Positions 1 to 64,000 of a stretch of DNA of 64,000 bases are shown piece after piece. Both the position numbers and the translations under genes were made by a program. The stretch is taken from IMG/VR virus record IMGVR_UViG_3300010885_072628; one strand, written 5' to 3'. Positions within the stretch are counted from its first letter, which is position 1. Every line of letters starts with the position of its first letter. This DNA comes from a virus. Taxonomy: Duplodnaviria; Heunggongvirae; Uroviricota; Caudoviricetes. The notes beneath the pieces are model-generated. The model was not told the DNA's origin, did not search any database, and saw nothing but the letters and a program-made list of their open reading frames with translations.

Positions 1-22
1 CTCAAGAGATCAAGAACAACAT

Positions 23-694
23 TTGTTCAAACAAATGAATTATTACAAATACAAAGCAAAAAAGCTTCTGAGTGTTTGTAAAATATCAGAAAAAAGACTT
101 GAAAAAGCCGAGTCTTTAATTGAAAAGTCTAAGAAAATAAGAAACAAGATAGCGGAATCTAATTTCAGACTTGTTTCGCAGCTTTTGAGGTGTAATGTTA
201 CATTCTATCAAAAACATAGTTTAATAGACTCGCTTATTTCTGATGGTTATATGGACGTTTTAAAGGCTGTTGATTATTTTGATTGGCGAAGAGGAAATAA
301 ATTCAGTACGTATGCTACATGGGTAATTAAAAAGAACTTCTTCAGAGATTCAAAGATAAAGCAAAAACAAGCTAGTCTATTAACAAGCTTGGACAAGCAC
401 GATGTCGATCTAGTAGCTAAATCAAATGGCGTAAAAGAAGAACAAGAGTACGAAAATCAAAAAGAAATAGTGCAAAATCTTCTTTTGTCTCTGAGAGATA
501 GTAAATCAAGCAATCAAAGATTGGCACAAATTGTTGAGCTTTACTTTGGTTTAAATGGTAGCGAAAAACAAACTTTGGAAAAAATAAGTGCTAAATTATC
601 TATCACCAAAGAAAGAGTCAGACAATTGAAAGAAAAAGCTTTGAATTGGTTGAAAATAGAGGCACAAGAACAGAACTACGATTTTTCAAAGTAA
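23..694 (+). CDS. sigma-70 family RNA polymerase sigma factor (virus-encoded). Frame is open to the window start (TTG at 23, ATG at 35), so it may be 5'-truncated.
   Basis: Region 2 motif DGYMDVLKAVDYFDWRRGNKFSTYATWVIKKNFFR (cf. sigma70 r2.2-2.4). r2.1-like NFRLV. C-terminal region-4 HTH KLSITKERVRQLKEKALNWLK. Confidence 0.7.
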   Translation: MFKQMNYYKYKAKKLLSVCKISEKRLEKAESLIEKSKKIRNKIAESNFRLVSQLLRCNVTFYQKHSLIDSLISDGYMDVLKAVDYFDWRRGNKFSTYATWVIKKNFFRDSKIKQKQASLLTSLDKHDVDLVAKSNGVKEEQEYENQKEIVQNLLLSLRDSKSSNQRLAQIVELYFGLNGSEKQTLEKISAKLSITKERVRQLKEKALNWLKIEAQEQNYDFSK

Positions 695-760
695 CATTGA
701 CTAAAAAGCTGTAGCCATTACAATAACGTCTTTATTCCAACACGGGATTAGGACGAAATC

Positions 761-958
761 ATGAGCAAAAGATACACCGTTAGCAGTGGTGATTACACTT
801 TGGTTACAAAACAAACATCGCCAAAAAAAGCAGCATCTTTAGCAATAAGATTACATATCGAAAGTAAACATCATACAGAATTAGGGATTCTAACAATGGT
901 TGAATCAGATGAGTCTAAGCCTTTTTTCTTTTCTACGGAAAGTTTAATTTCGAATTAG
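761..958 (+). CDS. hypothetical small protein
   Basis: 65-aa ORF directly downstream of the sigma factor. No motif recognised. Confidence 0.3.
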   Translation: MSKRYTVSSGDYTLVTKQTSPKKAASLAIRLHIESKHHTELGILTMVESDESKPFFFSTESLISN

Positions 959-964
959 CGGGCG

Positions 965-1007
965 GTCAAATTTAAATTTTGCTCCTAAAAAAATTGTACC
1001 CTATAAT
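965..1007 (+). promoter_or_regulatory. copy 1 of the conserved AAAAAAATTGTACCCTATAAT motif, with an upstream palindromic AAATTTAAATTT element. Candidate phage-specific promoter.
   Basis: Core 987-1007. One of 6 near-identical copies in the window, all on the + strand and all intergenic or upstream. Confidence 0.5.
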
Positions 1008-1148
1008 GGGGTAAGGGCAGACCGGAGACCAGCTTTACAAGTTGTTTTTTCGTGCTACCCTTACATTAGGGCCGAAAGTTCCTCTTATCCTCACATTGTG
1101 TGGTACGGATTCGATTTTAGGAGCTTTCGACTCACGGAGATTTTTAAA

Positions 1149-2078
1149 ATGGCTCGGACTAAAAAGGTTGATAACAAGGTTGATGCCACGGTAAAGCAAG
1201 CCGCACAGGTGATGCGGACTCTTCCTCGTTCTTCGGATGTGATCGCAAGTCTTACCAAGACTCTTTCCGCACACGGGCTGGAGGTCAAGCCGCAGCCAAA
1301 GGGCAAACCAGAGCGTTGGGAGATGATCCTAGACGCTAGGGCGAAAGTGGCGGCTACACAGTGGATTGAGGCTAAAACGGTCTGTGAGGCGGTTGAGGCC
1401 CGTCTGGATAATGCTAAAGCACTGATCTCTGCTTATGCAGAACACCAGATGATCAGCAAGATTTTTGATCATAAGTGTCGTCCATCTAACCCGCAGATTG
1501 TTTTGCGAGATAGCAAGGGTGAACCAGATCATCAGTTTCTTTTTCAGTTTCAGGATAAGTTTAAGGTTGAGTTTAAGAAGATTCCTGATGGTGTAGATCA
1601 TATCGAATACTTTTGCCAACTCTTTGAGTCAGTGGGACTCACAGCAGAAAATGCAAAGTCGATTGTTGAGAACGAGTTTGATTTTAGTCCTGTGACTGGA
1701 ATTCGCAGTCTTACAGAACTACTTGATGGTCGATATGGCGAAGGTCGTGAGTGGATGGAATCTTCTCCAGAAGAAAAGAGTGCAGGAGCAAAACTTGCCG
1801 CTCTTCTTATGTGGGATGGTTCTAGTGATGTTGAACCACTTACTCCACAAGAAAAGTCCATTGTTGTGAAGCAAGATCCGGGCGTGGTAGTTAAGTCTGG
1901 GTTTTATGATCGTGTGGCAACTTATTGCGAGACTCTTGAACAGTTGGAAGCAATCTTTAGTATTGTGAAGCCTGTTTGTTATCCTTCTCATAGCAAGTTT
2001 GCTATTAACGATACCGAGACATCGAAAACTCAGCGAAAGATCGCTGCTGTGACTGATATTTTGGTCGATAAAGAGTAA
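1149..2078 (+). CDS. hypothetical protein encoded on a GC-rich (about 50% GC) island. Probably horizontally acquired.
   Basis: ATG at 1149 preceded by GGAG (the track ORF begins at GTG 1098). Composition clearly deviates from the 33% GC background. A strong terminator follows. Confidence 0.5.
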   Translation: MARTKKVDNKVDATVKQAAQVMRTLPRSSDVIASLTKTLSAHGLEVKPQPKGKPERWEMILDARAKVAATQWIEAKTVCEAVEARLDNAKALISAYAEHQMISKIFDHKCRPSNPQIVLRDSKGEPDHQFLFQFQDKFKVEFKKIPDGVDHIEYFCQLFESVGLTAENAKSIVENEFDFSPVTGIRSLTELLDGRYGEGREWMESSPEEKSAGAKLAALLMWDGSSDVEPLTPQEKSIVVKQDPGVVVKSGFYDRVATYCETLEQLEAIFSIVKPVCYPSHSKFAINDTETSKTQRKIAAVTDILVDKE

Positions 2079-2088
2079 TTTTACGGTT

Positions 2089-2130
2089 GCACATAGGGTG
2101 GAGGTAAAAACTCCACCCTATGTGCTTTTT
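2089..2130 (+). terminator. Rho-independent terminator
   Basis: Perfect 15-bp stem gcacatagggtggag / ctccaccctatgtgc, loop gtaaaaa, then TTTTT. Confidence 0.8.
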
Positions 2131-2150
2131 ATTACATAATTGGAGAAAAA

Positions 2151-2609
2151 ATGAAATATTTGCTTGCGATTATTGTTGCCTTTTCGATGAGTTTTTCTTT
2201 CGCAGACGAAACAAGCGACAAGATTTACGAGGCTATGCAGAGAAATTTTGACGCTTTTAACAAAGAAGACATAGAAGCCGCCATGGATTCTTGTTCTATA
2301 GAAATGCCCCAAAGAGAGCTGTTCAGGTCAGAATCCTTGAAGTCTTTTTCTCAAAATGACGTTCACTACAGTCTTCTTGCTTGTGATGTATTAGAAGTTA
2401 ATTTTCCTTATGCTCTAGTAAAAATTGTTCAAGATACTATTGTACAAAATAGAGATAGCAGCACCACTAAGTTTAGAAATTCAACTGCTATTGTTCCAAA
2501 AGACGAGTGCGTAGAGTATCTACAGACTCTTAAGTTTGAGGATGGAGTTTGGAAGCTTCACGTAATAGTTAGTGCTATGAAGCCTGTAGCAAGGGCAGAA
2601 GCCAACTGA
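2151..2609 (+). CDS. secreted protein (signal peptide). NTF2/SnoaL-like fold suspected. Paralog of 3896..4459.
   Basis: N-terminal MKYLLAIIVAFSMSFSFA signal. Shares an E..DAFN...D/Cys pattern with 3896..4459. Confidence 0.4.
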   Translation: MKYLLAIIVAFSMSFSFADETSDKIYEAMQRNFDAFNKEDIEAAMDSCSIEMPQRELFRSESLKSFSQNDVHYSLLACDVLEVNFPYALVKIVQDTIVQNRDSSTTKFRNSTAIVPKDECVEYLQTLKFEDGVWKLHVIVSAMKPVARAEAN

Positions 2610-2613
2610 GCAT

Positions 2614-3384
2614 ATGTCGATACCAGTAATCGGAACCGCCGTAGTAAACAACACCAAATGGGTCAAAAGACTGCTAGAAAGCATTGATTACCCAGTTGAT
2701 GAGTTTGTGATTTTCAACAATAATGGTAAAGGAGAACTTGAGAAAGATCTAGAATCTATATCAAGTCAATCTTTTCCTTTTGTGAAAAAGATCAAAGTTT
2801 GCCATCTCCCAGCAAATATAGGTTGTGCTGGGGTGTGGAACATGATCATAAAATGCTACATGCTAAGTCCTTATTGGTTGATCGTTAATGATGATGTTGC
2901 TTTTACACCGAACTTTTTAGAAGCAATGGTCAAAAGTGCTAATAAGTCAAATATAGGAATGGTTCACGGTACGTCTGGGGAATTTGGGTTAGGATATTAC
3001 GATCTTTTTTTGATTAAAGATTGGGTTGTTCAAAAAATAGGTTTGTTTGATGAGAATTTTTATCCTGCTTATGTAGAAGATTGCGATTACATCATGAGGA
3101 TTATTCTCGATCCTTTTGATAAAGAGTTTCTGAATCTTCCTTATTTACATGGAGATTCGCTTGAATACAAGGAAGGTGGTTCTCAAACTATAAAACTTGA
3201 TGCAATGCTAAAAGAGAAAGTCGATCATGCTAGATATATGAATGAAAATTCATATATGAATGAAAAATGGGGAGAATCTTGGCGTTGGTGCGATCCTAGT
3301 AAGACCCCGTTTAATAAAGATTTCCCAATAACCTATACAACTTACGACTTGGATTTCAATAGAAAAAAACACTTAGGTTTTTGA
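2614..3384 (+). CDS. glycosyltransferase, beta-1,4-galactosyltransferase-like (Glyco_transf_7C-like motif). Paralog of 20459..21331.
   Basis: LFDENFYPAYVEDCDYIMRI matches the fDE.F.gwG.ED.D...R motif of GT7/GT2-fold galactosyltransferases. Confidence 0.5.
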   Translation: MSIPVIGTAVVNNTKWVKRLLESIDYPVDEFVIFNNNGKGELEKDLESISSQSFPFVKKIKVCHLPANIGCAGVWNMIIKCYMLSPYWLIVNDDVAFTPNFLEAMVKSANKSNIGMVHGTSGEFGLGYYDLFLIKDWVVQKIGLFDENFYPAYVEDCDYIMRIILDPFDKEFLNLPYLHGDSLEYKEGGSQTIKLDAMLKEKVDHARYMNENSYMNEKWGESWRWCDPSKTPFNKDFPITYTTYDLDFNRKKHLGF

Positions 3385-3385
3385 A

Positions 3386-3889
3386 ATGGAAAATAAATTT
3401 AAGAATCTTACTTTTGATCAAAGTTGCAATGCGTTGTGGGAGCATTATCTTTCAAGAAAAATACCTAACAATGAATACGAGCCCTCATGGATTCATAATC
3501 CTTATGATCTAGTCAGAATGCATCTTGATAAGAAAGAATTATCAAGAAAAGATTATTTTATTATAGAAGAAACTATAAAAAGCCACACGCAAAAAGACGG
3601 CATGGAAGTTCCTGTGCGAAGTGGATTTCCAAACGAAGGCACCAGAATCATGCATGATTGCTGGAAGGCAGGAAGTTTTACATGGATATTTATGGGCAGA
3701 TCTTTTTGTCAAAACATAACAAAACATAAAGATTTTATTGTCATAGAAAGAAAGCTTCCAGATGAAATATATCGCTTAATAAATCAGGAATTGGCCCCAC
3801 AGTCTTTGTATGCTGCCTATAAGTTGGAAGAAGTATCTACCATTGGACCAGCAATTAGTTTAGACCAGTTGTTTTCTGCTATAGGATAA
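3386..3889 (+). CDS. hypothetical protein
   Basis: 167-aa ORF between a GT and a secreted paralog. No motif recognised. Confidence 0.35.
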   Translation: MENKFKNLTFDQSCNALWEHYLSRKIPNNEYEPSWIHNPYDLVRMHLDKKELSRKDYFIIEETIKSHTQKDGMEVPVRSGFPNEGTRIMHDCWKAGSFTWIFMGRSFCQNITKHKDFIVIERKLPDEIYRLINQELAPQSLYAAYKLEEVSTIGPAISLDQLFSAIG

Positions 3890-3895
3890 GATAAA

Positions 3896-4459
3896 ATGAG
3901 ATATTTAATTTGTTTTTTGCTATTGACTTCCGCAGTTTTTGCAGACGATTCAGTCTATAATGAAAACGAAATCAAAAATTGTGTAGAAAATGCACTAGAT
4001 GCTTTTAATCAGCAAAATTGTGGATCTTATTCATCATTTTTCACAAAGAGCTGCCAAGAAAAAGTAAGGCGCGACTCTGGAATGTTCTTTGCATCTAACA
4101 ACGCATCAGCAAAATTTAAAGAATGTCATATTTTGACTATGAGTGAAGATGTAGCTGAAGCCGCTATCGCATATGATTTGTCACCAGGTGGATCAAAAGT
4201 TTCTAGAGTGTTTTTTGAAAAAGAGGATGGAATTTGGCGAATTAGAAAAGAGCTGTTGGTAAAACAGCCAGAAGAACAAGTTGCTAGTAAAGGCAAAACA
4301 ACAACATCAAATCCTTTTGTTGGTTCTAGAGTTCAAAATAATCAGCAACAGCCTTCTCAAAGTCAATCTAAGTGTGCAAATGGAAAGTGTGGAGTGAGGG
4401 TGCCATTTAACATTAGCGAAGCATGTAAAGATTACGGATTTGATCTTCCTAGTAATTAA
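3896..4459 (+). CDS. secreted Cys-containing protein. Paralog of 2151..2609.
   Basis: Signal peptide MRYLICFLLLTSAVFA. Shared ALDAFNQ motif. Confidence 0.4.
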   Translation: MRYLICFLLLTSAVFADDSVYNENEIKNCVENALDAFNQQNCGSYSSFFTKSCQEKVRRDSGMFFASNNASAKFKECHILTMSEDVAEAAIAYDLSPGGSKVSRVFFEKEDGIWRIRKELLVKQPEEQVASKGKTTTSNPFVGSRVQNNQQQPSQSQSKCANGKCGVRVPFNISEACKDYGFDLPSN

Positions 4460-4659
4460 TTGCTAGCGTGTTTTTTGTGCTTCCTATGCTTTTTGTGTTT
4501 CTTTTTAACGCTGTGCCTGCTAGCTTTCACGTATACTTGATCTGATCCTGTTTGATTTGCCAGAGGTGGATACGCTGCAATTCCTCCATAAGCAGGCGGA
4601 TAAAGCCCTACGATTTCTTCTCCAAGCTTATTTTTTAGGAATTCGGTAAATGTAATCAT
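4456..4659 (-). CDS. small basic protein (doubtful)
   Basis: 67-aa ORF with a KKKHKKHRKHKKH tail. Lies between a convergent gene end and a terminator. Confidence 0.2.
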   Translation of the reverse strand: MITFTEFLKNKLGEEIVGLYPPAYGGIAAYPPLANQTGSDQVYVKASRHSVKKKHKKHRKHKKHASN

Positions 4660-4671
4660 ACTTTATATATA

Positions 4672-4709
4672 AACAAAGGCAGGATTTAAATCCTGCCTTT
4701 GTTTTTTTT
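4672..4709. terminator. bidirectional intrinsic terminator (32-nt perfect palindrome plus T-run)
   Basis: aacaaaggcaggattt|aaatcctgcctttgtt followed by TTTTTTTT on the + strand, and by a U/A-rich run on the - strand after the S53 gene. Confidence 0.7.
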
Positions 4710-4711
4710 GA

Positions 4712-5755
4712 TTATCTCACAAGAAGATTAGCTAAAGTTGATTTTGGAGTACCTAATCCAGTACATCCATCCCATCCGTTTTTTGCTGTGAATGTCCCGT
4801 TGTTTCCAGATGTTATGTCGTGGAAATTAGACTGTGCAATACTGTAAAGTTTTGGATTAACAAATCCTAGATTTCTTCCTAGTATTTGATTGCATCTGGC
4901 AATATAAGCCGCCCATATCGGAGATGATGCACTTGTTCCTCCAAAAACATATAATCCGCCATCAACTATCACTCTAATACCAGTTGCTGGATCAGCTACA
5001 GCAGCAACGTCAGGCACACCTCTTTTTGTCCCTGTTGGGATTGCAGTTCTTTGCCAAGTTGGAATATTAAATAAAGAGCTATTCCCGCCTCCGGTTGCTC
5101 CGTAAGAGTTGTGCCAAACAGTTTCGTTTAGCCAAACTGTGTTTTTTACAGATAAGTTTGTTCCTCCACAAGCTAAAACATATGGGCTACTTGCGGGGAA
5201 GTCCACATTGTTTCCACGCAACCCATCAGAGCTTCCAGAGTCACCAGAGGCAGCAGTCACTGTTATTCCTGCTGTTGCAGCATTCTGGAATGCTGCGTTC
5301 ATTCCTGCGATCCCAGCGGAAGACCATTGACTTTCAGGAGCCCCCCAACTTATGCTAATTACGCTCACCCTATCGGTCACTGCTTTATTAATTGCATTAA
5401 TGAATCCTTGTTCCGTATTTGGAGCCATATAAACACTAGGTGTGCAACCATTTGCTATTCCAATTGCTATACAAAGATCCAACATAACCTCCCCATCAGC
5501 AGATGAAGCTATTGTTGGTCGATTTGTAGCTCCATCTACAGATACGAACTGTACAGTTGGAGAATTTAATCCTAAACTTGCGAAATAATAATTCAAATCT
5601 GATTGTCTATATCCTCCACCCAACTCTATAACGGCAATCTTTTGACCAGCTCCTGTGCTGTTTGGAAATCCGTAAATTTGAGCGATTTGATTGGGATAAA
5701 ACGAAGTCCCTACCGCTCTGCTATTTACAAAACGATGCAAATAATTCTTGAACAT
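4712..5755 (-). CDS. S53 (sedolisin/kumamolisin) family serine peptidase, catalytic domain only. No pro-domain or signal peptide.
   Basis: GGTSASSP catalytic-Ser motif, SGDSGS, and an N-terminal PNQIAQIYGF...GAGQKIAVIELGG typical of the mature sedolisin domain. AGGAGG RBS upstream. Confidence 0.7.
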   Translation of the reverse strand: MFKNYLHRFVNSRAVGTSFYPNQIAQIYGFPNSTGAGQKIAVIELGGGYRQSDLNYYFASLGLNSPTVQFVSVDGATNRPTIASSADGEVMLDLCIAIGIANGCTPSVYMAPNTEQGFINAINKAVTDRVSVISISWGAPESQWSSAGIAGMNAAFQNAATAGITVTAASGDSGSSDGLRGNNVDFPASSPYVLACGGTNLSVKNTVWLNETVWHNSYGATGGGNSSLFNIPTWQRTAIPTGTKRGVPDVAAVADPATGIRVIVDGGLYVFGGTSASSPIWAAYIARCNQILGRNLGFVNPKLYSIAQSNFHDITSGNNGTFTAKNGWDGCTGLGTPKSTLANLLVR

Positions 5756-5884
5756 ATTTAACCTCCTTGTTAAATGTTTAGAAATCCTTCTATAATTATA
5801 TATTCATTTTGTTTTACGAAATCTCTATTGATCGATGTAGATTTTTGCTATATATAATAGTTCCATCAAACTTGGAACAAAAAT

Positions 5885-6145
5885 ATGAAAAATCTATTAC
5901 CTGTAGTTCGTCCAGAAGTCGGATCTTCCATAGAGCACGAATTGTTAGGTGCTAAAGATGATGCGTATATAAAGAAACAATTAGAAATTATAAAAGAAGA
6001 AAATCCTGTTATATCTTGTTGGATAGAAGCTTTTTCCAAAAAGACTAAAGATAAAAAAGGAGCCATATTCTGTGCCGTCATGGTTTTTAGACTTTTAAGA
6101 ATTCAAGCAGAATGTGATAGAATGAATTGCGATATAAAACTCTAA
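5885..6145 (+). CDS. hypothetical protein
   Basis: 86-aa ORF. Preferred over the overlapping minus-strand ORF because it leads into + strand genes. Confidence 0.3.
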   Translation: MKNLLPVVRPEVGSSIEHELLGAKDDAYIKKQLEIIKEENPVISCWIEAFSKKTKDKKGAIFCAVMVFRLLRIQAECDRMNCDIKL

Positions 6146-6184
6146 ATATAGGAGTTCGTAGGAATGTTCGCTTCTTGAGGCTTG

Positions 6185-7072
6185 ATGAAATATCAATTAA
6201 CTTTAAATCTAAAATTCAAAACAGAAACTCAAGTTTCAAAAAATGAATTAAAAAGCTTGATAGAAGCAAAAATTGCTCAGTTGATTAAAGAACAACAAGC
6301 TTTTGATGAGTCTTTGAATTTAAACATTGATATTCTTAATGAAAAAGTTCACAGAATAAGAATAGGCGAATTTTCTGTAGATGAGATATTAAAAGATTTA
6401 TCTGAGCCTAAAAAGATATTTGAACATAGCGATAAAAAATACAGTGTGAGAATGAACTCCCACAGGTATTTTATGTTTAAAGAAAATCTATTTTGTGTTT
6501 GCTGTGGTATTAAAGGAACAAAAATGTTTCTAGAATATTATGAAGCAGATATGACGCCTCACTTCAATCTTTATGGTGAATATAAGGGCAATCTAATCCT
6601 TATGACCAAAGATCATATAAAAGCAAGAGCTTTAGGAGGAGAGGATAGGCACTCAAATTATCAAACAATGTGTGCTGTTTGCAACAATTTAAAGGGTCAT
6701 ACATCTCTTACTTTAGAATCTCTTAAAAAGCTTAGAAAATTATATGATACCAATAAAGGTAAAATCGGTAAAAAAAAGCTTAATATTATTTTAGAAAAGT
6801 CTATAATTGAGTTGGAAAAAGTTAAAAAACAAAGTGATAAAGAAGCAGGTTTTAATTTAGTTTATACAAATTGTGATATTAATTGTTACAAAAAGAACGA
6901 TGAGATTTACGGCAAATTTGTGTATAATTTAGATTCTAATCCAAGAATAGGGTGTATAAAAAAAGGATCACAGCTTGTGCCTTTGTTAGAATACAAGAAC
7001 AAAGTTGTTTGCAAGCTCTCAGACAATGAGTCTATTAGTTTGGATAAATCATTAGTTTTTGAAAAAAAATAA
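6185..7072 (+). CDS. HNH endonuclease domain protein (free-standing)
   Basis: CVCCG...HIKARALGGEDRHSNYQTMCAVCNNLKGH (HNH with a zinc-ribbon Cys pair). Confidence 0.6.
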   Translation: MKYQLTLNLKFKTETQVSKNELKSLIEAKIAQLIKEQQAFDESLNLNIDILNEKVHRIRIGEFSVDEILKDLSEPKKIFEHSDKKYSVRMNSHRYFMFKENLFCVCCGIKGTKMFLEYYEADMTPHFNLYGEYKGNLILMTKDHIKARALGGEDRHSNYQTMCAVCNNLKGHTSLTLESLKKLRKLYDTNKGKIGKKKLNIILEKSIIELEKVKKQSDKEAGFNLVYTNCDINCYKKNDEIYGKFVYNLDSNPRIGCIKKGSQLVPLLEYKNKVVCKLSDNESISLDKSLVFEKK

Positions 7073-7107
7073 AATAAAGACTAAATAAGAGTGCTTAAAG
7101 GAGGAAC

Positions 7108-7599
7108 ATGACACTCGAACAATGGGAAATAGAATTAAGGAATCAGCTTTCTAATATACAAGAAAGTAATCAAGCAAAAGTTGATGAAGTAGTAGAAAAA
7201 GAAGTTTCATTAGATTCTAAAGCATCTAATGATTGGCTTTTATATGCTTCTATGTTTGTTTTTCTGATTTTGTCTATTTTGTACATGATTGATTTAAAAA
7301 CAGGATTTATTGACAATGCTTTTAGAAAGCAAGAAATAAAAGAAGAGCTAGATGTTTCTCCATCTGCCTCCTACTCAGCAGATGAATTGGAAAAAATAAA
7401 AGAAAAAGTGCAATCACAAGAAAAGAAGTTGTTTTTGCTAGGTTTAGTTACTAATGAAAATGCATATATTGTAAAGCAAAATAAAAACAAAAAAGACATG
7501 ATGTTCATTGAGAAAAACTGGACTGTAGACAAAGGTCCTACTTATATTCATGTGACAGACAAAGATATTGAGTATCTTGAAAAACTCAAAACCAAATAA
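7108..7599 (+). CDS. membrane protein (one TM helix)
   Basis: Hydrophobic segment WLLYASMFVFLILSILYMI. Confidence 0.35.
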   Translation: MTLEQWEIELRNQLSNIQESNQAKVDEVVEKEVSLDSKASNDWLLYASMFVFLILSILYMIDLKTGFIDNAFRKQEIKEELDVSPSASYSADELEKIKEKVQSQEKKLFLLGLVTNENAYIVKQNKNKKDMMFIEKNWTVDKGPTYIHVTDKDIEYLEKLKTK

Positions 7600-8292
7600 T
7601 CAGTAGGACTTACAGTATATTACTTGTGAAAAGCTTTTTGCTTTTACTGTCTCGTCTATTAGTTCTGCAAGTAAACCAGCAGTATATTTTGCTGCACCAT
7701 TAGTTTTTCTTAGTTCATGGATTATTTCAATCTGCATAGATTGTACATTTCTTTCGTAATACCATTTTCTAAAAAGCTGATTCATATTATTTTTATTCCA
7801 TCCCGACATATATCCTCCAGATGCTCCTTCATATGCGTTTATTCCATTTCTTTCTAACAAGTATATGAAAAGATTTTTTTTCCAATCTTCGCAGCTAAAG
7901 CTATTCGGGTGTCCTGCTCCATATCCTACTACAATATCTAATTTTGGATCATTAGATATTTTTCTATGTTTATTTGACATTCCGTGAATGTAAAAAATAT
8001 TCACCATAGAATGCTTTGCTAGTATTTTGCTTTTATATCTAACAATTGGCTCTAAAAACTCTTCTCTAACAACATCTTCTAAACAGTGAATAACATTGTT
8101 GCAATCCGCTTTATCTTGCATAAAGTCTACTTTATTGCATCTTTCCCATCCTAAATTAATCACTGCAAAGGCGTTTAATTTATTGGCTATTTCTTCGGAT
8201 ATCAAAGCTGTTCTTTCGTCATCTCCTTCGTATCCATGTGGAGCCACAATGATTATAGGAGATTGACCTGATATATTTCTTACTCTTTGCAT
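7600..8292 (-). CDS. putative zinc amidohydrolase of the poly-gamma-glutamate hydrolase / N-formylglutamate amidohydrolase fold
   Basis: IIIVAPHGYEGDDERTALISEEIA resembles the PghP/FGase H.GG.E metal-binding N-terminus. Size of about 230 aa is consistent. Confidence 0.3.
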   Translation of the reverse strand: MQRVRNISGQSPIIIVAPHGYEGDDERTALISEEIANKLNAFAVINLGWERCNKVDFMQDKADCNNVIHCLEDVVREEFLEPIVRYKSKILAKHSMVNIFYIHGMSNKHRKISNDPKLDIVVGYGAGHPNSFSCEDWKKNLFIYLLERNGINAYEGASGGYMSGWNKNNMNQLFRKWYYERNVQSMQIEIIHELRKTNGAAKYTAGLLAELIDETVKAKSFSQVIYCKSY

Positions 8293-8482
8293 AATATATC
8301 ATAGTGTTATTAAAACTAAAGCTTACTGCCATATATAAGAACCTATGGACAAAATTCGCAATCCTGTCATACGAATAGACTTATCAAAAAAAAGCCCCGC
8401 AGAGATTGCCAACTGTCTTTCTTTACTTAGAACCTTGGCTTTTAAGAAAAAAATCAAAGTCAAAGTTAAAAATTAGGCCAAA

Positions 8483-8542
8483 TTCAAATTTAGCTTACAG
8501 GGACGACCCCCTATCGGTTTGAAAAAAATTGTACCCTATAAT
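8483..8542 (+). promoter_or_regulatory. copy 2 of the AAAAAAATTGTACCCTATAAT motif, with an upstream AAATTCAAATTT element
   Basis: Core 8522-8542. A G/C-rich leader with a small hairpin (ccgcc..ggcgg) follows. Confidence 0.5.
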
Positions 8543-8603
8543 GGGTGGACCGCCTTGACAGGGCGGAAATATAGGCTAACATAGAGGCAGAAAGGCTTTT
8601 TTT

Positions 8604-9569
8604 ATGGATATCAAACCACGGGTTTTGACCCCTGAAGAAAAAATTCTTGTAAAAGAAAGATTGCTTCAAGTCTCCCAAATTATCGAAAAGTGGACAAAGG
8701 AATATCCACAATTTTCAACAAAAGAGATAAAGTCGTTTTTTCTCAACAAGACTTTCCCTTTTCCAAAGAACTCAGACCTGCTTATCGACCAAAAAGTGTT
8801 TGAAAACTTCAGAGAAGAAAATCATCCGCATTTTGAAACAACTTTAGAAATGGTTGTTCTAGAGTCTTTTGCTCCAATCTGTTATAATATGTCTAAAAGT
8901 TGGTCCCGCCGAATATCCTCAGAATCTGATATCTCTCCTAGTGCCATTTTTCACGATGTGTTGCAAGATGCATTCATGTCTGTGTTGAATTCCATGTATT
9001 ATTACACAGATTCGAATTATAGTTTTTCGACTATAATTATTGAATCTTTAAAAAGACATATGGATAGAATGTACAGATACAATTATTGCAAAACCTCCCC
9101 TCGTTCTTTGGAAGATCACAAAACAGTTATTCAATACAACATATCGAAGATCAAAGAACCACATGTGACCTTTGATCAGATAGTTAAATCTATGGGTATT
9201 AGCGAAGATCAAACATCGAGACTTTGCGATGTTATTCGTTTTGTTTGTAGAGAGTCTAATGCTGATAGTAATAATTCTTTGAATCTGGGCAACATCATTG
9301 ATACTTCTTCTTCCCAACAAGAAGAGGTTGATTTCGTAGATTGTGTTTCTGTATTCAAGAAGGGACTAAGTTCTGCAGAACTTTCTTTGTTGGAATTGAC
9401 CTCGGAAGAAATTGAAATTTTTAAGATAGGAATTGATTGTGGATTCAGACGAGGATGGCAGTCTGATTGTGCAAAGGACAAATCTCTAAGCAGACAAAGA
9501 ATAGGACAGATCTATATTTCTGCTGTTGCCAAACTCAAGCCCTTGCTTATGAAGACGTTTTATGCCTAA
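8604..9569 (+). CDS. divergent sigma-70-like factor (candidate second phage sigma)
   Basis: YSFSTIIIESLKRHMDR resembles sigma r2.3/2.4 (FSTYA.WWIR). C-terminal LSRQRIGQIYISAVAKLK resembles a region-4 HTH (TRERIRQIE.KAL.KLR). Confidence 0.35.
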   Translation: MDIKPRVLTPEEKILVKERLLQVSQIIEKWTKEYPQFSTKEIKSFFLNKTFPFPKNSDLLIDQKVFENFREENHPHFETTLEMVVLESFAPICYNMSKSWSRRISSESDISPSAIFHDVLQDAFMSVLNSMYYYTDSNYSFSTIIIESLKRHMDRMYRYNYCKTSPRSLEDHKTVIQYNISKIKEPHVTFDQIVKSMGISEDQTSRLCDVIRFVCRESNADSNNSLNLGNIIDTSSSQQEEVDFVDCVSVFKKGLSSAELSLLELTSEEIEIFKIGIDCGFRRGWQSDCAKDKSLSRQRIGQIYISAVAKLKPLLMKTFYA

Positions 9570-9876
9570 AAAAACAACATTAGACTCGTTTGTTCTCAAT
9601 GTTTGTAAAAAAAGTTTATCTTTAAACCATTTTACATGCAATCAGATCGAAAATCTAGCTAAACGACCAGAAGTTGTTGGTGTAGACAGGCACAGCTTTA
9701 TCAACATTTGGCTGAGATACAATACAGATCCACCCAAACCTCCTTATGATTTTCTTTTTGAAACACAGGATGAGGCTGTTTCTTTTGCTAAAAAGGCAAA
9801 AGAAAAATATGATGTAAATTGTGAAATCGATATAGTTGACTTTCGTAAATGGAAATTGAAAAATGGAAAAAAATAA
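9562..9876 (+). CDS. hypothetical protein
   Basis: 104-aa ORF overlapping the previous stop. Confidence 0.3.
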   Translation: MPKKTTLDSFVLNVCKKSLSLNHFTCNQIENLAKRPEVVGVDRHSFINIWLRYNTDPPKPPYDFLFETQDEAVSFAKKAKEKYDVNCEIDIVDFRKWKLKNGKK

Positions 9877-10375
9877 TATTTGGAAAAAAAGAAGAGTGGA
9901 ATTTGCATCCTTGACAAGACAAGGCATGTCTATGACATGTATTGCTAAGATGCATGGAATAACAAAACAGGCTGTTTCTCTCGTGTTAAAAAAAGCTACT
10001 GCTGATGGCGAGATAGTGTTTAAAAACCGGAAAAATAAAAACGATAATCCAAACTATATTGTAAAAGTTTCAAGAAAATATATAACAAAAAAATGTAAAG
10101 AATGTCAGAAAGATTTTTTAGCAACACCTTCTAATAAAAGAAAGACTTGTAGCGAAGATTGTTTGCAAAAAAACAAACATAGAATGTACAACAGGGGAGG
10201 CGAATGGAGCAGGATGCAATTCGTATCTTTGACTTGTTGCGGTTGTGGCAAACCTTTTGAAAGATCGAATTATCTTATGAAAATGGGAGAGCCAAAAAGA
10301 AAAGATAATTCTAGATGTTATTGTTCTAGGGATTGTTATGTTGTTAATAACCTTCGTTTACGTTCAAAGAGTTAA
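9863..10375 (+). CDS. DNA-binding protein: N-terminal HTH plus C-terminal Cys-rich zinc ribbons
   Basis: HTH-like TRQGMSMTCIAKMHGITKQAVSLVLKK. Then CKECQ...CSEDC...CCGCGKPF...CYCSRDCY. Confidence 0.45.
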   Translation: MEKNNIWKKRRVEFASLTRQGMSMTCIAKMHGITKQAVSLVLKKATADGEIVFKNRKNKNDNPNYIVKVSRKYITKKCKECQKDFLATPSNKRKTCSEDCLQKNKHRMYNRGGEWSRMQFVSLTCCGCGKPFERSNYLMKMGEPKRKDNSRCYCSRDCYVVNNLRLRSKS

Positions 10376-10377
10376 AC

Positions 10378-10800
10378 ATGGAAAAAATATTGCATTATTC
10401 TAAAATGGGAATTAGGGCAATAGTTCCATTCAAAAAGAACAACAAATGGGTCTTCAAAAAAGATAATTTTGTATACGATCTTGCCCCAGCAGAAATCACA
10501 GAAGTCATACTGAATCCATTGGTTTCTGGAATAGATAAGATCATTTCTTTTGTTTGTAAAGAAAAAGATATAAAAGAAAATAGCTGTCTTTTATTGTTTT
10601 CAGAAAACTATTTTCCAAATGCTGATGCTAAGTTTGATTTTGTTGAACTTAAATACAACGGTTGGATCTATAATGTAGAAGGATTGAATTTAAAAGGATT
10701 TTTATCAGGACAGCGTGCTTGGTTTTGTTCTTATATGACTTTGTATTTCGATCCTCCTCCAAAAAACATTTATGTGAGGTTAGAAAATTATGAATCTTAA
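10378..10800 (+). CDS. hypothetical protein
   Basis: 140-aa ORF. Confidence 0.35.
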   Translation: MEKILHYSKMGIRAIVPFKKNNKWVFKKDNFVYDLAPAEITEVILNPLVSGIDKIISFVCKEKDIKENSCLLLFSENYFPNADAKFDFVELKYNGWIYNVEGLNLKGFLSGQRAWFCSYMTLYFDPPPKNIYVRLENYES

Positions 10801-11101
10801 ATTCATACATTTTATTTCGTTGTCTTTATTTGTTTTATTTTTAGCTATATTTCTTTTAGTTGTAAATGATTTTCAAGGATTTTTTATTTTTATTACATTC
10901 TTCTTATCATTCGCAATATGTACAGCAGTATCTTATAGAAGAGAAAAAAATGAAAAAAAGAAACAAGAGAAAATAAAACTTTTCAATTCTATATCTATTC
11001 CCAATATCACTACTACAAAAATTGGGAATTCTATGATCACCACATTAAGAGTTCCATCACCAGAGCTTTTCGAAGAGGTTAAAAAGCAAGCTTTTGATTG
11101 A
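10790..11101 (+). CDS. small membrane protein
   Basis: Two hydrophobic helices (FISLSLFVLFLAIFLLVV; FFIFITFFLSFAICTAV). Confidence 0.3.
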   Translation: MNLKFIHFISLSLFVLFLAIFLLVVNDFQGFFIFITFFLSFAICTAVSYRREKNEKKKQEKIKLFNSISIPNITTTKIGNSMITTLRVPSPELFEEVKKQAFD

Positions 11102-11135
11102 ATTTGTAAATTTCATATACAACAATATATATGAT

Positions 11136-11552
11136 ATGTATAAATTCACATTTTTATTGTTTATTTGTTTGCTTCCAATTTTAGGATGTAATCAAAAAAC
11201 AACTGGTTCTTTTGAACAAGAACTTCTACAACTTCACAATCAAGAAAGAGCCAAAAATCCTTTGATTTTAGATGCTCATCTTAGTGAATATGCCCAAAAT
11301 CACGCTGATTGGATGGCAAAAAGAGATAGATTAAGACATTCTAGCATGTCTGATCTTATCGAAGGCTACAGCCTAGTTGCAGAAAATATAGCTTTTGGGC
11401 AAGAAACTCCACAAGATGTAATGAATGCTTGGATGACTTCTAGTGGACATAGATCTAATATATTGAATAAAAACCTTTCCAATGTTGGTTTTGGCGTAAG
11501 CTATGATAGTAATAATGCACCATATTGGTGTGTATGTTTTGGTAAAAAATAA
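11136..11552 (+). CDS. CAP/SCP (PR-1-like) domain lipoprotein
   Basis: Lipobox LLPILGC after a signal peptide. CAP motifs HNQER...HADWMA...GENIAFG...GHRSNIL...YWCVCFG. ATG at 11136 (the track ORF starts at an upstream TTG). Confidence 0.65.
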   Translation: MYKFTFLLFICLLPILGCNQKTTGSFEQELLQLHNQERAKNPLILDAHLSEYAQNHADWMAKRDRLRHSSMSDLIEGYSLVAENIAFGQETPQDVMNAWMTSSGHRSNILNKNLSNVGFGVSYDSNNAPYWCVCFGKK

Positions 11553-11561
11553 TGGAGAAAA

Positions 11562-12626
11562 ATGCCTGATATAAAGATTAGCGAATTAACGCCCGGAGCA
11601 GCTTATGCAAACAGCTATGTTCCTGCTAGTGACGAAGCAGGAACAACAACTAGTAGGGTCAGTCTATTATCTATCGCACAATTAGCTCCATATTTAAAAG
11701 GAATAGGCGATTATAGTATAGTCGGAGGAAATTCTAATACTTCTAGTGGTAATTATTCTTCTATTTTAGGTGGTCAAAATAATAATGACGGCGGGTATAG
11801 CAATGTTTTTATTCTTGGTTCGAATATTACAGCAACATTGGCAAATTACACCTATATTAATAATTTAAAAATTGCATCTGATGGCGTCATTAGATTCGGA
11901 GACGGATCAGTACAAAATACAGCAGGCGGTGGCGGGCCATTCTCTTTTGGATCAGGAATATCCAGTTCAAATCCTAGTTCGAATAATTATGCATCTGGTA
12001 ACTACAGTGCTGTATTGGGTGGTTATGATAATTATGCAAAAAATGATTACTCTGTTGCTAGCGGCAAGCAATCTGTAGCTCGTCTTTATGGAGAACAATC
12101 CCACGCAGCAGGTAGCTTTTCTGTTGTTGGAGATGCACAAAAAAGTTCTTTTGTTTTAAGAGCTGTCACTACTGATGCGGCAACAACACAGCTATCGTTA
12201 AGTGGTGGTTCTGCGTATATCACAATGCCAGAAAACTCTGTCTGGACATTTACCGCTCGTATTAGTGCAATTAGAACTAGTGGTGGCATTCAAGATGCAG
12301 GGGCAGGATTTATTATACAGGGAGCTATAAGAAGCGATAATAGTTCAACGTACATCATAGGAAGCACAATAACAGAAAATTGGTCTGATCCTGAATTGGC
12401 TTCAACAACAGCGATTGTGTCTAATTTTAATAATTTATTTTACGTCACAGTCAAAGGATTAGTTGCCTATGAAATTAGATGGGTTTGCAATTTAGATGTA
12501 TGTCAAGTCAGCTACTTAAACCCAACCCCTACTCCAACCCCTACTCCAACCCCTACTCCAACCCCTACTCCAACCCCTACTCCAACTCCAACCCCAACCC
12601 CTACTCCAACCCCTACTCCAACTTAG
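11562..12626 (+). CDS. tail fibre / collar fibre protein with a C-terminal (TPTP)n linker
   Basis: N-terminal MPDIKISELTP...LLSIAQLAPY typical of phage fibre N-termini. Gly/Ser/Asn-rich beta-helix-like repeats. 50-aa PTPT tract at the C-terminus. Confidence 0.5.
   Translation: MPDIKISELTPGAAYANSYVPASDEAGTTTSRVSLLSIAQLAPYLKGIGDYSIVGGNSNTSSGNYSSILGGQNNNDGGYSNVFILGSNITATLANYTYINNLKIASDGVIRFGDGSVQNTAGGGGPFSFGSGISSSNPSSNNYASGNYSAVLGGYDNYAKNDYSVASGKQSVARLYGEQSHAAGSFSVVGDAQKSSFVLRAVTTDAATTQLSLSGGSAYITMPENSVWTFTARISAIRTSGGIQDAGAGFIIQGAIRSDNSSTYIIGSTITENWSDPELASTTAIVSNFNNLFYVTVKGLVAYEIRWVCNLDVCQVSYLNPTPTPTPTPTPTPTPTPTPTPTPTPTPTPTPTPT
12521..12623 (+). repeat. tandem 12-bp repeat (ccaacccctact)n encoding (PT)n
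   Basis: About 8.5 units read directly. Confidence 0.8.
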
Positions 12627-13258
12627 CTGTAGAGATTGTATTTGAAATGAAATACTCCTATATGGGATATCTCTTTGCTTAGGTTATTGTCACAGACTAT
12701 TTCGTAGTTTTTTGCTCTAGCATTTTGACAAAAATAAATATCCTCTCCTATTTCTAACTTTTTATTTTTATCATAATCTATAATGTAATAAGGGGAGCCA
12801 ACATCTTCGTACACCTTTCTACTAACAAGCAAACAACCATGCCCCATAATATCAACTAATTCTGTTGGCGGACTATCATCATTTAGCTCTACACAAACCC
12901 CCTCATCTATAACGCTTTTTTCTTTACTAGCAGCACGATGAGATGTGAAAATTGGGTTTGGGAATCTTCTTTTTCTATAATTACACCCTATAATAGGAAC
13001 TTTATGTTCTAAAAGTCTAACACAAGCATCAGCGGGAAACTTCATATCAGAATCAACCCACCAAATATATTCATAATCAGTACTTAAAAAGTATTCTACT
13101 AATTCTCGTCTATTTTTTGCTAGATAAGAGCTTATATTAAAAGCTACATTCACAGTATGCTCAGCAGCCACTAAATTAGCGGTAGCCATACTCAAACTTT
13201 GACAAAATTCAGCAGCAACTTGTTCTGTTGATGGGACGCATATTAGGATTTTACTCAT
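12623..13258 (-). CDS. putative glycosyltransferase
   Basis: Nucleotide-sugar transferase-like IWWVDSDMKF DxD-type motif. Confidence 0.35.
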   Translation of the reverse strand: MSKILICVPSTEQVAAEFCQSLSMATANLVAAEHTVNVAFNISSYLAKNRRELVEYFLSTDYEYIWWVDSDMKFPADACVRLLEHKVPIIGCNYRKRRFPNPIFTSHRAASKEKSVIDEGVCVELNDDSPPTELVDIMGHGCLLVSRKVYEDVGSPYYIIDYDKNKKLEIGEDIYFCQNARAKNYEIVCDNNLSKEISHIGVFHFKYNLYS

Positions 13259-13266
13259 ATAATAAA

Positions 13267-13974
13267 TTAGTAATTATTTTTTAATTCAATTACATCAGAA
13301 AAATTATACAAAAATTTACAATTTGTGAATTTTTTATTTGGATTAAATATCTTATTTGATAAGTTTTTATTCATTTTTTGTTTGTTTTTATCATTCATTT
13401 CTTTCCAACTTAGATCTGAATTCATATTTTTTATAGTTTCTTCTTTTGAGTTTAATATAGGAAGTAATTCACAATCTATATGAGAAAATTTATATCCTAA
13501 TAATTCGCATCTTTTCACGAAATCTGTGTCGTGGCATCCAGCAGGTAAAAAGGATTCATCGTAACCTCCAACTTCTTTAAAAACATCTTTTGAACAGCCT
13601 ATTCTTCCGTATACTCCTTTTCTGAATATATTGCACCAAATACCATCGGGATTATATTTTTTTATATTTTCTATAGAATTTGATACGAAGTTGTCAACAT
13701 CTAGATTGAAAAAATAATCTCCAGAACTTAATCTAGCAGCGAAATTTTTAGCTATTGGAATAGAATATTCGTTATAATCCAATGTTTGGTAATAATGTAT
13801 TCTTTCTAATTTAATGTTATTCATCATAAAATCAGACATTCCATCATCTGATCCGCAATCGACAATAATCCATTCGATATTTTTATTTTGATTTATTTGC
13901 AAAAAATTGTGTTCAAATGTTTGTTTGAATTGAAAAAATCTGTTCTTAATTTGAGAGCAATAGGATATTTTCAT
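13267..13974 (-). CDS. glycosyltransferase family 2
   Basis: WIIVDCGSDDGMSDF (GT2 hhhhDDgStD) and FNLDVDNF. Confidence 0.5.
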   Translation of the reverse strand: MKISYCSQIKNRFFQFKQTFEHNFLQINQNKNIEWIIVDCGSDDGMSDFMMNNIKLERIHYYQTLDYNEYSIPIAKNFAARLSSGDYFFNLDVDNFVSNSIENIKKYNPDGIWCNIFRKGVYGRIGCSKDVFKEVGGYDESFLPAGCHDTDFVKRCELLGYKFSHIDCELLPILNSKEETIKNMNSDLSWKEMNDKNKQKMNKNLSNKIFNPNKKFTNCKFLYNFSDVIELKNNY

Positions 13975-13978
13975 TTTT

Positions 13979-14905
13979 TCAAGTGAAGTATAAAACTACT
14001 CCTCCTGGTTTTCCATCGGTTGCCCCTGCGTAAGTTCCTTCCCCCCCACTTCCAGTAGTTGTCTCATCCATAGTACTGCCACTCAAAAATACAGCAGCAT
14101 TTCTGCCTTGAAAATCAACTGTTGCAGCAGGAGTGCCTGTGCAAGAGGCTCCTGTCCAATTAGATTTGTAAAAAGTGCGGTTACAATTGCCATTAAGACC
14201 GATAGATAGCAGGGGAGCGTTTGTGGGATTTTTCCATGATATCCCTGCTCCACCAGTAATTGTAATTCCAGAATATGTAACGCTACTAATCGTTCCATCA
14301 GTGCTATGAGGTGGGGGAAATCGTACTCCCGCAATCCCTTTAGATCCAACAGTATAAGATACAGTGTTTCCGCCGGTAACGGTATACTCTCTTACCGCTT
14401 CGCCTCCATTATTTCCGTTGCCGTATTGACCGCATGACTCGTTTTCTGTACCACCTGCTTCTCCACCTCCACCTCCACCTATGACCCATGCCTTCATCTT
14501 TGTGGCTCCCGTGGGCACAGTATATGTGCTTGTGACTGGAGTTTTGAACACAACTGCAAATGGCGTGTAAGGAGTAGCTGTTGGAGTAGCTGTTGGAGTA
14601 GCTGTTGGAGTAGCTGTTGGTGTAGCTGTTGGTACAGTAGTTGGTGTAGCTGTTGGTACAGGAGTTGGTGTAGCTGTTGGTACAGGAGTTGGTGTAGCTG
14701 TTGGTACAGGAGTTGGTGTAGCTGTTGGAGTAGCTGTTGGAGTAGCTGTTGGAGTAGCTGTTGGAGTAGCTGTTGGAGTAGCTGTTGGAGTAGCTGTTGG
14801 AGTAGCTGTTGGATCGTATAAAGATGAATTTAATATCAAAAAAGAGTCTCCATTATGTACTACTTTAAAATCATTTGATATTTTTGATATTTTAAAATTA
14901 GGCAT
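13979..14905 (-). CDS. structural (fibre-like) protein with an (ATPT/PVPT)n linker and a Gly-rich C-terminal domain
   Basis: About 22 TATP/TPVP repeats, then [26 protein letters not shown]. Confidence 0.45.
14571..14814 (-). repeat. tandem 12-bp repeat (gtagctgttgga)n, antisense of the (TATP)n coding sequence
   Basis: About 20 units with gtacaggagttggt variants. Confidence 0.8.
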
Positions 14906-15020
14906 AATATCGACTCTTTTACAACGAATAGTTTTTAATATCTATAGTTGCGGCATGGATTATTAATAGCAAATTACTAGATATTGTTGTCAAACAATAA
15001 TCTAGATTTAGGAACAGAAA

Positions 15021-18000
15021 ATGTCAAACGAACTTAATGTTGGCGAAAATTCATTAAAATCAAACAATATAGTTGAGTTTACTGGTAATATAGCATCTAC
15101 CAATACAACAACTGGCACTTTAGTGGTCACCGGTGGCGTTGGACTAAGTGGAAACCTCACATCTAATAGCATCGTAGTATCCGGATCTATCAATGCAACA
15201 TCTACTGGCACAGGAGCAATTGTAATATCAAATGGTGGAATAGGAGTTAGTGGTAGCCTTTATGCTGATAAAGGAGTTTTAACAGGAAGCGTAGATTCAA
15301 CATCCACAACAACAGGAACCCTTGTGGTCTCAGGAGGAATTGGAGCAAATAATATTTTTGTCGGTCAGTCTGATTCTGGGAACATCAGAATAACTTCTAA
15401 TACAATCAGCTCTACAAACACAGATGGAGATATAAACTTAACTCCTGATGGTCTAGGCAAAGCAAAAATAAACAATGAAGAAATAGCAGTTAAGTCTTAT
15501 GTGGACTCGGTAGCCATAGGTTTAAATTTTCATCCATCATGTGCAGTTGCAACAACAGATGCTATAGCAGCCGTGTATTACAACGGACCAAGCAACGATG
15601 GTGTTTTGGCCACTTTAACTTTAGGGCCGCCTTTAACAACTCTAGACAATTATTCATTACAAAACAATGACCGTATTATGGTCAAAAACCAAGCAACTTC
15701 AGCACATAATGGGATATACACATGGGCAACAGGCGGAACCGTACTCACTAGATCTTACGATGCAAATACTGTATCTTTTTTGCATGGAGGAGATTATGTT
15801 TTTATTGAAAAAGGAGATTTGTACGGTAAAACTGCTTGGATACAAACTAACAATGTTACTATCATGGGCGTCTCTGATATACTATGGAGACAATTCTCTG
15901 GAGCTGGAACGTATACTGCCTTAAATGGTTTATCTTTAGATGGCAACGCTTTTAGTGCTAATCTCAAATCAAATGGCGGCGTAACAATTGAGTCTGGTAA
16001 ATTAGCTGTTAATTTAAGTGCTTCTAATATCACCGGAACTTTAAATGTTGCTGATGGAGGAACAGGAGCTACATCTTTAACTGGATATGTAAAAGGGCAT
16101 GGAAGCGGAGCATTTACAGCAAGCTCCACAATACCTGCCACAGATATATCAGGAAGCATAAACAACGTAGCAGTAGGTTTTTCAGGGCCTGATACTGGTA
16201 GTTTCACAACACTTTCGGCTAATTCCAATGTGATTTTTAGTGCAAATCTAGCATCCGTTGGCACTCAAAGTGGCACCTTAGTGGTGACAGGCGGTGTAGG
16301 AGTTAGCGGAACAATCAACGCTGCAACGGCCACATTCAACAACCCTCTGGGTGTTTCTAGCGGCGGCACAGGAGCTTCATCTTTAACGGGTTATATCATT
16401 GGCAACGGAACTGGTGCAATGACCGCTACTGCATCGCTAATAGGCGGATATATAACTGGAAATATAGACAATGTGCCAATAGGAGTTAACGTTAGAGCGG
16501 CTGGTAATTTTACAAGAATATCTGCTAATGCAAATGTTTTGTCTACAAACACATCCACTGGCACATTGATTGTAACAGGAGACATAAGAAACAACGGGAC
16601 AATATACGCCACCAGTGCAATTTTATCAAATGCTTTAGGTGCTACCAGTGGAGGCACTGGAGTAAGCTCTTATGCAATAGGCGATATTTTATATTCTTCT
16701 TCACTTAACACATTATCTAAACTTTCTGGGAACACTACAAGCACTAAAAAGTTTCTAACACAGACAGGAACAGGTTCTGCTAGTGCTGCTCCAAGTTGGG
16801 CAACAATATCGGCATCAGATATCAGCGGATTAGCTGGAGCGATTGACTCTGGTATTCCCGAATTCTCTCCTGGCAATGGTATATCTTTAAATTATACTAC
16901 ATCTACAAATATATTGTTAATTACAAATACAATAGGGGCTCCAAATAGTGTGGCGATCACAGGCGGATCAATAAATGGAACCACTATAGGTGCATCCACT
17001 AGATCAACAGGTGCTTTCACAACCATAACAGCAAATGCGGGTACCTCTTCAACAAGCACTGGGACCGGAACTTTGGTTGTAACAGGAGGTGTGGGAATTA
17101 GTGGAGCATTGTATGCCAATAGTGGTAACTTTAGCAACCCAGTTACTGTTTCTAATGGTGGAACAGGGGCTTCGACCTTGACAGGATATGTCAAAGGAAG
17201 TGGAACCAGTGTTATGACAGCTAGTCCTACAGTCCCTGTGGCCGATATAACAGGGTTCGGCACCAGCTTAACAAATGGAAGCGGAATTATATTTTCTTAC
17301 AATACAGGAACAGACACCCTTTCTATATTAAATGATTTAGGGCCTAAAAGTGCCGTGACAATCACGGGCGGATCTATAACTGGAACAACTATTTCTGGAT
17401 CTACAGGTTCTTTTACTACTTTGGCTGCTAGTGGAGTAGTAACATTAACATCTACTGCAACTTCAACTAACACTACAACAGGAGCATTAGTTGTAACTGG
17501 TGGCGTTGGAATTGCAGGAGCCGTGAATATAGGTGGAGTCACAACATTAACATCTACTGCAACTTCCACTAACACTACAACAGGATCTATAGTTGTTAGT
17601 GGTGGCGTCGGAATTGCAGGAGCCGCAAATATAGGCGGAATAACAAAGGTAACATCTACTGCAACTTCAACCAACACTACAACGGGAGCATTAGTTGTAA
17701 CTGGTGGCGTTGGAATTGGCGAAAACTTAAATGTTAGTGGAATAACGAAAATAACATCCACAGCGACTTCGACTAGCACCGCAACAGGAGCTATAGTTGT
17801 TAGTGGTGGATTGGGAGTAGGAGGAGCAATATATGCAGGCTCTATCAATACAAGTTCTATAACTAGTTCTGTAACTATGAGTGCTGGAATAACCTCAACC
17901 AGCACTGCAACTGGCACTTTGATTGTAACAGGCGGCGTGGGAGTCAGTGGTTCTATTTATACATCTTCAATTAAGCTGAGTGGAGCAACAAGCGGAACAA

Positions 18001-18878
18001 TCAGTTTGGCAGCACCAAGCACGGTTAGTTCTGTGAATTACACGCTCCCAGCAGATGGAACTTCTGGTCAATATTTAAAGACAAATGGAAGTGGTGTTTT
18101 ATCTTGGGGGACTGTGTCGTCTGGTTATGACGGATCTAATGTAGCAATTTCTGGCGGTTCTATAAACGGAACAACCATAGGCTCTTCGACAAGAGCAACG
18201 GGAAGTTTCACCACTTTAAGTGCAAATGGCCAAGCAACTTTTAGTTCTGGTGCGAGTTCTACATCCACCACAACAGGAGCGTTAGTTGTTAGTGGTGGAG
18301 TAGGAATTAGTGGAAAATTATATGTAGGAGATGTCTCCTCTTCTATATCGACTACAACAGGAGCATTAATTGTTAGTGGTGGTATTGGAGTAGGAGGAAA
18401 CATACACGGTACAACTGCTACATTAGCATCCAATACAGTTTCCACATCAACAACAACAGGAGCTTTAATAGTAGGAGGCGGAGTTGGAGTTGTTGGTGAT
18501 ATGAATATAGGAGGAGCAGTAAAAGTAGGTGGGTATCCCGCTTTTATGTGCAGAGCTTGGATCAATTTTAACAGTAAGAGCTCTCAGATTTTCGCAAGTG
18601 CGAATATAAGCAGTATTACAAAAAATGGAACAGGAGATTTCACGATTAATTTTACAAACGCTATGCCTGATATATATTATTGTATGTCTGGAAATGGCGG
18701 TGGCGGCATTGGACCCTTCGATAGCCCAGTTATTGGACAGGCCATATTGCCTACAACCACTAGTACAAGGATTTATATATCTAGTCCAAGTTCCAATATC
18801 GCTGCTTATTATGTCGGTGGTTCGGGGTTTAATTCTGGAACTGATTATGGAATTATAAGCTTGGCATTTTTTAGATAG
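15021..18878 (+). CDS. giant tail-fibre protein (1285 aa) with many iterated TTGTLVVTGGVG(I/V)SG and SNGGTGASTLTGYVKGSG repeats
   Basis: Highly repetitive Gly/Thr/Ser-rich beta-structure repeats. Distinct C-terminal domain, a possible receptor-binding region. Confidence 0.6.
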   Translation: MSNELNVGENSLKSNNIVEFTGNIASTNTTTGTLVVTGGVGLSGNLTSNSIVVSGSINATSTGTGAIVISNGGIGVSGSLYADKGVLTGSVDSTSTTTGTLVVSGGIGANNIFVGQSDSGNIRITSNTISSTNTDGDINLTPDGLGKAKINNEEIAVKSYVDSVAIGLNFHPSCAVATTDAIAAVYYNGPSNDGVLATLTLGPPLTTLDNYSLQNNDRIMVKNQATSAHNGIYTWATGGTVLTRSYDANTVSFLHGGDYVFIEKGDLYGKTAWIQTNNVTIMGVSDILWRQFSGAGTYTALNGLSLDGNAFSANLKSNGGVTIESGKLAVNLSASNITGTLNVADGGTGATSLTGYVKGHGSGAFTASSTIPATDISGSINNVAVGFSGPDTGSFTTLSANSNVIFSANLASVGTQSGTLVVTGGVGVSGTINAATATFNNPLGVSSGGTGASSLTGYIIGNGTGAMTATASLIGGYITGNIDNVPIGVNVRAAGNFTRISANANVLSTNTSTGTLIVTGDIRNNGTIYATSAILSNALGATSGGTGVSSYAIGDILYSSSLNTLSKLSGNTTSTKKFLTQTGTGSASAAPSWATISASDISGLAGAIDSGIPEFSPGNGISLNYTTSTNILLITNTIGAPNSVAITGGSINGTTIGASTRSTGAFTTITANAGTSSTSTGTGTLVVTGGVGISGALYANSGNFSNPVTVSNGGTGASTLTGYVKGSGTSVMTASPTVPVADITGFGTSLTNGSGIIFSYNTGTDTLSILNDLGPKSAVTITGGSITGTTISGSTGSFTTLAASGVVTLTSTATSTNTTTGALVVTGGVGIAGAVNIGGVTTLTSTATSTNTTTGSIVVSGGVGIAGAANIGGITKVTSTATSTNTTTGALVVTGGVGIGENLNVSGITKITSTATSTSTATGAIVVSGGLGVGGAIYAGSINTSSITSSVTMSAGITSTSTATGTLIVTGGVGVSGSIYTSSIKLSGATSGTISLAAPSTVSSVNYTLPADGTSGQYLKTNGSGVLSWGTVSSGYDGSNVAISGGSINGTTIGSSTRATGSFTTLSANGQATFSSGASSTSTTTGALVVSGGVGISGKLYVGDVSSSISTTTGALIVSGGIGVGGNIHGTTATLASNTVSTSTTTGALIVGGGVGVVGDMNIGGAVKVGGYPAFMCRAWINFNSKSSQIFASANISSITKNGTGDFTINFTNAMPDIYYCMSGNGGGGIGPFDSPVIGQAILPTTTSTRIYISSPSSNIAAYYVGGSGFNSGTDYGIISLAFFR

Positions 18879-18882
18879 AAAG

Positions 18883-19137
18883 GTGAAAATGAGAATAATT
18901 TATCTAAATGGCGAGGGCGTTTCTTTAATTACGCCTTCTTTAAATTGTGGTTTAAACATAAGAAATATAGCGGAAAAAGACACACCAGTAGGTCTGCCAT
19001 ATTTTTTCGTTGATGAAAAAGATATTCCAACAGACAAACATGTTAAATCTGCTTGGCGTGTAGATTTTGCTCGTCCTGATGGATTTGGAATCGGTGCAGA
19101 TGCTTGGCTTGAAAAACAAAAACAAAAGATCAAGTGA
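18883..19137 (+). CDS. hypothetical protein (possible fibre chaperone/assembly partner)
   Basis: 84-aa ORF immediately after the fibre gene with a 4-nt gap. Confidence 0.3.
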   Translation: MKMRIIYLNGEGVSLITPSLNCGLNIRNIAEKDTPVGLPYFFVDEKDIPTDKHVKSAWRVDFARPDGFGIGADAWLEKQKQKIK

Positions 19138-19304
19138 AATATCTAGTCTTTTTTTGATTCTTCCCAAGATTCTAATTTGCGTTTAGTGAAAAATGATGCA
19201 CATGCATAAATTACTCCACCGATAGCAGATTGAATTATCCATGCAAACAAAGAAATTGATACCAATGTGGTTACAATAAAATTTTTTTTCATAACATATA
19301 TATC

Positions 19305-19658
19305 TTGATGAACTTCAAAAAATGGATATTAGAGCAACCCAACACTTCTCATATAGGAGAAGTTGCTGTTTTTTATGTTCCTTCAGAAAAATTAACAAAA
19401 ACTATTAGAAGTAAAATGCATAATTTTTTTGTACAAAATTATGACGCTTATACTCACGAAACAAGTAAAATACAAGGTTATTGGACAAAAAACAATAAAA
19501 TACTTAAAGATAAGCACGAAAGATATGAGGTTTCTTTTAGTGGAGAAGACAATTTAAAGAAATTTATAAGTTTTTTGTCTAATATTTGTGAAGATGTAAA
19601 AGAAGATTGTATATATTTGTCTGTTGGAAATGATTCATATTTGATCAACCCTAAATGA
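19305..19658 (+). CDS. hypothetical protein
   Basis: 117-aa ORF. Confidence 0.3.
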   Translation: MMNFKKWILEQPNTSHIGEVAVFYVPSEKLTKTIRSKMHNFFVQNYDAYTHETSKIQGYWTKNNKILKDKHERYEVSFSGEDNLKKFISFLSNICEDVKEDCIYLSVGNDSYLINPK

Positions 19659-19683
19659 TTCTCACTTCGAGATAAGTAGAAAT

Positions 19684-20523
19684 TCAATTAAGAACTTTTG
19701 TTTTTTGTAAAGGCACAGGCTTTGCTTTTTTAATTATTTCATCAAAGCTTTCTTCTACTTGTTTTAATGTCCTGTCGTATTGTGTGCCATATCCATTTGC
19801 ACGATTAAACTCTGTTTGTTTTTCTTGTCTCATTTTGTGACGGGCTAAACAAAACTTCTTTGATAGATTTCTATAGTGTAATAGTTTTAATAGATTGTTT
19901 TTAGAAAACAAAGCTGGCCCAGTCGGTTCGCACCAGTGACACCCCGCAGTAAAATTTATTTCTACTTCGCTAGATTTAAAGATACATGGCTTAGATACTG
20001 CTTTGCTTGGAATTCCAAGATTGTTTTGCATGTATATCTGCCCCAGTTTTATATTAGGCAGCTTAGTAGAAACCATTTCATAACCATTAGGAACGAGAAT
20101 TGTTGCGTCTTGTCTTTCTGCATTTGTTATTAATAGCTTTAGATTTGGATGATAAACAAATTCATCCATATCTACAACTATAGACCAGTCATCACCTTGG
20201 CTTTTCCAACAATTGTTTTTCAAGTTTGTGAATATATCATCTCTTATCCCATCAGAATTATACTCTCTTAATATAGCTCCGCTTTTTTCGATTATTTCTC
20301 GAGAATTGTCTGTTGAATTGTTATCGTAAATTACAATTCTATTTGTTATTGTGCTATAATGCTTAATGAAAAATGGTAATAAAATTTCTTCATTATAACA
20401 AAAAGAATAAACAGATATATTCAAAATAGTTTCCTTTCTTAATTCAATTGAGTAGCTAATGATTAATTTACTTGGAAAGATGACAAGAACATTAGATAAA
20501 AAGTCTGATTTGTTAATTGGCAT
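19684..20523 (-). CDS. glycosyltransferase (GT2-like/GT92-like)
   Basis: ISVYSFCYNEEILLPFFIKHY...IVIYDNNSTDNS. The 5' end overlaps the divergent 20459 gene, so the true start is uncertain. Confidence 0.5.
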   Translation of the reverse strand: MPINKSDFLSNVLVIFPSKLIISYSIELRKETILNISVYSFCYNEEILLPFFIKHYSTITNRIVIYDNNSTDNSREIIEKSGAILREYNSDGIRDDIFTNLKNNCWKSQGDDWSIVVDMDEFVYHPNLKLLITNAERQDATILVPNGYEMVSTKLPNIKLGQIYMQNNLGIPSKAVSKPCIFKSSEVEINFTAGCHWCEPTGPALFSKNNLLKLLHYRNLSKKFCLARHKMRQEKQTEFNRANGYGTQYDRTLKQVEESFDEIIKKAKPVPLQKTKVLN

Positions 20524-21331
20524 ACCTTATTTCAATAGGTATGATTTGTTGGAGAAAAACATTTCTTCTTTAAAAAACAAAGGCGACATAATGATCATAA
20601 ACAACTCAATTAACAATCAATCGAATTATGATGCTTTAAGATTTTTGTCGAATATTGCCATCGTTGATCAGACTATGAATATTGGTGTTTCGGCTTCTTG
20701 GAATCTAATATTGAAGTATGCCATAAAGTACAAATACAAGCATGTTCTCATCACCTCTACAGATGTAGAGCATAAAGAGGGAAATATAGAGCTTGCTCTA
20801 GAAGATTTTGAACGCAGTAAAGATTGTTTTTTGGGGCATATCGAAGATTATAATTCTTTTTATATTGATCCAAAAATTGTCGATATAGTTGGATGGTTTG
20901 ATGAAAACTATTACCCAGCATATTGTGAAGACACAGACTACACTTATAGAATCTACTTGGCGGGCCTTTATAAAAAACCTCTTATTGTCGGGGAAAACCC
21001 ACCTATACATTTAAGGTCTCAAACCGTTTTAAGTGATAAGAGCCTTTTTCCTAAATTTCAATATACATACGATTACAATAAAATTTATTTCAAAAAGAAA
21101 TGGGGCGTTTGGGACTTTAATATGATTGAGTCTTGCGGTAATTCATTGCACCTTTTGTTCAAGGAAAAAATAAAAGATTTTGGTGCTTATATTCATCCTT
21201 TTAATGATTTAGGAAAAGATCATAAATACTGGAGCGAACCCGAAGATTTGCATTTAAGGGATTGGGACAAAATCGAGGTAATCAAAAATATCGAATCAAT
21301 ATCGTATAAAGTTTTTTCTAAGCATATATAG
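20459..21331 (+). CDS. beta-1,4-galactosyltransferase-like glycosyltransferase. Paralog of 2614..3384.
   Basis: WFDENYYPAYCEDTDYTYRIY motif. Confidence 0.45.
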   Translation: MINLLGKMTRTLDKKSDLLIGIPYFNRYDLLEKNISSLKNKGDIMIINNSINNQSNYDALRFLSNIAIVDQTMNIGVSASWNLILKYAIKYKYKHVLITSTDVEHKEGNIELALEDFERSKDCFLGHIEDYNSFYIDPKIVDIVGWFDENYYPAYCEDTDYTYRIYLAGLYKKPLIVGENPPIHLRSQTVLSDKSLFPKFQYTYDYNKIYFKKKWGVWDFNMIESCGNSLHLLFKEKIKDFGAYIHPFNDLGKDHKYWSEPEDLHLRDWDKIEVIKNIESISYKVFSKHI

Positions 21332-21345
21332 TTGAAAGGAAAAAA

Positions 21346-21597
21346 ATGAAAACATTTATAGAATTCTGCAAAGACAGTAAAAAAGAGTTGCCAATACTAG
21401 AAAAGACAACTCGCTCGGGAATCATGAATTGGGCATATCCAGATGGATATATACGAAGCCATTATTCCGCTGGTTATTTTATGCCAATCGCTGCCGACGC
21501 TCTACAGAAGATGGGTGTGAAAGCTGACGAAGATGAGGTAGATCACGGCCAAATGACATACAAACATCATGAAAGAATCATCAAACAAGAAAAATAA
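21346..21597 (+). CDS. hypothetical protein
   Basis: 83-aa ORF with AAGGAAAAAAATG RBS context. Confidence 0.3.
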   Translation: MKTFIEFCKDSKKELPILEKTTRSGIMNWAYPDGYIRSHYSAGYFMPIAADALQKMGVKADEDEVDHGQMTYKHHERIIKQEK

Positions 21598-22312
21598 AAT
21601 AGCTTTAGTTTGCATAGCTAAAAACGAAGATAATTATATTAAAGAATGGATTGATTATCATAAAAAAATAGGGTTTGATGATATTTATGTTTATCAAAAT
21701 GACTGGCGATGCAGAATTGATGATTCTAATTTATTTAAAATAGAATTTGATGGTAAAGGTAAGCAAATTGAAAGTTATAATCATTTTTTAAAAAATCACG
21801 GTAAAAAATACGACTGGGCGGGATTTTTCGACATTGATGAGTTTTTAGTTTTAAAAAAACACAACGACGTTAAAGAATTTGTATCTGATTATGCAAAATA
21901 TAACGGAGTTGGAATTAATTGGGTTTTATTTGGAGATAATAACCAAAACCCCCCAGAAAAAGATTTTAGTCTTTTAAAGAGATTCACCATGAGGCAAACA
22001 AAGCCTAATCTATGGGTAAAATCTATAATCAAAATAACAAAAAACGTTTCTATGCTTGTGCATCATCCGAATTTGCCTATAGTCAACACAAATGGGAATG
22101 AATGTATTGGCAACTATAATGAAGAGCTATTGGACGATATAGCACAAATAAATCATTATTTTTGTAAAACCAAAGAAGAGTTTTTAGAGAAATGCTCAAG
22201 AGGAAGAGCAGATTCAATCACTCTTAAAAGAAAAACAAATGAATTTCCAAAACACAACTTCAACGAAATCGAAGATTTCACAGCTTTAAATTTTTTTCAC
22301 CACTCTATATAA
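21569..22312 (+). CDS. glycosyltransferase family 92-like
   Basis: KIALVCIAKNEDNYIKEWIDYHKKIGFDDIYVYQND matches the GT92 A.KNE..Y..EW.EYH...G...hYhYDN signature. Confidence 0.5.
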   Translation: MKESSNKKNKIALVCIAKNEDNYIKEWIDYHKKIGFDDIYVYQNDWRCRIDDSNLFKIEFDGKGKQIESYNHFLKNHGKKYDWAGFFDIDEFLVLKKHNDVKEFVSDYAKYNGVGINWVLFGDNNQNPPEKDFSLLKRFTMRQTKPNLWVKSIIKITKNVSMLVHHPNLPIVNTNGNECIGNYNEELLDDIAQINHYFCKTKEEFLEKCSRGRADSITLKRKTNEFPKHNFNEIEDFTALNFFHHSI

Positions 22313-22334
22313 CCTGTCACACAAGGATAATTTT

Positions 22335-22724
22335 ATGATTTCATTGCAAGAATACAAGGGCTCAAAAAGCGTTAAAAACTTAGTTCAAAAAATGTTTGAA
22401 GCTAGACAGGTAGCTCACAATGTTCATTTTCAAACAAAGAGTTACAGCCTCCATAAAGCTTTAAATTCTTTTTATGATGATATTTTAGATCTAGCTGATA
22501 CATTTGTAGAAACACATCAAGGACAATATGGCATTTTGTCTGGTCACGAGAAAATAGATGTGTCAGCTATTACAGACAGTGAAATAGAATCTTATCTGAA
22601 AGATTGTGCAGAGATATTTTCTTTAGGTAGAGATTCGTTAAAAGACTCTCATCTAAAAAACATAATGGATGAGGTAGTGGCTCTAACCTATAGAACTTTG
22701 TACAAAGTTAGATTTTTGAAGTGA
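22335..22724 (+). CDS. hypothetical protein
   Basis: 129-aa ORF. Confidence 0.35.
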   Translation: MISLQEYKGSKSVKNLVQKMFEARQVAHNVHFQTKSYSLHKALNSFYDDILDLADTFVETHQGQYGILSGHEKIDVSAITDSEIESYLKDCAEIFSLGRDSLKDSHLKNIMDEVVALTYRTLYKVRFLK

Positions 22725-22727
22725 AAA

Positions 22728-22910
22728 CTATTTCTTGCTTTTTACATAATCAAAAATAGTTTTTATAGTGTTGTTCAAATTTTCTATAGCACTTATTTTT
22801 TCTTTGTTATCTTCTTCGAACCAATAAAATCCTTCTTTAGTGGCTTTAATCTTTATGTTGAATTTTTTCGCCCAAGACCGAATATGACCGATTTTATATG
22901 TTTGCATCAA
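22728..22910 (-). CDS. hypothetical small protein
   Basis: 60-aa ORF. Confidence 0.25.
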   Translation of the reverse strand: MMQTYKIGHIRSWAKKFNIKIKATKEGFYWFEEDNKEKISAIENLNNTIKTIFDYVKSKK

Positions 22911-22962
22911 ATCACCTTTTGGCTAATTTTTCTTTACCATCTAAGTATATCAGATTTTGTTT

Positions 22963-23145
22963 TTAACGCAATGGCGAGTTGAACTTCATCGTTTTTACTT
23001 TAGATTTTCGAGGTTTACATCCCAAATTACTTAAAGATCCCCATATTTGAAAATCAGGGTTATTTCTGTCTTTGCAAGAAACGATAGCTCCTGTTCCTGC
23101 CATTTCATTGAACCATTTTTTAAAGCTTATTTTTTGCGAAGACAT
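22963..23145 (-). CDS. hypothetical small protein
   Basis: 60-aa ORF. Confidence 0.25.
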   Translation of the reverse strand: MSSQKISFKKWFNEMAGTGAIVSCKDRNNPDFQIWGSLSNLGCKPRKSKVKTMKFNSPLR

Positions 23146-23206
23146 AAATTTTGAACCTTCTTAATTAATACCATATATATCTATGAGTTATTAACAAGGA
23201 GTTGAA

Positions 23207-23410
23207 ATGGATATTTTTACAAATATTTGGTTGTGGGCTATAGTATTCGTCCTATCAGGCGGGTATATTCTATATATGAGGAAAAAATCACAAGAAACAG
23301 TACAAGCACAATTTCTTGTTACTGGTTTGTTGTTGATTATTTTTTATGTTGTCTGTTTTTTTTCTGGAGTTTGCACTATATTGAGTTTTATCAAAAACTG
23401 GTTTTTCTAA
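23207..23410 (+). CDS. small membrane protein (2 TM)
   Basis: AAGGAG RBS. Hydrophobic helices. Confidence 0.35.
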   Translation: MDIFTNIWLWAIVFVLSGGYILYMRKKSQETVQAQFLVTGLLLIIFYVVCFFSGVCTILSFIKNWFF

Positions 23411-23413
23411 AAA

Positions 23414-24499
23414 ATGTATGATTATCTAATAGTAGGTGCCGGAATATACGGAAGTGTCTTTGCAGAAAGAATGAAAAGCAAAGGCAAATCTGTGCTAATA
23501 ATAGACAAAAGACCGCATGTAGCAGGTAACTGCTACACAGAGGAAGTCGATGGAATTCAAGTACATCGATACGGTTGTCATATATTTAATACCGGCAAAA
23601 AAAATGTTTGGGAATATGTCAACAAGTTCGCTTCGTTCAATAATTACCGACATACAGGAAAAGTGAATTTCGAAGGAAAGGTTTATAGCTTCCCTATAAA
23701 CTTATTGACTCTTCATCAAATCTGGGGCGTAAGTACACCAGAAGAGGCAGAAAACAAATTAAAAGAAGTTAGGATTGATATCAAAAATCCTAAAAACATG
23801 GAAGATTGGTGCTTGTCTCAGATAGGCGAGCAATTATACGAAACCTTCATAAAAGGTTATTCAACAAAACAATGGGGAACTACGCCTGATAATCTGCCAG
23901 CATCTATTGTTCAGCGAATTCCTATTCGACTAACGTATAATGATGATTATTACGAAAACGCCACTTATCAAGGAATTCCATTAGGTGGTTATACCAAAAT
24001 GATTTCCAACATTTTAGATGGAATAAAAGTAGATCTTAGTGTTGATTTTTTTGATATAAAAGAAAAATGGAAACAGTATGCGAAAAAATTGGTTTATTGC
24101 GGTCCAATAGATCGATTTTTTGATTATGAGTTTGGCGAACTAGAATACAGAAGTCTTAAATGGGAAAATAAAGTTTTAACAGGAGATTATCAAGGATGTA
24201 GTGTTGTAAATTATACCGATATGGACAATAAGTTCACAAGAGTTATAGAACACAAGCACTTTGAATTTAAAAATCAAGAAAAAACAGTAGTGAGCTGGGA
24301 GTACTCTGTGCCATGGAAAGAGACTCAAGATCCATATTATCCAATAACTAATGAAAAAAATAAAGAAAGATGCCTAAAGTACAAAAAAATAGCAGAACAA
24401 CAAAAGGATGTTCTTATTTCTGGACGTTTAGGCAAATTTCTTTACCTCGATATGGACGACACAATTGCTTTAGCTCTTAAAGAGTCAAATGAGTTTTAG
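23414..24499 (+). CDS. glf: UDP-galactopyranose mutase
   Basis: Near full-length collinearity with Glf: MYDYLIVGAGIYGSVFAE...VLIIDKRPHVAGNCYTE...IPLGGYTKMI...YRSLKWE...RVIEHKHFEF. Confidence 0.85.
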   Translation: MYDYLIVGAGIYGSVFAERMKSKGKSVLIIDKRPHVAGNCYTEEVDGIQVHRYGCHIFNTGKKNVWEYVNKFASFNNYRHTGKVNFEGKVYSFPINLLTLHQIWGVSTPEEAENKLKEVRIDIKNPKNMEDWCLSQIGEQLYETFIKGYSTKQWGTTPDNLPASIVQRIPIRLTYNDDYYENATYQGIPLGGYTKMISNILDGIKVDLSVDFFDIKEKWKQYAKKLVYCGPIDRFFDYEFGELEYRSLKWENKVLTGDYQGCSVVNYTDMDNKFTRVIEHKHFEFKNQEKTVVSWEYSVPWKETQDPYYPITNEKNKERCLKYKKIAEQQKDVLISGRLGKFLYLDMDDTIALALKESNEF

Positions 24500-24909
24500 A
24501 ATGGAAGTTCATTTGACAAAAGCTCTTTGTAAAAACTATCCGCTGTCTCGATATCAGCGACATCAGTATCTACAATCTGTGCAGAGTCAGAAGTAGACTT
24601 TGTTCCTCGCAAATCTAAAGTGTGTACGGCAACAAACACGCTAGATCGAGAGCCGCCAGTTTCCTTATCTTTCCAATTACTCTGCATAAGCCTGCCAGTA
24701 ATTGCTACTTTCTTGCCTTTTAGTAGATATTCTACTGCTCCATTTGGATTCCACCACTCACAATCTATAAAGGTTGTATCCTTATCTCCATTTTGTGAAG
24801 CTATTCGAAATTTAGCCAAATTTTTTTCTTTGATATTTTTGACTTCAACATCTTTGACTAGATTTCCTTCAACAACAATTACATTTGTGTCTTTATGCTT
24901 TGAACTCAT
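24496..24909 (-). CDS. ssb: single-stranded DNA-binding protein
   Basis: OB-fold SSB pattern (NVIVVEGNLVKDVEV...FRIAS...W), Gly/Ser-rich linker, acidic C-terminal tail ending ELPF. Confidence 0.7.
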   Translation of the reverse strand: MSSKHKDTNVIVVEGNLVKDVEVKNIKEKNLAKFRIASQNGDKDTTFIDCEWWNPNGAVEYLLKGKKVAITGRLMQSNWKDKETGGSRSSVFVAVHTLDLRGTKSTSDSAQIVDTDVADIETADSFYKELLSNELPF

Positions 24910-24987
24910 ATAATTAAACTCCTATAGTTTTTTGGAACCTTGTTTAATTATATGAGTTTTCAATTTCTAATCAAGTCTTGTTTCAAT

Positions 24988-25572
24988 TTTGTGAAGGATA
25001 AAAACTCTGGCCGCAAGTTGTCAACAAGACAAAATGCGGCCAGAACCCCTAACAAAGTTTTCTGATATTTTGTGAACAGGAAAAATTTTACACATAATTT
25101 AGATTTGTGAGTAAAAATAACTTTTCTCTGGATAACTCCTTGTTGGAGTCGAGAAAAAGCTTGCTCTTTAAGACTTTCGACTGCTTTATATATGCTCAAA
25201 TTTTAAATTTGTGAAGCCGTTTTTAAAATTTGCACTGTAGAATTTGTGCAGCATGTGATTTTTTACAATCGGGCTTTTTTGTGCTATAATCAGTATGGGC
25301 CGCTATTCAAGCGGGGCAAAAGCCAAAAAGCGGAAGTGTGCAATTATTTGTGGAAGGTAAAAAATGAAGTTTTTTAGAAAAAATGAGCTTTGCGATATAT
25401 TGGAAAAAGACATAGATTTGTGTTATGAATTTCTTAGAATAGACGATGATATGGAGCAAGAAGAAAGAGAAGCACAGATTAAAAAACAAAAGCCTATTAA
25501 GAAGGCAAAAACACCTAGCAAAAGCAATGTGTTAGAAAGTGATCTCGAAAAATTCATCAAATATTATTTGTG
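24988..25572 (+). repeat. array of at least 8 direct TTTGTG(A/C)A(G) repeats with about 35-bp phasing. Iteron-like; candidate origin or regulatory region.
   Basis: Copies at 24988, 25069, 25104, 25208, 25243, 25278, 25347, 25567. Spacings 35/35/35/69/104 bp. Includes an extended -10-like TGCTATAAT at 25281-25290. Confidence 0.5.
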
Positions 25573-25573
25573 A
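25364..25573 (+). CDS. hypothetical protein (first gene of the long rightward operon)
   Basis: 69-aa ORF. Confidence 0.3.
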   Translation: MKFFRKNELCDILEKDIDLCYEFLRIDDDMEQEEREAQIKKQKPIKKAKTPSKSNVLESDLEKFIKYYL

Positions 25574-26312
25574 AGGGAGATATATAATTCGTAAAGAAAA
25601 TGGTGCTTCTGCTGTGCCATTGAAAGGAATAATGAATTTTAAAGAGTTTTACGAATTTGAATCAGAATGTGAGTTGTTTCGTGAGTGTGACGCTATAGAT
25701 GAAAATTGGCTAACATCTCCTTTAAAATTTGCAGCAGGAACGGTAGGTAATTTAGCGACTCAAGCTGTGAAAGGTGTGGGAAATGTCGCTGGTGGATTAG
25801 GTCGAATGGGATTGGGTGCTGCACAAACTGGATTGGGAGCGTTGCAAGTAGCAGGCGGAGGTGCTAAAACAGGATCTGAAAATATTCGTGGCGGAATAAG
25901 TCGAGTTGCCGGTGGTGTAGGGCAAGGATTAAAAGGTGCAACGCAATTTGTTGCTTCTCCTGCAACGGCATTGCTTCGTGGAGCACAAGCATCAGCAGAA
26001 GATTTTACTACTCCTATGTCACAAAATCGCAACTGGATGCAAAAAACTCTAGGATTGAACAGATGGAGTCCAGATCCAGAATCTCCTGTGCAATCTCCTG
26101 TGCAACCTGCTTCTAAACCTTCTGTGCAAAGTGCTTCTGGTAAACAATGGCAAGATCTTGTGAAGGCTTATAATAATACACAAAATCCCGATGAAAGAGC
26201 TGGTATACAGCGTGAGTTGAAGAAAATGGATCCTGCTAGATATGCCCAAGCTAAAGAAAAAGCAAATCAAATGAAGCTGGCACAGAGACAAGGCCAACTA
26301 CAAAGTGTGTAA
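25539..26312 (+). CDS. Gly-rich protein with a Q/P-rich C-terminus
   Basis: GNLATQAVKGVGNVAGGLGRMGLGAAQTGLGALQVAGGGAKTG. Confidence 0.4.
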   Translation: MISKNSSNIICEGRYIIRKENGASAVPLKGIMNFKEFYEFESECELFRECDAIDENWLTSPLKFAAGTVGNLATQAVKGVGNVAGGLGRMGLGAAQTGLGALQVAGGGAKTGSENIRGGISRVAGGVGQGLKGATQFVASPATALLRGAQASAEDFTTPMSQNRNWMQKTLGLNRWSPDPESPVQSPVQPASKPSVQSASGKQWQDLVKAYNNTQNPDERAGIQRELKKMDPARYAQAKEKANQMKLAQRQGQLQSV

Positions 26313-26453
26313 ATTCAAAATTTGAATTTAAAAATCTTGTGTGTGGAGGCTCGACAGTGCTTGACAAGCCTGCGAAGGGGGCTAAAATAAGATTGGTGGC
26401 ACTGCCGCCCCTCTATACATGGACGGGGACTTTTTCGATTTTAAGGGCAAACA

Positions 26454-26930
26454 ATGGACTATTTTTTAGACACTGAGTTTAATAGCTTTGGTGGTGAACT
26501 TATATCTTTAGCGTTGGTAAGAGAAGATGATAAAAGCATCTATCTAATTTATCCCGAACTTGAGTCTTATGACCCTTGGGTAGCGGACAATATAATTCCT
26601 ATCTTGCGTAATGTTCCATCAACAATTACTTATCTGGAAACAAAGCAACAAGCTGCATATTTGCTGCAAGAATTTCTTCTAGGCGATGACCGCCCAAAAA
26701 TCATCACAGATTGGCCAGACGACATACGATATTTCTGTGCTGAGTTGATAACGAAACCTGGACAAATGATTAATGTTCCAAATATTAATTTCTCTATGCT
26801 AAGAGTTAATGCTTATCCGACATTAGTTCAAGGAGCGATCCAGCACAATGCTTGGTGGGACGCAGTGGCACTTAAAGAGCTTGTGAACCAGCACCGTCAA
26901 GCTGAAGGTGGGCTGCGAAATCGGGGCTAA
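26454..26930 (+). CDS. DEDD-type 3'-5' exonuclease-like protein
   Basis: N-terminal FLDTEF (Exo I-like) and C-terminal H.AWWDAVALKEL (Exo III-like H....DA). Confidence 0.4.
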   Translation: MDYFLDTEFNSFGGELISLALVREDDKSIYLIYPELESYDPWVADNIIPILRNVPSTITYLETKQQAAYLLQEFLLGDDRPKIITDWPDDIRYFCAELITKPGQMINVPNINFSMLRVNAYPTLVQGAIQHNAWWDAVALKELVNQHRQAEGGLRNRG

Positions 26931-26969
26931 TTTAAAATTTGCCCGCTAAAAAAATTGTACCCTAATAAT
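26929..26969 (+). promoter_or_regulatory. copy 3 of the AAAAAAATTGTACCCTAATAAT motif, with an upstream AATTTAAAATTT
   Basis: Core 26948-26969. Part of a 113-bp segment duplicated at 51596-51701. Confidence 0.5.
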
Positions 26970-26983
26970 TGGAATCCGCACCT

Positions 26984-28096
26984 ATGAGAAATAAAATGAA
27001 CCCACAATGCGAATTAGTTTTTTTTGGCCCCGGCCATGTTCAAAATTTGCCCAAGCCTAGTCGAGAGGAACGCCTCAGAGCAGTAGACAAATCCAACCCC
27101 GACAGTCCCTTCAGCAAGTTTATTGGTAATGACCAAGCAATAAAGAAGATGCAAGCCGCAGTGTACAGTGCTTTGGGCAAGCCAAATCACCTTCAGAAAG
27201 AACTTTCTTTTGCAATTTTTGGCCCTGCTTCTTCTGGTAAGACCACTCTCGCCAGAATCTATGCTGAATCTGTGCAGCTTCCTTTTGTAGAGATTAGTCC
27301 TAAGAGTGTAAGGAAAGTAGAAGATGTTTTTAGTCTTATACGGTCAGAGCTAAATAACTTCAAAATCCCAATTTCTCTCGTTGAATTCAATGACACATAC
27401 ATTCTGCCTCCTGTTGTCGTTTTTATTGACGAAGTTCATGCTTTGTCGAAATCGCTTGTGGACGGCTTGCTAAAAGCAACTGAATATAAAGACGGCGTGA
27501 TGGTTACTGAGAGCGGCACAACTGTTTATTGTGAGAATGTTACATGGATGATAGCCACCACAGATGAGGGCAAACTTTTCGACGCCTTCAGAACTAGATT
27601 TAGTCCTATCATGCTTAAGTATCTTAACAAGTCAGATATCGCCAAGATTGTAAAGCTAGACAACCCAGATTTGTCTGATGATGTGTGTTCGCTTATCAGC
27701 TTCTATAACAGCAGAATTCCCCGCAAAGCGTTGGAGTTCGCAAGATATATGCGAATTGTTAAAGACATGAATCCTGCTAGTAGTTGGGAAGAGGTTACTA
27801 AGCAAGTCGCTCACGACGAGGGAATCGATGAGTTTGGTATGCATGAGCTTCATCTTAAGGTGCTGAAGTCTCTTGTGAATGGTCCTGTTGCTCGTAATAG
27901 AATGAGTTCAATTGTTGGTCGAAAAGAGGAAGAGGTAGAAAGAAACATTCTTCCGTGGCTGCTGACAGAAACAGAAGATCAACTAGCTATGGTTGGTGTG
28001 TCCAGCAAAGGGTACATTATCACTGACGCAGGTATTAAGGAATTGGTGCGTCGTAATTTCCCTTTTGATTTTAAAAACAAGAATAGAGCAGCTTAA
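26984..28096 (+). CDS. RuvB-like AAA+ ATPase (Holliday-junction branch-migration helicase homolog)
   Basis: FGPASSGKTTLARIYAE (Walker A), VVFIDEVHAL (Walker B), MIATTDEG...FRTRF (sensor region), C-terminal winged-helix collinear with RuvB. ATG at 26984 (the track's TTG start lies inside the promoter motif). Confidence 0.7.
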   Translation: MRNKMNPQCELVFFGPGHVQNLPKPSREERLRAVDKSNPDSPFSKFIGNDQAIKKMQAAVYSALGKPNHLQKELSFAIFGPASSGKTTLARIYAESVQLPFVEISPKSVRKVEDVFSLIRSELNNFKIPISLVEFNDTYILPPVVVFIDEVHALSKSLVDGLLKATEYKDGVMVTESGTTVYCENVTWMIATTDEGKLFDAFRTRFSPIMLKYLNKSDIAKIVKLDNPDLSDDVCSLISFYNSRIPRKALEFARYMRIVKDMNPASSWEEVTKQVAHDEGIDEFGMHELHLKVLKSLVNGPVARNRMSSIVGRKEEEVERNILPWLLTETEDQLAMVGVSSKGYIITDAGIKELVRRNFPFDFKNKNRAA

Positions 28097-28098
28097 AA

Positions 28099-28689
28099 AT
28101 GAGCGAAGATGAAAACGATGCTCTTATCGCATACAAAGAAGCTGTTAAGTTAGGAAAGGAATATCCACAGGGTGAATCACAGATTGCAAAGTCTGCTTAT
28201 TATTCTCTAGAATATGCTTTTCTCATCAAGAAGAGATTTAAACTAGGAGAAAAAGCAATATCTAAGTCTCCTCAAGCATCTGTTTTGTATGCTAAGTATT
28301 TTCTACAGGGCAGATTTAAAGCAGGAGAAAAATACATTGCAGAATATCCATATTATACTTGTGCGTATATCGCAGAAGTTTTGAAAGGAAAACAAGAATT
28401 ATCAGCAGATATGCATAGAATAATGTTGAAGAACGGTGTATCAGAAAATGATATTTATTGGGTGAAAGAATATTTTAAATATTGCGAGTATTTGCAAGGA
28501 TTACAGGGTGCTCCATATTGGATAAACTCAAGTGTTGTTTGGGATTATGGAAAAGTTTTCTCTTTTCAAAATTCTACCGTTTGGCCCCACCCAAAAAAAT
28601 TGTACCCTACATCTGTGACGGGGTTTTCCCGTGACGCTCTGCCGGTGCCTTCCAGCTTGCGGTTTTTAAACATGAAACAGGAAAAATAA
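28099..28689 (+). CDS. GRWPEAE-family helical repeat protein (divergent member). C-terminal about 55 aa reads through a promoter-motif copy.
   Basis: Repeats YA..FL.GRF..GEK.I. Family-type end ...IMLKNGVSENDIYWVKEYFKY. Confidence 0.4.
   Translation: MSEDENDALIAYKEAVKLGKEYPQGESQIAKSAYYSLEYAFLIKKRFKLGEKAISKSPQASVLYAKYFLQGRFKAGEKYIAEYPYYTCAYIAEVLKGKQELSADMHRIMLKNGVSENDIYWVKEYFKYCEYLQGLQGAPYWINSSVVWDYGKVFSFQNSTVWPHPKKLYPTSVTGFSRDALPVPSSLRFLNMKQEK
28593..28612 (+). promoter_or_regulatory. copy 4 of the motif (AAAAAAATTGTACCCTACAT)
   Basis: Embedded in the 3' end of ORF 28099..28689, about 80 nt upstream of 28691. Confidence 0.4.
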
Positions 28690-28690
28690 A

Positions 28691-29485
28691 ATGAGTCTCG
28701 CTCCACATTGGGAAGCTCTTCTTTCGCACATGGTATCTACCCCCAGAAGAATTACAGACTTTGGCGATACTCCAGCTAGAGTTCCAGAATTTGAAAGTTA
28801 CATCATTCAAAGTGCTGAACATGCAACTTCTTATGCTGAATCTGTGATTAGAGGTCCGTGGCCAGAAGCTGAAGATATTATTCTTAGCGATATCCAATCA
28901 AGTTTCAAGTATGCTAAAAGCGTTATCAGAGGCCGATGGGAAAAATGCGAAAGTCTCATCGCAACAGATCCTAGTTTAGCTTATGAATACGCCAAATTTG
29001 TTCTGAAAGGTCGCTTTCCTCTTGGCGAAGCTGCTATTGCTACCGATAGCACACAAGCATACAGGTATGCTACGCAAATTCTGAAGAGTCGTTTCATTGA
29101 AGGAGAAGCTGTAATTGCGAGTACAGAAACAGTGAATAGAAATACATTCACTGTGAAGGAGTATAAAGAGATATTTGTCGGTATTCCTAAGTCAAGTGGT
29201 TATGTAGGATGGGCAGGATGGACAGAAGAACAACTTATGCGTTCTCCTTGTTGGATGTATCTATATGCAAAAGAGTGTATGGATGGACGGCTTCCCGACA
29301 CACTTCATAATTCTATGATAGTTTTTGGCATGACAATTCCAGAAAACTATTATGTTAAGAGATACATGAAAGCAAAAAAGTACCACAAAAGAATTAAGCG
29401 TCGTAAGGCAATTGAACTTCCAGAAGTTTTGCAAATTAAAGACGATCCGGTAGATCAGCCAATAGATCGAGAGGAAGCAGTATGA
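28691..29485 (+). CDS. GRWPEAE-family helical repeat protein
   Basis: Tandem about 38-aa repeats (AESVIRGPWPEAEDIILSD; AKSVIRGRWEKCESLIATDP; AKFVLKGRFPLGEAAIATD; ATQILKSRFIEGEAVIAS) and a C-terminal DGRLPDTLHNSMIVFGM. Confidence 0.5.
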   Translation: MSLAPHWEALLSHMVSTPRRITDFGDTPARVPEFESYIIQSAEHATSYAESVIRGPWPEAEDIILSDIQSSFKYAKSVIRGRWEKCESLIATDPSLAYEYAKFVLKGRFPLGEAAIATDSTQAYRYATQILKSRFIEGEAVIASTETVNRNTFTVKEYKEIFVGIPKSSGYVGWAGWTEEQLMRSPCWMYLYAKECMDGRLPDTLHNSMIVFGMTIPENYYVKRYMKAKKYHKRIKRRKAIELPEVLQIKDDPVDQPIDREEAV

Positions 29486-30714
29486 ATCATCCAGAATTTA
29501 ATTCTTACATCGCACAGTATAAAGGCCCGCCAGCCTCTACACCCGCAATGCCGGTAGAGATACAAGATAAAATTATCAATGGAATTTTATCTCCATCTGC
29601 ACCTATTGGATATAGAGAGTTATATCAATTTTGCACACAAATGATTGCAAAAAAAAGATGGATTAGATTTGAGGAAGCTGCTCTTAAAAGCATTAGCGAA
29701 ACGTCTTTTCAAGTTGTCAACAAACACAACACGCTCATTTCGTATGCTAGCAACATTATGCAGAACAGATGGAAAGAAATCGAACAATATATTGAAGATC
29801 CTAATGGGGTGTACGACTACGCTTCCCTTATTTTGAAGGCTAGATGGAGAGAAAAAGAACATATTGTGCTAAAAGGCACAAAAGGCACTTTGAATAAAGA
29901 TTGGTCAGTAGCCACTCGATATGCACATTCATTGTGTGCTGGAAGATGGCTAGAATATGAAAGTGTTCTTATCAACGATAATCCTGATCCTGCTGCTCTT
30001 GCGAACTATGCAAGAAACATTGTAAGAGAAAGATGGCCAGCAGCAGAACCTTTTATTTTGAAAGACATAGATGCATCGTATTTTTATGCCAGAGATGTTA
30101 TCGGAGGCAGGTGGCCAGAAGCAGAACCTATTATTGCACAAGATCCTGTTTTTGCTAAGAGATATGCCGAGCATGTAATACATGGTGCGTTCAAACAAGC
30201 CGAGCCTATTTTGCTAGAAAGTGAGCACTATTTTGATTACTTTTCATTTGCCACACGTTCTAATCGAGATTTGGCCACTAAGTTAGCCACGCAATTTGAT
30301 GAGTCGATGACCGTCAAGCAGGTGCTTGAAATTATTCAAGACGGTAGAAATAAGAGCTTTGAAAACAAACTTCTTAATAGCACTCACGCACACCGAAAAG
30401 CAATTTGGTATGCAAAAGAAGTGCTAAAGGCCAGATGGCCAGAAGCAGAGATTTTTCTTTGTAAAAGTGCTAAATACGGGGTAGAATACGCAAGAGATGT
30501 TATCAAAGGCAGGTGGGAACAAGCTGAGAAAGAGATAGCTAAAAAACCAAATTATCTTTTTCAATATGCTGCACAAGTCATTAAAGGTAGACTTCCAGAA
30601 GTTTTACACAACAGAATGATAGCTCACAGCTTTGTAGACGCTAAATACACCAAAAGATATTTTCAAATGCTGGAAAAAACAGATGAGAGACAGCTATCAG
30701 ATACTGGGGCTTGA
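29482..30714 (+). CDS. GRWPEAE-family helical repeat protein (about 9 repeats)
   Basis: ARDVIGGRWPEAEPIIAQDP, AKEVLKARWPEAEIFLCKS, ARDVIKGRWEQAEKEIAKKP, C-terminal KGRLPEVLHNRMIAHSF. Confidence 0.5.
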   Translation: MNHPEFNSYIAQYKGPPASTPAMPVEIQDKIINGILSPSAPIGYRELYQFCTQMIAKKRWIRFEEAALKSISETSFQVVNKHNTLISYASNIMQNRWKEIEQYIEDPNGVYDYASLILKARWREKEHIVLKGTKGTLNKDWSVATRYAHSLCAGRWLEYESVLINDNPDPAALANYARNIVRERWPAAEPFILKDIDASYFYARDVIGGRWPEAEPIIAQDPVFAKRYAEHVIHGAFKQAEPILLESEHYFDYFSFATRSNRDLATKLATQFDESMTVKQVLEIIQDGRNKSFENKLLNSTHAHRKAIWYAKEVLKARWPEAEIFLCKSAKYGVEYARDVIKGRWEQAEKEIAKKPNYLFQYAAQVIKGRLPEVLHNRMIAHSFVDAKYTKRYFQMLEKTDERQLSDTGA

Positions 30715-31189
30715 AAAAAATGCCACAATAGAAGAAATTAAAAAGGCATATCGTCTAAAAGCTCTAAAATTACATCCTGACGTCAATAAGAGTTTAGATG
30801 CACACAAACTATTCATTGAGCTAAATAACGCCTATAGAACGCTCACAGACCCTAATTATAATAATCAGAAGCCTTCTACTCCTAAATCTTCGAAAACTTA
30901 TACTCCTCCACCACCCAAAAGAGATATCTGGGGCGATCCTATAAGAGAAGATCCGTTGTGGGTGGATAGTATGAAGAGTCATTACGAGAACCCTTCTTTA
31001 CAAATCTTTAAAAAATACAAACGAGAAGAAAAAGAAAAAGAAATAGATTTGTGGCAAAAAATGCCAAAAGATCCCATTTCTTTGTATTGGAAAGAATATG
31101 ATAGGCTAAAAAAAGAAACCGCATACGAAGATCCCGAGGTATTCTGGCAAAAACTAGATGAATTCTGGCAAAAAATAAAAAAGAATTGA
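30683..31189 (+). CDS. J-domain (DnaJ-like) protein
   Basis: YQILGLEKNATIEEIKKAYRLKALKLHPDVN with the HPD motif. Confidence 0.7.
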   Translation: MRDSYQILGLEKNATIEEIKKAYRLKALKLHPDVNKSLDAHKLFIELNNAYRTLTDPNYNNQKPSTPKSSKTYTPPPPKRDIWGDPIREDPLWVDSMKSHYENPSLQIFKKYKREEKEKEIDLWQKMPKDPISLYWKEYDRLKKETAYEDPEVFWQKLDEFWQKIKKN

Positions 31190-31378
31190 CCAGAAAGCCG
31201 ATTTCCGATATGATGCCGTCATGGAATTAGATTGCAATTTTATCGTGAGGTTTTTGCTGTGCATCAAAGAAAAGCGTAAAACTCTATCTTTAGAAGATTC
31301 TTTTAAAGAAATCTCTAAAGATTTCGATATCAGTCCAGAAGAAGCAGAAAAAAAGTATGTTGAAATTAAAGATCTCTT

Positions 31379-32635
31379 ATGGTAAAAGGAAATAACATGA
31401 AATTGAAAATTTTATTGGCTTTGTCTTTAGTAGTGTCGTATGCACTAGTATCTTCTATTGTTTTGAATAATGCTTCTTTCGATACAACCGAACAATCTAT
31501 GAAACAGCTTAATGATGATTCGGGAAATATTACACAAGAACTGAAAAATGAACATATGATCAGAAACAACCTTTACTCTTTAGGATGGATTGGCATTATC
31601 ATGACAGTTATCGCAATTTTCTACAAAGATGTTAAAAAGTATTTTGCATTATCTTCAATGGTTGCATTGCTGTTTTGCACAGGTTGTTGGAAACCTTTCG
31701 AACCTGTAAAGCTAGAGGTAATATCAGCAAATGAGGAGGCTTTTCTTTTGCCTTATCTGGGCGATACAAAAAAGCAGACAAGCAGCGATAATGAGAAATA
31801 TCTGAGCGAGAATCTTGTTTACACAAAGCAGGTCAAGCTACCACAACAGTGGGTTCAAAAAGGATACGACTATATTTGGCCAAATGGAGCTTGGCAAGAT
31901 GCTGCCGTGTTAATCAAGGTGGACAAATCCCCAATAACACGGGAATGGACTGCTGATCCTAATAGCGGAACCAGCAACAGAAATGAGGCCATATGGGTTA
32001 TGACCAGCGACCAAGTTGAGTTTAGCACAGGTTGGACTATTACAGCACGAATTAGCAGTCGAGATGATGCTGTTAGATTTTTGCATAATTATCCTAATGG
32101 GAGTCTTGAGAAAGTATTGGATACAGAAGTCCGTTCAAAGATTCAAACAACATTCGGACTTGAAGTTACAGATTTGCCGATGGAGACATTAAGAAAGAGT
32201 GCAACTCCTCATATTGAAAAAACTGTTAAATCTGTAATTGACTTTTTCAAGGATCGAGGAATCACAATCACTAATCTAGGTATTAGTGGTGGATTTGTGT
32301 ATAAAGATCCAACTATTATGACAACATTGGTGGCTGTGTTTAATGCCGAGCAGCAAAAATCTATAACTGCTGCAAAGAATATGGCTCAAGAAGAAACCAA
32401 CAAGATGAATTTATCGATTCAAAAGACAGAAGCAGATGGCATCAAAATGGTCGCAGATGCTAAATTATATGAGATGGAAAAAGCTGCCGAAAGATTGCCT
32501 GCTTATATCAGTCTCAAGAAAATTGAACTTCAAAAAGAATTGATTGAGAGTTGGGACGGCACTTATCCTAAGACTTTTATGTCTAGTGGGAATCAAGGTC
32601 CAGATATGCTTTTGCAACTTCCCATGGTGGAGTAA
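31379..32635 (+). CDS. SPFH/Band-7 (stomatin/prohibitin/HflC-like) membrane protein
   Basis: N-terminal TM/signal. Band-7 core region. C-terminal coiled coil (AEQQKSITAAKNMAQEETNKM...). Confidence 0.55.
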   Translation: MVKGNNMKLKILLALSLVVSYALVSSIVLNNASFDTTEQSMKQLNDDSGNITQELKNEHMIRNNLYSLGWIGIIMTVIAIFYKDVKKYFALSSMVALLFCTGCWKPFEPVKLEVISANEEAFLLPYLGDTKKQTSSDNEKYLSENLVYTKQVKLPQQWVQKGYDYIWPNGAWQDAAVLIKVDKSPITREWTADPNSGTSNRNEAIWVMTSDQVEFSTGWTITARISSRDDAVRFLHNYPNGSLEKVLDTEVRSKIQTTFGLEVTDLPMETLRKSATPHIEKTVKSVIDFFKDRGITITNLGISGGFVYKDPTIMTTLVAVFNAEQQKSITAAKNMAQEETNKMNLSIQKTEADGIKMVADAKLYEMEKAAERLPAYISLKKIELQKELIESWDGTYPKTFMSSGNQGPDMLLQLPMVE

Positions 32636-32642
32636 GAATCAC

Positions 32643-32861
32643 ATGGACTTTCTATTAACTTTGTTTAAATGCTCCCTAGCATCGTTTCTATCATTCGTCT
32701 TGTTTGTTGGTTTCATAGGTCCATTCTTTGCCAATACTTTTAATTGGCATGGAGATGATCCCACTGCGTTATTCGGTCCAGAGTGGATCTGGAACTATGC
32801 TTTTTTCTGGTCAATAATTTGTTTCTTTGTTTCAGCAATTTTTTTTGGAAGTAAGAGATAA
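32643..32861 (+). CDS. small membrane protein
   Basis: ATG at 32643 just after the upstream stop. Two hydrophobic helices. Confidence 0.3.
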   Translation: MDFLLTLFKCSLASFLSFVLFVGFIGPFFANTFNWHGDDPTALFGPEWIWNYAFFWSIICFFVSAIFFGSKR

Positions 32862-32863
32862 GC

Positions 32864-33265
32864 GTGGCCGAAGATGATTTGAAACTTCGAATAGATAAGA
32901 TTTTTGAAGACGCAATTATCGTATCACGGGTACAATTGGCCGCATTAGATGCTGCCGTCTGCAACCATTATACAAAGGAAGTGAAAATGATAGGCGATTT
33001 GAGTGAATTTGATGACGATACTCTTAAAAAAGAGTTGGCAAAAAGAAAAAAGAAAAAAGAAGAAGAAACAATTCCAAAAGTTTTAAATGATATAGATTGG
33101 ACTAATGTAATACGTCTTGCGGTGAGTGTTAAAGACCAACTGATCGATCAAGGTATGTATGACGAAGATTATGATAATTATATTTTTGAAGAAGTAATGA
33201 AATCTGTTTTTGGTCGAAGATATTTTGATTGGCACCATAAATTTATTCACTTAAAAGGAAATTGA
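32864..33265 (+). CDS. hypothetical protein
   Basis: 133-aa ORF (GTG start per track). Confidence 0.3.
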   Translation: MAEDDLKLRIDKIFEDAIIVSRVQLAALDAAVCNHYTKEVKMIGDLSEFDDDTLKKELAKRKKKKEEETIPKVLNDIDWTNVIRLAVSVKDQLIDQGMYDEDYDNYIFEEVMKSVFGRRYFDWHHKFIHLKGN

Positions 33266-33266
33266 A

Positions 33267-34091
33267 ATGATTGAAGTATATTCGGAACTAACAAAAGAAA
33301 AACTGCCCGTGGAATTTATGAACTTTCCAGATAATGAGAGTTTTGTTAAATTTGACTATAACGGGGGACCTTTAAACATTGTTTGGAAATATGAAAATGA
33401 TAGCGAATTAATTAGTTTGGCATTGTTGTATGATGTTATTAGTCAGAATCGTTGTTCGATAGTTAATCTCTTTATTCCTTATTTTCCACACGCACGACAA
33501 GATAGAGAAGAAGTTAAAAGTCAACCTTTCTCTTTAAGAGTTGTATCTGAATTTGTGAACGAGTTCTTAATAGGTGATTTGTGCGTCTGCTTAGATGTTC
33601 ATTCCGATGTTCTGGAGACAACAATGGTCATGGAGTTTGAGAACATCCCAAGTTCAAATTATTCTGACAGCATCGATACAAAGTATGATTATATTATTTG
33701 TCCAGATAAAGGGGCTATGAATAGGTGTGAATCTTGGGGCGAAAAAAGAAATACGCCAGTTCTATATTGCCAAAAAAATCGTGATCCTTCAACGGGCAAA
33801 CTGAGCGATCCTATTATTCCAGATATTGATTTATCTAATAAAAGAGTTTTATTGGTAGATGATATTGGAACAGGGTTTGGTACTCATGTTATGCTGGCAA
33901 ATGTGTTCCATGGAAAGCATCAAAATCTTGTTATGGATTTATGGGTTACTCACGCATCTTTCGTCAGAGGCAAGGAAATGGTATTACGTGTTTTCAATCA
34001 TGTTTATACCACAGATAGCTTGAAGGGTGCCACCCAACAAAACTCTGACAAAATTACAGTTTTTGATTGCACGAAATACTTTTTTAACTAA
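33267..34091 (+). CDS. ribose-phosphate pyrophosphokinase (Prs) homolog. Candidate ADP-ribose pyrophosphokinase (Adps) of a NARP1-type NAD+ reconstitution pathway.
   Basis: IPYFPHARQDR (Prs IPYFGYARQDR), CLDVHSD (DLHA), VLLVDDIGTGFGT (PRPP-binding loop, divergent from DDMIDTGGT), VTHASF. Confidence 0.7.
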   Translation: MIEVYSELTKEKLPVEFMNFPDNESFVKFDYNGGPLNIVWKYENDSELISLALLYDVISQNRCSIVNLFIPYFPHARQDREEVKSQPFSLRVVSEFVNEFLIGDLCVCLDVHSDVLETTMVMEFENIPSSNYSDSIDTKYDYIICPDKGAMNRCESWGEKRNTPVLYCQKNRDPSTGKLSDPIIPDIDLSNKRVLLVDDIGTGFGTHVMLANVFHGKHQNLVMDLWVTHASFVRGKEMVLRVFNHVYTTDSLKGATQQNSDKITVFDCTKYFFN

Positions 34092-34102
34092 GGAATAACA
34101 AA

Positions 34103-35569
34103 ATGGAAGTTCTCCCAATTTTGCTTTCGGACAGCTACAAACAATTTCACTGGATGATGTATCCAAATGGTATTACACGCCTTTATAGCAATTTCACTCC
34201 TCGTAGTTTCAAACACTTAGGATGTGACAAGGCTGTATTTTTTGGTCTACAATACTATATCAAGGAGTATATTCTGGGTCAGTGGCAAAGAAACTTCTTT
34301 GATAAGCCACTAAATGAAGTAGCACAAGAATACCAAAGATTTCATAAACATTTTAGTTTTTATGATATGCCAGTAGAGCATATTACTAAGCTTCACAATC
34401 TTGGTTATCTACCAATAAAAATTAAAGCACTTCCAGAAGGTTGTCTTGTTAATGAAAAGATTCCATTTTTTACAATCACAAACACCCATGATGATTTTGC
34501 ATGGTTAGTTAATTTTCTTGAAACTCAAATTAGCACAAGCATTTGGGACTGTTGTGTTGTTGCTACTATTGCAAGACAATATCGAACTCTATTAAATAAT
34601 CATGCCAATAAGACTTGTGATAATAAAGATTTTGTTCAATGGCAGGGACATGATTTTAGTCAACGAGGAAGAAGTAGTACAGAAAGCACTTTTAATCAAG
34701 CGGGTCATTTGCTAAGTTTTACCGGCACGGATACTATTCCTAGTGTTTTTATGCTAGAGAAATATTATAATGCTGATATTACCAAAGAATTAGTAGGAAG
34801 CAGCGTTCCAGCGAGCGAACACAGTATTCAAACAAGTTATGGTAAAGAAAATGAAATTGATGGATTTATAAGAATTCTGGACAGATTCCCAAGCGGTATT
34901 GTCAGTATTGTTAGTGACAGTTTTGATCTCTGGGAAGTCTGTACAACTTTTGTAACCAAACTTAAAGATAAAATTTTATCTAGAGATGGAAAGCTAGTCA
35001 TTAGGCCAGATAGTGGTAATCCTGTTGACATTGTTTGTGGTGCTATAGAACAAGAATGGCAAAACGAACAAGCAACACTTCCACAAGAAAAAGGTGTTGT
35101 TGAACTTCTTTGGGATGTTTTTGGAGGAACAATTAACGAGAAAGGATATAAAGTTCTTGATCCTCATATTGGAGTAATCTACGGAGATAGTATTTCTCTT
35201 GAAAGAGCAGACGCTATTTGCAAAAGACTAGAGCGAAAAGGATTTGCTAGCAGCAATATTGTGTTTGGTATTGGCAGCTACACCTATAACCACAATACCA
35301 GAGATAGTTTGGGAATTGCTGTTAAAAGTACATACTGTGAGGTTGATGGAGAAAAGAGAAATATTTTTAAAGATCCCGTAACGGATGATGGAGTTAAGAA
35401 GTCTGCACGGGGGTTATTGAAAGTAGTTAAAGAAAATAATGAATATGTTTTGTATGATCAGGTTAGTGATCTCGAAGAAACTCAGGGTGAATTAACAACA
35501 GTTTTTGAAAATGGAAAACTTTTGGTAGATCATAAATTGAGCGATATTAGAGAAAGGTTGTGGAAATAA
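34103..35569 (+). CDS. nadV: nicotinamide phosphoribosyltransferase family protein (NadV/NAMPT; Namat-like)
   Basis: 488 aa, collinear with NAMPT: FFGLQYYIKEY, LPIKIKALPEG, GHDFSQRG, FTGTDT, SVPASEHS, IVSDSFD, IRPDSGNP, IYGDSI, NIFKDPV. Confidence 0.85.
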   Translation: MEVLPILLSDSYKQFHWMMYPNGITRLYSNFTPRSFKHLGCDKAVFFGLQYYIKEYILGQWQRNFFDKPLNEVAQEYQRFHKHFSFYDMPVEHITKLHNLGYLPIKIKALPEGCLVNEKIPFFTITNTHDDFAWLVNFLETQISTSIWDCCVVATIARQYRTLLNNHANKTCDNKDFVQWQGHDFSQRGRSSTESTFNQAGHLLSFTGTDTIPSVFMLEKYYNADITKELVGSSVPASEHSIQTSYGKENEIDGFIRILDRFPSGIVSIVSDSFDLWEVCTTFVTKLKDKILSRDGKLVIRPDSGNPVDIVCGAIEQEWQNEQATLPQEKGVVELLWDVFGGTINEKGYKVLDPHIGVIYGDSISLERADAICKRLERKGFASSNIVFGIGSYTYNHNTRDSLGIAVKSTYCEVDGEKRNIFKDPVTDDGVKKSARGLLKVVKENNEYVLYDQVSDLEETQGELTTVFENGKLLVDHKLSDIRERLWK

Positions 35570-35570
35570 T

Positions 35571-35900
35571 ATGTTTAGTCACCTGTATGAATGGTATCTT
35601 GATTCCCGCTTAATGACTAAATTTAGAATATGCAAGTTTGTTGACGGCAACGGAAAAGAGTGGTATCAAATCCAGCAAAAAGGTTGGATATTTTGGTACA
35701 ACATTTATTCTTATGATTGGTTAGGGGCTACGGGATGGCCACACAAATTAGACAGCGTAGATGAAGCAAAATCTTGTATTGAAAAAATGCAAAAAAAGAT
35801 AAACAGTGATGTTGTAAAAAAAATAGAATGTTTATCTTATTGTTGTAATTGTGGCGAAATCTACTCAAAATTTACCCATATACGATGCAATCATGAATGA
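35571..35900 (+). CDS. hypothetical Cys-containing protein
   Basis: 109-aa ORF. Confidence 0.3.
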   Translation: MFSHLYEWYLDSRLMTKFRICKFVDGNGKEWYQIQQKGWIFWYNIYSYDWLGATGWPHKLDSVDEAKSCIEKMQKKINSDVVKKIECLSYCCNCGEIYSKFTHIRCNHE

Positions 35901-36126
35901 CGATATTTTTGGAAGATCTATTCAAATTGATAAAGATCGCAGAAACAAGATGGAAGAACTCATGGAGGAATACGACCGCACAGTATATTTTCCAGCTTTA
36001 GAGCAATTGAGAAAAGACTGCGAAAAAAAAGGTCATGAAGAAGGGGAATGGAAAAATAATGGCATATCGTACGGTTGGCGTAATTGCACAATATGTGGAG
36101 TCGAACTTGATAGAGAAGAATATTAA
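35893..36126 (+). CDS. hypothetical protein
   Basis: ATGA-coupled start at 35893. Confidence 0.3.
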   Translation: MNDDIFGRSIQIDKDRRNKMEELMEEYDRTVYFPALEQLRKDCEKKGHEEGEWKNNGISYGWRNCTICGVELDREEY

Positions 36127-36323
36127 TGAAAACTACTTATACTCTTGACGAAAACGATGAAAACAACTACAAATACTATGAAGCTAGTATAAAATGCTTG
36201 CATGATAGTTGCTCTAAGTGCAACGGAAGAGGCATTGAAAAGAACACCGGAAAAATTTGTATACACATGATTAGTTGTCCTTGTGTAAAATGTAACCCTC
36301 ATTTCATGAAAAATGAAAAATGA
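36126..36323 (+). CDS. small Cys-rich protein (zinc-ribbon-like)
   Basis: CLHDSCSKCNGRG...CIHMISCPCVKC. Start ATGAAAACTAC. Confidence 0.3.
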   Translation: MKTTYTLDENDENNYKYYEASIKCLHDSCSKCNGRGIEKNTGKICIHMISCPCVKCNPHFMKNEK

Positions 36324-36517
36324 AAAATAAAAATACTGAGAATATGATTCAAAGTGTAATTTTAACTTTTGATGATGGGCAAGAGGCGATATTTGTTGGT
36401 AAGGCTGTTTGTTTTCAAGGGGAAACAAGAAAAATAAGAGATATTGCATTTTCTCCTCCAAGCGATATGCCAGAAGATTGTAGTTGGGGAGATCTTTCCA
36501 ATACTCGGAAAACATAA
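36320..36517 (+). CDS. hypothetical small protein
   Basis: 65-aa ORF. Confidence 0.3.
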   Translation: MKNKNTENMIQSVILTFDDGQEAIFVGKAVCFQGETRKIRDIAFSPPSDMPEDCSWGDLSNTRKT

Positions 36518-36524
36518 AAATAAA

Positions 36525-37016
36525 ATGAAAACTACAAACAAATACGTATTCTTCTGGAATGGAATTTACTCTCAATGGCATAAAGCAAATATGACTATTG
36601 ACGGTATCACTTACAATTCATGCGAACAATATATGATGCACCAAAAAGCCTTAACTTTTGGTGATACGGAAACTGCTAAAATTATCATGGCAGAAACTAA
36701 TCCAAGTGAGCAAAAGAAATACGGCCGTATGATCAGAAACTTTGACAAAAGTGTTTGGGATAAAGTTTGTTTAAGCATTGTAATTAAAGGAAACTACTTT
36801 AAGTTTTCTCAAAATGAAAATCTTAAAACTTCTTTATTACTTACAGGTAATAGAATCTTGGTTGAGGCATCACCACTTGATAACATTTGGGGTATTGGAA
36901 TGGCTGAAGACGACGTTAACATTGAACACCCTATGCGTTGGAAAGGTCTTAATCTTTTAGGCCAAGCAATTACAATCGTTAAACAAGAACTTATACGAGA
37001 AATTACAAATACATAA
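36525..37016 (+). CDS. NADAR (YbiA/DUF1768) domain protein. Candidate reverser of guanine ADP-ribosylation (anti-DarT1-type).
   Basis: VFFWNGIYSQWH...IDGITYNSCEQYMMHQKALTFGD...YGRMIRNF...VWD...LLLTGNRILVEASPLDNIWGIG matches the NADAR signature. Start at ATG 36525 within the 36-bp repeat. Confidence 0.8.
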   Translation: MKTTNKYVFFWNGIYSQWHKANMTIDGITYNSCEQYMMHQKALTFGDTETAKIIMAETNPSEQKKYGRMIRNFDKSVWDKVCLSIVIKGNYFKFSQNENLKTSLLLTGNRILVEASPLDNIWGIGMAEDDVNIEHPMRWKGLNLLGQAITIVKQELIREITNT

Positions 37017-37062
37017 GCACGATGGTAATACTACCATATACTCGGAAAAACATAAAAATAAA

Positions 37063-37251
37063 ATGAAAACTACTTACTCTGAAGTTGTCAGACGCTATGC
37101 GGTTGTTTGTATTCATCCAGATAATCCTAATGATGTACAAGTTATTGAATATTTCAGCGATATTGATGAAGCAAATGTGTTAGTGTCACAATTAAACAGT
37201 AAAAAAATTGCTGATGGAGAGTTTTGTGTAATGCAGTACGACCTAGGATGA
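37063..37251 (+). CDS. hypothetical small protein
   Basis: Starts within the second copy of the 36-bp repeat (MKTTYSE). Confidence 0.3.
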   Translation: MKTTYSEVVRRYAVVCIHPDNPNDVQVIEYFSDIDEANVLVSQLNSKKIADGEFCVMQYDLG

Positions 37252-37294
37252 TTCCAAACACTATGGAACAAACTGTAATTCTGACGAAACTCTT

Positions 37295-37804
37295 TTGAGA
37301 AAGACTGCGAAAATGAAAACAAAAATTACTAAAGAACTTGTAGAATCACTTTCCAGTGATACTATCGCTAAAAAAGAATACGATAAAATTATTAAAAGTA
37401 TTGAAAAGAAAGTCGAAGAAATATGGCTTTTTATTTGCAAAGAAGCTTGGATGGACTGCGAATGGTATGCATTCAGGAATGACCTTGAACTGGGTCATGG
37501 CGATGGATCGACTGGCGGCTGTTTCGATCCAAGAGCAGATAAACAATTTATTGAAATTTTAGGCGAAAAGAAAGACGTAGATTATTGCCCATACAACGAA
37601 GGATTTCCCACCAAGCTGCTCTGGACAGAAAACTGGAAGGAAATAGTTATCAAAGAAATAGAAAAAGCAGAGAAAAAACAAATAATTGAGATAGAAAAAG
37701 CAGAGAAAAAACAAACAACCGATAGTTCTAAAAAAGAAATCATCCAAAAAAAAATTAAATCCAAACTAACAAAGGAAGAATTGAAACACATTCAATTTAA
37801 ATGA
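37295..37804 (+). CDS. hypothetical protein
   Basis: 169-aa ORF. The minus-strand ORFs here were rejected. Confidence 0.35.
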   Translation: MRKTAKMKTKITKELVESLSSDTIAKKEYDKIIKSIEKKVEEIWLFICKEAWMDCEWYAFRNDLELGHGDGSTGGCFDPRADKQFIEILGEKKDVDYCPYNEGFPTKLLWTENWKEIVIKEIEKAEKKQIIEIEKAEKKQTTDSSKKEIIQKKIKSKLTKEELKHIQFK

Positions 37805-38136
37805 AAACTCTATCTACAACATTTGTAAAAAAAATCAAAAAAGTCTTGAAGGACGAAAACATCAATGATATAGAGACCGATGTTCTTGTAGCAAAAGATG
37901 TAAATCACTTCAAGTATCTTTATTTGCATTTCAAGTCTAGGGAATTCTCAGTTCAAGATGACAATGTTTATGTTTCTGCAATTTTGTTGCTAAATAAAAA
38001 CAAAATCAAATATCACATATGTTTAGAAAGTGATGATAAATGCTTGGTGTTTGTTCCTTACAATCAAACAATTGGGTGTTTAGTGGAAGAAGAACCGATT
38101 TGGGTAGATTATCAAGGTGGAAATCATGAAAATTGA
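37801..38136 (+). CDS. hypothetical protein
   Basis: 111-aa ORF. Confidence 0.3.
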   Translation: MKTLSTTFVKKIKKVLKDENINDIETDVLVAKDVNHFKYLYLHFKSREFSVQDDNVYVSAILLLNKNKIKYHICLESDDKCLVFVPYNQTIGCLVEEEPIWVDYQGGNHEN

Positions 38137-38758
38137 ATATGCGGAAAACCCTTTAGCATCTAAAATTTATTTAGATGATAGTGAAAAGAAACTATTGTTC
38201 TGGAAGTATAAATGGGATCTATTAGGCGATGAAATATACGGTTTCTATTACTGGATGAAAGAACCAGAAAAACAAAAAGCCGGATTTAAAGAACACAATA
38301 ACGTTCAAGGCTTAGAAGCTTATGAAAAACTAGAACAAAGTATGCTTTCTGATCCTTTGAATACTGTCTATGAAAAATTAGATAAAATTTCAGAAAATAT
38401 GTCTGACATGCAATATGATGAGTCTGCTATAAAAGACTTCATAGAAGCTTTGCAAGAAAGTCATCATGGAGATTGTATCAGCCAGTGTTGCTCATGTTTA
38501 AAATGTTATGTAGAAGATCAATTGGACATGGATTACGATGTGCCAAATTTTCGTGAACAATCTGGACACACAATTAATGGAGCCTTTTTCAAGCCAGATC
38601 AAACAATCGAACAAGCTATTGATTATCTAAAAAACAAAGATTTTAATACTGCTGAAATTTTGGCATATCAAAAAGAAGTCGTCGATAGATGGAAACAAGA
38701 AAATTCATCAGCTATTGAGTATTTGGAATATTACAAAAAAGAAATTTTAAAAAGGTGA
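38117..38758 (+). CDS. hypothetical protein
   Basis: 213-aa ORF. CISQCCSCLKC cluster. Confidence 0.35.
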   Translation: MEIMKIEYAENPLASKIYLDDSEKKLLFWKYKWDLLGDEIYGFYYWMKEPEKQKAGFKEHNNVQGLEAYEKLEQSMLSDPLNTVYEKLDKISENMSDMQYDESAIKDFIEALQESHHGDCISQCCSCLKCYVEDQLDMDYDVPNFREQSGHTINGAFFKPDQTIEQAIDYLKNKDFNTAEILAYQKEVVDRWKQENSSAIEYLEYYKKEILKR

Positions 38759-38762
38759 ACCT

Positions 38763-39176
38763 ATGTGCCAAATATGCGAATGTGAACCAGAATATTTTGG
38801 AGAAATTCTTGAAGACTGGTTTCTTTATCGAGCCACGAAAGAGAGCAATGAATGTGGTGTTTATCGTATTGAGGTTGGAGAATGGTTCTTAGCCAGACTT
38901 AATAGTGGGCAATCTTATTGTAGCTGGACCGAAGAGAGAGAACGAGAATGCATCAAAGATTTTATTGGCAATGAAACATACGCCGATGATCTTATGTGGT
39001 GCAATCCTCAAGTTGGATACTGGATCACCTCGGCGGCTATAAAAAGGGGATATGATCCCGAAGAAAACAATTTCAACAATTGGTTTTTGGCTCTTTTAAT
39101 CGAACACAGAAAAACTCATCAAACTGCCATAGAAAAGAAAAATCATATACGCCTCAAACTGTTGCATCATGGGTAA
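38763..39176 (+). CDS. hypothetical protein
   Basis: 137-aa ORF. Confidence 0.35.
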   Translation: MCQICECEPEYFGEILEDWFLYRATKESNECGVYRIEVGEWFLARLNSGQSYCSWTEERERECIKDFIGNETYADDLMWCNPQVGYWITSAAIKRGYDPEENNFNNWFLALLIEHRKTHQTAIEKKNHIRLKLLHHG

Positions 39177-39240
39177 AAACCCCATACACAAAACATTACA
39201 CATTCTCAAAAACGGAACTATCAAAAAACAGGATTAGTTT

Positions 39241-39720
39241 ATGTTGATACACACAAAAGGTAATATCATCGATCTAGCAGAGCAAGGTCTTTTTGATGTT
39301 ATAGTTCATGGTTGTAATTGTCAAAACACTATGGGTTCTGGAATTGCCAAGGAAATTAGAGAAAGATACCCACAGGCTTACGAATCAGACACTCAGATAT
39401 CTAAATCTAAAAACGCAAATCAAAAATTAGGCACATACTCTGAGGCGAATGTAGGCAAATTTGTTATCATTAATGCTTATACACAACTAAATTATTTACC
39501 TCGTGGTCAAGACCATTTTGATTATGAAGGCTTTGATAAAATTTTAAACATTTTGCTAAATCAATATGGTAACGCTTCTATTGGTTTTCCTTATATAGGA
39601 ATGGGATTAGCGGGTGGAGATTCAAACAAGATAATTGAATCTCTTGAGTCTTTTGCTAAAAAAGTTTCTAAGGTAGGCGGCAAGGTTACACTAGTAGAAT
39701 TTGACAAAGGAACTCGCTAA
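39241..39720 (+). CDS. macro domain protein, TARG1/DarG-like subfamily. Candidate ADP-ribose removal from DNA or protein.
   Basis: HTKGNIIDL...DVIVHGCNCQNTMGSGIAKEI...PYIGMGLAGGD parallels TARG1 YVKGDLF...HCISEDCRMGAGIA...PRIGCGLD. Confidence 0.6.
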   Translation: MLIHTKGNIIDLAEQGLFDVIVHGCNCQNTMGSGIAKEIRERYPQAYESDTQISKSKNANQKLGTYSEANVGKFVIINAYTQLNYLPRGQDHFDYEGFDKILNILLNQYGNASIGFPYIGMGLAGGDSNKIIESLESFAKKVSKVGGKVTLVEFDKGTR

Positions 39721-40133
39721 TGGAACAGCTTCTGATTCATCTTTTCGGGGACTACTGGCTTCAGAGTGACTGGATGGCTCTTAATAAAACCAAGCAGACG
39801 CTTCCATGCTCTGTGCATTGTTTTATTTACACTTTGCCTTTTTTGCTTTTTACCGACAACATATTGGCATTATTTTTGATCTTTGCAACTCATTTTGTCG
39901 AGGATCGCTGGTCTCTCGTAAAATATTTTATCTGGTTTAAGAATCATGCCAATCCAACGTTGACATATCCATCATTTGACAAATGTAGCGTCACTGGATA
40001 TTATGACACATGGAACCCAGACAATAAAGACGGTCGCCCAAACTGGATAACAACTTGGCTGTACATAATCACCGACAATTCATACCACTTGCTGTGTAAT
40101 TTCCTAATCCTTAACTATTTTGAAAGAATCTAA
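39720..40133 (+). CDS. hypothetical protein (DUF3307-like?)
   Basis: HLFGDYWLQSDWMA motif. Confidence 0.3.
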   Translation: MEQLLIHLFGDYWLQSDWMALNKTKQTLPCSVHCFIYTLPFLLFTDNILALFLIFATHFVEDRWSLVKYFIWFKNHANPTLTYPSFDKCSVTGYYDTWNPDNKDGRPNWITTWLYIITDNSYHLLCNFLILNYFERI

Positions 40134-40923
40134 AATGACTCAAGAACAAATGAAATTGCTCAAACAAATAATTGTCGGTGAGATTAAACTTGCACTGTCA
40201 GCTCATAACCACTGGCTCCACCAGCTCGGCCCGTCTGCCTCTGAGCCAAACGATTGGTCAAACTATGTGTTACAGGAATTCGTCAAGTTTGGCTTTGATT
40301 CACACGATCCCAAAAATGGCTTGAAAAATCATCGTCCTATAAAACTCGGTGCAATGCAAAAAGAGCTATGGGATAGTCTCTTCTGCCAATTTCCCGTTAG
40401 CGAGCAGAAGGCAACTAAAGAACAAGAAGTTCCTTCCAAAGATTCCAAAGATTCTAAAGAAGTGGATGTAAAAAAAGAACTAAATGATTTCAGTGAAGCT
40501 TCCAACGCACATTCAAAATTGATTGAAAAGTGGAAAAAACGATTGGAAACGTTCCAAGAGAACCCCCATATTGCCGATGGGATGAATCCCATAACTTCGA
40601 TGGGAGTGCAGCAAGGTCGAACAAAATGCTTGGCAGACTGCATCAAGGAGCTTGAGGACGCAATGAAAGAACAAGAAGTTCCCTCCAAAGAAGTGGATGT
40701 AAAAAAAGAATTATCAACTTTGGATCGAAATGACTTCGGCCAAGTTTGCAGTCTTGTCGATAGAATTTTTGAAGATATAACGGAAGTTTTGAAAGTGGCC
40801 GCAAGTTCGAACATCATTAGTCAATCGGATGCTCTTGAAGGCGTGCTGAAAGATTACATGATCGACCTCATCAATCCCGATCTTCTAGATTTTAATTCAT
40901 TGAAAGCCACACGAGTTGAATAA
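40120..40923 (+). CDS. hypothetical protein with an internal KEQEVPSK-DVKKEL duplication
   Basis: 267-aa ORF. Minus-strand overlap rejected. Confidence 0.35.
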   Translation: MKESKMTQEQMKLLKQIIVGEIKLALSAHNHWLHQLGPSASEPNDWSNYVLQEFVKFGFDSHDPKNGLKNHRPIKLGAMQKELWDSLFCQFPVSEQKATKEQEVPSKDSKDSKEVDVKKELNDFSEASNAHSKLIEKWKKRLETFQENPHIADGMNPITSMGVQQGRTKCLADCIKELEDAMKEQEVPSKEVDVKKELSTLDRNDFGQVCSLVDRIFEDITEVLKVAASSNIISQSDALEGVLKDYMIDLINPDLLDFNSLKATRVE

Positions 40924-41273
40924 TGAATACTTCGAATAAACAAAAACCAATAGCTTGGGCAGTGATGGACTCCAGTGGAAATGTGGTCGAGCTTGCAAAA
41001 ACCAGATTATCTCTTGAGCACGATCACATTAGATCAGATGATAAAATAGTGGCGTTATATTTGTCCACTAACGAGGAGCTTAGTCAAAATGCTCAAAAAT
41101 GCTTTGATGGTTGGAAACAATTAGCAGACATGGATGATGAGGCTCTTGAAAGCGAAGAGGCGGAAAAAATTCGTGACGAACTAGATGTTCACTGGGACAA
41201 GCTCACAGAAGAAGATAGGGCACAACTTGATCAGAAAATAATTGATTACACAAGTACGAAAAATGATAAATAA
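40923..41273 (+). CDS. hypothetical protein
   Basis: 116-aa ORF. Confidence 0.3.
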   Translation: MNTSNKQKPIAWAVMDSSGNVVELAKTRLSLEHDHIRSDDKIVALYLSTNEELSQNAQKCFDGWKQLADMDDEALESEEAEKIRDELDVHWDKLTEEDRAQLDQKIIDYTSTKNDK

Positions 41274-41544
41274 ATTTGGATATGGACATGATTTGGCAAA
41301 AAATCCTGAAGATTTTTTTCAAAAAGTAATTTCTTGGAAAAATGATATTAAGCCATCGGATATTGCGGTCAAAACAGCCAAAAAACTTGTAGAGATGATG
41401 CAAGAGAAGCCAAGATCTCTGTGTATTTTTGAAGATTTAATCATTATTGACTATGATCACAGCACCATTGAAATAAAAGATAATATTGGAGAATTTTCGT
41501 TTACAGAATTTTCGTTTACACATCTAGAGAAAAATCGTGAATAA
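41242..41544 (+). CDS. hypothetical protein
   Basis: 100-aa ORF. Confidence 0.3.
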   Translation: MITQVRKMINKFGYGHDLAKNPEDFFQKVISWKNDIKPSDIAVKTAKKLVEMMQEKPRSLCIFEDLIIIDYDHSTIEIKDNIGEFSFTEFSFTHLEKNRE

Positions 41545-42025
41545 AAACGCCCCAGATTATGATTCCTCAAAAGACACTCTTCTTCACATAAAAAGAGTTT
41601 CTGAACTACTCCACAGTGTGATTTCAGACTTTACTGAAAGAGCATCAAATCATGACAACTCTAAGTTGGACAGTCCAGAAAAAGAACTTTTTGATCAATA
41701 CACTCCTTTGTTGAAATCAACCACATACGGTAGCGAAGAATATAATAACTATCTTTCTCAACTTAAAGTTGGTTTGGATCATCATTACAAAAACAACTCT
41801 CACCATCCAGAGCATTATGATCTCGGAATTCAAGGAATGAATTTATTCGATCTTTTAGAAATGTTAGTTGATTGGAAAGCGGCAACCGAACGACATGCCG
41901 ATGGAAGTATCGAAAAATCTCTCGAAATCAATAAGACTAGATTCAACATATCATCAGAGTTATCAGCGATATTAAAAAACACAGTTGCTTATATGAGCAA
42001 AAAGAAAGAGTGGAGCAAAAAGTGA
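41537..42025 (+). CDS. putative HD-domain-like metal-dependent hydrolase
   Basis: HIKRV...ASNHDNSK...DHHYKNNSHHPEHY His/Asp-rich motifs. Confidence 0.3.
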   Translation: MNKNAPDYDSSKDTLLHIKRVSELLHSVISDFTERASNHDNSKLDSPEKELFDQYTPLLKSTTYGSEEYNNYLSQLKVGLDHHYKNNSHHPEHYDLGIQGMNLFDLLEMLVDWKAATERHADGSIEKSLEINKTRFNISSELSAILKNTVAYMSKKKEWSKK

Positions 42026-42441
42026 AAAAATCAATTAGTATAAAAGACTTTGTAACAACCATTAATTACTGTGTTGGTGAAGGAGAAAAACATAATTGGG
42101 AATGTTTCGGGCCATCAGCAAGATTTTTAGATTGGTCTGATCCCGACCTTTCATCTTCTGCTAGTATGGTGTATGATTCCTCTAGTTATTTTGTTTACGA
42201 AGTGACAGTATGGGACAATTTGAAAGACAAAGTTTATCGATGGATAACCCCTAAAAATTTAAAAAAATACAAAAACGAATCAAAGAAAAGATGCGTTAGT
42301 TTCACTTACGCTTATGATAGAGTTAAATATGAAGATGTCACTCCTACTAGAATACTAGGAATTTTAAAAAGACTTGTAGCTGCTGTTGGTTCTGTAAAAA
42401 AACAAAAGAAAAAGAAAAGAGATCTTTGGATCTGTCAATGA
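42010..42441 (+). CDS. hypothetical protein
   Basis: 143-aa ORF. Confidence 0.3.
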   Translation: MEQKVKKSISIKDFVTTINYCVGEGEKHNWECFGPSARFLDWSDPDLSSSASMVYDSSSYFVYEVTVWDNLKDKVYRWITPKNLKKYKNESKKRCVSFTYAYDRVKYEDVTPTRILGILKRLVAAVGSVKKQKKKKRDLWICQ

Positions 42442-42454
42442 AAGTTAACTCATA

Positions 42455-42742
42455 ATGGAAGAAAACTCTAAAGCCAGCACAATATTCAATCACCCCGCAG
42501 AATGGTTGAAAAAGCCTTTATTGGACCGCTTAGAAGAAATCCGAAAATTAAATTGCACTGGACCATGTGGTCAAAGCTCAAGCGTGATTAGCAAAAGAAC
42601 TTGTGAAAACCAAACCTTATTAGAGGCTATCACTTTAATCAAAAATGACACCACGCTCTTAGGAAAAGAAAAAACAAATCTTGAACGCCTTAATGTGCTC
42701 GATGAATTGTCCGCTCTTGATCAAGAACTTGGATTTTATTAA
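42455..42742 (+). CDS. hypothetical protein
   Basis: 95-aa ORF. Confidence 0.3.
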   Translation: MEENSKASTIFNHPAEWLKKPLLDRLEEIRKLNCTGPCGQSSSVISKRTCENQTLLEAITLIKNDTTLLGKEKTNLERLNVLDELSALDQELGFY

Positions 42743-42772
42743 CAACTTACGACAACAAAAAGGAAGAAAACA

Positions 42773-43429
42773 ATGTTTAGAAGAGATTTTTTGAAGGTCG
42801 CATCCTCTTTCAGTCTGTTTGGCTGTTTCAATAGCCAAAATCATTATAACAGCGAATATCAAAGCTTGTTGTCTCGTGCTGAGAAAAGCAGTCGAATAGA
42901 TCCTGTTTTGGGGGTTGTTCCGCTCAAGCTTTACAACTACCAAAAAAATATGTTGAGGCAAATCTGCGAAAATGACAAGGTCATATTCGTGAACGCTAGA
43001 CAAACTGGCAAGAGCACTTTGTTGAATTTATACAAGGATCACTTTATGGAGGGTTACAAACCTGGGAAAAATTGGCAATGCACTAGAGGCCGGTATTACT
43101 CTTTGGAGGCTAATGAAAACACAATAGTTGGCGATGAAGTTAATCGTTGGGATCAAAACCCCATGGTTACATTCAAAAATATCATCAAAAACCATTCCAA
43201 TAAAGAGAAAATAATCTTGGCTGGTAGTGTAGATCGTCACGGCAATATGAAATGGGCTGTGGAAAATGCCAAAAAATACGGTTTCAAGGTCTTTACATAC
43301 ACTATTTATGATTGCTGGGACGAATGGCCAATCGATGCTGCAGGAGTGTCGGTAGCGGAGAGATTTAAAAATATAAGAGAAAGCCATGGCAGAGAATGTT
43401 GGGCCAAAGAAATGGAGTGTGTTTTGTGA
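42773..43429 (+). CDS. P-loop NTPase (terminase-ATPase-like Walker A) with a Tat-signal/lipobox-like N-terminus
   Basis: MFRRDFLKVASSFSLFGC (RRxFLK plus LFGC). Walker A NARQTGKST. Walker B IVGDEV. Confidence 0.35.
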   Translation: MFRRDFLKVASSFSLFGCFNSQNHYNSEYQSLLSRAEKSSRIDPVLGVVPLKLYNYQKNMLRQICENDKVIFVNARQTGKSTLLNLYKDHFMEGYKPGKNWQCTRGRYYSLEANENTIVGDEVNRWDQNPMVTFKNIIKNHSNKEKIILAGSVDRHGNMKWAVENAKKYGFKVFTYTIYDCWDEWPIDAAGVSVAERFKNIRESHGRECWAKEMECVL

Positions 43430-43749
43430 ACAATATTCATCGTTTCAAGAACGAAATTCTAGCAGAGATTGATGCCATAATCCCCGCCCCCTCCACATAT
43501 ATCCAAGAGGGAAAAGTCGCACAAAGGAGGCTATTCAGTTTGATTGATGCCTATTTGTGTGACGAGTTTTCTAGTCGAGAATTTTTAATCGATTTGAAAA
43601 AATGTCTTGGCGTTTCGGACAATTCGAGAGCCGATTATGCCAAGGAAGTCAAAGTACGTGGCAAAGAGGTGATCATAAAGTTCGACACGGCTCAAGATGC
43701 CAGAATTTTTGGTGATGACATTATAAATTTAGTGTGGACAAATGATTGA
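43396..43749 (+). CDS. hypothetical protein
   Basis: 117-aa ORF. Confidence 0.3.
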   Translation: MLGQRNGVCFVNNIHRFKNEILAEIDAIIPAPSTYIQEGKVAQRRLFSLIDAYLCDEFSSREFLIDLKKCLGVSDNSRADYAKEVKVRGKEVIIKFDTAQDARIFGDDIINLVWTND

Positions 43750-44275
43750 AAAGGAGATAAAATTGAACAAGCCAATAGTTTATATTGCCTCGCCATACAC
43801 AAAAGGCGACGTAAGCATTAACGTGCATTTTCAGTGTAAGATTTTTGACGAACTGATGGATGACGGAATAGTGGTGCCTGTGGTTCCTCTGTGGAGCCAC
43901 TTTCAGCACACAATATTTCCTCGACAATACAAAGATTGGATAGCATACGATTTGGCTCTTCTATGCCGATATGATGCTTGTCTGAGGCTAGATGTCATCA
44001 ATGAAAAACTAAACTACCATCAACATGATAGCTCTGGTGCAGATGGCGAGGTTGAAGAATTCAAGAGGTTAGGCAAGCCTGTCTTTTTCAGCAAGGCAGA
44101 ATTGTATGAATGGGTCAAGGCACCGGCAGAAGAAGAGGATAACTCACCGGCAGAAGAAGAGGATTGGTTGGGGCATTTGCATGGTCCTGTTGGACCGACA
44201 AGCGGAAAACGAATCCGCAGCAAGAAGTTTAAAAATCAAGGCAGTACTACCACTAAAAAAGCAACCATAGAATGA
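43742..44275 (+). CDS. nucleoside 2-deoxyribosyltransferase-fold (DUF1937-like) protein
   Basis: PIVYIASPYTKGD N-terminal motif typical of the NDT-like fold. Confidence 0.3.
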   Translation: MIEKEIKLNKPIVYIASPYTKGDVSINVHFQCKIFDELMDDGIVVPVVPLWSHFQHTIFPRQYKDWIAYDLALLCRYDACLRLDVINEKLNYHQHDSSGADGEVEEFKRLGKPVFFSKAELYEWVKAPAEEEDNSPAEEEDWLGHLHGPVGPTSGKRIRSKKFKNQGSTTTKKATIE

Positions 44276-44517
44276 AACTATATTTATTATTGGCTGGTCA
44301 TTTTTATTATCCCCTCGACGGCACTGGTGATTGGATCAAATGCTTCGATACTTCGAAAGAAGCTGAAGATTATGTTAAAGTGAAAGAACATCACGAATAT
44401 TTTTCTAAAGGTAAAAATAAAGGGCAAATAAAAAGTACATCCACTTCTTATTTGATCGATGGCAGTGAATACGAATGGATTGATATTGTGGATTTAAAAA
44501 ATTGGACCTTCAAATGA
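44272..44517 (+). CDS. hypothetical protein
   Basis: 81-aa ORF, ATGA-coupled. Confidence 0.3.
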   Translation: MKLYLLLAGHFYYPLDGTGDWIKCFDTSKEAEDYVKVKEHHEYFSKGKNKGQIKSTSTSYLIDGSEYEWIDIVDLKNWTFK

Positions 44518-45104
44518 AAAACCTCCCAGACGATTTTCCTGATTCATCATCAAGCCTTAATCCTTCAACCCTAACCCAGTTAAGGTGGAGCAGAGTGTTG
44601 GCCGCAATTAAGGCGATGAACAACCTCACGGATGATTGGGATGGAGACGGAGCAGTTGCTCCGACCTTATTGATACTTAAGAATGCGGAGCGGATTGCAG
44701 AAATCCTAGCAAGCAATGAAGCTCCAACCCGAGTCATTACCTCAGTAAACGGCACTGTTGTTTTTGAATGGAACTCAGGATTATATTTAGAACTAGAGGT
44801 CGAAGATGGATTCTCTGCGACTTTTCGACAAGTTGTTGCGGAATCAGTTTCCACTGGCCTCGATAAACTTGACAATACTATTGAAAATCGTATTCTTGAG
44901 CTTGAAAAGCATGTGAAAAATCCTCCGGGAACTTCTTTAACTAGAGTTCTCTTTCACCCGGTTGGGCGAGGTTGGGCATTCTCCCTTGGACAAATGTCAA
45001 CTCCTCCTCATCTTTTTACTGGGGACACTATAGAAAGTGTTGTGTCTCAGGCAGAAGAACATTTAAAGAAATATAATCAATTCCAATCTCATTCAATTAC
45101 ATGA
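44502..45104 (+). CDS. hypothetical protein
   Basis: 200-aa ORF. Confidence 0.35.
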   Translation: MDLQMKNLPDDFPDSSSSLNPSTLTQLRWSRVLAAIKAMNNLTDDWDGDGAVAPTLLILKNAERIAEILASNEAPTRVITSVNGTVVFEWNSGLYLELEVEDGFSATFRQVVAESVSTGLDKLDNTIENRILELEKHVKNPPGTSLTRVLFHPVGRGWAFSLGQMSTPPHLFTGDTIESVVSQAEEHLKKYNQFQSHSIT

Positions 45105-45111
45105 GGAAACC

Positions 45112-45624
45112 ATGAACGAACAAAAACTAGTAGAACTAGCAAGAGAAATTGAAGATACCGCAAATTCTTATTATAATGAATCAAATCCAGATGTTCCAAG
45201 AATACTGGATGAGATAGTAATGAGTTCTCGTGCAATGATTGATATGCTGCAAGAAAAACTTCATTTTAGTTTGCGGGACGCTACCGGTAGGCTGACGCAA
45301 AAAGAAGCAGAAGAATTTGAAAAAATTATTTCTACTACGAAACCTTACGAATTTCCTAAAGATTATGTAGCACCAAAAGAAATTTCTTCCAAAGAGTTCC
45401 TTGAACGAATAAAAGAAGAGCTACCAACAATGGGTAACTTCACACCTTATTCTTATTACAACGAATCCATGGATGAAATACAGGTTTATTTTAAAGATGA
45501 AAGCTGTTACACCAAGCCCGTAAATGATAAATTAGAATTATATTTATCATATGATAATGATGTGATTGGAGTGAAGGTTCTTGGGGTTAAAAAATTAATT
45601 CAAGATAAAGGAAAATTCAAATGA
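45112..45624 (+). CDS. hypothetical protein
   Basis: 170-aa ORF. Confidence 0.35.
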   Translation: MNEQKLVELAREIEDTANSYYNESNPDVPRILDEIVMSSRAMIDMLQEKLHFSLRDATGRLTQKEAEEFEKIISTTKPYEFPKDYVAPKEISSKEFLERIKEELPTMGNFTPYSYYNESMDEIQVYFKDESCYTKPVNDKLELYLSYDNDVIGVKVLGVKKLIQDKGKFK

Positions 45625-46013
45625 CAACGCTCGTAAATTTCACAAAAAAGTATATTACACAAAAAATTAGTTCAATTAGTTTAGATCATTTTGATGGACA
45701 AAGTTTCGAGAGTATTATTTCTCAACTAAATGAAAAATCTAAGAAGGCAGAGTCTGAATTCCCTTCGATGAAGCCACCGACAATGAAACATATTTATTTA
45801 GAGAAAATATATGATAGGCATAATGAAACTTATTATTTCGATGTAATGATTGAAAGACTAGAAAACGATAAAGAGTATGATAATAGAATTAAAGAAGAAA
45901 AAAAAGAACAAGAAAGAAAAGCAAAAATGGCGGCTAGACAAGAAACAAAAAAAGAAAAGTTTGAAGAAAAAGAGTACCGAAGACTAAAAAAGAAATACGA
46001 GAAAAAAGCATGA
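45621..46013 (+). CDS. cassette-family protein (type A N-domain) with a conserved K/E-rich C-terminal tail ...RLKKKYEKKA
   Basis: ERLENDKEYDNRIKEEKK...EYRRLKKKYEKKA. 3' junction ctaaaaaagaaatacgagaaaaaagcATGA. Confidence 0.4.
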   Translation: MTTLVNFTKKYITQKISSISLDHFDGQSFESIISQLNEKSKKAESEFPSMKPPTMKHIYLEKIYDRHNETYYFDVMIERLENDKEYDNRIKEEKKEQERKAKMAARQETKKEKFEEKEYRRLKKKYEKKA

Positions 46014-46425
46014 TATGCAACAAATGCAATAAGGGAGAAATTCAAACATCAACAGCAGGTGATATTGATTTTTTTGGTTGCAACAAATGCGATAATGGCT
46101 GGATCGTGGAAAATGGAAAGAAATATATTAGACAAGGGCTTGATGCTTTTTCTTTTAATGAGTCATCTGATTTAGGCACATTTACTTTAGATGATGCAAT
46201 TAATTATCTGGAAAAAATAAAATCTCTTCACCCAGAAGCGAATCAATTTTATTTAAGAGTAGAAAAAAATCATTATGACGATCTGAATTGTTTTGTTGTA
46301 GAGATGGAAAGGTTAGAAACAGACAAAGAGTACAGTAAGAGAATCAAATTGGAAGAAAAAAACAAGAAGCTATTGAAAGAAAAGAACTCGCAAGATTGAA
46401 AAAGAAATACGAGAAAAAATCATGA
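46010..46425 (+). CDS. cassette-family protein (zinc-ribbon N-domain, type A tail). Needs a -1 frameshift at A_AAA_AAC (46357-46363) to reach the conserved tail. Zero-frame product ends at 46399.
   Basis: Frame 0: ...ETDKEYSKRIKLEEKNKKLLKEKNSQD*. Frame -1 continues ...KKQEAIERKELARLKKKYEKKS*, ending in the same ATGA junction (46422-46425) as its paralogs. Confidence 0.4.
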
Positions 46426-46652
46426 CAAATAAAGAGTTTGATTTATATACCTCCCATATTTGGAATACACATTTTTTTTATGAAGAATTTGATTATCCTT
46501 GCTATTCGGGATTAAATGATAAGTTCCAAGGTTCTTCTGAAGCATGTGATGCTATGCAAAGAATCTGGGGCGTTACATATAAAACCAAAGAACAGTTTCA
46601 GAATGCTTACAAAACTCAACTTAAAATATTAGGAGAAGATATAAATTCATGA
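46422..46652 (+). CDS. hypothetical protein
   Basis: 76-aa ORF. Confidence 0.3.
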   Translation: MTNKEFDLYTSHIWNTHFFYEEFDYPCYSGLNDKFQGSSEACDAMQRIWGVTYKTKEQFQNAYKTQLKILGEDINS

Positions 46653-46846
46653 AAGACTTATTCAAAACAAAATATCGCTTAGTTGAAAGAAAATATCCTC
46701 TTGGATATGTTGAATATTTTATTCAATACAAATTTTGCTGTATCTTGTGGCTTGATATTAGCTGCTATGGTAACTTATCCGCAGCACAAGGTTCATTCAA
46801 AAATTTAACAAATCCAACCGTTGAAACAATATTGGAAACAACATGA
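46649..46846 (+). CDS. hypothetical small protein
   Basis: 65-aa ORF. Confidence 0.25.
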   Translation: MKDLFKTKYRLVERKYPLGYVEYFIQYKFCCILWLDISCYGNLSAAQGSFKNLTNPTVETILETT

Positions 46847-47376
46847 AACAAATCAAGTATAACAATTATGAATTTAGAGCTAAAGTTAGTGGGAAATATA
46901 TAGTTCCCGGTGGAAAAGGAGGGCACTACTATAGGCATTATTACAAAGAAAAAGATATCCCGAACATCATCAAAGAAATAGAAGCTGAATATCCGAGATA
47001 TAAAGGAAAAATAAAACCTTTTCGTCTTCTTATTGAAGAAGTTCAACTTCCTAGCAATATAATTAAAAAATCACTAAAAGCTATTAAAGCAATAGAGAGG
47101 GAAATAGCTCATTACGGAATACGCAAAGATATTGCGGAAGCTATGAGAGAATTGGGGAGCCAAGGATTTGAGTTTTGTGGTCATGGCTACGGATTAAGTG
47201 GTGGCTACGAAGACTTTAGTTTGTTTAACAAGCATGTGCATGTAAACTTTTGTGATAAACACAAAAAGTGCGAGGTAACGATAAGCGATGATAATGAATT
47301 AGTATTTAATGGCACTATTGTTAAGGCAATGAATTACTTGTCCAAGAACAAATTAACAAGAAAACAAAAGGTTTAA
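46843..47376 (+). CDS. hypothetical protein
   Basis: 177-aa ORF. Confidence 0.35.
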   Translation: MKQIKYNNYEFRAKVSGKYIVPGGKGGHYYRHYYKEKDIPNIIKEIEAEYPRYKGKIKPFRLLIEEVQLPSNIIKKSLKAIKAIEREIAHYGIRKDIAEAMRELGSQGFEFCGHGYGLSGGYEDFSLFNKHVHVNFCDKHKKCEVTISDDNELVFNGTIVKAMNYLSKNKLTRKQKV

Positions 47377-47377
47377 A

Positions 47378-47860
47378 ATGATAATCAAGCCCCCACAAAA
47401 CATAGCCCTCAGAGACAGCGAATATTCAATTTTTTTGGCTGGTTCAATCGAAATGGGTTCAGCAATTGATTGGCAAAAAGATCTTGGAGAACATCTATCC
47501 GGCAAAGGCTATACAGTGTACAATCCAAGACGAGATGATTGGGATAGCACTTGGGAGCAAAAATTTGAAAGCCCTCAATTTTACCAACAAGTGAATTGGG
47601 AATTAAACGCTCTGGATCAAGCGAATTACATCGTGATGTATTTTGATCCTAAAACTAAAAGCCCAATAAGTCTTTTGGAATTAGGACTTTATGCAAATAC
47701 TAACAAATTATATGTGATTTGTCCCGAAGGCTTTTGGCGAAAAGGAAATGTGGATATTGTTTGCAACAAATATGATATCCCACTTTTCCCCGACATTGAA
47801 GAATTCAAGAACAAATGGGAAAACTTTGCCATTAAAAAGAGAATGTGGGGAACAAGATGA
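47378..47860 (+). CDS. nucleoside 2-deoxyribosyltransferase-like protein
   Basis: SIFLAGSIEMG...W (N-terminal Rossmann-like motif). SPISLLELGLYANTNKLYVICPEG with the conserved Glu, as in NDT/DNPH1 enzymes. Confidence 0.5.
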   Translation: MIIKPPQNIALRDSEYSIFLAGSIEMGSAIDWQKDLGEHLSGKGYTVYNPRRDDWDSTWEQKFESPQFYQQVNWELNALDQANYIVMYFDPKTKSPISLLELGLYANTNKLYVICPEGFWRKGNVDIVCNKYDIPLFPDIEEFKNKWENFAIKKRMWGTR

Positions 47861-48039
47861 AAGTTAAAAGCTTTAAAGTTTTAAGCCTCAACGAAACATT
47901 GTCTAGAGAAGAATTAGACAAACTGTGGAAGGAAGAATTGTGGGTTGCAAACAGACCAAGAACATGGTATGAATGGTTCTGCTGGACTTTTGACGGTAAA
48001 TATAATATTTTTAATTGCAGCGGAGAAAATCATGGCTAA
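47845..48039 (+). CDS. hypothetical small protein
   Basis: 64-aa ORF. Confidence 0.25.
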   Translation: MGNKMKVKSFKVLSLNETLSREELDKLWKEELWVANRPRTWYEWFCWTFDGKYNIFNCSGENHG

Positions 48040-48391
48040 AAAAGCAAAAGCAAAAGAGACGAAACTTCCCAAAAATAGACAATACATAATTTTGAAACAT
48101 GATGGCTACGGTGTTTTAGAACCTTTTACTTCTCTAGGCATTTCTGGAGCTTGTATTTATGATGGAAAGGACATCACATCTATAGAGGACGCCATTTGTG
48201 GGGCGTATGAGGAAATCGGCGGAGAAATTGAAGAACTTGAAGAATGGGATGGATCCGACATCGTAATTTTATCTGTGGAAAACGAACTCGAATATATCAA
48301 GTCTACTATTAAAAAATATCATTCAGATGTCGAGACAAAAGAAAAAAGAGAGTTGGCACGACTAAAAAAGAAATATGAAGGTAAATCATGA
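48032..48391 (+). CDS. cassette-family protein (type B N-domain, MAKKAKAKETKLPK...) with the ELARLKKKYEGKS tail
   Basis: ATG at 48032 after GGAG. Tandem paralog of 48388..48753. Confidence 0.4.
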   Translation: MAKKAKAKETKLPKNRQYIILKHDGYGVLEPFTSLGISGACIYDGKDITSIEDAICGAYEEIGGEIEELEEWDGSDIVILSVENELEYIKSTIKKYHSDVETKEKRELARLKKKYEGKS

Positions 48392-48753
48392 ATAAAAAAG
48401 CAAAAGCAAAAGAGACGAAACTTCCTAAAGATGGAAGATACATAGTCCTAAGAGATGACGGGGGTGGTTTGAGCCTTTTCGATTATTCGTCAGGGGCAAT
48501 TTACATCTATGATGGAACGGAAGAATTAGAGGACGCAATTTGTGGTGCTTACGAGGAAATCTATGGGGAAATGAGTGAAGAATTTGATGATGACGATATA
48601 TACAGCGAGAATTACCTAGATCAAATCTGCATTTTTTCTTTGGAAGATAAACCCGAATACATCAAGTCTACTCTTAAAAAATATCATTCAGATATCGAGA
48701 CAAAAGAAAAAACAGAGTTGGCACGACTAAAAAAGAAATATGAGAAAAATTAA
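48388..48753 (+). CDS. cassette-family protein (type B). Tandem duplicate of 48032..48391.
   Basis: MNKKAKAKETKLPKDGRY...ICGAYEEIYGE...YIKSTLKKYHSDIETKEKTELARLKKKYEKN. Confidence 0.4.
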   Translation: MNKKAKAKETKLPKDGRYIVLRDDGGGLSLFDYSSGAIYIYDGTEELEDAICGAYEEIYGEMSEEFDDDDIYSENYLDQICIFSLEDKPEYIKSTLKKYHSDIETKEKTELARLKKKYEKN

Positions 48754-49123
48754 AATGAATGAAGATGCCGATTATCGCTCAGTCGCTTTCGCTTGGCTCG
48801 GCGGCGGACTTGGAATTTTATTCTGGTTTACCTGCGTTTTCATCTTGCCAACGCTCATTGTCTTGGGCATCATCTTCACTCTTGGTCTTGGCGACAAGCA
48901 AAAAAATAAACCAGAAGCTATTTACACATACAGAGACAGCATAACTTTCATGGATAAAGATACTGACGAAAGAGTCATTCAGTTAAAGAATGTAGAGTTT
49001 AGAGTTTTAGGCAAAGGCTCTTTCATGTATCAAGTCCAAGATGGAGAAAAAGAAGTTTTGGTTTGTGATGAAATTCCGCTCAATACATATCCAATGATTC
49101 GAAAAATAGAAATAAATGAGTAG
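48740..49123 (+). CDS. membrane protein
   Basis: Two TM helices (GGGLGILFWFTCVFILPTLIVLGIIFTLGL). Confidence 0.35.
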   Translation: MRKIKMNEDADYRSVAFAWLGGGLGILFWFTCVFILPTLIVLGIIFTLGLGDKQKNKPEAIYTYRDSITFMDKDTDERVIQLKNVEFRVLGKGSFMYQVQDGEKEVLVCDEIPLNTYPMIRKIEINE

Positions 49124-49185
49124 ATTCAGAGCTTCATGTTCCAAGAGTAGAAGATATTGTTTTAAATGCTGCTAGGATTATTAGT

Positions 49186-49578
49186 ATGACAAAGAAATAT
49201 ATCACAGAGAATATTAGAACTATTGATTTAGATGATATGATTCACACCGACATAGATTCCTTTATTACTATGTTTGCTGAAATCAAGAAAGAGTATCCCA
49301 ATGATAAGATAGCTGTTTCTTTCAACAAACATGAAAAGCTGGATTATAATGATTACGATACTTGCTATGTTTGTGAATGTACCCACACCCTTGACTTTAC
49401 TCTTAATAGGATAGAAACCGATAAAGAATATGACAATAGAATAAATAGATATAAGAACCAAAAAAAGGCAAGACAAAAAGCTAAAGAAGAAAAAATAGAG
49501 AAAAAGAGACTAGAAAAAGAAGCTAATGATAAAAAAGAATATCTTAGATTAAAAAAAATATATGAGGGAAAACCATGA
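49186..49578 (+). CDS. cassette-family protein (type A) with the EYLRLKKIYEGKP tail
   Basis: NRIETDKEYDNRINRYKNQKK... Confidence 0.4.
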   Translation: MTKKYITENIRTIDLDDMIHTDIDSFITMFAEIKKEYPNDKIAVSFNKHEKLDYNDYDTCYVCECTHTLDFTLNRIETDKEYDNRINRYKNQKKARQKAKEEKIEKKRLEKEANDKKEYLRLKKIYEGKP

Positions 49579-49772
49579 GTACATTTGAAGTTTACTACGT
49601 TATCCGAAAAGAAGACAAAAAACAGGTCGATAAGATTGTGGCTGGTCCTTATTACGAATTACTTGAAGCTTTTGATGCCATAAAAAAATTAGAGAATGAT
49701 CACAGAGAATATTCTTTTGAAGTTATGACCCATGTGCTCAAACTCATAGATGGCGTCATAGATGGCGATTGA
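49575..49772 (+). CDS. hypothetical small protein
   Basis: 65-aa ORF. Confidence 0.25.
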   Translation: MSTFEVYYVIRKEDKKQVDKIVAGPYYELLEAFDAIKKLENDHREYSFEVMTHVLKLIDGVIDGD

Positions 49773-49778
49773 AAACAC

Positions 49779-49976
49779 ATGACAATATACAAAAACTCTT
49801 ACGATAACCGACTGTATTTGGTTTACAAAGTCAGTCCTCCTAAAATGACAGGAAGTTACTTTGTTTGCGAAGATTATTACACAAAAGAAACTTACAATAT
49901 GACGGATGGCGGAAGATATAGCTTTAAAACTTTGAAGCAAATAGCGACCACAACAACAGAAAGCCCACTAAAGTGA
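49779..49976 (+). CDS. hypothetical small protein
   Basis: 65-aa ORF. Confidence 0.25.
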   Translation: MTIYKNSYDNRLYLVYKVSPPKMTGSYFVCEDYYTKETYNMTDGGRYSFKTLKQIATTTTESPLK

Positions 49977-50179
49977 CAAAATCTGAAAAACTTCAATCTC
50001 TAAAAGATTTGACTAACGAAAATTTACTTAGTATTTATTCTAATTACGTTAGGTATGATCATTATAGCGAAAGTGAGCAGCCATTCCCTTTTGATATAGA
50101 GTTGCTTCAATTGAAAATAGAAGTAAAAGATATCGAGGAATTGGTCTTGTCAAGAATGAGATGGGAAACAGGAATTTAG
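49973..50179 (+). CDS. hypothetical small protein
   Basis: 68-aa ORF. Confidence 0.25.
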   Translation: MTKSEKLQSLKDLTNENLLSIYSNYVRYDHYSESEQPFPFDIELLQLKIEVKDIEELVLSRMRWETGI

Positions 50180-50557
50180 ATGATTATGGTAAACAAAATT
50201 AAAAAACCTACTATATTAAAAGAAGTGGTTAAAGGCTTGTGGGTGGGTGTTCATGAACCAAAAGAGCCGGAAACCGTTCAAGAAAAGATTGAAAGAAGAT
50301 TTCAAAAAAGAGAAATTTTCAGCAAACCATTAATTCCCAAAAAGGCAAGAAACATGGATTTTTCAAGAGAAGATTTGTATGAACTAGAAAAAAGATTGAA
50401 ATCAAAAGGTGAAGACATATCTGCCGAAGAAATAGCAGGCATTTTCCAAGAAATCATCCCAGATTTGAAAATTACTGACGAGCCGGGATTGGTTAGTTTT
50501 TTAAATCGCAAACCCCGACTAGCCGTCCAAGAGTTTTCGCAAAAAGTAGAAAAATGA
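50180..50557 (+). CDS. hypothetical protein
   Basis: 125-aa ORF. Confidence 0.3.
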   Translation: MIMVNKIKKPTILKEVVKGLWVGVHEPKEPETVQEKIERRFQKREIFSKPLIPKKARNMDFSREDLYELEKRLKSKGEDISAEEIAGIFQEIIPDLKITDEPGLVSFLNRKPRLAVQEFSQKVEK

Positions 50558-50877
50558 AAATAAAAGTAATTAAGACAACACGCCCGTCAGTTCTTATCAA
50601 AGAAATCAGTTGTGACGAAGGTTTTAAACTTGATTCAAGTTTTAAATTCTGGACCTCAATTGAGTTTTCTACTGATGTCCCCATAGAAGAAATTGCCAAG
50701 AATCACGATGAAGCTCATATAATCTGCGACTATGACAACGGCATCAGAGAAACGTGGAGTTTGTTGGATGCTCGTATAATGCCACTTAGTGATTGGGACG
50801 AAGTCCGTAGTTTCAATGTTTACACAGCAACGTATTCAAATTGCAATTTTTTTCAAGAGAAGATTTACCTGAACTAG
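50554..50877 (+). CDS. hypothetical protein
   Basis: 107-aa ORF. Confidence 0.3.
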   Translation: MKIKVIKTTRPSVLIKEISCDEGFKLDSSFKFWTSIEFSTDVPIEEIAKNHDEAHIICDYDNGIRETWSLLDARIMPLSDWDEVRSFNVYTATYSNCNFFQEKIYLN

Positions 50878-50910
50878 AGATCAAGCCAGATTTAACAAAA
50901 GGATACAAAA

Positions 50911-51564
50911 ATGACAATTAACAAAAAATTCCGCTGGACTTTTCATCTTGATACCAAAGAAGATGAAGTTCAACTAGGCGACTCGTCTGTTTTTGTAAAA
51001 TCAGTAGAACTCCCAGTGGTTTCAAGCAATCTCGTCCTGGGCCCACCGCACAAGAAATTTACTTCATTAAAAGTTGTATATTACGACGCCAAAGATAATC
51101 GAGATTTCAAAAAATTGATTGTATCAAAACTCGGATACGTTAAATTCAAGGGAACTTTGGTTTATTACGATAGATCAGGAGACGAGACAGATAAAATAAT
51201 TTTTGATTTAGGAAGTGCAACCATTAAGTTCTCAGATCTTAATTATCTCGATAGCGAAGAATGTACAATCTCTATTGAGTTTGAAGTAAAAGGAATGAAT
51301 TTTGATGAAATCAAATCAAAAGAACTTTCTAAAGACATTAAAAATGATGTTGATTACATTAAATACCAGAAGTCTTCGCCCAAAAGTTATTCGTCTAAAA
51401 TAGAGCCATATCAACCAAAAGAGTTCCCAGCATCACAATGGCAGCCACATACAGACGGAACAACGAGAGGATTCTACGGAGAAGTTGTACCAGCTGTTGG
51501 TCTGATGGCATCGCACGATTTTTTCCGCCAATGGCATGGTGCTCCAACAAGTAAATCCTCGTAG
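50911..51564 (+). CDS. hypothetical protein
   Basis: 217-aa ORF. Confidence 0.35.
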   Translation: MTINKKFRWTFHLDTKEDEVQLGDSSVFVKSVELPVVSSNLVLGPPHKKFTSLKVVYYDAKDNRDFKKLIVSKLGYVKFKGTLVYYDRSGDETDKIIFDLGSATIKFSDLNYLDSEECTISIEFEVKGMNFDEIKSKELSKDIKNDVDYIKYQKSSPKSYSSKIEPYQPKEFPASQWQPHTDGTTRGFYGEVVPAVGLMASHDFFRQWHGAPTSKSS

Positions 51565-51654
51565 ATTGAAATATAATATCTACTAGGAGCTTGTCGGGAC
51601 GCAGTGGCACTCAAAGAGCTTGTGAACCGTCAAGCTGAAGTGGGCTGCGAAATC

Positions 51655-51701
51655 GGGGCTAATTTAAAATTTGCCCGCTAAAAAAATTGTACCCTAATAA
51701 T
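51655..51701 (+). promoter_or_regulatory. copy 5 of the AAAAAAATTGTACCCTAATAAT motif, with an upstream AATTTAAAATTT. Drives the tRNA-Gln.
   Basis: Core 51680-51701. Lies in the duplicated segment 51596-51701 (the copy at 26857-26969). Confidence 0.5.
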
Positions 51702-51802
51702 AGACATGGCAGAGCGTCACATTTGTAATGTGAATGTTGTCCGTTCAACTCGGACTAGTAGCTCTTGATTTTCGTTTTAAAATTTGTTAAAAATGAAACT
51801 AC

Positions 51803-51875
51803 TGTCCGGTAGCTTAATTGGTTGAGCAAGGGATTTTGGTTCCCTAGGTTGCAAGTTCGAGTCTTGCCCGGACAT
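51803..51875 (+). tRNA. tRNA-Gln (anticodon UUG)
   Basis: Manual fold: acceptor TGTCCGG/CCGGACA (7 bp), U8A9, D-arm GCT/AGC, anticodon stem AGGGA/TCCCT with loop TTTTGGT (UUG), variable loop AGGTT, T-arm GCAAG-TTCGAGT-CTTGC, discriminator T. No encoded CCA. Confidence 0.8.
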
Positions 51876-51879
51876 CTAC

Positions 51880-52113
51880 GTGAAAGAAAATAAAATGAAA
51901 ATTGAATCGAAAGGTAAATTGGAGTGGTTTGATCCTTCATTACAAAACTCTATAATATTAAATCAAAACATAAATGATTCTAGTGAGTGGAAGTGTAGGT
52001 TGTTTGGAATAGATAGCTTCCTTTTTATCCCACAAAAAGGAAGAGAGCCAAACATATTCTGGAGAACTATGCAATATTTTTTATTGGGTAATAAGTGGAG
52101 CAGAGATGGATGA
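51880..52113 (+). CDS. hypothetical small protein
   Basis: 77-aa ORF immediately after the tRNA. Confidence 0.25.
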   Translation: MKENKMKIESKGKLEWFDPSLQNSIILNQNINDSSEWKCRLFGIDSFLFIPQKGREPNIFWRTMQYFLLGNKWSRDG

Positions 52114-52333
52114 AGTGAGTAATCACACGAACCTCCAAGACATTGCCTCTGAATTGATAGAACACCTTCAGAAAACCACCAAATTGCCACTAGGATGCGA
52201 TTTAAGCGACTTAGGCAATGAAATTGGGATTTCTATTGGCAAATACATAAACGAGGCTAGAATGGGCTATGAGCTTGATTCCTTTGTATCAGGGATCAAG
52301 CACGGCGTCAGCTTGATTGACGGAACTCATTAA
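52106..52333 (+). CDS. hypothetical small protein
   Basis: 75-aa ORF. Confidence 0.25.
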   Translation: MDEVSNHTNLQDIASELIEHLQKTTKLPLGCDLSDLGNEIGISIGKYINEARMGYELDSFVSGIKHGVSLIDGTH

Positions 52334-52351
52334 TTCGCAGAAAGCTATTTT

Positions 52352-52738
52352 ATGGAATTAATTTCTGTAGAAGATGACGAAGACAAAGGTTTGATTTTTA
52401 GAAAAGAATCAAAGAGTGGCTTTATTGAGATTGGGGTTTTTCGTGTGATGTTTGGTTGGAGAGTCAGGGCTGGCTTTGTCAATAGTTTTGGGGGTTGTGA
52501 ATTAGATTGGTGTGCAGGCGGCAATTGGAATGATGTAGAGCGTCTTTACTCTCTGTGCCTTGCCATTCTTTCAAAAAGAGATGAAAATTATGAATGTTTC
52601 AAGGGTATACCGCTTTATTCGCAAATAAAGCCTTTTTATATGGATAGAAGCTTTTTGGAAATAGTTTCTAAAGAGGCTGGTGATTTTGAGCTTTTTAAGT
52701 TAGAAAAAAATCTTTGTGCAGAAAAGGAGAATGTATGA
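52352..52738 (+). CDS. hypothetical protein
   Basis: 128-aa ORF. Confidence 0.3.
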   Translation: MELISVEDDEDKGLIFRKESKSGFIEIGVFRVMFGWRVRAGFVNSFGGCELDWCAGGNWNDVERLYSLCLAILSKRDENYECFKGIPLYSQIKPFYMDRSFLEIVSKEAGDFELFKLEKNLCAEKENV

Positions 52739-53043
52739 GCGGGGGATATTTTGAATACAAACAATACGATTTAAATGCTATTGCTGATAGCATTGAACAA
52801 GTGATCAGAGATTGGGAAAATAAAAAATTATCAGAGTATGAAAATCTTCTTAAATGGGATTTTAAAGACCCTCAAACGATCTTAGAACTACACAATGCTC
52901 TGGATATTTTAAAGAAGGCAATCGTTTGCACTCAAAGAGTCGATTGTCTTTTGTCTAGCGATGATAGTGAGGAAAGTTTTCACGCCAGACTTAAAGAAGA
53001 CCTTGAAAGTATAAAGACAGATGGAAACACTAAACCTAATTGA
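52714..53043 (+). CDS. hypothetical protein
   Basis: 109-aa ORF. Confidence 0.3.
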   Translation: MCRKGECMSGGYFEYKQYDLNAIADSIEQVIRDWENKKLSEYENLLKWDFKDPQTILELHNALDILKKAIVCTQRVDCLLSSDDSEESFHARLKEDLESIKTDGNTKPN

Positions 53044-53524
53044 TATTGACAACCGAAGTCAATGCTTAGAGCTTTATGAGTTTATACTAGCAAACTGCTC
53101 GGAGGCTAAAGGTTCTAGTCATAACCACCAAAATTGGATTGGTGGTTATTTTGATCATATTGAAGAAGTTTGTAACTATGCACAAAAGCTATATGAATTA
53201 TTAAGCCAAGATAGAAAGCTAGATTTTAGTCTTTCTGATGCCTTGTTGGTTCTTTTTTTGCATGATTTAGAAAAGCCTATTTACTACTCTGATTTTGGTA
53301 AAAATATAATCAAGACAGAAACAGAATGTAAACAGTGGTTTTTTGATAAATTTAAATTAAAACTAAAAGAAGAACATTTGTTGGCTATCAAATATATTCA
53401 TGGCGAGGGCGACGATTACAGAAATGACAAGAGAATAATGAGTCCCTTGTGTGCATTTTGCCATTGCTGTGATATAATCAGTAGCAGAATATTTTTTAAC
53501 TTTCCATTGAAGGGAAATGAATGA
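53021..53524 (+). CDS. HD-domain phosphohydrolase
   Basis: SSHNHQNW...HIEEV...LLVLFLHDLEKP (H...H...HD..K pattern). Confidence 0.45.
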   Translation: METLNLIDIDNRSQCLELYEFILANCSEAKGSSHNHQNWIGGYFDHIEEVCNYAQKLYELLSQDRKLDFSLSDALLVLFLHDLEKPIYYSDFGKNIIKTETECKQWFFDKFKLKLKEEHLLAIKYIHGEGDDYRNDKRIMSPLCAFCHCCDIISSRIFFNFPLKGNE

Positions 53525-53799
53525 GAATACCAAGATTCTGCTGGTATAAGTCATCCGTTGTAGCTATTGTTTGCATTCCTCTAACTGCGGGGGTGGGAGT
53601 CGGCCTGCTTGGTGGTAGTCCGAATCCATGGGAGGATGATCGAGAGGATCGAATTCTAGCCGCCGAGAAAGATGCGACTACACCAGAGAACAAATTAATT
53701 AGTGAATTGAGAGGATTGAGAATTGCTGCCGAGAGGATTGCTGCCGCACTAGAAGATCAAAATAAAGGGAAAAGATTCAATCTTTTTGAAAGTCCTTAA
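53521..53799 (+). CDS. hypothetical protein
   Basis: 92-aa ORF in a locally GC-richer stretch. Confidence 0.3.
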   Translation: MRIPRFCWYKSSVVAIVCIPLTAGVGVGLLGGSPNPWEDDREDRILAAEKDATTPENKLISELRGLRIAAERIAAALEDQNKGKRFNLFESP

Positions 53800-53801
53800 A
53801 T

Positions 53802-54347
53802 ATGCATAAGTTTCAAGATTTGCTTAGAACGGACATGGATCCTGTGACGGAACAGCGAGAGGCGATTCAGCGGCTTGCTCAAATCGTTAGGCAAAGTCGT
53901 TTGCTTTGGTGGCCAGACTGTGACCTCGTCCCAGAACAATTCGGGTTGTTGGTTGTCGCTTATTATTCAATCTATGATCTCATGTTGCTTGATTTGCTTG
54001 ATGAATCTAAAGATTTGGTCACGCCGATATTTGTCGCTAATCTTGATGATTACAGCACTGTCGAAGAGCTACGGAATGATATTCCTGGAGTTAAGGAAGT
54101 ATTACAGACTCCCGTTTTTGCATCCTATAAATGTGGTTGGCAAGGGGATGTAAAGAGCGGCAAGAGTGCAAGAGAGGCGGTTGGCGAATTTGCCGGGATT
54201 AGTGCTAAGAATATGTCTCAACGTTTTGAAGAGTTTTTCAAGGAATACGCCCACGCCCTGCTCAAGATGAGGAGCCTCATCGCCAGCAAAGAGTTCAACA
54301 CTGCCGCAGCACTAGAAGATGGAAGCAGAAAAGGAATAAAAAAATGA
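53802..54347 (+). CDS. hypothetical protein
   Basis: 181-aa ORF. Confidence 0.35.
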   Translation: MHKFQDLLRTDMDPVTEQREAIQRLAQIVRQSRLLWWPDCDLVPEQFGLLVVAYYSIYDLMLLDLLDESKDLVTPIFVANLDDYSTVEELRNDIPGVKEVLQTPVFASYKCGWQGDVKSGKSAREAVGEFAGISAKNMSQRFEEFFKEYAHALLKMRSLIASKEFNTAAALEDGSRKGIKK

Positions 54348-54619
54348 GAGAATTAAAAGAAGTAGAATTCAAAAAAATCCGTGAAAACGCTGTTTATAAG
54401 GAAGATGAAGTAATCATAAGAGTGCAACCACAACATGGAGATACATTAAAAAAGTTTAAAGATGCCATAGAAACTATTGAGGTTCTTAAAAATATTGCTA
54501 TAAAAGCTTACAAAAAAGAAAATCTTTATAGTCCTGAAGAATCAGATTTCTGTTCACTTGATTACAAGATAAAAAAGGGTGTCGTTACTATTACAATAAA
54601 GAATGGTATGGTTGGGTAG
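54344..54619 (+). CDS. hypothetical protein
   Basis: 91-aa ORF. Confidence 0.3.
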   Translation: MRELKEVEFKKIRENAVYKEDEVIIRVQPQHGDTLKKFKDAIETIEVLKNIAIKAYKKENLYSPEESDFCSLDYKIKKGVVTITIKNGMVG

Positions 54620-54757
54620 AAAAATAATTATCCATACTCTATTGTTTTTAGTTGCAGTTAGCTTAACATTAAAAATCTTCCCCAAAACGGAGGCGATGTA
54701 GGTGAAAATCCTACACTGCAACTATTAAAAATAACAAGGAATAAAAAAGGAATAAAA

Positions 54758-55234
54758 ATGAAAAATTTAGAAGAATTGTTGGGTCGATGGGAACAAACAC
54801 GGCTTTTAGAGGAAATTTCTGATCATGACCGAAAAGTGGCTGTTGCGAGTTGTCTTGAAACTCAGAGAGTTGTAAACGAAAGCACTTCTAGTCCAACAGA
54901 ACATATTATGTTGTGGAAAAGACTTTCTATTCCTATTACACTAAGAGTTTTTTCTTCAACAAACAATTTATTTTATGGAGAAAATTATGATAATTTAGCC
55001 GAGCACAGATCAAATTTTCAAATATTGAAAGTTAAGTATGATTTTGCTGATGAGAATAGAATGGATAGTCTCTATAGTTCTCAAGAGTTGGCTAAACAAA
55101 CAGAAGAAGTTGCTAGATTTTCTGCCGCCGTCACTTTAGAATTAAACGAAATGTTTGGAGATGTTTCTCGAAACAATAAGATTAGTTTTAACGGATTCAT
55201 GCCTACTGAAGTGGGGTTCTTAGTGTATGTTTGA
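54758..55234 (+). CDS. hypothetical protein
   Basis: 158-aa ORF. Confidence 0.35.
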   Translation: MKNLEELLGRWEQTRLLEEISDHDRKVAVASCLETQRVVNESTSSPTEHIMLWKRLSIPITLRVFSSTNNLFYGENYDNLAEHRSNFQILKVKYDFADENRMDSLYSSQELAKQTEEVARFSAAVTLELNEMFGDVSRNNKISFNGFMPTEVGFLVYV

Positions 55235-55691
55235 GAAGTATAGAGATTTGATTGTCGTGATTTTATTGCTTTTATCGCTTTTATTAGTTTATTTTTTACC
55301 AAATTATAGTTTGTATGATTATTTAAAATCAAAGAGAATAGATTATTTGAAATCAAAGAGACTAGAAAATCTAAAAAATAAAGAAGAAAAAAAATACGTT
55401 TTAGTTGTTTGTGAAACATGTAATGGAACTGGAGAAACCGAGCAAGACATAAATTTGCTCATGCTTCAAGCGTCATTCTCCGTGTGGTACAACATCCACA
55501 TCACATCAGATAAGTGTGAAAAATGCTCTAAAGACAAATTTTGCGAAACGGCTAAAAAAAGATATGATGAAATAATGGATCGGTACAAAAATCTTGAGCC
55601 AAGAAAAGAAGCGGCAAACTGTCCCGACTGCATGGGAATGGGGAGCTATAAGCAACACGAAGGATTTAGAACTGGAACAGAAAAGTTATGA
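55227..55691 (+). CDS. membrane-anchored protein with DnaJ-type CxxCxGxG zinc-finger motifs
   Basis: N-terminal TM. CETCNGTGE and CPDCMGMGS. Confidence 0.35.
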   Translation: MFEKYRDLIVVILLLLSLLLVYFLPNYSLYDYLKSKRIDYLKSKRLENLKNKEEKKYVLVVCETCNGTGETEQDINLLMLQASFSVWYNIHITSDKCEKCSKDKFCETAKKRYDEIMDRYKNLEPRKEAANCPDCMGMGSYKQHEGFRTGTEKL

Positions 55692-55860
55692 ACTCTTTAG
55701 AAAAAATTAACGATCATCATTACAGAAGTCCAGATGGGTATTTTTTGTTTAGACCTGACACTCGTGCTAATTGTTGGGTCTTTATTCCTTTTGAAAAAGA
55801 ATTTGATAGCGACAAGCTATTGAGCATATTTAATACGTTGAAACAACTGGAGAGCGAGAA

Positions 55861-56568
55861 GTGAGTTACACATTAAGAACAATACCGCTGGGTCTCAGAT
55901 TTTTATATCAAAAAGGCTCAGAAATACATGTTGGATACGTGCAGGAACGATCTCCTTCAGGCGATTGGGTGTGGGTTTGGCGGGAGTCTGGTGATAGTGC
56001 TTGGTATTTCTGCGGATGTATGAGTTACTGGGGAATCCGCCGAGACGACAATCTTCCTTGCATAGATTTATTAGAGGTGTTAGATGATGAAGATGAAGAT
56101 TATGAAGATCGTCGTGAAGTAGAATATCAAGAAAAGCAGGAACATTTAAAAGATATAAAATCTATATTAGAAGAACAAAGCCCAAGTAAAATTCAAAAAG
56201 AATTACTTCGAGGAATAGATTTTCATCAAAAAGCACTTAAATTTGCAAAAAAGTATAGAGAGGATACTACCGATACGATCTTGTATTTTCCAACACAAGG
56301 TGTGATGCAGCCAAATATTTTTCAAGTCGTAGATAATTTGTCATATTTTTCTACAGATGAAATTCACTTATTAATTTCTTCTGAAAATTATGTAGAAAGA
56401 ACATCTTGTGGTGAGCCTATAATAACCAGAGAAGAAGACGGAACTTTAACATCTATCATCGATGTAGCAGCGAGTCAGCTATCATTATTGATTTCTGGTG
56501 AGTGGGAGCTTCCAGATGGATGGGATATTAAAAAATACAAAATTTTGTATAAAAAGAACGTAGAGTAA
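55861..56568 (+). CDS. hypothetical protein
   Basis: 235-aa ORF (GTG start per track). Confidence 0.3.
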   Translation: MSYTLRTIPLGLRFLYQKGSEIHVGYVQERSPSGDWVWVWRESGDSAWYFCGCMSYWGIRRDDNLPCIDLLEVLDDEDEDYEDRREVEYQEKQEHLKDIKSILEEQSPSKIQKELLRGIDFHQKALKFAKKYREDTTDTILYFPTQGVMQPNIFQVVDNLSYFSTDEIHLLISSENYVERTSCGEPIITREEDGTLTSIIDVAASQLSLLISGEWELPDGWDIKKYKILYKKNVE

Positions 56569-56588
56569 GCTACAAAGAAAGTGGGTGT

Positions 56589-56774
56589 ATGCTATTGCCT
56601 TTTATTTTTTATTTTTCACAATCTTTAGAAATCCCTGAGTATATTCCTAAAAATAAATATGCTCAACATGTCCCGTACGAATTTCTAGGAAGTGTGCAAG
56701 AAAAAAATAAAGGCATAATGGAATACAATCCGATAGAGAAGTTGATTGAAAAGCAGAACGAAAAAATAAAATGA
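56589..56774 (+). CDS. hypothetical small protein (doubtful)
   Basis: 61-aa ORF. Confidence 0.2.
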   Translation: MLLPFIFYFSQSLEIPEYIPKNKYAQHVPYEFLGSVQEKNKGIMEYNPIEKLIEKQNEKIK

Positions 56775-57559
56775 CTAGAATAATTGATTGTTTTATTTTC
56801 TACAACGAATTAGACTTGCTAAAATATAGACTTGATTTGTTAAATGATGTTGTAGATTATTTTGTAATTGTTGAATCTACGCATACTTTTGTTGGAAAAG
56901 AAAAAAGGCTATTTTTCAACGAAAACAAACATCTATTTGATAGTGAAAAAATAATCCATATTATTGTGGATGATTTTCCATATAAACATCCTAACAATGT
57001 GGATGTTTGGCAAAATGAATATTTTCAAAGGAATGCTATTCAAAGAGGAATAGATCTAGTAAAAGATATATCCGATGAAGATGTAATAATACTATCAGAT
57101 GCAGATGAAATTCCTGATCCACACACTTTGATCAAAATCAAAAAAGGCGATATATTAGTTGATCTTCATACGCTTCAAATGGATTTGTACTATTATAATT
57201 TAAATACAATATTTCAAAGTAAATGGACTTTATGTAAAATTGTATCGTATAAAAAATACAAGGAATTAAATATCAGTTGCAACGATATTAGAAATAAAAA
57301 GTGTGATGAAGAAATCTTAAATGGTGGATGGCATTTATCTTATTTTGGCGACAAGCACTTTATTCAAAATAAGATTCAAAATTTCTCACATCAGGAACTC
57401 AATAACTCAGAGTATACGGAGTTAGATAAAATTGAAGAAAGAATGAATAATTCTAAAGATTTATATGATAGAAATTACTTAGATATGAGTTATATAAAAA
57501 TAGAAGATAACAAGTATTTGCCTAAAGATTATCAAAAGCTAGTTGGATTTTATATATGA
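56771..57559 (+). CDS. glycosyltransferase family 17-like (GnT-III-like)
   Basis: IIDCFIFYNELDLLKYRLDLLNDVVDYFVIVESTHTFVGKEKRLFF matches the GT17 F.NELDLLE.RL..L...VD.FVIVES..TF.G..K.L signature. Confidence 0.6.
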   Translation: MTRIIDCFIFYNELDLLKYRLDLLNDVVDYFVIVESTHTFVGKEKRLFFNENKHLFDSEKIIHIIVDDFPYKHPNNVDVWQNEYFQRNAIQRGIDLVKDISDEDVIILSDADEIPDPHTLIKIKKGDILVDLHTLQMDLYYYNLNTIFQSKWTLCKIVSYKKYKELNISCNDIRNKKCDEEILNGGWHLSYFGDKHFIQNKIQNFSHQELNNSEYTELDKIEERMNNSKDLYDRNYLDMSYIKIEDNKYLPKDYQKLVGFYI

Positions 57560-57789
57560 ACATTTGTGCAACTACTGGCAAGACCATATATTCTGACGAG
57601 AAGCAAGCTGCTAAAGGTCTAGACAGAATGGTTGAACGAGTTCCAGATTATGATGGCGAGCCTTATTATTGTTTGTATTGTGCCAACTATCATTTCGGAA
57701 GAAGAAAAGATAGAGTCAAAAAAAAAAAGAAAAAGAACTTAGATGTTTGGGTTCTTAGAAAAACAAATTTCTCCTTCTTCATCTACTGA
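57556..57789 (+). CDS. hypothetical small protein
   Basis: 77-aa ORF. Contains a homopolymer run (A10GA5). Confidence 0.25.
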   Translation: MNICATTGKTIYSDEKQAAKGLDRMVERVPDYDGEPYYCLYCANYHFGRRKDRVKKKKKKNLDVWVLRKTNFSFFIY

Positions 57790-58044
57790 AATTAAAACTT
57801 TGTTTTCTAGAAAGTTTTTCAATAGTATTGTTCCAACTCTTGCACATGTAGCCCATTGAACAACTTTCATTGCCTCTGATACTGCATCGCCGTGATTTTT
57901 GTTGTTAATAATGAAGTTTTGTAAAACCTGCTTAACTTCTTCCTCAGAAAGAGCAATATATTTGTTTTCTTCTTCGCACCAATATAGATCATCTGCTGCG
58001 ATTATGTTGTTCAGTGTTGCTAGATATTTTTCGTAATTTTCCAT
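57739..58044 (-). CDS. hypothetical protein
   Basis: 101-aa ORF, convergent with the long operon. Confidence 0.35.
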   Translation of the reverse strand: MENYEKYLATLNNIIAADDLYWCEEENKYIALSEEEVKQVLQNFIINNKNHGDAVSEAMKVVQWATCARVGTILLKNFLENKVLISVDEEGEICFSKNPNI

Positions 58045-58237
58045 TGTTTTCTCCTATAACTATTCTAGTTATATCTGGAGAAAATACAATTGGAAAAAAT
58101 AAAAATATTATTATTATTGTCGCTTTTGTTTCTTTGTTTTGTTTTTGCTTATAGCGAGTCTTTATTTCATATGATTTTGTCGATATGTATAATGGATTTT
58201 TTTATTTTTTGTTTAGCTAGATTTTTTGAAGAATACG

Positions 58238-58822
58238 TTAAATCCAAAGACTGAGTGGGCACCATATTTTATTGCTTATTCCTATCTTCCTTAATCCTAG
58301 ATTCACCCAATTATTACATGTGTTAATACAATTGTATTTTAAGTTTGATTTGAAATATGTGCCATTTTGGTAATCGGTTTTCTTTTTTTCTATTGGTTGC
58401 AGGTCTGAGATAGAGGAATCTACATACTTTTTAAGTATATTTAATTGGTTTTCATTTATTTTATATTTTTTAATTTTCTTTTTTGGCGTTTCATTTATGT
58501 GTTCTATTCTTACAACTGTTTGGTTGAGACCGAAGAATGCTTTGATGAAATCTATAGCTTTTAATTCGTTCCATGATTGTATTTCCAAGAATATTCTCTT
58601 ATCTCCCCAGCCAAACATTGTGTATTGCATGTCTGTTGAGATGTTTAAATGTTTTGATTCAATCATAAAATCAGAATGGATTGCATCTTTGATTACAAAT
58701 AGATCTATATTTCCATTTGTTGATTTTAATGTAAATGGATATCTGAGAAAAAAAGATATTAGGCACAAAACTCCGTACAATACAAACAGAGGGCTTAAAA
58801 TGAGTAGAAGTATTTTATCCAT
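58238..58822 (-). CDS. membrane protein (N-terminal TM)
   Basis: MDKILLLILSPLFVLYGVLCLISFFL. Preferred over the overlapping + strand ORF 58497..58838. Confidence 0.4.
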   Translation of the reverse strand: MDKILLLILSPLFVLYGVLCLISFFLRYPFTLKSTNGNIDLFVIKDAIHSDFMIESKHLNISTDMQYTMFGWGDKRIFLEIQSWNELKAIDFIKAFFGLNQTVVRIEHINETPKKKIKKYKINENQLNILKKYVDSSISDLQPIEKKKTDYQNGTYFKSNLKYNCINTCNNWVNLGLRKIGISNKIWCPLSLWI

Positions 58823-58910
58823 TCTGTTATTTAGATAGGCAATTTCAAAATTTGATTTTTATGCCCTATCAGGGGTTTGCCTTGTCGTCTGCAAATAAGC
58901 GGCGGCGGCT

Positions 58911-58956
58911 AATTTCAAAATTTGATTTTGCTCGAAAAAAATTGTACCCTATAAGC
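58911..58956 (+). promoter_or_regulatory. copy 6 of the motif (AAAAAAATTGTACCCTATAAGC), with an upstream AATTTCAAAATTTGATTTTG. A second copy of that upstream element lies at 58838-58858.
   Basis: Core 58935-58956. Heads the second GRWPEAE-family cluster. Confidence 0.45.
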
Positions 58957-59001
58957 GGAGGAGCACACTGGTTTGTTTCGCCTTATTCATTGTAGAGGAA
59001 A

Positions 59002-59391
59002 ATGATGGATGATTGCCTAAAGGTCTCGGACCCATTAGGAATTTTGTGTAGATCAAAAAGAGGTTATGGCCAAGAGCCATGGTACGAAACTATAAGGATT
59101 TTGAATCAAATGACGCCAACAGAAGCGTATTATTACTTCATGGTCGAGATAACTGATCCTCTGACTCAGTGGGCAAGAATTAGTGATAAAAAAGCTACAG
59201 AGATTGAGGACATCATAATGACTGATTCGTATGAGATCTGGAGATATGCCAGAGATTTTAAAAAGGGTAGACTACCAGACAAGATGCACAATATGATGTT
59301 GTTACATGCTATAGAGAATCCAGATAGATCATGTGTAAGAAACTATTTTAATTTGATCAATGATAAAAACAAAATAACGCCACACGGCTGA
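59002..59391 (+). CDS. GRWPEAE-family small protein (one repeat plus an RLPDKMHNMM C-terminal module)
   Basis: QMTPTEAYYYF...IEDIIMTDSYEIWRYARDFKKGRLPDKMHNMMLLHAIENPDRSCVRNYF. Confidence 0.45.
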   Translation: MMDDCLKVSDPLGILCRSKRGYGQEPWYETIRILNQMTPTEAYYYFMVEITDPLTQWARISDKKATEIEDIIMTDSYEIWRYARDFKKGRLPDKMHNMMLLHAIENPDRSCVRNYFNLINDKNKITPHG

Positions 59392-59558
59392 GTCTCCTGC
59401 GAAAAGCGCTGGGAGGAGAGTATTTAATGACACCACAAAAAATGTTAGATGTTCCAGCATGTAGAGCATTTCACGAAACGTGCAGATATGCCAGAAGTTA
59501 CTGGTCTGGTTTTAAACTTTTTTAACTATATGTAAAAAAATTATTTTGAGTTTATCAA

Positions 59559-60014
59559 ATGACACTAACATGCACATGCGAGATTTGTAAGCGTCTCGAA
59601 GAGATCTTGCCGGCGAGTTTTCTCTCCCGACTTTCACGTACTCGTACAATTAACCACGAGGATGAAGCTAATCGAGTACACGATACACGTGTGACGCTTG
59701 TATTGGACTCCTTCAATACAGCATTAGCTGATGGTTTTTCAATTGGTAAAAGATCACCAGAACTTGAAGACATTATTGCGACTATTCCGTGTACTGCTAC
59801 CGAGTATGCTATAAAAATAATTAATGGCAGATGGGAGAAAGCAGAAGATGTCATTATGACTGATTCAGCCAACAGCAACTCTTACTCCAGATATGCCATT
59901 AAAGACAAACTACCGGACAAGATGCACAAGATGATGTTGTTACATGCAATCAAAAATCCAAAAGATGACCATGTAATAGATTATTTTCAGAGATGCTATA
60001 CGAAATCCAAATGA
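59559..60014 (+). CDS. GRWPEAE-family small protein
   Basis: RSPELEDIIATIP...AIKIINGRWEKAEDVIMTDS...IKDKLPDKMHKMMLLHAIKNPKDDHVIDYF. Confidence 0.45.
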   Translation: MTLTCTCEICKRLEEILPASFLSRLSRTRTINHEDEANRVHDTRVTLVLDSFNTALADGFSIGKRSPELEDIIATIPCTATEYAIKIINGRWEKAEDVIMTDSANSNSYSRYAIKDKLPDKMHKMMLLHAIKNPKDDHVIDYFQRCYTKSK

Positions 60015-60047
60015 TGATTATGTAAAAGACTATTTCGAGTTTATCAA

Positions 60048-60347
60048 ATGACACCAGAAGAAGCATACTTAAAAGCTTGGCGTGCTGGTAAAAGATTGCC
60101 AGAACTTGAAAGTATTGTGCTAACCAGTCCAGAGAATTCCTGCTGTTATGCTATCGGCATTATCAAAAGCAGATGGGTTGAAGCCGAAGATCTCATAATA
60201 ACTGATTCGAATTTATCTCTAGTCTACGCTAGATACGCAATCAAAGACAAACTCCCAGAAAAGATGCACAATATGATGATACTATACGCTATACGAAATC
60301 CAAATGATGATTGTGTAAAAGACTATTTCGAGTGGGTGAATACATGA
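60048..60347 (+). CDS. GRWPEAE-family small protein
   Basis: MTPEEAY...RLPELESIVLTSP...IIKSRWVEAEDLIITDS...KLPEKMHNMMILYAIRNPNDDCVKDYF. Confidence 0.45.
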   Translation: MTPEEAYLKAWRAGKRLPELESIVLTSPENSCCYAIGIIKSRWVEAEDLIITDSNLSLVYARYAIKDKLPEKMHNMMILYAIRNPNDDCVKDYFEWVNT

Positions 60348-60538
60348 TGATTGGTGAAGTTAAAAAGTGGGCAAAAGCAAAGGGTTACGAGGTTAAGAAT
60401 TCCAATGGTGGTTATTCTTGGCGAAAAGACTCAGAAGCTGAAACGAAGTGGTCTTGTGATGTCGATAATTTGGTAAAAGACATATTCAACCACGCTACAG
60501 ACAACAAGTGGTTAGAGTATCAGAAAAAAAATCAATGA
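60311..60538 (+). CDS. hypothetical small protein
   Basis: 75-aa ORF between family members. Confidence 0.3.
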   Translation: MCKRLFRVGEYMMIGEVKKWAKAKGYEVKNSNGGYSWRKDSEAETKWSCDVDNLVKDIFNHATDNKWLEYQKKNQ

Positions 60539-60891
60539 CACCAATACAAGCATACGAAACAGCAAAATTACTAGGAGAACGATTGCCAGAACTTGAAAGT
60601 TGTATACTGACAAGTTCTCATTATAGTTATTTCTATGCCCTAGATATAATTAAAGGTAGATGGCCTGAAGCAGAAGATGTTATAATGGAAAGTCAAAAAA
60701 TGTCTCTGCTTTATGCGGTATTCTTAATCAAAGGTAGACTGCCAGAGAAAATGCACAACATGATGATTTTATATGTTGTGCAAGACAGTAAAGACTGGGC
60801 GGCGGAATACTTTAGATTCCTAGAAGGCACTTCGCATCGCCGGCCGCATTCTGCGATTCCTTGCCAGCCTGCGTGGGTACTACTTCCATAA
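60535..60891 (+). CDS. GRWPEAE-family small protein
   Basis: MTPIQAY...RLPELESCILTSS...IIKGRWPEAEDVIMESQ...GRLPEKMHNMMILYVV. ATG at 60535. Confidence 0.45.
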   Translation: MTPIQAYETAKLLGERLPELESCILTSSHYSYFYALDIIKGRWPEAEDVIMESQKMSLLYAVFLIKGRLPEKMHNMMILYVVQDSKDWAAEYFRFLEGTSHRRPHSAIPCQPAWVLLP

Positions 60892-60894
60892 GTT

Positions 60895-61158
60895 TTGCTA
60901 TTGTTTTTCTGCTTTAATTTAGCTACAATTACAAAGGAAAAGAAAATGATTTTTGATAAAATTTCTAAATTGTTTAAGACAAAAACTCCTCAAGAAAAAC
61001 TTTTGGAAGCACAGACCAAAATTGAAAAAATGAGAGATGATTTCGTTGGCAAACTAAAAGTAGTTGAAGATTTGTATAAAGATACATACCACACTACAGT
61101 TACAACTACAACATACAAATCCAAGTTTAAAAAGCGAGATCCATCTAGAAGGTGGTAA
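60895..61158 (+). CDS. hypothetical small protein
   Basis: 87-aa ORF (likely ATG at 60946). Confidence 0.3.
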   Translation: MLLFFCFNLATITKEKKMIFDKISKLFKTKTPQEKLLEAQTKIEKMRDDFVGKLKVVEDLYKDTYHTTVTTTTYKSKFKKRDPSRRW

Positions 61159-61161
61159 AAG

Positions 61162-62049
61162 ATGATATTAGATAAACTTAATAAAAAGAATCTGATAACG
61201 GCTCCTAATTTTGTTGTGTCAAACACACACTATATGGTGCTAATGGGAAGCGTTGCCTATGGAGTAAGCACAGATACAAGCGACCAAGACATCTATGGCT
61301 TTTGTATTCCCTCTAAAGACATTGTTTTTCCACATCTTACTGGAGAAATACAAGGATTTGGTAAACAAAAATCAAGATTTGAGCAATGGCAACAAGCTCA
61401 TATAAAAGATGGAATAGAAGAATATGATTTTACGATTTATTCTATAGTGAAATACTTTAATTTGTGCATGGAAAACAACCCTAATATGGTTGATTCTCTT
61501 TTTGTGCCGCAAAATTATATTTTACATTCAACATATGTTGGAAATCTTGTAAGAGAAAATAGAAAGAAATTCTTGCATAAAGGTATGTGGCACAAATTTA
61601 AGGGCTACGCCTACAGTATGTTGAAAAAAGCAAAAGAAAAAAATCCTGATTCTGGAACTAAACGAAGAGAGTTGGTAGAAAAGTATGGATTTGATACAAA
61701 GTATTGCTACCATTTAGTTAGGCTTTTGTCTCAAGCTGAACAGATGTTGGTCGAAGGAGATTTAGATTTGCAAGAGGTTGGTAGAAGAGAACACATGAAG
61801 GCTATTCGAAGAGGTGATGTGTCGCTAGAAGATATCGAGAGATGGGCGGCAGACAAAGAAAAAGATTTAGAGAAATTGTATCATTCTTCATCTTTACCGT
61901 GGGGTCCAGACGAGGAATATATCAAACAACTACTAATAAATTGCTTAGAACACCACTATGGTTCTATAGATAATTGTGTGACAATACAGAACAAAGAAGA
62001 ATTAGCCCTGAAAGAAATTAAAGATATTATAGGTAAATATAAAATATGA
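61162..62049 (+). CDS. predicted nucleotidyltransferase (RlaP/pfam10127-like)
   Basis: VLMGSVAYGVSTDTSDQDIYGF (GS.AYG..T..SD.D) nucleotidyltransferase signature. Confidence 0.5.
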   Translation: MILDKLNKKNLITAPNFVVSNTHYMVLMGSVAYGVSTDTSDQDIYGFCIPSKDIVFPHLTGEIQGFGKQKSRFEQWQQAHIKDGIEEYDFTIYSIVKYFNLCMENNPNMVDSLFVPQNYILHSTYVGNLVRENRKKFLHKGMWHKFKGYAYSMLKKAKEKNPDSGTKRRELVEKYGFDTKYCYHLVRLLSQAEQMLVEGDLDLQEVGRREHMKAIRRGDVSLEDIERWAADKEKDLEKLYHSSSLPWGPDEEYIKQLLINCLEHHYGSIDNCVTIQNKEELALKEIKDIIGKYKI

Positions 62050-62197
62050 ATACTAAAAAAGACATAAAATCTATTTCGAATCCGTTAGAACATATTCTCG
62101 AAGTAGCAGACAGCTACTTTAAAGATAAGTTTCTAATTCTAAATGCTAGAGACGAGTTAAAAAGATTGAAGCTCATGCTGAAGAATTGCAAAGAAAA

Positions 62198-62914
62198 ATG
62201 AGAATAATAGATTCTGTTATTCCTTTTTGTTCTTATAGCAGCAAATTCGTCAATAGAACTATAGACGGTGTTAGACCTATATCTAAATCCATATATGTAG
62301 TCTACAGCGACAAACTAGCTAGTGGTGAAAAAGACGATGAAAATGCTATTGAATTAGTCAAAAAAGAAAATCCTGATTGTAATTTTGTGAAAATAGATTA
62401 CTTTAAGAGCATGTACGCAGTCCATCAAAGATATATCGGTTACTCATTGTCTACTGCTGATTATTTGCTTTTTGTAGACGCAGACGAGGTTTTTGAAAAA
62501 GATAGATTATCTGATTGGGTTAATAATAAATCTGAATTTTTAGATGTTACATCTTTTGCAAATTATTGGTATTTTAGATCTGAAGATTATCAAGCAACAA
62601 AATATGAAGATAGTCCTGTGATGGTCAAAAGAAGTTCTATCACGCAGAGTATGCTATTTCATTCTTCGGAGCGAGGAATATACAAATATTCAGGCTTAGA
62701 ATGCGAACTAGGAGCGAAAGGATTTGATGGCAAGCCCATGTGTCATCATTATAGTTGGGCGTTAAATAAAGAAGAAATGCTTGTCAAAGTTAAAAATTGG
62801 AGCCATAAAAACGACAGAAATTGGCAACAATTAATAGAAGATGAGTTTTCAAGAGATTTTAGCGGAACAGATTTTGTGCATGGTTATTCATATTTGGAGC
62901 TAAAAAATGTATGA
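62198..62914 (+). CDS. putative glycosyltransferase
   Basis: LLFVDADEVF DxD-type motif. ATG at 62198. Confidence 0.4.
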   Translation: MRIIDSVIPFCSYSSKFVNRTIDGVRPISKSIYVVYSDKLASGEKDDENAIELVKKENPDCNFVKIDYFKSMYAVHQRYIGYSLSTADYLLFVDADEVFEKDRLSDWVNNKSEFLDVTSFANYWYFRSEDYQATKYEDSPVMVKRSSITQSMLFHSSERGIYKYSGLECELGAKGFDGKPMCHHYSWALNKEEMLVKVKNWSHKNDRNWQQLIEDEFSRDFSGTDFVHGYSYLELKNV

Positions 62915-63155
62915 AATTGTTTTGACATTCGGAACTAACTTTTCTTTGTGCTTTAAAAGTTTTAATACGCCTGAATTAGCAAGAGATTTTTTGCTAAATT
63001 TCAGTAGATATAACGAAACATATGTCAGGTCGCAACTTCACAACATAGAAACAGACGAGTGGTTTGATTTCGATAAGTATGGTAACATAGAACCTCAAAC
63101 CCACATGAAATTGCCCATGTTCGCCTTTTTTAATTCTTTTTTCAAAAAATCATGA
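62907..63155 (+). CDS. hypothetical small protein
   Basis: 82-aa ORF. Confidence 0.3.
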   Translation: MYEIVLTFGTNFSLCFKSFNTPELARDFLLNFSRYNETYVRSQLHNIETDEWFDFDKYGNIEPQTHMKLPMFAFFNSFFKKS

Positions 63156-63757
63156 AAAACGTAACACTGATTGGAGATCTGCACGGAAAATATAAGAGAT
63201 ATCACGAAATAATTCGTGAGAAAGATCGTCATCCACACACAATTCAGCTAGGCGATTTTGGATTTGATTACCGTACTTTAGATAATGTTGATCCAAAAAA
63301 TCATGTTTTTGTAGGCGGCAATCACGATAATTACGATAAAATAAATAGTGTTCCAAATTACCTTGGAGACTACGGCTACACAGTTGATTTTCACGGAATA
63401 GATTTCTTTTTTTATCGGGGAGCGTACAGTGTAGACCGACAAGATAGAACTATTGGAATTGACTGGTGGGAGCAGGAGCAACTTAAAATCGAAGACTTTA
63501 TGAAGGCTAGAGAACTCTACAGAGATATTAAACCAGATATCATGCTAACCCATGATTGTCCAGAAAGTCTTTATAGTTATATTCTTCCCGCAGGCTCCCA
63601 TCCTTATCATAATATCACTAGTTGGGCTTTGCAGGAGTTATTTAATATTCATCAGCCGAAGATTTGGAGATTTGGACATTTCCATCATAGTTGGCAAATG
63701 ACTATAAACGGAACAGATTTCAGGTGTTTAGACGAACTGGAGACAGAAAAAATATGA
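63152..63757 (+). CDS. metallophosphoesterase (calcineurin-like phosphoesterase)
   Basis: LIGDLHGKY (GDxHG), QLGDFG (GDxxD), GGNHDN (GNH[DE]) motifs. Confidence 0.65.
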   Translation: MKNVTLIGDLHGKYKRYHEIIREKDRHPHTIQLGDFGFDYRTLDNVDPKNHVFVGGNHDNYDKINSVPNYLGDYGYTVDFHGIDFFFYRGAYSVDRQDRTIGIDWWEQEQLKIEDFMKARELYRDIKPDIMLTHDCPESLYSYILPAGSHPYHNITSWALQELFNIHQPKIWRFGHFHHSWQMTINGTDFRCLDELETEKI

Positions 63758-64000
63758 GAATTTTTGAAAAAGATGGTAAGCATAATTTTGTTGACGAAAA
63801 CAACGTATATGTTGGTTATGATAGCTATCAAAGCTGTTGTGAAAATGCTAACTGGTTTATCGCTAGCAGCATTTTAGAAAAAATTCCCGATGCCTTTTTT
63901 GATGGCAACGTCGATGAAAATTCTTGCAAAAAAATTTCATCTTTGAAAAATGAAATGGTTGCCGCTTGGCAACAAATTTTCAAGCCAACCGATCTTGATG
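63754..64000 (+). CDS. hypothetical protein, 3'-partial at the window end
   Basis: ATGA-coupled ATG at 63754. Open to the window end. Confidence 0.3.
   Translation, partial: MRIFEKDGKHNFVDENNVYVGYDSYQSCCENANWFIASSILEKIPDAFFDGNVDENSCKKISSLKNEMVAAWQQIFKPTDLD

What the first reader, a model, noticed from the sequence alone, without database searches (positions are those of the whole stretch)
28099..60891. Expanded GRWPEAE helical-repeat protein family in two promoter-headed clusters (28.1-30.7 kb and 59.0-60.9 kb)
Seven genes plus fragments share an approximately 38-aa repeat A..YA..VI(K/R)GRWPEAE..I...P and a C-terminal module GRLP(D/E)KMHNMM(I/L)L.AI.NP.D....YF. Sizes range from 1 repeat (about 100 aa) to about 9 repeats (410 aa). 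Recombination scars are visible. One is a 32-aa start-fragment MTPQKMLDVPACRAFH at 59426. Another is an out-of-frame duplicate of the C-terminal coding segment, AIRNPNDDYVKDYFEFIK, at 59995-60051, fused into the end of 59559..60014. I do not recognise the repeat as TPR, Sel1 or ankyrin. Rapidly diversifying repeat families in phages commonly bind host factors.
Basis: seen in the sequence. Interest (0 to 1): 0.6.

Follow-up and report, generated by a model that had tools for sequence, protein, structure and literature searches.

The report
Phage family of 26-residue helical-repeat proteins
A large uncultured phage carries seven genes, plus broken copies, for small soluble proteins built from a previously undescribed 26-amino-acid helical repeat; the family is very common in uncultured phages, has no known function, and most likely acts as a set of custom binding proteins.

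Summary
The family is real. Seven + strand genes are homologous: 28099-28689, 28691-29485, 29482-30714, 59002-59391, 59559-60014, 60048-60347 and 60508-60891.

Corrections to the finding:
- The repeat period is 26 aa, not about 38.
- Cluster 1 is not headed by its own promoter. It sits inside an operon behind a RuvB-like AAA+ gene.
- A 12-mer, TTCAAAATTTGA, occurs exactly three times in the window, upstream of both clusters' operons.
- The window copies are old paralogues under purifying selection, not rapidly diversifying ones.

The family is large: 9,129 clusters at E<=1e-10. It is nearly confined to uncultured phages and often forms tandem gene arrays of up to 18 copies. Scaffold residues are almost invariant, while six positions on the exposed face of helix A are hypervariable.

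Best reading: a repertoire of modular binding proteins, probably directed at host proteins. The targets are unknown.

The parts
28099..28689 (+). Gene A, 196 aa. It has about 3 degenerate 26-aa units, the C-terminal module (YIAEVLKGKQELSADMHRIML..VKEYF) and a 65-aa tail. It starts 2 nt after the RuvB-like gene.
   Evidence: E 1.5e-14 to the mini-protein HMM. Orthologue in L001 at 8646-9173, 45.5% identity.
28691..29485 (+). Gene B, 264 aa. It has a half N-terminal unit, 4 canonical units, a 40-aa insert and the C-terminal module (YAKECMDGRLPDTLHNSMIVFG..VKRYM).
   Evidence: Orthologue in L001 at 9249-9992, 45.8% identity.
29482..30714 (+). Gene C, 410 aa. It has about 9 units in two blocks (residues 86-245 and 306-373) separated by a helical insert, followed by the C-terminal module. 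It overlaps B by 4 nt.
   Evidence: AlphaFold model with pLDDT 85.8, all-alpha solenoid. 764 database relatives. Orthologue P0011 in L001, 43.7% identity.
59002..59391 (+). Gene D, 129 aa. The family-homologous part starts at the internal MTPTEAY (59110). It has an N-cap, a degenerate unit and the C-terminal module. The 59002 ATG has a GAGGA Shine-Dalgarno sequence, so the true start is ambiguous.
   Evidence: E 4e-42.
59416..59562 (+). Internally deleted, frame-broken copy. It consists of the gene-junction/start sequence with the 32-aa ORF MTPQKMLDVPACRAFHETCRYARSYWSGFKLF (59427-59525), an RYAR piece (59481-59495) and the tail KNYFEFIK* (59536-59562), which overlaps F's ATG.
   Evidence: families D10, D12, D14. 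Comparable 34- to 76-aa deletion forms occur in the array of relative L092.
59559..60014 (+). Gene F, 151 aa. A 54-aa N-terminal stretch is unrelated to the family. From residue 55 it has an N-cap half unit, one canonical unit and the C-terminal module.
   Evidence: E 4e-52.
59995..60051 (+). Out-of-frame duplicate of a G-type 3' end, AIRNPNDDYVKDYFEFIK*. Its TGA overlaps G's ATG (ATGA). It lies 49 nt after F's own copy of the same segment and is a recent recombination scar.
   Evidence: 59995-60040 is 98% identical to 60288-60333; i-E 5.3e-7.
60048..60347 (+). Gene G, 99 aa. This is the minimal architecture: N-cap (MTPEEAYLKAWRAGKRLPELESIVLTS), one unit (..YAIGIIKSRWVEAEDLIITD) and the C-terminal module.
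   Evidence: (14 database clusters of G-like minis).
60508..60891 (+). Gene H, 127 aa from the GTG. The probable start is the ATG at 60535 (MTPIQAY). It has the same architecture as G plus a 20-aa tail.
   Evidence: E 5.5e-55.
26312..26328 (+). Palindromic motif AATTCAAAATTTGAATT, 50 nt upstream of a TTGACA-16-TAAAAT site (26361-26388). It heads the operon ORF 26454 - RuvB-like - A - B - C - DnaJ.
58841..58929 (+). Two exact copies of AATTTCAAAATTTGATTTT (58841-58859 and 58911-58929), 70 nt apart, in the intergenic region upstream of cluster 2.
   Evidence: (family D13).

Best explanation
The two clusters encode soluble members of a large, phage-restricted and so far unnamed family of alpha-solenoid proteins.

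Anatomy of the unit. The building block is a 26-residue helix-turn-helix unit.
- Helix A covers positions 1-12, consensus P-x-x-A-x-x-Y-A-x-x-V-I.
- A K-G-R-W turn follows.
- Helix B covers positions 17-23, consensus P-E-A-E-P-x-I.
- An x-K-D linker closes the unit.
- The stack has an N-cap (MTPxxAY..A..GKRLPELE..IL) and a conserved C-cap (GRLP-E/D-KMHNMMIL.AI.NP.D..VK.YF).

Constraint pattern. The scaffold residues A4, Y7, A8, V11, I12, G14, R15, W16, P17, E18, E20 and I23 are nearly invariant. Positions 2, 3, 5, 6, 9 and 10 are hypervariable and rich in aromatic residues. On a helical wheel these six lie opposite the conserved face of helix A.

Proposed function (inferred). Each protein presents a row of such faces as a custom binding surface. 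The paralogues, from about 100 to 410 aa, form a repertoire of binders with different specificities. The most likely targets are host proteins, bound for takeover or to counter defences.

Family evolution. The family grows and shrinks by tandem gene duplication, by unequal recombination at the conserved gene junction (..YFEFIK* overlapping ATG ACN CC) and by gain or loss of whole units. This leaves the truncated and frame-shifted remnants seen at 59416-59562 and 59995-60051.

Shown here: homology, the 26-aa period, the fold class, the distribution, and the constraint pattern. Inferred: binding as the function. Speculative: host proteins as targets.
For: - Homology and completeness of the set in the window.
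- 26-aa period and consensus from 759 units.
- Fold: the AlphaFold model of C has pLDDT 85.8, with helices of about 12 and about 7 residues alternating every 26. A second model, of a relative with an N-terminal domain, has pLDDT 93.7 and the same repeat geometry.
- Entropy: 3.1-4.1 bits at positions 2, 3, 5, 6, 9 and 10, against 0-1.3 at scaffold positions. The same pattern appears in 18 aligned mini-proteins that include G, H and F.
- Codon analysis: scaffold dN/dS is 0.13-0.21, against 0.54-0.83 on exposed helix-A codons, in the window and in two related arrays. In the 18-gene array of L008 the variable positions give about 1.6, by a crude estimate.
- Tandem arrays of paralogues with varying unit number occur in many phage contigs: L008 18 genes, L092 at least 12, L090 9, and L015, L006 and L040 6 each.
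- Soluble and near neutral: no 19-residue window exceeds a Kyte-Doolittle mean of 1.0, and pI spans 4.6-9.8.
- Phage-restricted: 9,129 clusters at E<=1e-10 among 1.84 billion representatives, and 123 relatives in IMG/VR. Only 10 stretches, all on MAG contigs, were found in 185,579 species genomes.
- The genes are maintained, not junk: A, B and C have orthologues at 44-46% identity in a 444-kb relative.
Against: - No partner, ligand or phenotype is known for any member, and the host is unknown.
- Strong conservation of R15, W16, E18 and E20 could mark a functional ladder rather than pure scaffold. I had no model coordinates to check this.
- dN/dS never clearly exceeds 1 in the window's lineage because synonymous sites are near saturation. 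Relaxed constraint on exposed positions, without any selected specificity, is therefore not excluded.
- The very high conservation of the C-terminal module suggests that part of the function lies there, not on the variable face.
Confidence: 0.5

Rival explanations
1. They are virion-associated (internal or ejected) proteins delivered into the cell with the DNA, rather than proteins made and acting only inside the infected cell.
For: More than half of the database relatives listed carry a roughly 230-aa N-terminal domain with a G(T/S)xWC motif in front of the repeats. The same domain without repeats is in PA5oct EST35_0205, which was detected in virions by ESI-MS/MS and sits next to the terminase-like gene 0204 and other structural genes. 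In some T4-like contigs an N-domain member sits beside a homologue of structural protein 0206.
Against: None of the window's seven proteins, and nothing else in the 64-kb window or in L001, has that N-terminal domain. The window genes lie among accessory and metabolic genes (RuvB-like, DnaJ, NAMPT, RlaP), not structural modules. The evidence concerns the N-domain, not the repeats.
Confidence: 0.12
2. They are sequence-specific nucleic-acid binders in the manner of PUF, PPR or TALE proteins, with one unit reading one base through the variable positions.
Confidence: 0.08
3. They are adaptors. The invariant C-terminal module docks on one common machine, such as the neighbouring RuvB-like AAA+ ATPase, the DnaJ/DnaK chaperone system or a host protease, and the variable face brings different clients to it.
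For: The C-terminal module is the most conserved part of all window paralogues and of the mini-arrays. Cluster 1 lies between a RuvB-like AAA+ gene and a J-domain gene. The order RuvB-like then A, B, C is kept in the 444-kb relative L001.
Against: The J-domain gene is not conserved in L001. The 595-kb phage LR756511 has the RuvB-like gene but no repeat genes within 8 kb on either side. No non-family neighbour is shared across 75 loci. The mini-arrays of L090 and L092 sit in unrelated contexts. A conserved cap may simply be needed to fold a very short solenoid.
Confidence: 0.1
4. The small ORFs of cluster 2 are decaying, non-functional copies, and the apparent family is a by-product of repetitive DNA.
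For: Cluster 2 contains at least two broken copies and a frame-shifted duplication. F has an unrelated 54-aa N-terminus.
Against: D, F, G and H keep open frames despite saturated synonymous divergence, with omega 0.27-0.43 overall and 0.13 on scaffold codons. G has 85%- and 50-64%-identical counterparts in other metagenomes. Relatives keep 9 to 12 or more intact copies.
Confidence: 0.03

Closest known systems
HEAT and HEAT-like repeats (for example the PP2A A subunit, symplekin, PBS-lyase/EZ-type HEAT)
De novo designed helical repeat proteins (DHR49, circular tandem repeat proteins, Zn-HEHE-22)
   Different: They are artificial proteins, so there is no evolutionary relation. The resemblance only shows that the natural repeat is unusually short and regular.
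PUF / PPR / TALE modular nucleic-acid binders
   Different: From general knowledge, those units are 33-36 aa and PUF has three helices per unit. The present family has near-neutral charge with invariant acidic residues. There is no significant sequence match.
Ankyrin-repeat and other repeat multigene families of large DNA viruses, and DARPin-type binders
   Same: Evolutionary behaviour and logic are the same: tandemly duplicated paralogues, variable unit number, a conserved scaffold and variable surface positions.
   Different: The fold and unit differ. From general knowledge, ankyrin units are 33 aa with a beta-hairpin/loop. There is no ankyrin Pfam match. The hosts here are prokaryotic.
Pfam DUF4116 (PF13475)
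   Same: It is a short helical repeat of unknown function with a Y-A-containing motif (my recollection). One relative, P0053, reaches the Pfam cut-off at 26.4 bits against 24.9.
   Different: That match is a single 24-aa stretch ahead of the canonical units. No window protein matches, and DUF4116 is not among the 25 families most often matched by the 55 relatives. No profile-profile comparison could be run.
phrog_28193 (Salicola phage SCTP-2 gp435, ASV44450.1)
   Same: It is the only isolate phage in the 50,697-record phage collection whose match reaches the repeat units. It has the G-x-x-WC N-terminal domain followed by two units (YRYAKKTGKRFEEGEDVI.., YFYAKNILKDRFYKAE).
   Different: It is 648 aa and mostly other sequence, and its function is unknown. 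The window proteins lack its N-terminal domain. Window protein H matches only the repeat part, at E 0.017.

Membership tests
Unnamed 26-aa 'YA..VIKGRWPEAE' repeat family (defined here from 759 units) | Tandem units with a 26-residue period carrying Y7, A8, R15, W/F16 and E20 | tested here: met
   Unit spacings of 26 in B, C and H. 16 units found by HMM in the window. Consensus and entropy.
Unnamed 26-aa 'YA..VIKGRWPEAE' repeat family (defined here from 759 units) | Significant full-length sequence similarity to other members | tested here: met
   C has 764 hits at E<=1e-3, with the best non-identical hit at 2.5e-92. G has 14 hits down to 3.7e-22.
Unnamed 26-aa 'YA..VIKGRWPEAE' repeat family (defined here from 759 units) | N-terminal roughly 230-aa domain with the G(T/S)xWC motif (present in 73 of the 134 family proteins examined) | tested here: not met
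   The N-domain HMM gives no hit at E<=10 in any window ORF or in L001. The window genes belong to the repeat-only subgroup with the LPExxHNxMI C-cap.
HEAT repeat | Two antiparallel helices per unit forming a solenoid | tested here: met
   [not shown]
HEAT repeat | Unit length of about 37-47 aa and a match to HEAT-type profiles | tested here: not met
   The period is 26 aa. No HEAT-type Pfam family appears among the matches.
TPR / Sel1 | 34-aa (TPR) or 36-44-aa (Sel1) unit with a profile match | tested here: not met
   No hit for the window proteins. TPR_7 matches only 6 of 55 relatives, best E 2.3e-4.
Ankyrin repeat | 33-aa unit, helix-loop-helix plus beta-hairpin, with a profile match | tested here: not met
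   No Pfam Ank match. The model of C has no strands at all.
PUF / PPR RNA-binding repeats | 35-36-aa units, a profile match and a basic RNA-binding surface | tested here: not met
   [not shown]
DUF4116 (PF13475) | Score above the Pfam gathering threshold | tested here: not met
   None of the window proteins reaches it. One relative, P0053, scores 26.4 against 24.9 on a single 24-aa stretch. A profile-profile test was not possible with these tools.
Known anti-phage defence proteins (PADLOC) | Match to any PADLOC model | tested here: not met
   No hit for A, B, C, G, H or P0035.
T4 Frd.3 (PF05798), HTH_35 (PF13693), Complex1_51K (PF01512) | A domain-level match that passes on its own | tested here: not met
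   In every protein inspected the best stretch is 16-50 aa inside the repeat region, and no stretch passes alone. T4 Frd.3 itself shares only the local string IIRNRYPELSI.

The most novel reading that the evidence does not exclude
The family is a natural, phage-encoded counterpart of designed repeat binders. Each phage would carry a heritable library of miniature solenoid proteins, from 4 copies here to 18 in other phages. Their hypervariable helix-A faces would each neutralise a different host protein, for example components of different defence systems. The library would be reshuffled by unequal recombination at a conserved gene junction. This would be a new and very widespread class of phage counter-defence or takeover proteins, and a new minimal scaffold for protein engineering.
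Probability: 0.2. Interest if true: 0.8.

Novelty: new variant of a known kind. Interest (0 to 1): 0.58.

Why it matters
- Scale: at E<=1e-10 the family has 9,129 clusters (50% identity) among 1.84 billion representative proteins. It still has no Pfam, NCBIfam or functional PHROG entry, no solved structure and no mention in the searchable literature. It is a sizeable piece of phage 'dark matter'.
- Structure: as far as I know, its 26-residue unit is shorter than the units of the named helical-repeat classes. Its closest structural matches are de novo designed repeat proteins.
- Function: an invariant scaffold, a hypervariable helix face and tandem arrays of up to 18 paralogues are the signature of a binder repertoire. 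If the targets are host defence or regulatory proteins, this would be a common and unrecognised phage strategy. The roughly 100-aa members would also be attractive minimal binder scaffolds.
- Annotation: defining the repeat also allows these genes to be annotated in thousands of phage contigs.

Tried and rejected
- Pfam, PHROGs, NCBIfam and PADLOC scans of the window proteins and relatives gave no curated family.
- The recurring Pfam names in relatives (Complex1_51K, Phage_FRD3, HTH_35, DUF982, IBN_N, YunG-like) were rejected. In the proteins inspected their best stretch is 16-50 aa within the repeats and no stretch passes alone. T4 Frd.3 was read directly and shares only one short string.
- megablast and tblastn of C against 50,697 phage records gave nothing.
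- A consensus-like relative, P0035, matched isolate phages through its N-terminal domain. Only the SCTP-2 match extends into the repeats.
- A PDB sequence-profile search gave no relative.
- Literature searches for the motif strings and for jumbo-phage repeat families found nothing relevant.
- A conserved-neighbour analysis over 75 loci found no shared non-family partner.
- The DnaJ and RuvB-like links do not generalise.
- The DNA-mimic idea was rejected because the proteins are not acidic.
- A membrane or secreted location was rejected on hydropathy.
- The exact-sequence look-up of the window's own contig failed, so the sample and environment of the window are unknown.
- The 12-mer upstream motif was not found in the fetched loci of the related phages (L001, L090-L093); its only two matches are single sites in unrelated loci L005 and L022.

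Full report
**1. What is in the window**

Seven family genes lie on the + strand.
- A: 28099-28689, 196 aa
- B: 28691-29485, 264 aa
- C: 29482-30714, 410 aa
- D: 59002-59391, 129 aa
- F: 59559-60014, 151 aa
- G: 60048-60347, 99 aa
- H: 60508-60891, 127 aa

A 32-aa ORF, E, lies at 59427-59525.

All-vs-all blastp shows clear homology: F-G 105 bits, G-H 100, B-C 86, C-H 72, D-G 62, A-H 45. An HMM built from D, F, G and H hits exactly these seven window ORFs, with E from 1.9e-56 to 1.5e-14. The next ORF scores E=0.39. A repeat-unit HMM run on the six-frame translation finds 16 units. All are on the + strand and lie only within 28270-30600 and 59787-60690. The family is real and the list of members is complete for this window.

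**2. The repeat**

Successive Y-A anchors are 26 residues apart in B, C and H. This also holds in 759 distinct units taken from database relatives.

The consensus is P-x-x-A-(Y)-x-Y-A-(R)-(D)-V-I-K-G-R-W-P-E-A-E-P-x-I-(A)-K-D.

The small proteins have three parts:
- an N-cap that is itself a half unit, MTPxxAY..A..GKRLPELE..IL(T)
- zero or one canonical unit
- a C-terminal module that begins as a unit (YA..VIKGR/K) but continues LP(D/E)KMHNMM(I/L)L.AI.NP.D..VK.YF

A has about 3 units, B about 5 and C about 9, each ending in the same module.

**3. The scars**

- The frame +1 peptide AIRNPNDDYVKDYFEFIK* lies at 59995-60051, and its TGA overlaps G's ATG.
- Its DNA, 59995-60040, is 45/46 identical to G's own 3' end, 60288-60333. 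It lies 49 nt after F's own, more diverged copy of the same segment.
- This makes it a recent unequal-recombination product. The surrounding paralogues, by contrast, are saturated at synonymous sites.
- The same gene junction, ..TATTTYGAGTTTATCAAATGACAC (..YFEFIK* overlapping ATG ACN), recurs just before F. 59535-59565 is 90% identical to 60024-60054. This leaves a second tail remnant, KNYFEFIK*, at 59536-59562.
- The start of E, 59416-59441, is 77% identical to G's start. 59481-59495 repeats D's W-R-Y-A-R codons.
- E plus this tail is therefore an internally deleted copy spanning 59416-59562.
- Related arrays contain the same kinds of deletion forms, of 34, 72 and 76 aa.

**4. Promoters and operons**

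A starts 2 nt after the stop of a RuvB-like AAA+ gene at 26969-28096. That gene matches Pfam AAA at 2e-11 and RuvB_N at 1e-9. B and C follow A with a 1-nt gap and a 4-nt overlap, and a J-domain gene overlaps the end of C. Cluster 1 is therefore internal to a longer transcription unit.

The best sigma-70-like site is TTGACA-16-TAAAAT at 26361-26388. Such sites are not enriched over shuffles.

What the two clusters share is a palindromic element. AATTCAAAATTTGAATT lies at 26312, and AATTTCAAAATTTGATTTT occurs twice, at 58841 and 58911. Its 12-mer core, TTCAAAATTTGA, occurs exactly three times in the window, only at these sites and always on the + strand. It is a candidate shared regulatory element, and its role is untested. 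It is absent from the fetched loci of the related phages (L001, L090-L093); the only two matches among all fetched loci are single sites in L005 and L022.

**5. Fold**

AlphaFold2 was run on C with 54 homologues. It gives pLDDT 85.8 and pTM 0.67, and the model is all-alpha. In the regular part, helices of about 12 and about 7 residues alternate every 26 residues, for example H196-207, H212-218, H222-233 and H238-245.

Aligning the consensus to these helices puts positions 1-12 in helix A, K13-W16 in the turn, 17-23 in helix B and 24-26 in the linker. At 100 degrees per residue:
- the conserved positions 4, 7, 8, 11 and 12 span one arc (240 to 20 degrees)
- the variable positions 2, 3, 5, 6, 9 and 10 span the opposite arc (40 to 200 degrees)

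This is reasoning from the sequence. I had no model coordinates.

- Foldseek against the PDB gives no hit with E below 0.1.
- The AFDB library was unavailable.

**6. Not a curated family**

- Pfam: no significant hit for the seven proteins.
- PHROGs: only weak hits to unnamed families.
- NCBIfam: none.
- PADLOC: none.
- PDB sequence profile: only weak designer-PPR hits (best E 2.9e-4) in which no stretch passes alone.
- Relatives collect many unrelated Pfam names, such as Complex1_51K, Phage_FRD3, HTH_35, DUF982 and IBN_N. In every protein I inspected, the best stretch is 16-50 aa inside the repeats and no stretch passes on its own. T4 Frd.3, read directly, shares only IIRNRYPELSI.
- One relative reaches the DUF4116 threshold on a single 24-aa stretch. 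That lead could not be tested by profile-profile comparison.
- No paper in the library contains the motif strings.

**7. Distribution**

C has 764 relatives at E<=1e-3 in the 5.8-billion-protein set. All are unnamed or 'hypothetical' apart from one generic transcriptional-regulator label.

A profile search of 1.84 billion cluster representatives finds 15,479 proteins at E<=1e-3, 9,129 at E<=1e-10 and 1,853 at E<=1e-30. The longest reach 2,253 aa and are made of a dozen fused modules.

IMG/VR holds 123 relatives on 74 loci. Many lie on contigs of 100-480 kb. Others lie on T4-like contigs, judged by eye from gp32-, gp23-, gp21- and gp18-like neighbours.

I scanned 185,579 species-representative genomes with a DNA pattern for two adjacent units. 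It found only 10 stretches, all on MAG contigs.

Among 50,697 phage records, only Salicola phage SCTP-2 gp435 (phrog_28193) has recognisable units, two of them, behind an N-terminal domain.

The window itself looks like part of a very large phage.
- It carries a sigma-factor-like gene, an HNH endonuclease, NAMPT with PRPP synthetase, a tail-fibre-like 1285-aa protein and one tRNA.
- Its RuvB-like protein is 68% identical to that of a 444-kb JGI contig and 45% identical to that of the 595-kb uncultured phage LR756511.

**8. Architecture in the wider family**

73 of the 134 family proteins I examined carry a roughly 230-aa N-terminal domain with an invariant G-T-x-W-C motif, followed by 5-12 units. 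Its AlphaFold model is confident (pLDDT 93.7) but has no structural relative.

The same domain without repeats is in PA5oct EST35_0205, a virion protein by mass spectrometry. The window and L001 have no such domain. The window genes belong to a repeat-only subgroup marked by the LPExxHNxMI C-cap.

**9. Tandem arrays and constraint**

Tandem arrays of paralogues are typical of the family.
- L008 has 18 consecutive genes of 123-362 aa with 2-11 units. They have nearly identical 60-aa N-termini and ATGA-coupled junctions.
- L015, L006 and L040 have 6 genes each.
- For the G-type minis, relatives L090 and L092 have 9 and at least 12 tandem copies. The window's cluster 2, with four intact copies plus remnants, is a small and partly eroded array of this kind.
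- The flanking genes differ between these phages.
- No non-family neighbour is shared across 75 loci.

Per-position entropy over 759 units is 3.1-4.1 bits at positions 2, 3, 5, 6, 9 and 10 (and 3.3 at position 22), against 0-1.3 at scaffold positions. In 18 aligned minis, including G, H and F, the scaffold is almost invariant. The variable patches fall exactly at those helix-A positions of both units, plus a patch in the N-cap.

| Set | dN/dS, scaffold codons | dN/dS, exposed helix-A codons | pS |
|---|---|---|---|
| Window minis and arrays L090, L092 | 0.13-0.21 | 0.54-0.83 | 0.53-0.70 |

These are Nei-Gojobori estimates. The paralogues are old, so omega above 1 cannot be shown.

In the younger L008 array, a crude all-pairs estimate gives 1.6 at the variable positions and 1.1 elsewhere. 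The pairs are not independent and no significance is claimed.

Window pairs D, F, G and H are 33-56% identical, with omega 0.27-0.43. A, B and C have one-to-one orthologues at 44-46% identity in L001. The window copies are maintained genes, not fast-evolving ones.

**10. Physical properties**

No hydrophobic segment is present: the maximum Kyte-Doolittle 19-residue mean is 1.0. The pI of family members ranges from 4.6 to 9.8 with a median of 6.7. Mean net charge per unit is -0.07, and aromatic content is 7-16%.

These values fit soluble cytoplasmic proteins. They argue against a DNA mimic and against a strongly basic nucleic-acid binder.

**11. Interpretation**

The best-supported reading is a repertoire of modular binding proteins on a new, very short alpha-solenoid scaffold.
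- Shown: homology, period, fold class, phage restriction, arrays, and the scaffold-versus-surface constraint pattern.
- Inferred: that the variable helix-A face is a ligand-binding surface.
- Speculative: that the ligands are host proteins involved in takeover or counter-defence.

The rivals are virion or ejected proteins, nucleic-acid readers, adaptors to an AAA+ or chaperone machine through the conserved C-cap, and decaying junk. Each is weighed in its own section of this report. None is favoured by the evidence for the window's genes.

**12. Verdict**

- the period is 26 aa
- cluster 1 lies inside the RuvB-like operon
- the two clusters share an upstream palindromic element rather than demonstrable promoters

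The thing is a new variant of a known kind: an alpha-solenoid repeat protein with a previously undescribed unit. It belongs to a very large phage family that nobody has characterised.

Noticed in passing
window 26312-26328, 58841-58859, 58911-58929: A palindromic element, A(A/T)TTCAAAATTTGA(A/T)TT. Its 12-mer core occurs exactly three times in the 64-kb window, all on the + strand and all upstream of the two operons that hold the repeat genes. It is absent from the fetched loci of related phages L001 and L090-L093.
   Followed up: partly
window 60311-60538: An unrelated 75-aa ORF, probably starting at MMIGEVKKWAKAKGYEV.., sits between G and H. It widens the G-H spacing to 487 nt, against 342 nt between F and G.
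   Followed up: no
L008 (IMGVR_UViG_3300035181_001867) 359-12366: Eighteen consecutive paralogues of the family, with 2-11 units each, nearly identical 60-aa N-termini and ATGA-coupled junctions. 102 of the 103 units are distinct.
   Followed up: partly
P0135, P0142, P0143 (database proteins, 1,675-2,253 aa): Giant proteins made of up to about 13 fused modules (N-cap, 3-5 units, C-cap) joined by lysine-rich linkers. They look as if whole gene arrays had been fused into one ORF. They could be real polyproteins or the result of gene calling under a different genetic code.
   Followed up: no
[not shown]
   Followed up: partly
L078, L080, L081 (contigs WJMJ01000105, WJMJ01000145 and WJMJ01000154 of a Promethearchaeota MAG, RBin_111): Three contigs binned into one Asgard-archaeon MAG carry family members with 4-7 units. 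This could reflect a virus of that archaeon or a binning artefact.
   Followed up: no
window 26969-28096: The RuvB-like AAA+ ATPase is 68% identical to that of a 444-kb JGI contig (L001) and 45% identical to that of the 595-kb uncultured phage LR756511.1. This places the window in a lineage of very large phages.
   Followed up: partly
window 33267-35569: An NAD-salvage pair: ribose-phosphate pyrophosphokinase (33267-34091) followed by nicotinamide phosphoribosyltransferase (34103-35569).
   Followed up: no
window 19684-24499: A glycan-related block: two glycosyltransferases (19684-20523 on the - strand, 20459-21331 on the + strand) and a UDP-galactopyranose mutase (23414-24499).
   Followed up: no
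window 8604-9569; 6182-7072; 51803-51876; 61162-62049; 58238-58822 (- strand): Other features seen: a sigma-factor-like protein, an HNH endonuclease, a tRNA-Gln(TTG), an RlaP-type nucleotidyltransferase and a DUF2459 protein that is divergent from cluster 2.
   Followed up: no
L092 2615-3400: The phage that carries the 12-gene mini-array also has a separate B/C-like member of 261 aa a few kb upstream. The pairing of 'long members plus a mini-array' therefore recurs in another phage.
   Followed up: no

What the first reader, a model, noticed from the sequence alone, without database searches (positions are those of the whole stretch)
33267..35569. Adjacent Prs-like kinase and NAMPT: a NARP1-type NAD+ reconstitution pair
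A ribose-phosphate pyrophosphokinase homolog sits 11 nt upstream of a full-length nicotinamide phosphoribosyltransferase. It keeps IPYFPHARQDR but has a divergent PRPP loop VDDIGTGFGT. A viral Prs-homolog next to NAMPT is the gene architecture of the NARP1 pathway. In that pathway ADP-ribose is pyrophosphorylated to ADPR-PP and condensed with nicotinamide to rebuild NAD+, countering NAD+-depleting immunity (Thoeris, DSR, SIR2, SEFIR). The divergent substrate loop fits a substrate other than ribose-5-phosphate.
Basis: partly seen in the sequence, partly recalled or inferred. Interest (0 to 1): 0.75.

Follow-up and report, generated by a model that had tools for sequence, protein, structure and literature searches.

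The report
Phage NAD+-rebuilding gene pair (NARP1)
An uncultivated large phage carries the known two-gene NARP1 module, which most likely rebuilds NAD+ from the fragments left by NAD+-destroying bacterial immunity; it is an ordinary new member, but its kinase belongs to a subfamily with a reshaped ATP-binding loop that nobody has tested.

Summary
A 274-aa Prs-like ORF (33267..34091) lies 11 nt upstream of a 488-aa NAMPT-like ORF (34103..35569), and both quoted motifs are present.

The Prs-like protein is an Adps, not a housekeeping Prs:
- A profile of 11 Namat-linked phage Adps scores it 180 bits, against 104 for a profile of 120 archaeal PRPS. E. coli Prs gives the reverse pattern.
- A neighbour-joining tree separates the Adps-like proteins from cellular PRPS in 100/100 bootstraps.
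- It keeps the catalytic Lys and the acceptor-groove residues.
- It lacks the PRPS C-terminal helices.

The NAMPT-like protein is most similar to the crystallised SPbetaL1 Namat among solved structures. It carries the Namat adenine-clamp motif (GSYTYNHNTRD).

Across related contigs only these two genes stay adjacent. No Nmnat, the NARP2 partner, was found in the window.

One feature is unusual. The Adps belongs to a small, metagenome-only subfamily whose donor loop, DDIGTGFGTH, is identical across the subfamily. It differs from the loops of all validated Adps.

An Adpp-like Macro gene and a NADAR gene lie 0.9-3.7 kb downstream.

No biochemistry was possible.

The parts
33267..34091 (+). adps-like gene: a 274-aa PRPS-fold pyrophosphokinase. 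Predicted reaction: ADP-ribose + ATP -> ADPR-PP + AMP.
   Evidence: ORF listed.

The Adps profile scores it 179.9 bits, against 104.4 bits for the class III PRPS profile. A neighbour-joining tree gives a 100/100 split from cellular PRPS.

Residues equivalent to ICP1 Adps F18, R87, H121, D161, K185 and D212/D213 are F20, R77, H112, D147, K170 and D198/D199.

The AlphaFold2 model has pLDDT 94.6, a two-domain PRPS fold and no C-terminal helices.

The donor (PP) loop DDIGTGFGTH occupies residues 198-207. It is identical in the 41 closest metagenomic homologues listed.
34092..34102 (+). 11-nt intergenic spacer containing the Shine-Dalgarno-like box of the downstream gene
   Evidence: The sequence reads ...TAA ctaaggaataacaaa ATG, with AAGGA 9-10 nt before the ATG. 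No promoter-like or terminator-like site above chance separates the two genes.
34103..35569 (+). namat-like gene: a 488-aa NAMPT-fold transferase. Predicted reaction: ADPR-PP + nicotinamide -> NAD+ + PPi.
   Evidence: ORF listed.

The best solved-structure relative is 9w5x, which is SPbetaL1 Namat, at 513.6 bits. The score against the KVP40-like NARP2 Nampt of phage nt-1 is 214.5 bits.

All nicotinamide-, NMN- and catalytic-core residues are kept: D10, Y12, F185, R188, D210, H240, R301, D303, G361, D362 and R400.

The clamp helix motif is G391-S-Y-T-Y-N-H-N-T-R-D401. The clamp loop has K37-H38 at the position of SPbetaL1 R40.
39241..39720 (+). Possible accessory gene, not shown to be part of the module: a 159-aa Macro-domain protein related to the NARP1-associated ADPR-1''-phosphate phosphatase Adpp
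   Evidence: Pfam Macro match at 27.4 bits, above the cut-off of 22.

It is 29% identical (E 2e-13) to Vibrio phage Quinn gp175, which sits between adps and namat. Quinn gp175 is 89.8% identical to the corresponding protein of Vibrio phage Gary, whose Adpp was validated (bioRxiv 10.64898/2026.01.28.702374).

It lies 3.7 kb and about nine ORFs downstream of namat. This is outside the two-gene distance used to define NARP1-AP. The same family (T4 Tk.4-like) occurs in 2,933 phage records.

Best explanation
The two genes are a NARP1 module (NAD+ reconstitution pathway 1) in an uncultivated large phage.

Proposed mechanism:
1. A host NADase effector (Thoeris, DSR1/2, SIR2-HerA, SEFIR and similar) cleaves NAD+ into ADP-ribose and nicotinamide.
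2. The 274-aa PRPS-fold enzyme (Adps) transfers the beta,gamma-pyrophosphate of ATP onto the 1''-OH of the distal ribose of ADP-ribose. This gives ADPR-PP.
3. The 488-aa NAMPT-fold enzyme (Namat) displaces that pyrophosphate with nicotinamide and regenerates NAD+ in one step. Its adenine clamp makes it prefer ADPR-PP over PRPP.

Shown here: homology, clade membership, conserved catalytic and clamp residues, conserved adjacency of the two genes, and absence of an Nmnat in the window.

Inferred from the family, not shown here: the two reactions and the counter-defence role.

The Adps belongs to a divergent subfamily with a remodelled ATP-donor loop, so its kinetics or donor preference may differ from those of the characterised enzymes.
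For: (1) Adps clade membership.
- A profile built from 11 GenBank phage Adps, each with a Namat next to it or up to two genes away and none from the window's own subclade, scores the protein 179.9 bits. A profile of 120 class III archaeal PRPS scores it 104.4 bits (difference +75.5).
- E. coli Prs gives 128.9 versus 211.7 bits (-82.8).
- Known Adps scored with themselves left out of the profile give +32 to +159.
- A 73-taxon neighbour-joining tree splits {window, metagenomic relatives, 11 Adps} from {class III PRPS, E. coli Prs} in 100/100 bootstraps.
- On TIGR01251 the protein scores 102.6 bits. This is within the 96-123 band of validated and Namat-linked Adps, against 423 for E. coli Prs.

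(2) Catalytic and acceptor residues defined in the ICP1 Adps structures are kept. K185, R87, H121, D161, D212, D213 and F18 correspond to K170, R77, H112, D147, D198, D199 and F20 (PMC13586617).

(3) The AlphaFold2 model (pLDDT 94.6) ends in a beta-strand and has no C-terminal alpha11-alpha12 module. That paper calls this absence a signature of the family.

(4) Namat.
- The protein scores 454-535 bits against Adps-linked Namats and 214 bits against the NARP2-type Nampt.
- tblastn against phages is bimodal in the same way.
- The motif GSYTYNHNTRD fits the published Namat signature GS-X-Phi-X-Phi-X-Phi-TRD. The NARP2 Nampt has GGGLLQQLDRD and the bona fide H. ducreyi NadV has GAQTYQRNTRD (PMC12774641).
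- The clamp-loop position has Lys followed by His, one of the described arrangements.

(5) Linkage.
- Namat lies directly downstream of the Adps homologue in all four further contexts looked up within the subfamily: P0011, P0013, P0021 and P0028.
- The same is true in 3 of 3 testable IMG/VR contigs.
- The flanking ORFs are not conserved with those contigs.

(6) Among 85 window ORFs of at least 95 aa there is no Pfam hit to Nmnat, Nudix, NadR or PnuC.

(7) The partner Namats of the variant-loop subfamily keep the aromatic adenine clamp. This implies that their substrate still carries adenine.
Against: - No biochemistry or genetics could be done.
- The donor loop DDIGTGFGTH differs at four positions from the common Adps loop DDICDGGGTF. 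One change is His for the Phe that caps the ATP adenine in ICP1 (F221). No enzyme with this loop has been assayed.
- Pairwise similarity does not separate Adps from archaeal PRPS: 57-81 bits to validated Adps against 77 bits to T. volcanium PRPS.
- phrog_619 scores E. coli Prs as high as the window protein: 193 versus 190 bits.
- Clamp position 7 is His rather than Tyr or Phe.
- Namats can also use PRPP in vitro (PMC12774641).
- A genuine Nampt, H. ducreyi NadV, nests among the Namats in my tree. Tree position alone therefore does not fix the substrate.
- Only 64 kb of a contig of at least 90 kb was visible, and relatives have genomes of 128-323 kb. An Nmnat elsewhere cannot be excluded.
- Two more distant Prs-like relatives (P0042, P0054) have no Namat within 4 kb.
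Confidence: 0.85

Rival explanations
1. PRPP-route salvage. The Prs-like enzyme is a true PRPP synthetase that makes PRPP from ribose-5-phosphate. The NAMPT homologue makes NMN from PRPP and nicotinamide. NMN is then adenylylated by a host enzyme or by a phage Nmnat outside the window, giving a NARP2- or NadV-like route.
For: - The fold and the catalytic residues are shared with PRPS.
- Similarity to T. volcanium PRPS (76.9 bits) is as high as to validated Adps.
- Namat enzymes retain PRPP-dependent NMN synthesis in vitro (PMC12774641).
- H. ducreyi NadV, a real Nampt, scores 452.6 bits against the window protein and groups among the Namats.
- Only part of the genome is visible.
Against: - The protein falls inside the Adps clade with 100/100 support, and its profile scores are opposite to those of a genuine Prs.
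- It fails every NCBIfam Prs cut-off.
- The ribose-5-phosphate phosphate-binding loop D-T-G-G-T of PRPS is T-G-F-G-T here. It has Gly at the Thr position, as ICP1 and Bas63-like Adps do.
- The NAMPT homologue has the adenine clamp, which H. ducreyi NadV and the KVP40-type Nampt lack.
- No Nmnat was found in 64 kb.
- Osterman et al. found no phage with both pathways (bioRxiv 10.1101/2024.02.11.579819).
Confidence: 0.07
2. A modified NARP1. The variant-loop Adps subfamily keeps pyrophosphoryl transfer to an ADP-ribose-type acceptor. It uses a different phosphoryl donor (another NTP or dNTP) or accepts a modified ADPR species. The pathway would then differ biochemically from the characterised one.
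For: - Four residues of the donor site change together. ICP1 C215, D216, A218 and F221 correspond to G, T, F and H in the window.
- The new loop is identical in the 41 closest metagenomic homologues listed, which share only 37-87% identity with the window protein. This indicates strong selection on the new sequence.
- Intermediate loops (DDIGDGFGTH, DDIGDGFRTH) exist.
Against: - Validated Adps already tolerate very different loops: SPbetaL1 has DDLSSFGGTF and ICP1 has DDICDGAASF.
- The acceptor-groove residues and the catalytic Lys are unchanged.
- The partner Namat keeps the same adenine clamp as Namats paired with classic-loop Adps.
- There is no direct evidence for any other donor or acceptor.
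Confidence: 0.07
3. The genes are decaying or non-functional passengers.
For: None was found for the window. One ICP1 isolate does carry an indel in its adps-namat region, so loss of the module does occur in nature.
Against: - Both ORFs are intact and full length. They have ribosome-binding sites and all catalytic residues.
- The pair is conserved across diverged contigs: 75-78% identity for Namat and 48-55% for Adps.
Confidence: 0.01

Closest known systems
NARP1 (Adps + Namat) of Bacillus phages SPbetaL1 and FADO, E. coli phage Bas63 and Vibrio phage ICP1 (Osterman et al., bioRxiv 10.1101/2024.02.11.579819; PMC12774641; PMC13586617)
   Same: - The gene order is the same: two genes, adps then namat, with a tight spacer.
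- The Adps falls in the same clade.
- The same catalytic Lys and acceptor-groove residues are present.
- The C-terminal PRPS helices are missing.
- The Namat has the same catalytic core and the GS-X-Phi-X-Phi-X-Phi-TRD clamp motif.
- No Nmnat was detected.
   Different: - The Adps is only 26-29% identical to the validated enzymes.
- It has a different donor loop: DDIGTGFGTH, against DDICDGAASF, DDICDGGRTF and DDLSSFGGTF.
- It has His where all the validated enzymes have Phe (ICP1 F221).
- Namat clamp position 7 is His instead of Tyr.
- The host and phage are uncultivated, and the closest relatives are metagenomic only.
NARP1-AP of Vibrio phage Gary (Adps-Adpp-Namat; bioRxiv 10.64898/2026.01.28.702374)
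   Same: The window encodes a 159-aa Macro protein homologous to the Adpp-position protein of the Gary/Quinn group: 29% identity, E 2e-13, and the same length.
   Different: - The Macro gene is not in the operon. It lies 3.7 kb and about nine ORFs downstream.
- It belongs to the very widespread T4 Tk.4-like family.
- ADPR-1''-phosphate phosphatase activity is not established for it.
NARP2 / NadV-NatV of Vibrio phage KVP40 (represented here by phage nt-1)
   Same: It has a NAMPT-fold enzyme and the same overall purpose, which is to restore NAD+.
   Different: - The window protein scores 214 bits against the nt-1 Nampt, compared with 454-535 bits against Namats.
- The nt-1 Nampt lacks the clamp (GGGLLQQLDRD).
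- The annotated genes around the nt-1 Nampt include no Prs-like gene.
- NARP2 needs an Nmnat, and none was found in the window.
Class III archaeal PRPP synthetases (Thermoplasma volcanium 3lpn/3mbi, Sulfolobus 4twb)
   Same: - They are the closest solved structures: Foldseek TM-score 0.83, phmmer 76.9 bits.
- They are similar in length and also lack the class I allosteric and filament elements.
   Different: - They form a separate clade (100/100).
- The loop is DDIISTGGT, against DDIGTGFGT in the window.
- They are cellular housekeeping genes and are not linked to a NAMPT.
Haemophilus ducreyi pNAD1 NadV (PDB 9ke8)
   Same: It scores 452.6 bits against the window NAMPT homologue and groups among the Namats in the tree.
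   Different: - It is a stand-alone gene on a 5.6-kb plasmid that has no Prs-like gene.
- Its clamp positions are not aromatic (GAQTYQRNTRD).
- From my own knowledge of the literature (not checked here), it acts as a nicotinamide phosphoribosyltransferase that makes NMN.

Membership tests
NARP1 (operational definition of Osterman et al. 2024) | A Prs-family protein that falls in the Adps clade, separate from cellular Prs | tested here: met
   Profile difference of +75.5 bits in favour of Adps, against -82.8 for E. coli Prs. Leave-one-out range for known Adps is +32 to +159. Neighbour-joining bipartition supported 100/100.
NARP1 (operational definition of Osterman et al. 2024) | A Namat homologue within ten genes of adps | tested here: met
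   It is directly downstream with an 11-nt spacer. The same adjacency holds in four related contexts and in 3/3 testable IMG/VR contigs.
NARP1 (operational definition of Osterman et al. 2024) | The Namat belongs to the Adps-associated group, distinct from the KVP40-type Nampt | tested here: met
   454-535 bits to Adps-linked Namats against 214 bits to the nt-1 Nampt. The identity distribution in phages is bimodal. Caveat: H. ducreyi NadV is not separated from the Namats in my tree (33/200).
NARP1 (operational definition of Osterman et al. 2024) | Enzyme activities (ADPR + ATP -> ADPR-PP; ADPR-PP + Nam -> NAD+) and rescue from NAD+-depleting defence | not testable with these tools
   This requires purified proteins with LC-MS, and plaque assays.
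Adps (structure-based features, PMC13586617) | Catalytic Lys on the beta-hairpin (ICP1 K185) | tested here: met
   K170 within the motif QKNRDPSTGK. It is invariant in a 78-sequence alignment.
Adps (structure-based features, PMC13586617) | Acceptor-groove residues R87, H121, D161, D212, D213 and F18 | tested here: met
   R77, H112, D147, D198, D199 and F20. ICP1 F92 corresponds to E82 here, but it is also not conserved in the SPbetaL1, FADO and REP9 Adps.
Adps (structure-based features, PMC13586617) | PP (donor) loop conserved among Adps homologues | tested here: inconclusive
   The window has DDIGTGFGTH.

Shared with the validated loops:
- loss of the PRPS Thr at loop position 4 (Gly here, as in ICP1 and REP9);
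- Thr or Ser at position 7.

Different from the validated loops:
- Thr for Asp or Ser at position 3;
- Phe at position 5;
- His for the Phe found in all validated enzymes at position 8.

The validated loops also differ strongly from one another. Of the next-nearest cluster representatives, 106 of 119 have DDxxDG..F.
Adps (structure-based features, PMC13586617) | Absence of the C-terminal alpha11-alpha12 module of PRPS | tested here: met
   The AlphaFold2 model (pLDDT 94.6) ends with strand 263-266 and has no terminal helices. The protein is 274 aa, against 315 aa for E. coli Prs.
Namat (PMC12774641) | Nampt-like catalytic core, including the catalytic His and SPbetaL1 residues F189, R192, D215, R306, D308 and R399 | tested here: met
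   F185, R188, D210, H240, R301, D303 and R400, plus D10 and Y12.
Namat (PMC12774641) | Clamp helix motif GS-X-Phi1-X-Phi2-X-Phi3-TRD with stacking residues at positions 3 and 7 | tested here: met
   G391-S-Y-T-Y-N-H-N-T-R-D401. Phi1 is T, Phi2 is N and Phi3 is N. Position 3 is Tyr. Position 7 is His rather than Tyr or Phe.

Among the 120 closest relatives, position 3 is always Y, F or W. Position 7 is mostly Y or F (about two thirds), with C in 17 and H in 10. Whether the His stacks on adenine was not tested.
Namat (PMC12774641) | Clamp loop with Arg, Lys or Tyr at the stacking position (SPbetaL1 R40) | tested here: met
   K37 aligns with R40 and is followed by H38. The Lys-then-next-residue arrangement is described for Bas63. 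The geometry was not tested.
Housekeeping ribose-phosphate diphosphokinase (Prs/PRPS) | Passes the curated NCBIfam Prs model cut-offs | tested here: not met
   TIGR01251 gives 102.6 bits against a cut-off of 113, and NF002095 gives 105.5 against 296. All 11 Prs models fall below their cut-offs. This is a weak discriminator, because two Namat-linked Adps reach 121-123 bits on TIGR01251.
Housekeeping ribose-phosphate diphosphokinase (Prs/PRPS) | Ribose-5-phosphate phosphate-binding loop DD-x-x-[DS]-T-G-G-T | tested here: not met
   The loop is DD-I-G-T-G-F-G-T, with Gly at the conserved Thr position and Phe at a Gly position.
NARP2 (Nampt + Nmnat) | An Nmnat encoded by the same phage | tested here: not met
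   There is no CTP_transf_like (Nmnat), Nudix or NadR Pfam hit among 85 window ORFs of at least 95 aa. The rest of the genome is not visible.
NARP1-AP (NARP1 with associated phosphatase) | A Macro-domain Adpp within two genes of the NARP1 genes | tested here: not met
   The only Macro gene (39241..39720) is about nine ORFs downstream, although it is homologous to the Gary/Quinn Adpp-position protein.

The most novel reading that the evidence does not exclude
The DDIGTGFGTH subfamily of Adps may be a biochemically distinct branch of NARP1 whose remodelled donor site uses another phosphoryl donor or has altered regulation.

This subfamily is small, seen only in metagenomes and in large phage contigs, and absent from 185,579 species genomes.

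In these phages NARP1 may also work together with dispersed ADP-ribose-releasing enzymes: the NADAR gene 0.9 kb downstream and the Adpp-like Macro gene 3.7 kb downstream. Together these would form an ADP-ribose recycling island rather than a simple two-gene operon.
Probability: 0.1. Interest if true: 0.55.

Novelty: new member of a known kind. Interest (0 to 1): 0.3.

Why it matters
NARP1 is a recently described and now structurally characterised way for phages to defeat NAD+-depleting immunity. This locus extends it to an uncultivated lineage of large phages.

It also identifies a tightly conserved, untested variant of the Adps ATP-donor loop. That variant is a natural experiment for the sequence-structure rule proposed from the ICP1 Adps structures.

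In practical terms, the comparison shows which annotation criteria work:
- Clade profiles, the Namat clamp motif and gene linkage do separate Adps/Namat from Prs/Nampt.
- Pairwise similarity, phrog_619 and Namat tree position do not.

Tried and rejected
- Megablast of the pair against GenBank phages gave no match.
- phrog_619 cannot discriminate. E. coli Prs scores 193 bits against 190 for the window protein.
- Pairwise phmmer and PDB scores do not separate Adps from archaeal PRPS. Validated Adps also hit archaeal PRPS best.
- A literature search for the code 9KE8 returned only irrelevant papers. The chain was identified instead by tblastn as H. ducreyi pNAD1 NadV.
- The promoter and terminator scan of 28-41 kb was at chance level (43 promoter-like sites against 43.4 expected; 8 terminator-like against 7.7). 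Operon boundaries therefore cannot be drawn.
- A search for a conserved third gene flanking the pair found none.
- A pattern scan for the variant loop in 185,579 species genomes gave no hits.
- Foldseek of the AlphaFold2 model returned only PRPS structures. The Adps structures are not in the PDB copies available here.
- I considered and rejected NARP3 (PnuC + NadR-like; PMC13464706), because there are no such domains in the window.
- I considered a RyDEP association (bioRxiv 10.64898/2026.05.28.727677). No gene lies between the two NARP1 genes (11-nt spacer), and the Pfam scans gave no hit named as RyR. The exact RyDEP Pfam accession was not checked.
Full report
**Observation**

One search lists two ORFs on the + strand. 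One runs 33267..34091 (274 aa, ATG start) and the other 34103..35569 (488 aa, ATG start). An 11-nt spacer separates them.

Each gene is preceded by an AAGGA box 9-10 nt before its ATG. The stop codon of the upstream ORF lies 1 nt before the first ATG.

The pair sits in a long run of ORFs that lie almost entirely on the same strand. A consensus scan found promoter-like and terminator-like sites only at chance frequency, so transcript boundaries cannot be drawn. The identical pair is also present on a second, 2.8-kb JGI contig. Megablast against GenBank phages found nothing.

**What the first protein is**

It is a PRPS-fold protein:
- Pfam Pribosyltran_N at E 1.7e-6.
- TIGR01251 at E 1.9e-29.
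- The best solved relatives are the class III PRPP synthetases of Thermoplasma volcanium (76.9 bits) and Sulfolobus (66.2 bits).
- An AlphaFold2 model with mean pLDDT 94.6 superposes on T. volcanium PRPS at TM-score 0.83.

It fails the curated cut-off of every NCBIfam Prs model (TIGR01251: 102.6 bits against 113).

Two simple measures did not decide between Adps and Prs:
- Pairwise scores to validated Adps (57-81 bits) are no better than the score to archaeal PRPS. Validated Adps also hit archaeal PRPS best in the PDB.
- phrog_619 scores E. coli Prs (193 bits) as high as the window protein (190 bits).

I therefore fetched reference sequences:
- Experimentally characterised Adps from SPbetaL1, FADO and ICP1, plus a Bas63-like Felixounavirus (REP9).
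- Seven further GenBank phage homologues. Each has a Namat next to it or up to two genes away.
- 120 class III archaeal PRPS.
- E. coli Prs.

The profile test gave a clear answer. A profile of the 11 phage Adps scores the window protein 179.9 bits. The archaeal PRPS profile scores it 104.4 bits, a difference of +75.5. E. coli Prs gives 128.9 against 211.7 bits, a difference of -82.8. When each known Adps is left out of the profile and scored, the difference ranges from +32 to +159. The window value lies inside that range.

A 73-taxon neighbour-joining tree agrees. It separates {window, metagenomic relatives, 11 Adps} from {class III PRPS, E. coli Prs} in 100 of 100 bootstraps. The window nests inside the Adps-like group. 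On TIGR01251 the window score (102.6) lies within the 96-123 band of these Adps, against 423 for E. coli Prs.

**Residue-level comparison with the ICP1 Adps structures (PMC13586617)**

The conserved features are kept:
- The catalytic hairpin lysine K185 corresponds to K170.
- The acceptor-groove residues R87, H121, D161, D212 and D213 correspond to R77, H112, D147, D198 and D199.
- F18 corresponds to F20.
- ICP1 F92 corresponds to E82, but that position also varies in the SPbetaL1, FADO and REP9 Adps.

The model ends in a beta-strand (residues 263-266) with no terminal helices. This matches the absence of the PRPS alpha11-alpha12 module, which the paper calls a signature of the family.

In Adps it holds the ATP phosphates. 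Here it reads DDIGTGFGTH. It shares two features with validated Adps: loss of the PRPS Thr (Gly here, as in ICP1 and REP9) and a Thr or Ser at the seventh position. It differs from every validated enzyme in two ways. It has Thr where they have Asp or Ser. It has His where they have Phe, and in ICP1 that Phe (F221) caps the ATP adenine.

**The variant-loop subfamily**

Among the 120 best metagenomic homologues, the closest 41 (P0001-P0039, P0043 and the window itself) all have exactly DDIGTGFGTH, although they share only 37-87% identity with the window protein. More distant homologues have the classic DDICDGGGTF loop. Intermediates such as DDIGDGFRTH and DDIGDGFGTH also occur.

An exhaustive HMMER search of 1.84 billion cluster representatives found only 22 at E <= 1e-30, and 3,143 at E <= 1e-10. 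A degenerate DNA pattern for the loop found four IMG/VR contigs of 128-323 kb. It found none in one genome for each of 185,579 bacterial and archaeal species. No GenBank phage protein is more than about 31% identical among the records listed, and all 1,332 matching records are below 60%.

The window's Adps therefore belongs to a small subfamily of large phages, seen only in metagenomes, with a derived and strongly constrained donor loop.

**What the second protein is**

It is a full-length NAMPT-family enzyme (NF006629 at 568 bits). Its best solved relative is 9w5x/9w5w (513.6 bits). I confirmed that this is SPbetaL1 Namat by a 100% tblastn match.

Scores to Adps-linked Namats are 360-535 bits. 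The score to the KVP40-like NARP2 Nampt of phage nt-1 is 214.5 bits. A tblastn against 50,697 phage records is bimodal in the same way: 34-52% identity to proteins from phages in which they sit next to a Prs-like gene, and about 28-32% to T4-like and KVP40-like Nampts.

All nicotinamide-, NMN- and catalytic-core residues of SPbetaL1 Namat are kept, including the catalytic His (H240) and R301, the equivalent of R306.

The published discriminator is the adenine 'selectivity clamp' (PMC12774641):
- The helix motif GS-X-Phi1-X-Phi2-X-Phi3-TRD reads G391-S-Y-T-Y-N-H-N-T-R-D401 here.
- Position 3 is Tyr. Position 7 is His instead of the usual Tyr or Phe.
- In the 120 closest relatives, position 3 is always Y, F or W. 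Position 7 is mostly Y or F (about two thirds), with C in 17 and H in 10.
- The clamp loop has K37-H38 at the position of SPbetaL1 R40. This is the Lys-then-next-residue arrangement described for Bas63.
- The nt-1 Nampt has GGGLLQQLDRD at the helix motif.

**A caveat found along the way**

The second-best PDB relative, 9ke8 (452.6 bits), is the NadV of Haemophilus ducreyi plasmid pNAD1. It is a stand-alone gene on a 5.6-kb plasmid with no Prs-like gene. From my own knowledge, it is a genuine nicotinamide phosphoribosyltransferase.

In a neighbour-joining tree it nests among the Namats. The split of Namats from {NadV, nt-1} is supported in only 33 of 200 bootstraps. Its clamp positions are not aromatic (GAQTYQRNTRD). 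The Namat call therefore rests on the clamp motif and the linkage to adps, not on tree position.

**Linkage**

Within the variant-loop subfamily, Namat lies directly downstream of the Adps homologue in all four further contexts I looked up: P0011, P0013, P0021 and P0028. The same holds in 3 of 3 testable IMG/VR contigs. Many Adps and Namat homologues also share the same longest-contig length.

The ORFs flanking the pair in the window have no counterparts next to the pair on those contigs. The conserved unit is therefore the two genes.

Two more distant Prs-like proteins have no Namat within 4 kb: P0042 (loop DDIGDGFRTH) and P0054 (classic loop). A Namat homologue (P0149) does sit on a contig of the same length as P0042's.

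**Absence of the NARP2 partner**

Pfam scans covered 85 window ORFs of at least 95 aa. They found no Nmnat (CTP_transf_like), Nudix, NadR or PnuC domain. This covers only the 64-kb window of a contig of at least 89,934 bp.

**Mechanism**

The best-supported explanation is the published NARP1 chemistry (bioRxiv 10.1101/2024.02.11.579819; PMC13586617; PMC12774641):
1. Adps pyrophosphorylates the 1''-OH of ADP-ribose with the beta,gamma-phosphates of ATP.
2. Namat condenses the resulting ADPR-PP with nicotinamide to give NAD+.
3. This offsets NAD+ depletion by Thoeris, DSR, SIR2-HerA, SEFIR and similar systems.

Homology, clade membership, motif conservation and linkage are shown here. The reactions and the phenotype are inferred.

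One piece of internal evidence suggests the intermediate is still ADPR-PP in the variant-loop subfamily. The partner Namats keep the aromatic adenine clamp.

The main rival is a PRPP-route salvage pathway, which I rate at about 0.07. A biochemically altered NARP1, with a different donor or acceptor, is also about 0.07.

**Surroundings**

Two other genes for ADP-ribose-handling enzymes lie just downstream.
- A NADAR protein is encoded at 36444..37016 (probable start at 36525). It scores 169 bits on Pfam and hits TIGR02464. This family includes orphan phage antitoxin-like enzymes that neutralise DarTG1 (PMC11257639).
- A 159-aa Macro protein is encoded at 39241..39720. It is 29% identical (E 2e-13) to Vibrio phage Quinn gp175, which lies between adps and namat. 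Quinn gp175 is 89.8% identical to the corresponding protein of phage Gary, whose Adpp dephosphorylates ADPR-1''-phosphate to feed NARP1 (bioRxiv 10.64898/2026.01.28.702374).

The Macro gene is about nine ORFs away from namat, so the locus does not meet the NARP1-AP definition. The family is also very widespread in T4-like phages.

**Verdict**

This is a new member of a known system. The one non-trivial feature is the invariant, uncharacterised donor loop of its Adps subfamily. Interest is modest (0.3).

Noticed in passing
window 36444..37016 (+); probable start ATG at 36525: A NADAR-domain protein (Pfam 169 bits; TIGR02464 144 bits) is encoded 0.9 kb downstream of namat. Phage orphan NADARs are reported to neutralise the DarTG1 DNA ADP-ribosylating defence (PMC11257639). 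With NARP1 and the Macro gene, it forms a 6.5-kb stretch rich in ADP-ribose-handling enzymes.
   Followed up: partly
window 39241..39720 (+): A 159-aa Macro-domain protein of the T4 Tk.4-like family. It is 29% identical (E 2e-13) to the Adpp-position protein of Vibrio phage Quinn, which is 89.8% identical to that of phage Gary. It could act as an unlinked ADPR-1''-phosphate phosphatase feeding NARP1. Homologues occur in 2,933 phage records.
   Followed up: partly
L013 4001-4816 and L014 4001-4795 (contigs carrying P0042 and P0054): These Prs-like or Adps-like genes sit in T4-like contigs (an rIIB gene is nearby in L014) with no Namat within 4 kb. Their neighbours are HD, SNase, cREC_REC, R2K, HD_4 and metallophosphatase genes. 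A Namat homologue (P0149) lies on a contig of the same length as P0042's. Adps and Namat therefore seem to be unlinked in some lineages.
   Followed up: partly
L026 3828-5315 (H. ducreyi plasmid pNAD1, = PDB 9ke8): The classic NadV nicotinamide phosphoribosyltransferase groups among phage Namats in a neighbour-joining tree. It has lost the aromatic clamp residues (GAQTYQRNTRD). pNAD1 also carries genes annotated as a major capsid protein and a phage/plasmid replication protein. This hints that this NadV derives from a phage Namat.
   Followed up: partly
L001 2025-4446 (Vibrio phage ICP1 isolate 2019_Mat_D, MW794191.1) versus L006 6542-8884 (NC_015157.1): In this ICP1 isolate the adps reading frame stops after residue 206, just before the PP loop. 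The namat ORF starts late. The region is 99.75% identical to the reference ICP1 with one indel and five mismatches. This is either natural inactivation of NARP1 or a sequencing error.
   Followed up: partly
window 29482..30714 (+): A 410-aa protein built of about eight repeats with a recurring motif of the form '...(A/G)RW(P/x)EAE(P/x)(I/F)...'. It has no Pfam hit and only weak similarity to ORFs near the pair in related contigs.
   Followed up: no
window 47378..47860, 61162..62049, 63152..63757 (+): A nucleoside 2-deoxyribosyltransferase-like protein (Pfam E 6e-38), an RlaP nucleotidyltransferase and a metallophosphoesterase. RlaP, HD_4, metallophosphatase and RNA-ligase or RtcB genes also recur near the Adps homologues on related contigs (L010, L013, L014).
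   Followed up: no
window 20459..24499, 56771..57559 and 62186..62914: UDP-galactopyranose mutase and several glycosyltransferases (GT2, GT17, GT92), which suggests phage-encoded sugar modification. A sigma-70-like factor is encoded at 23..694.
   Followed up: no
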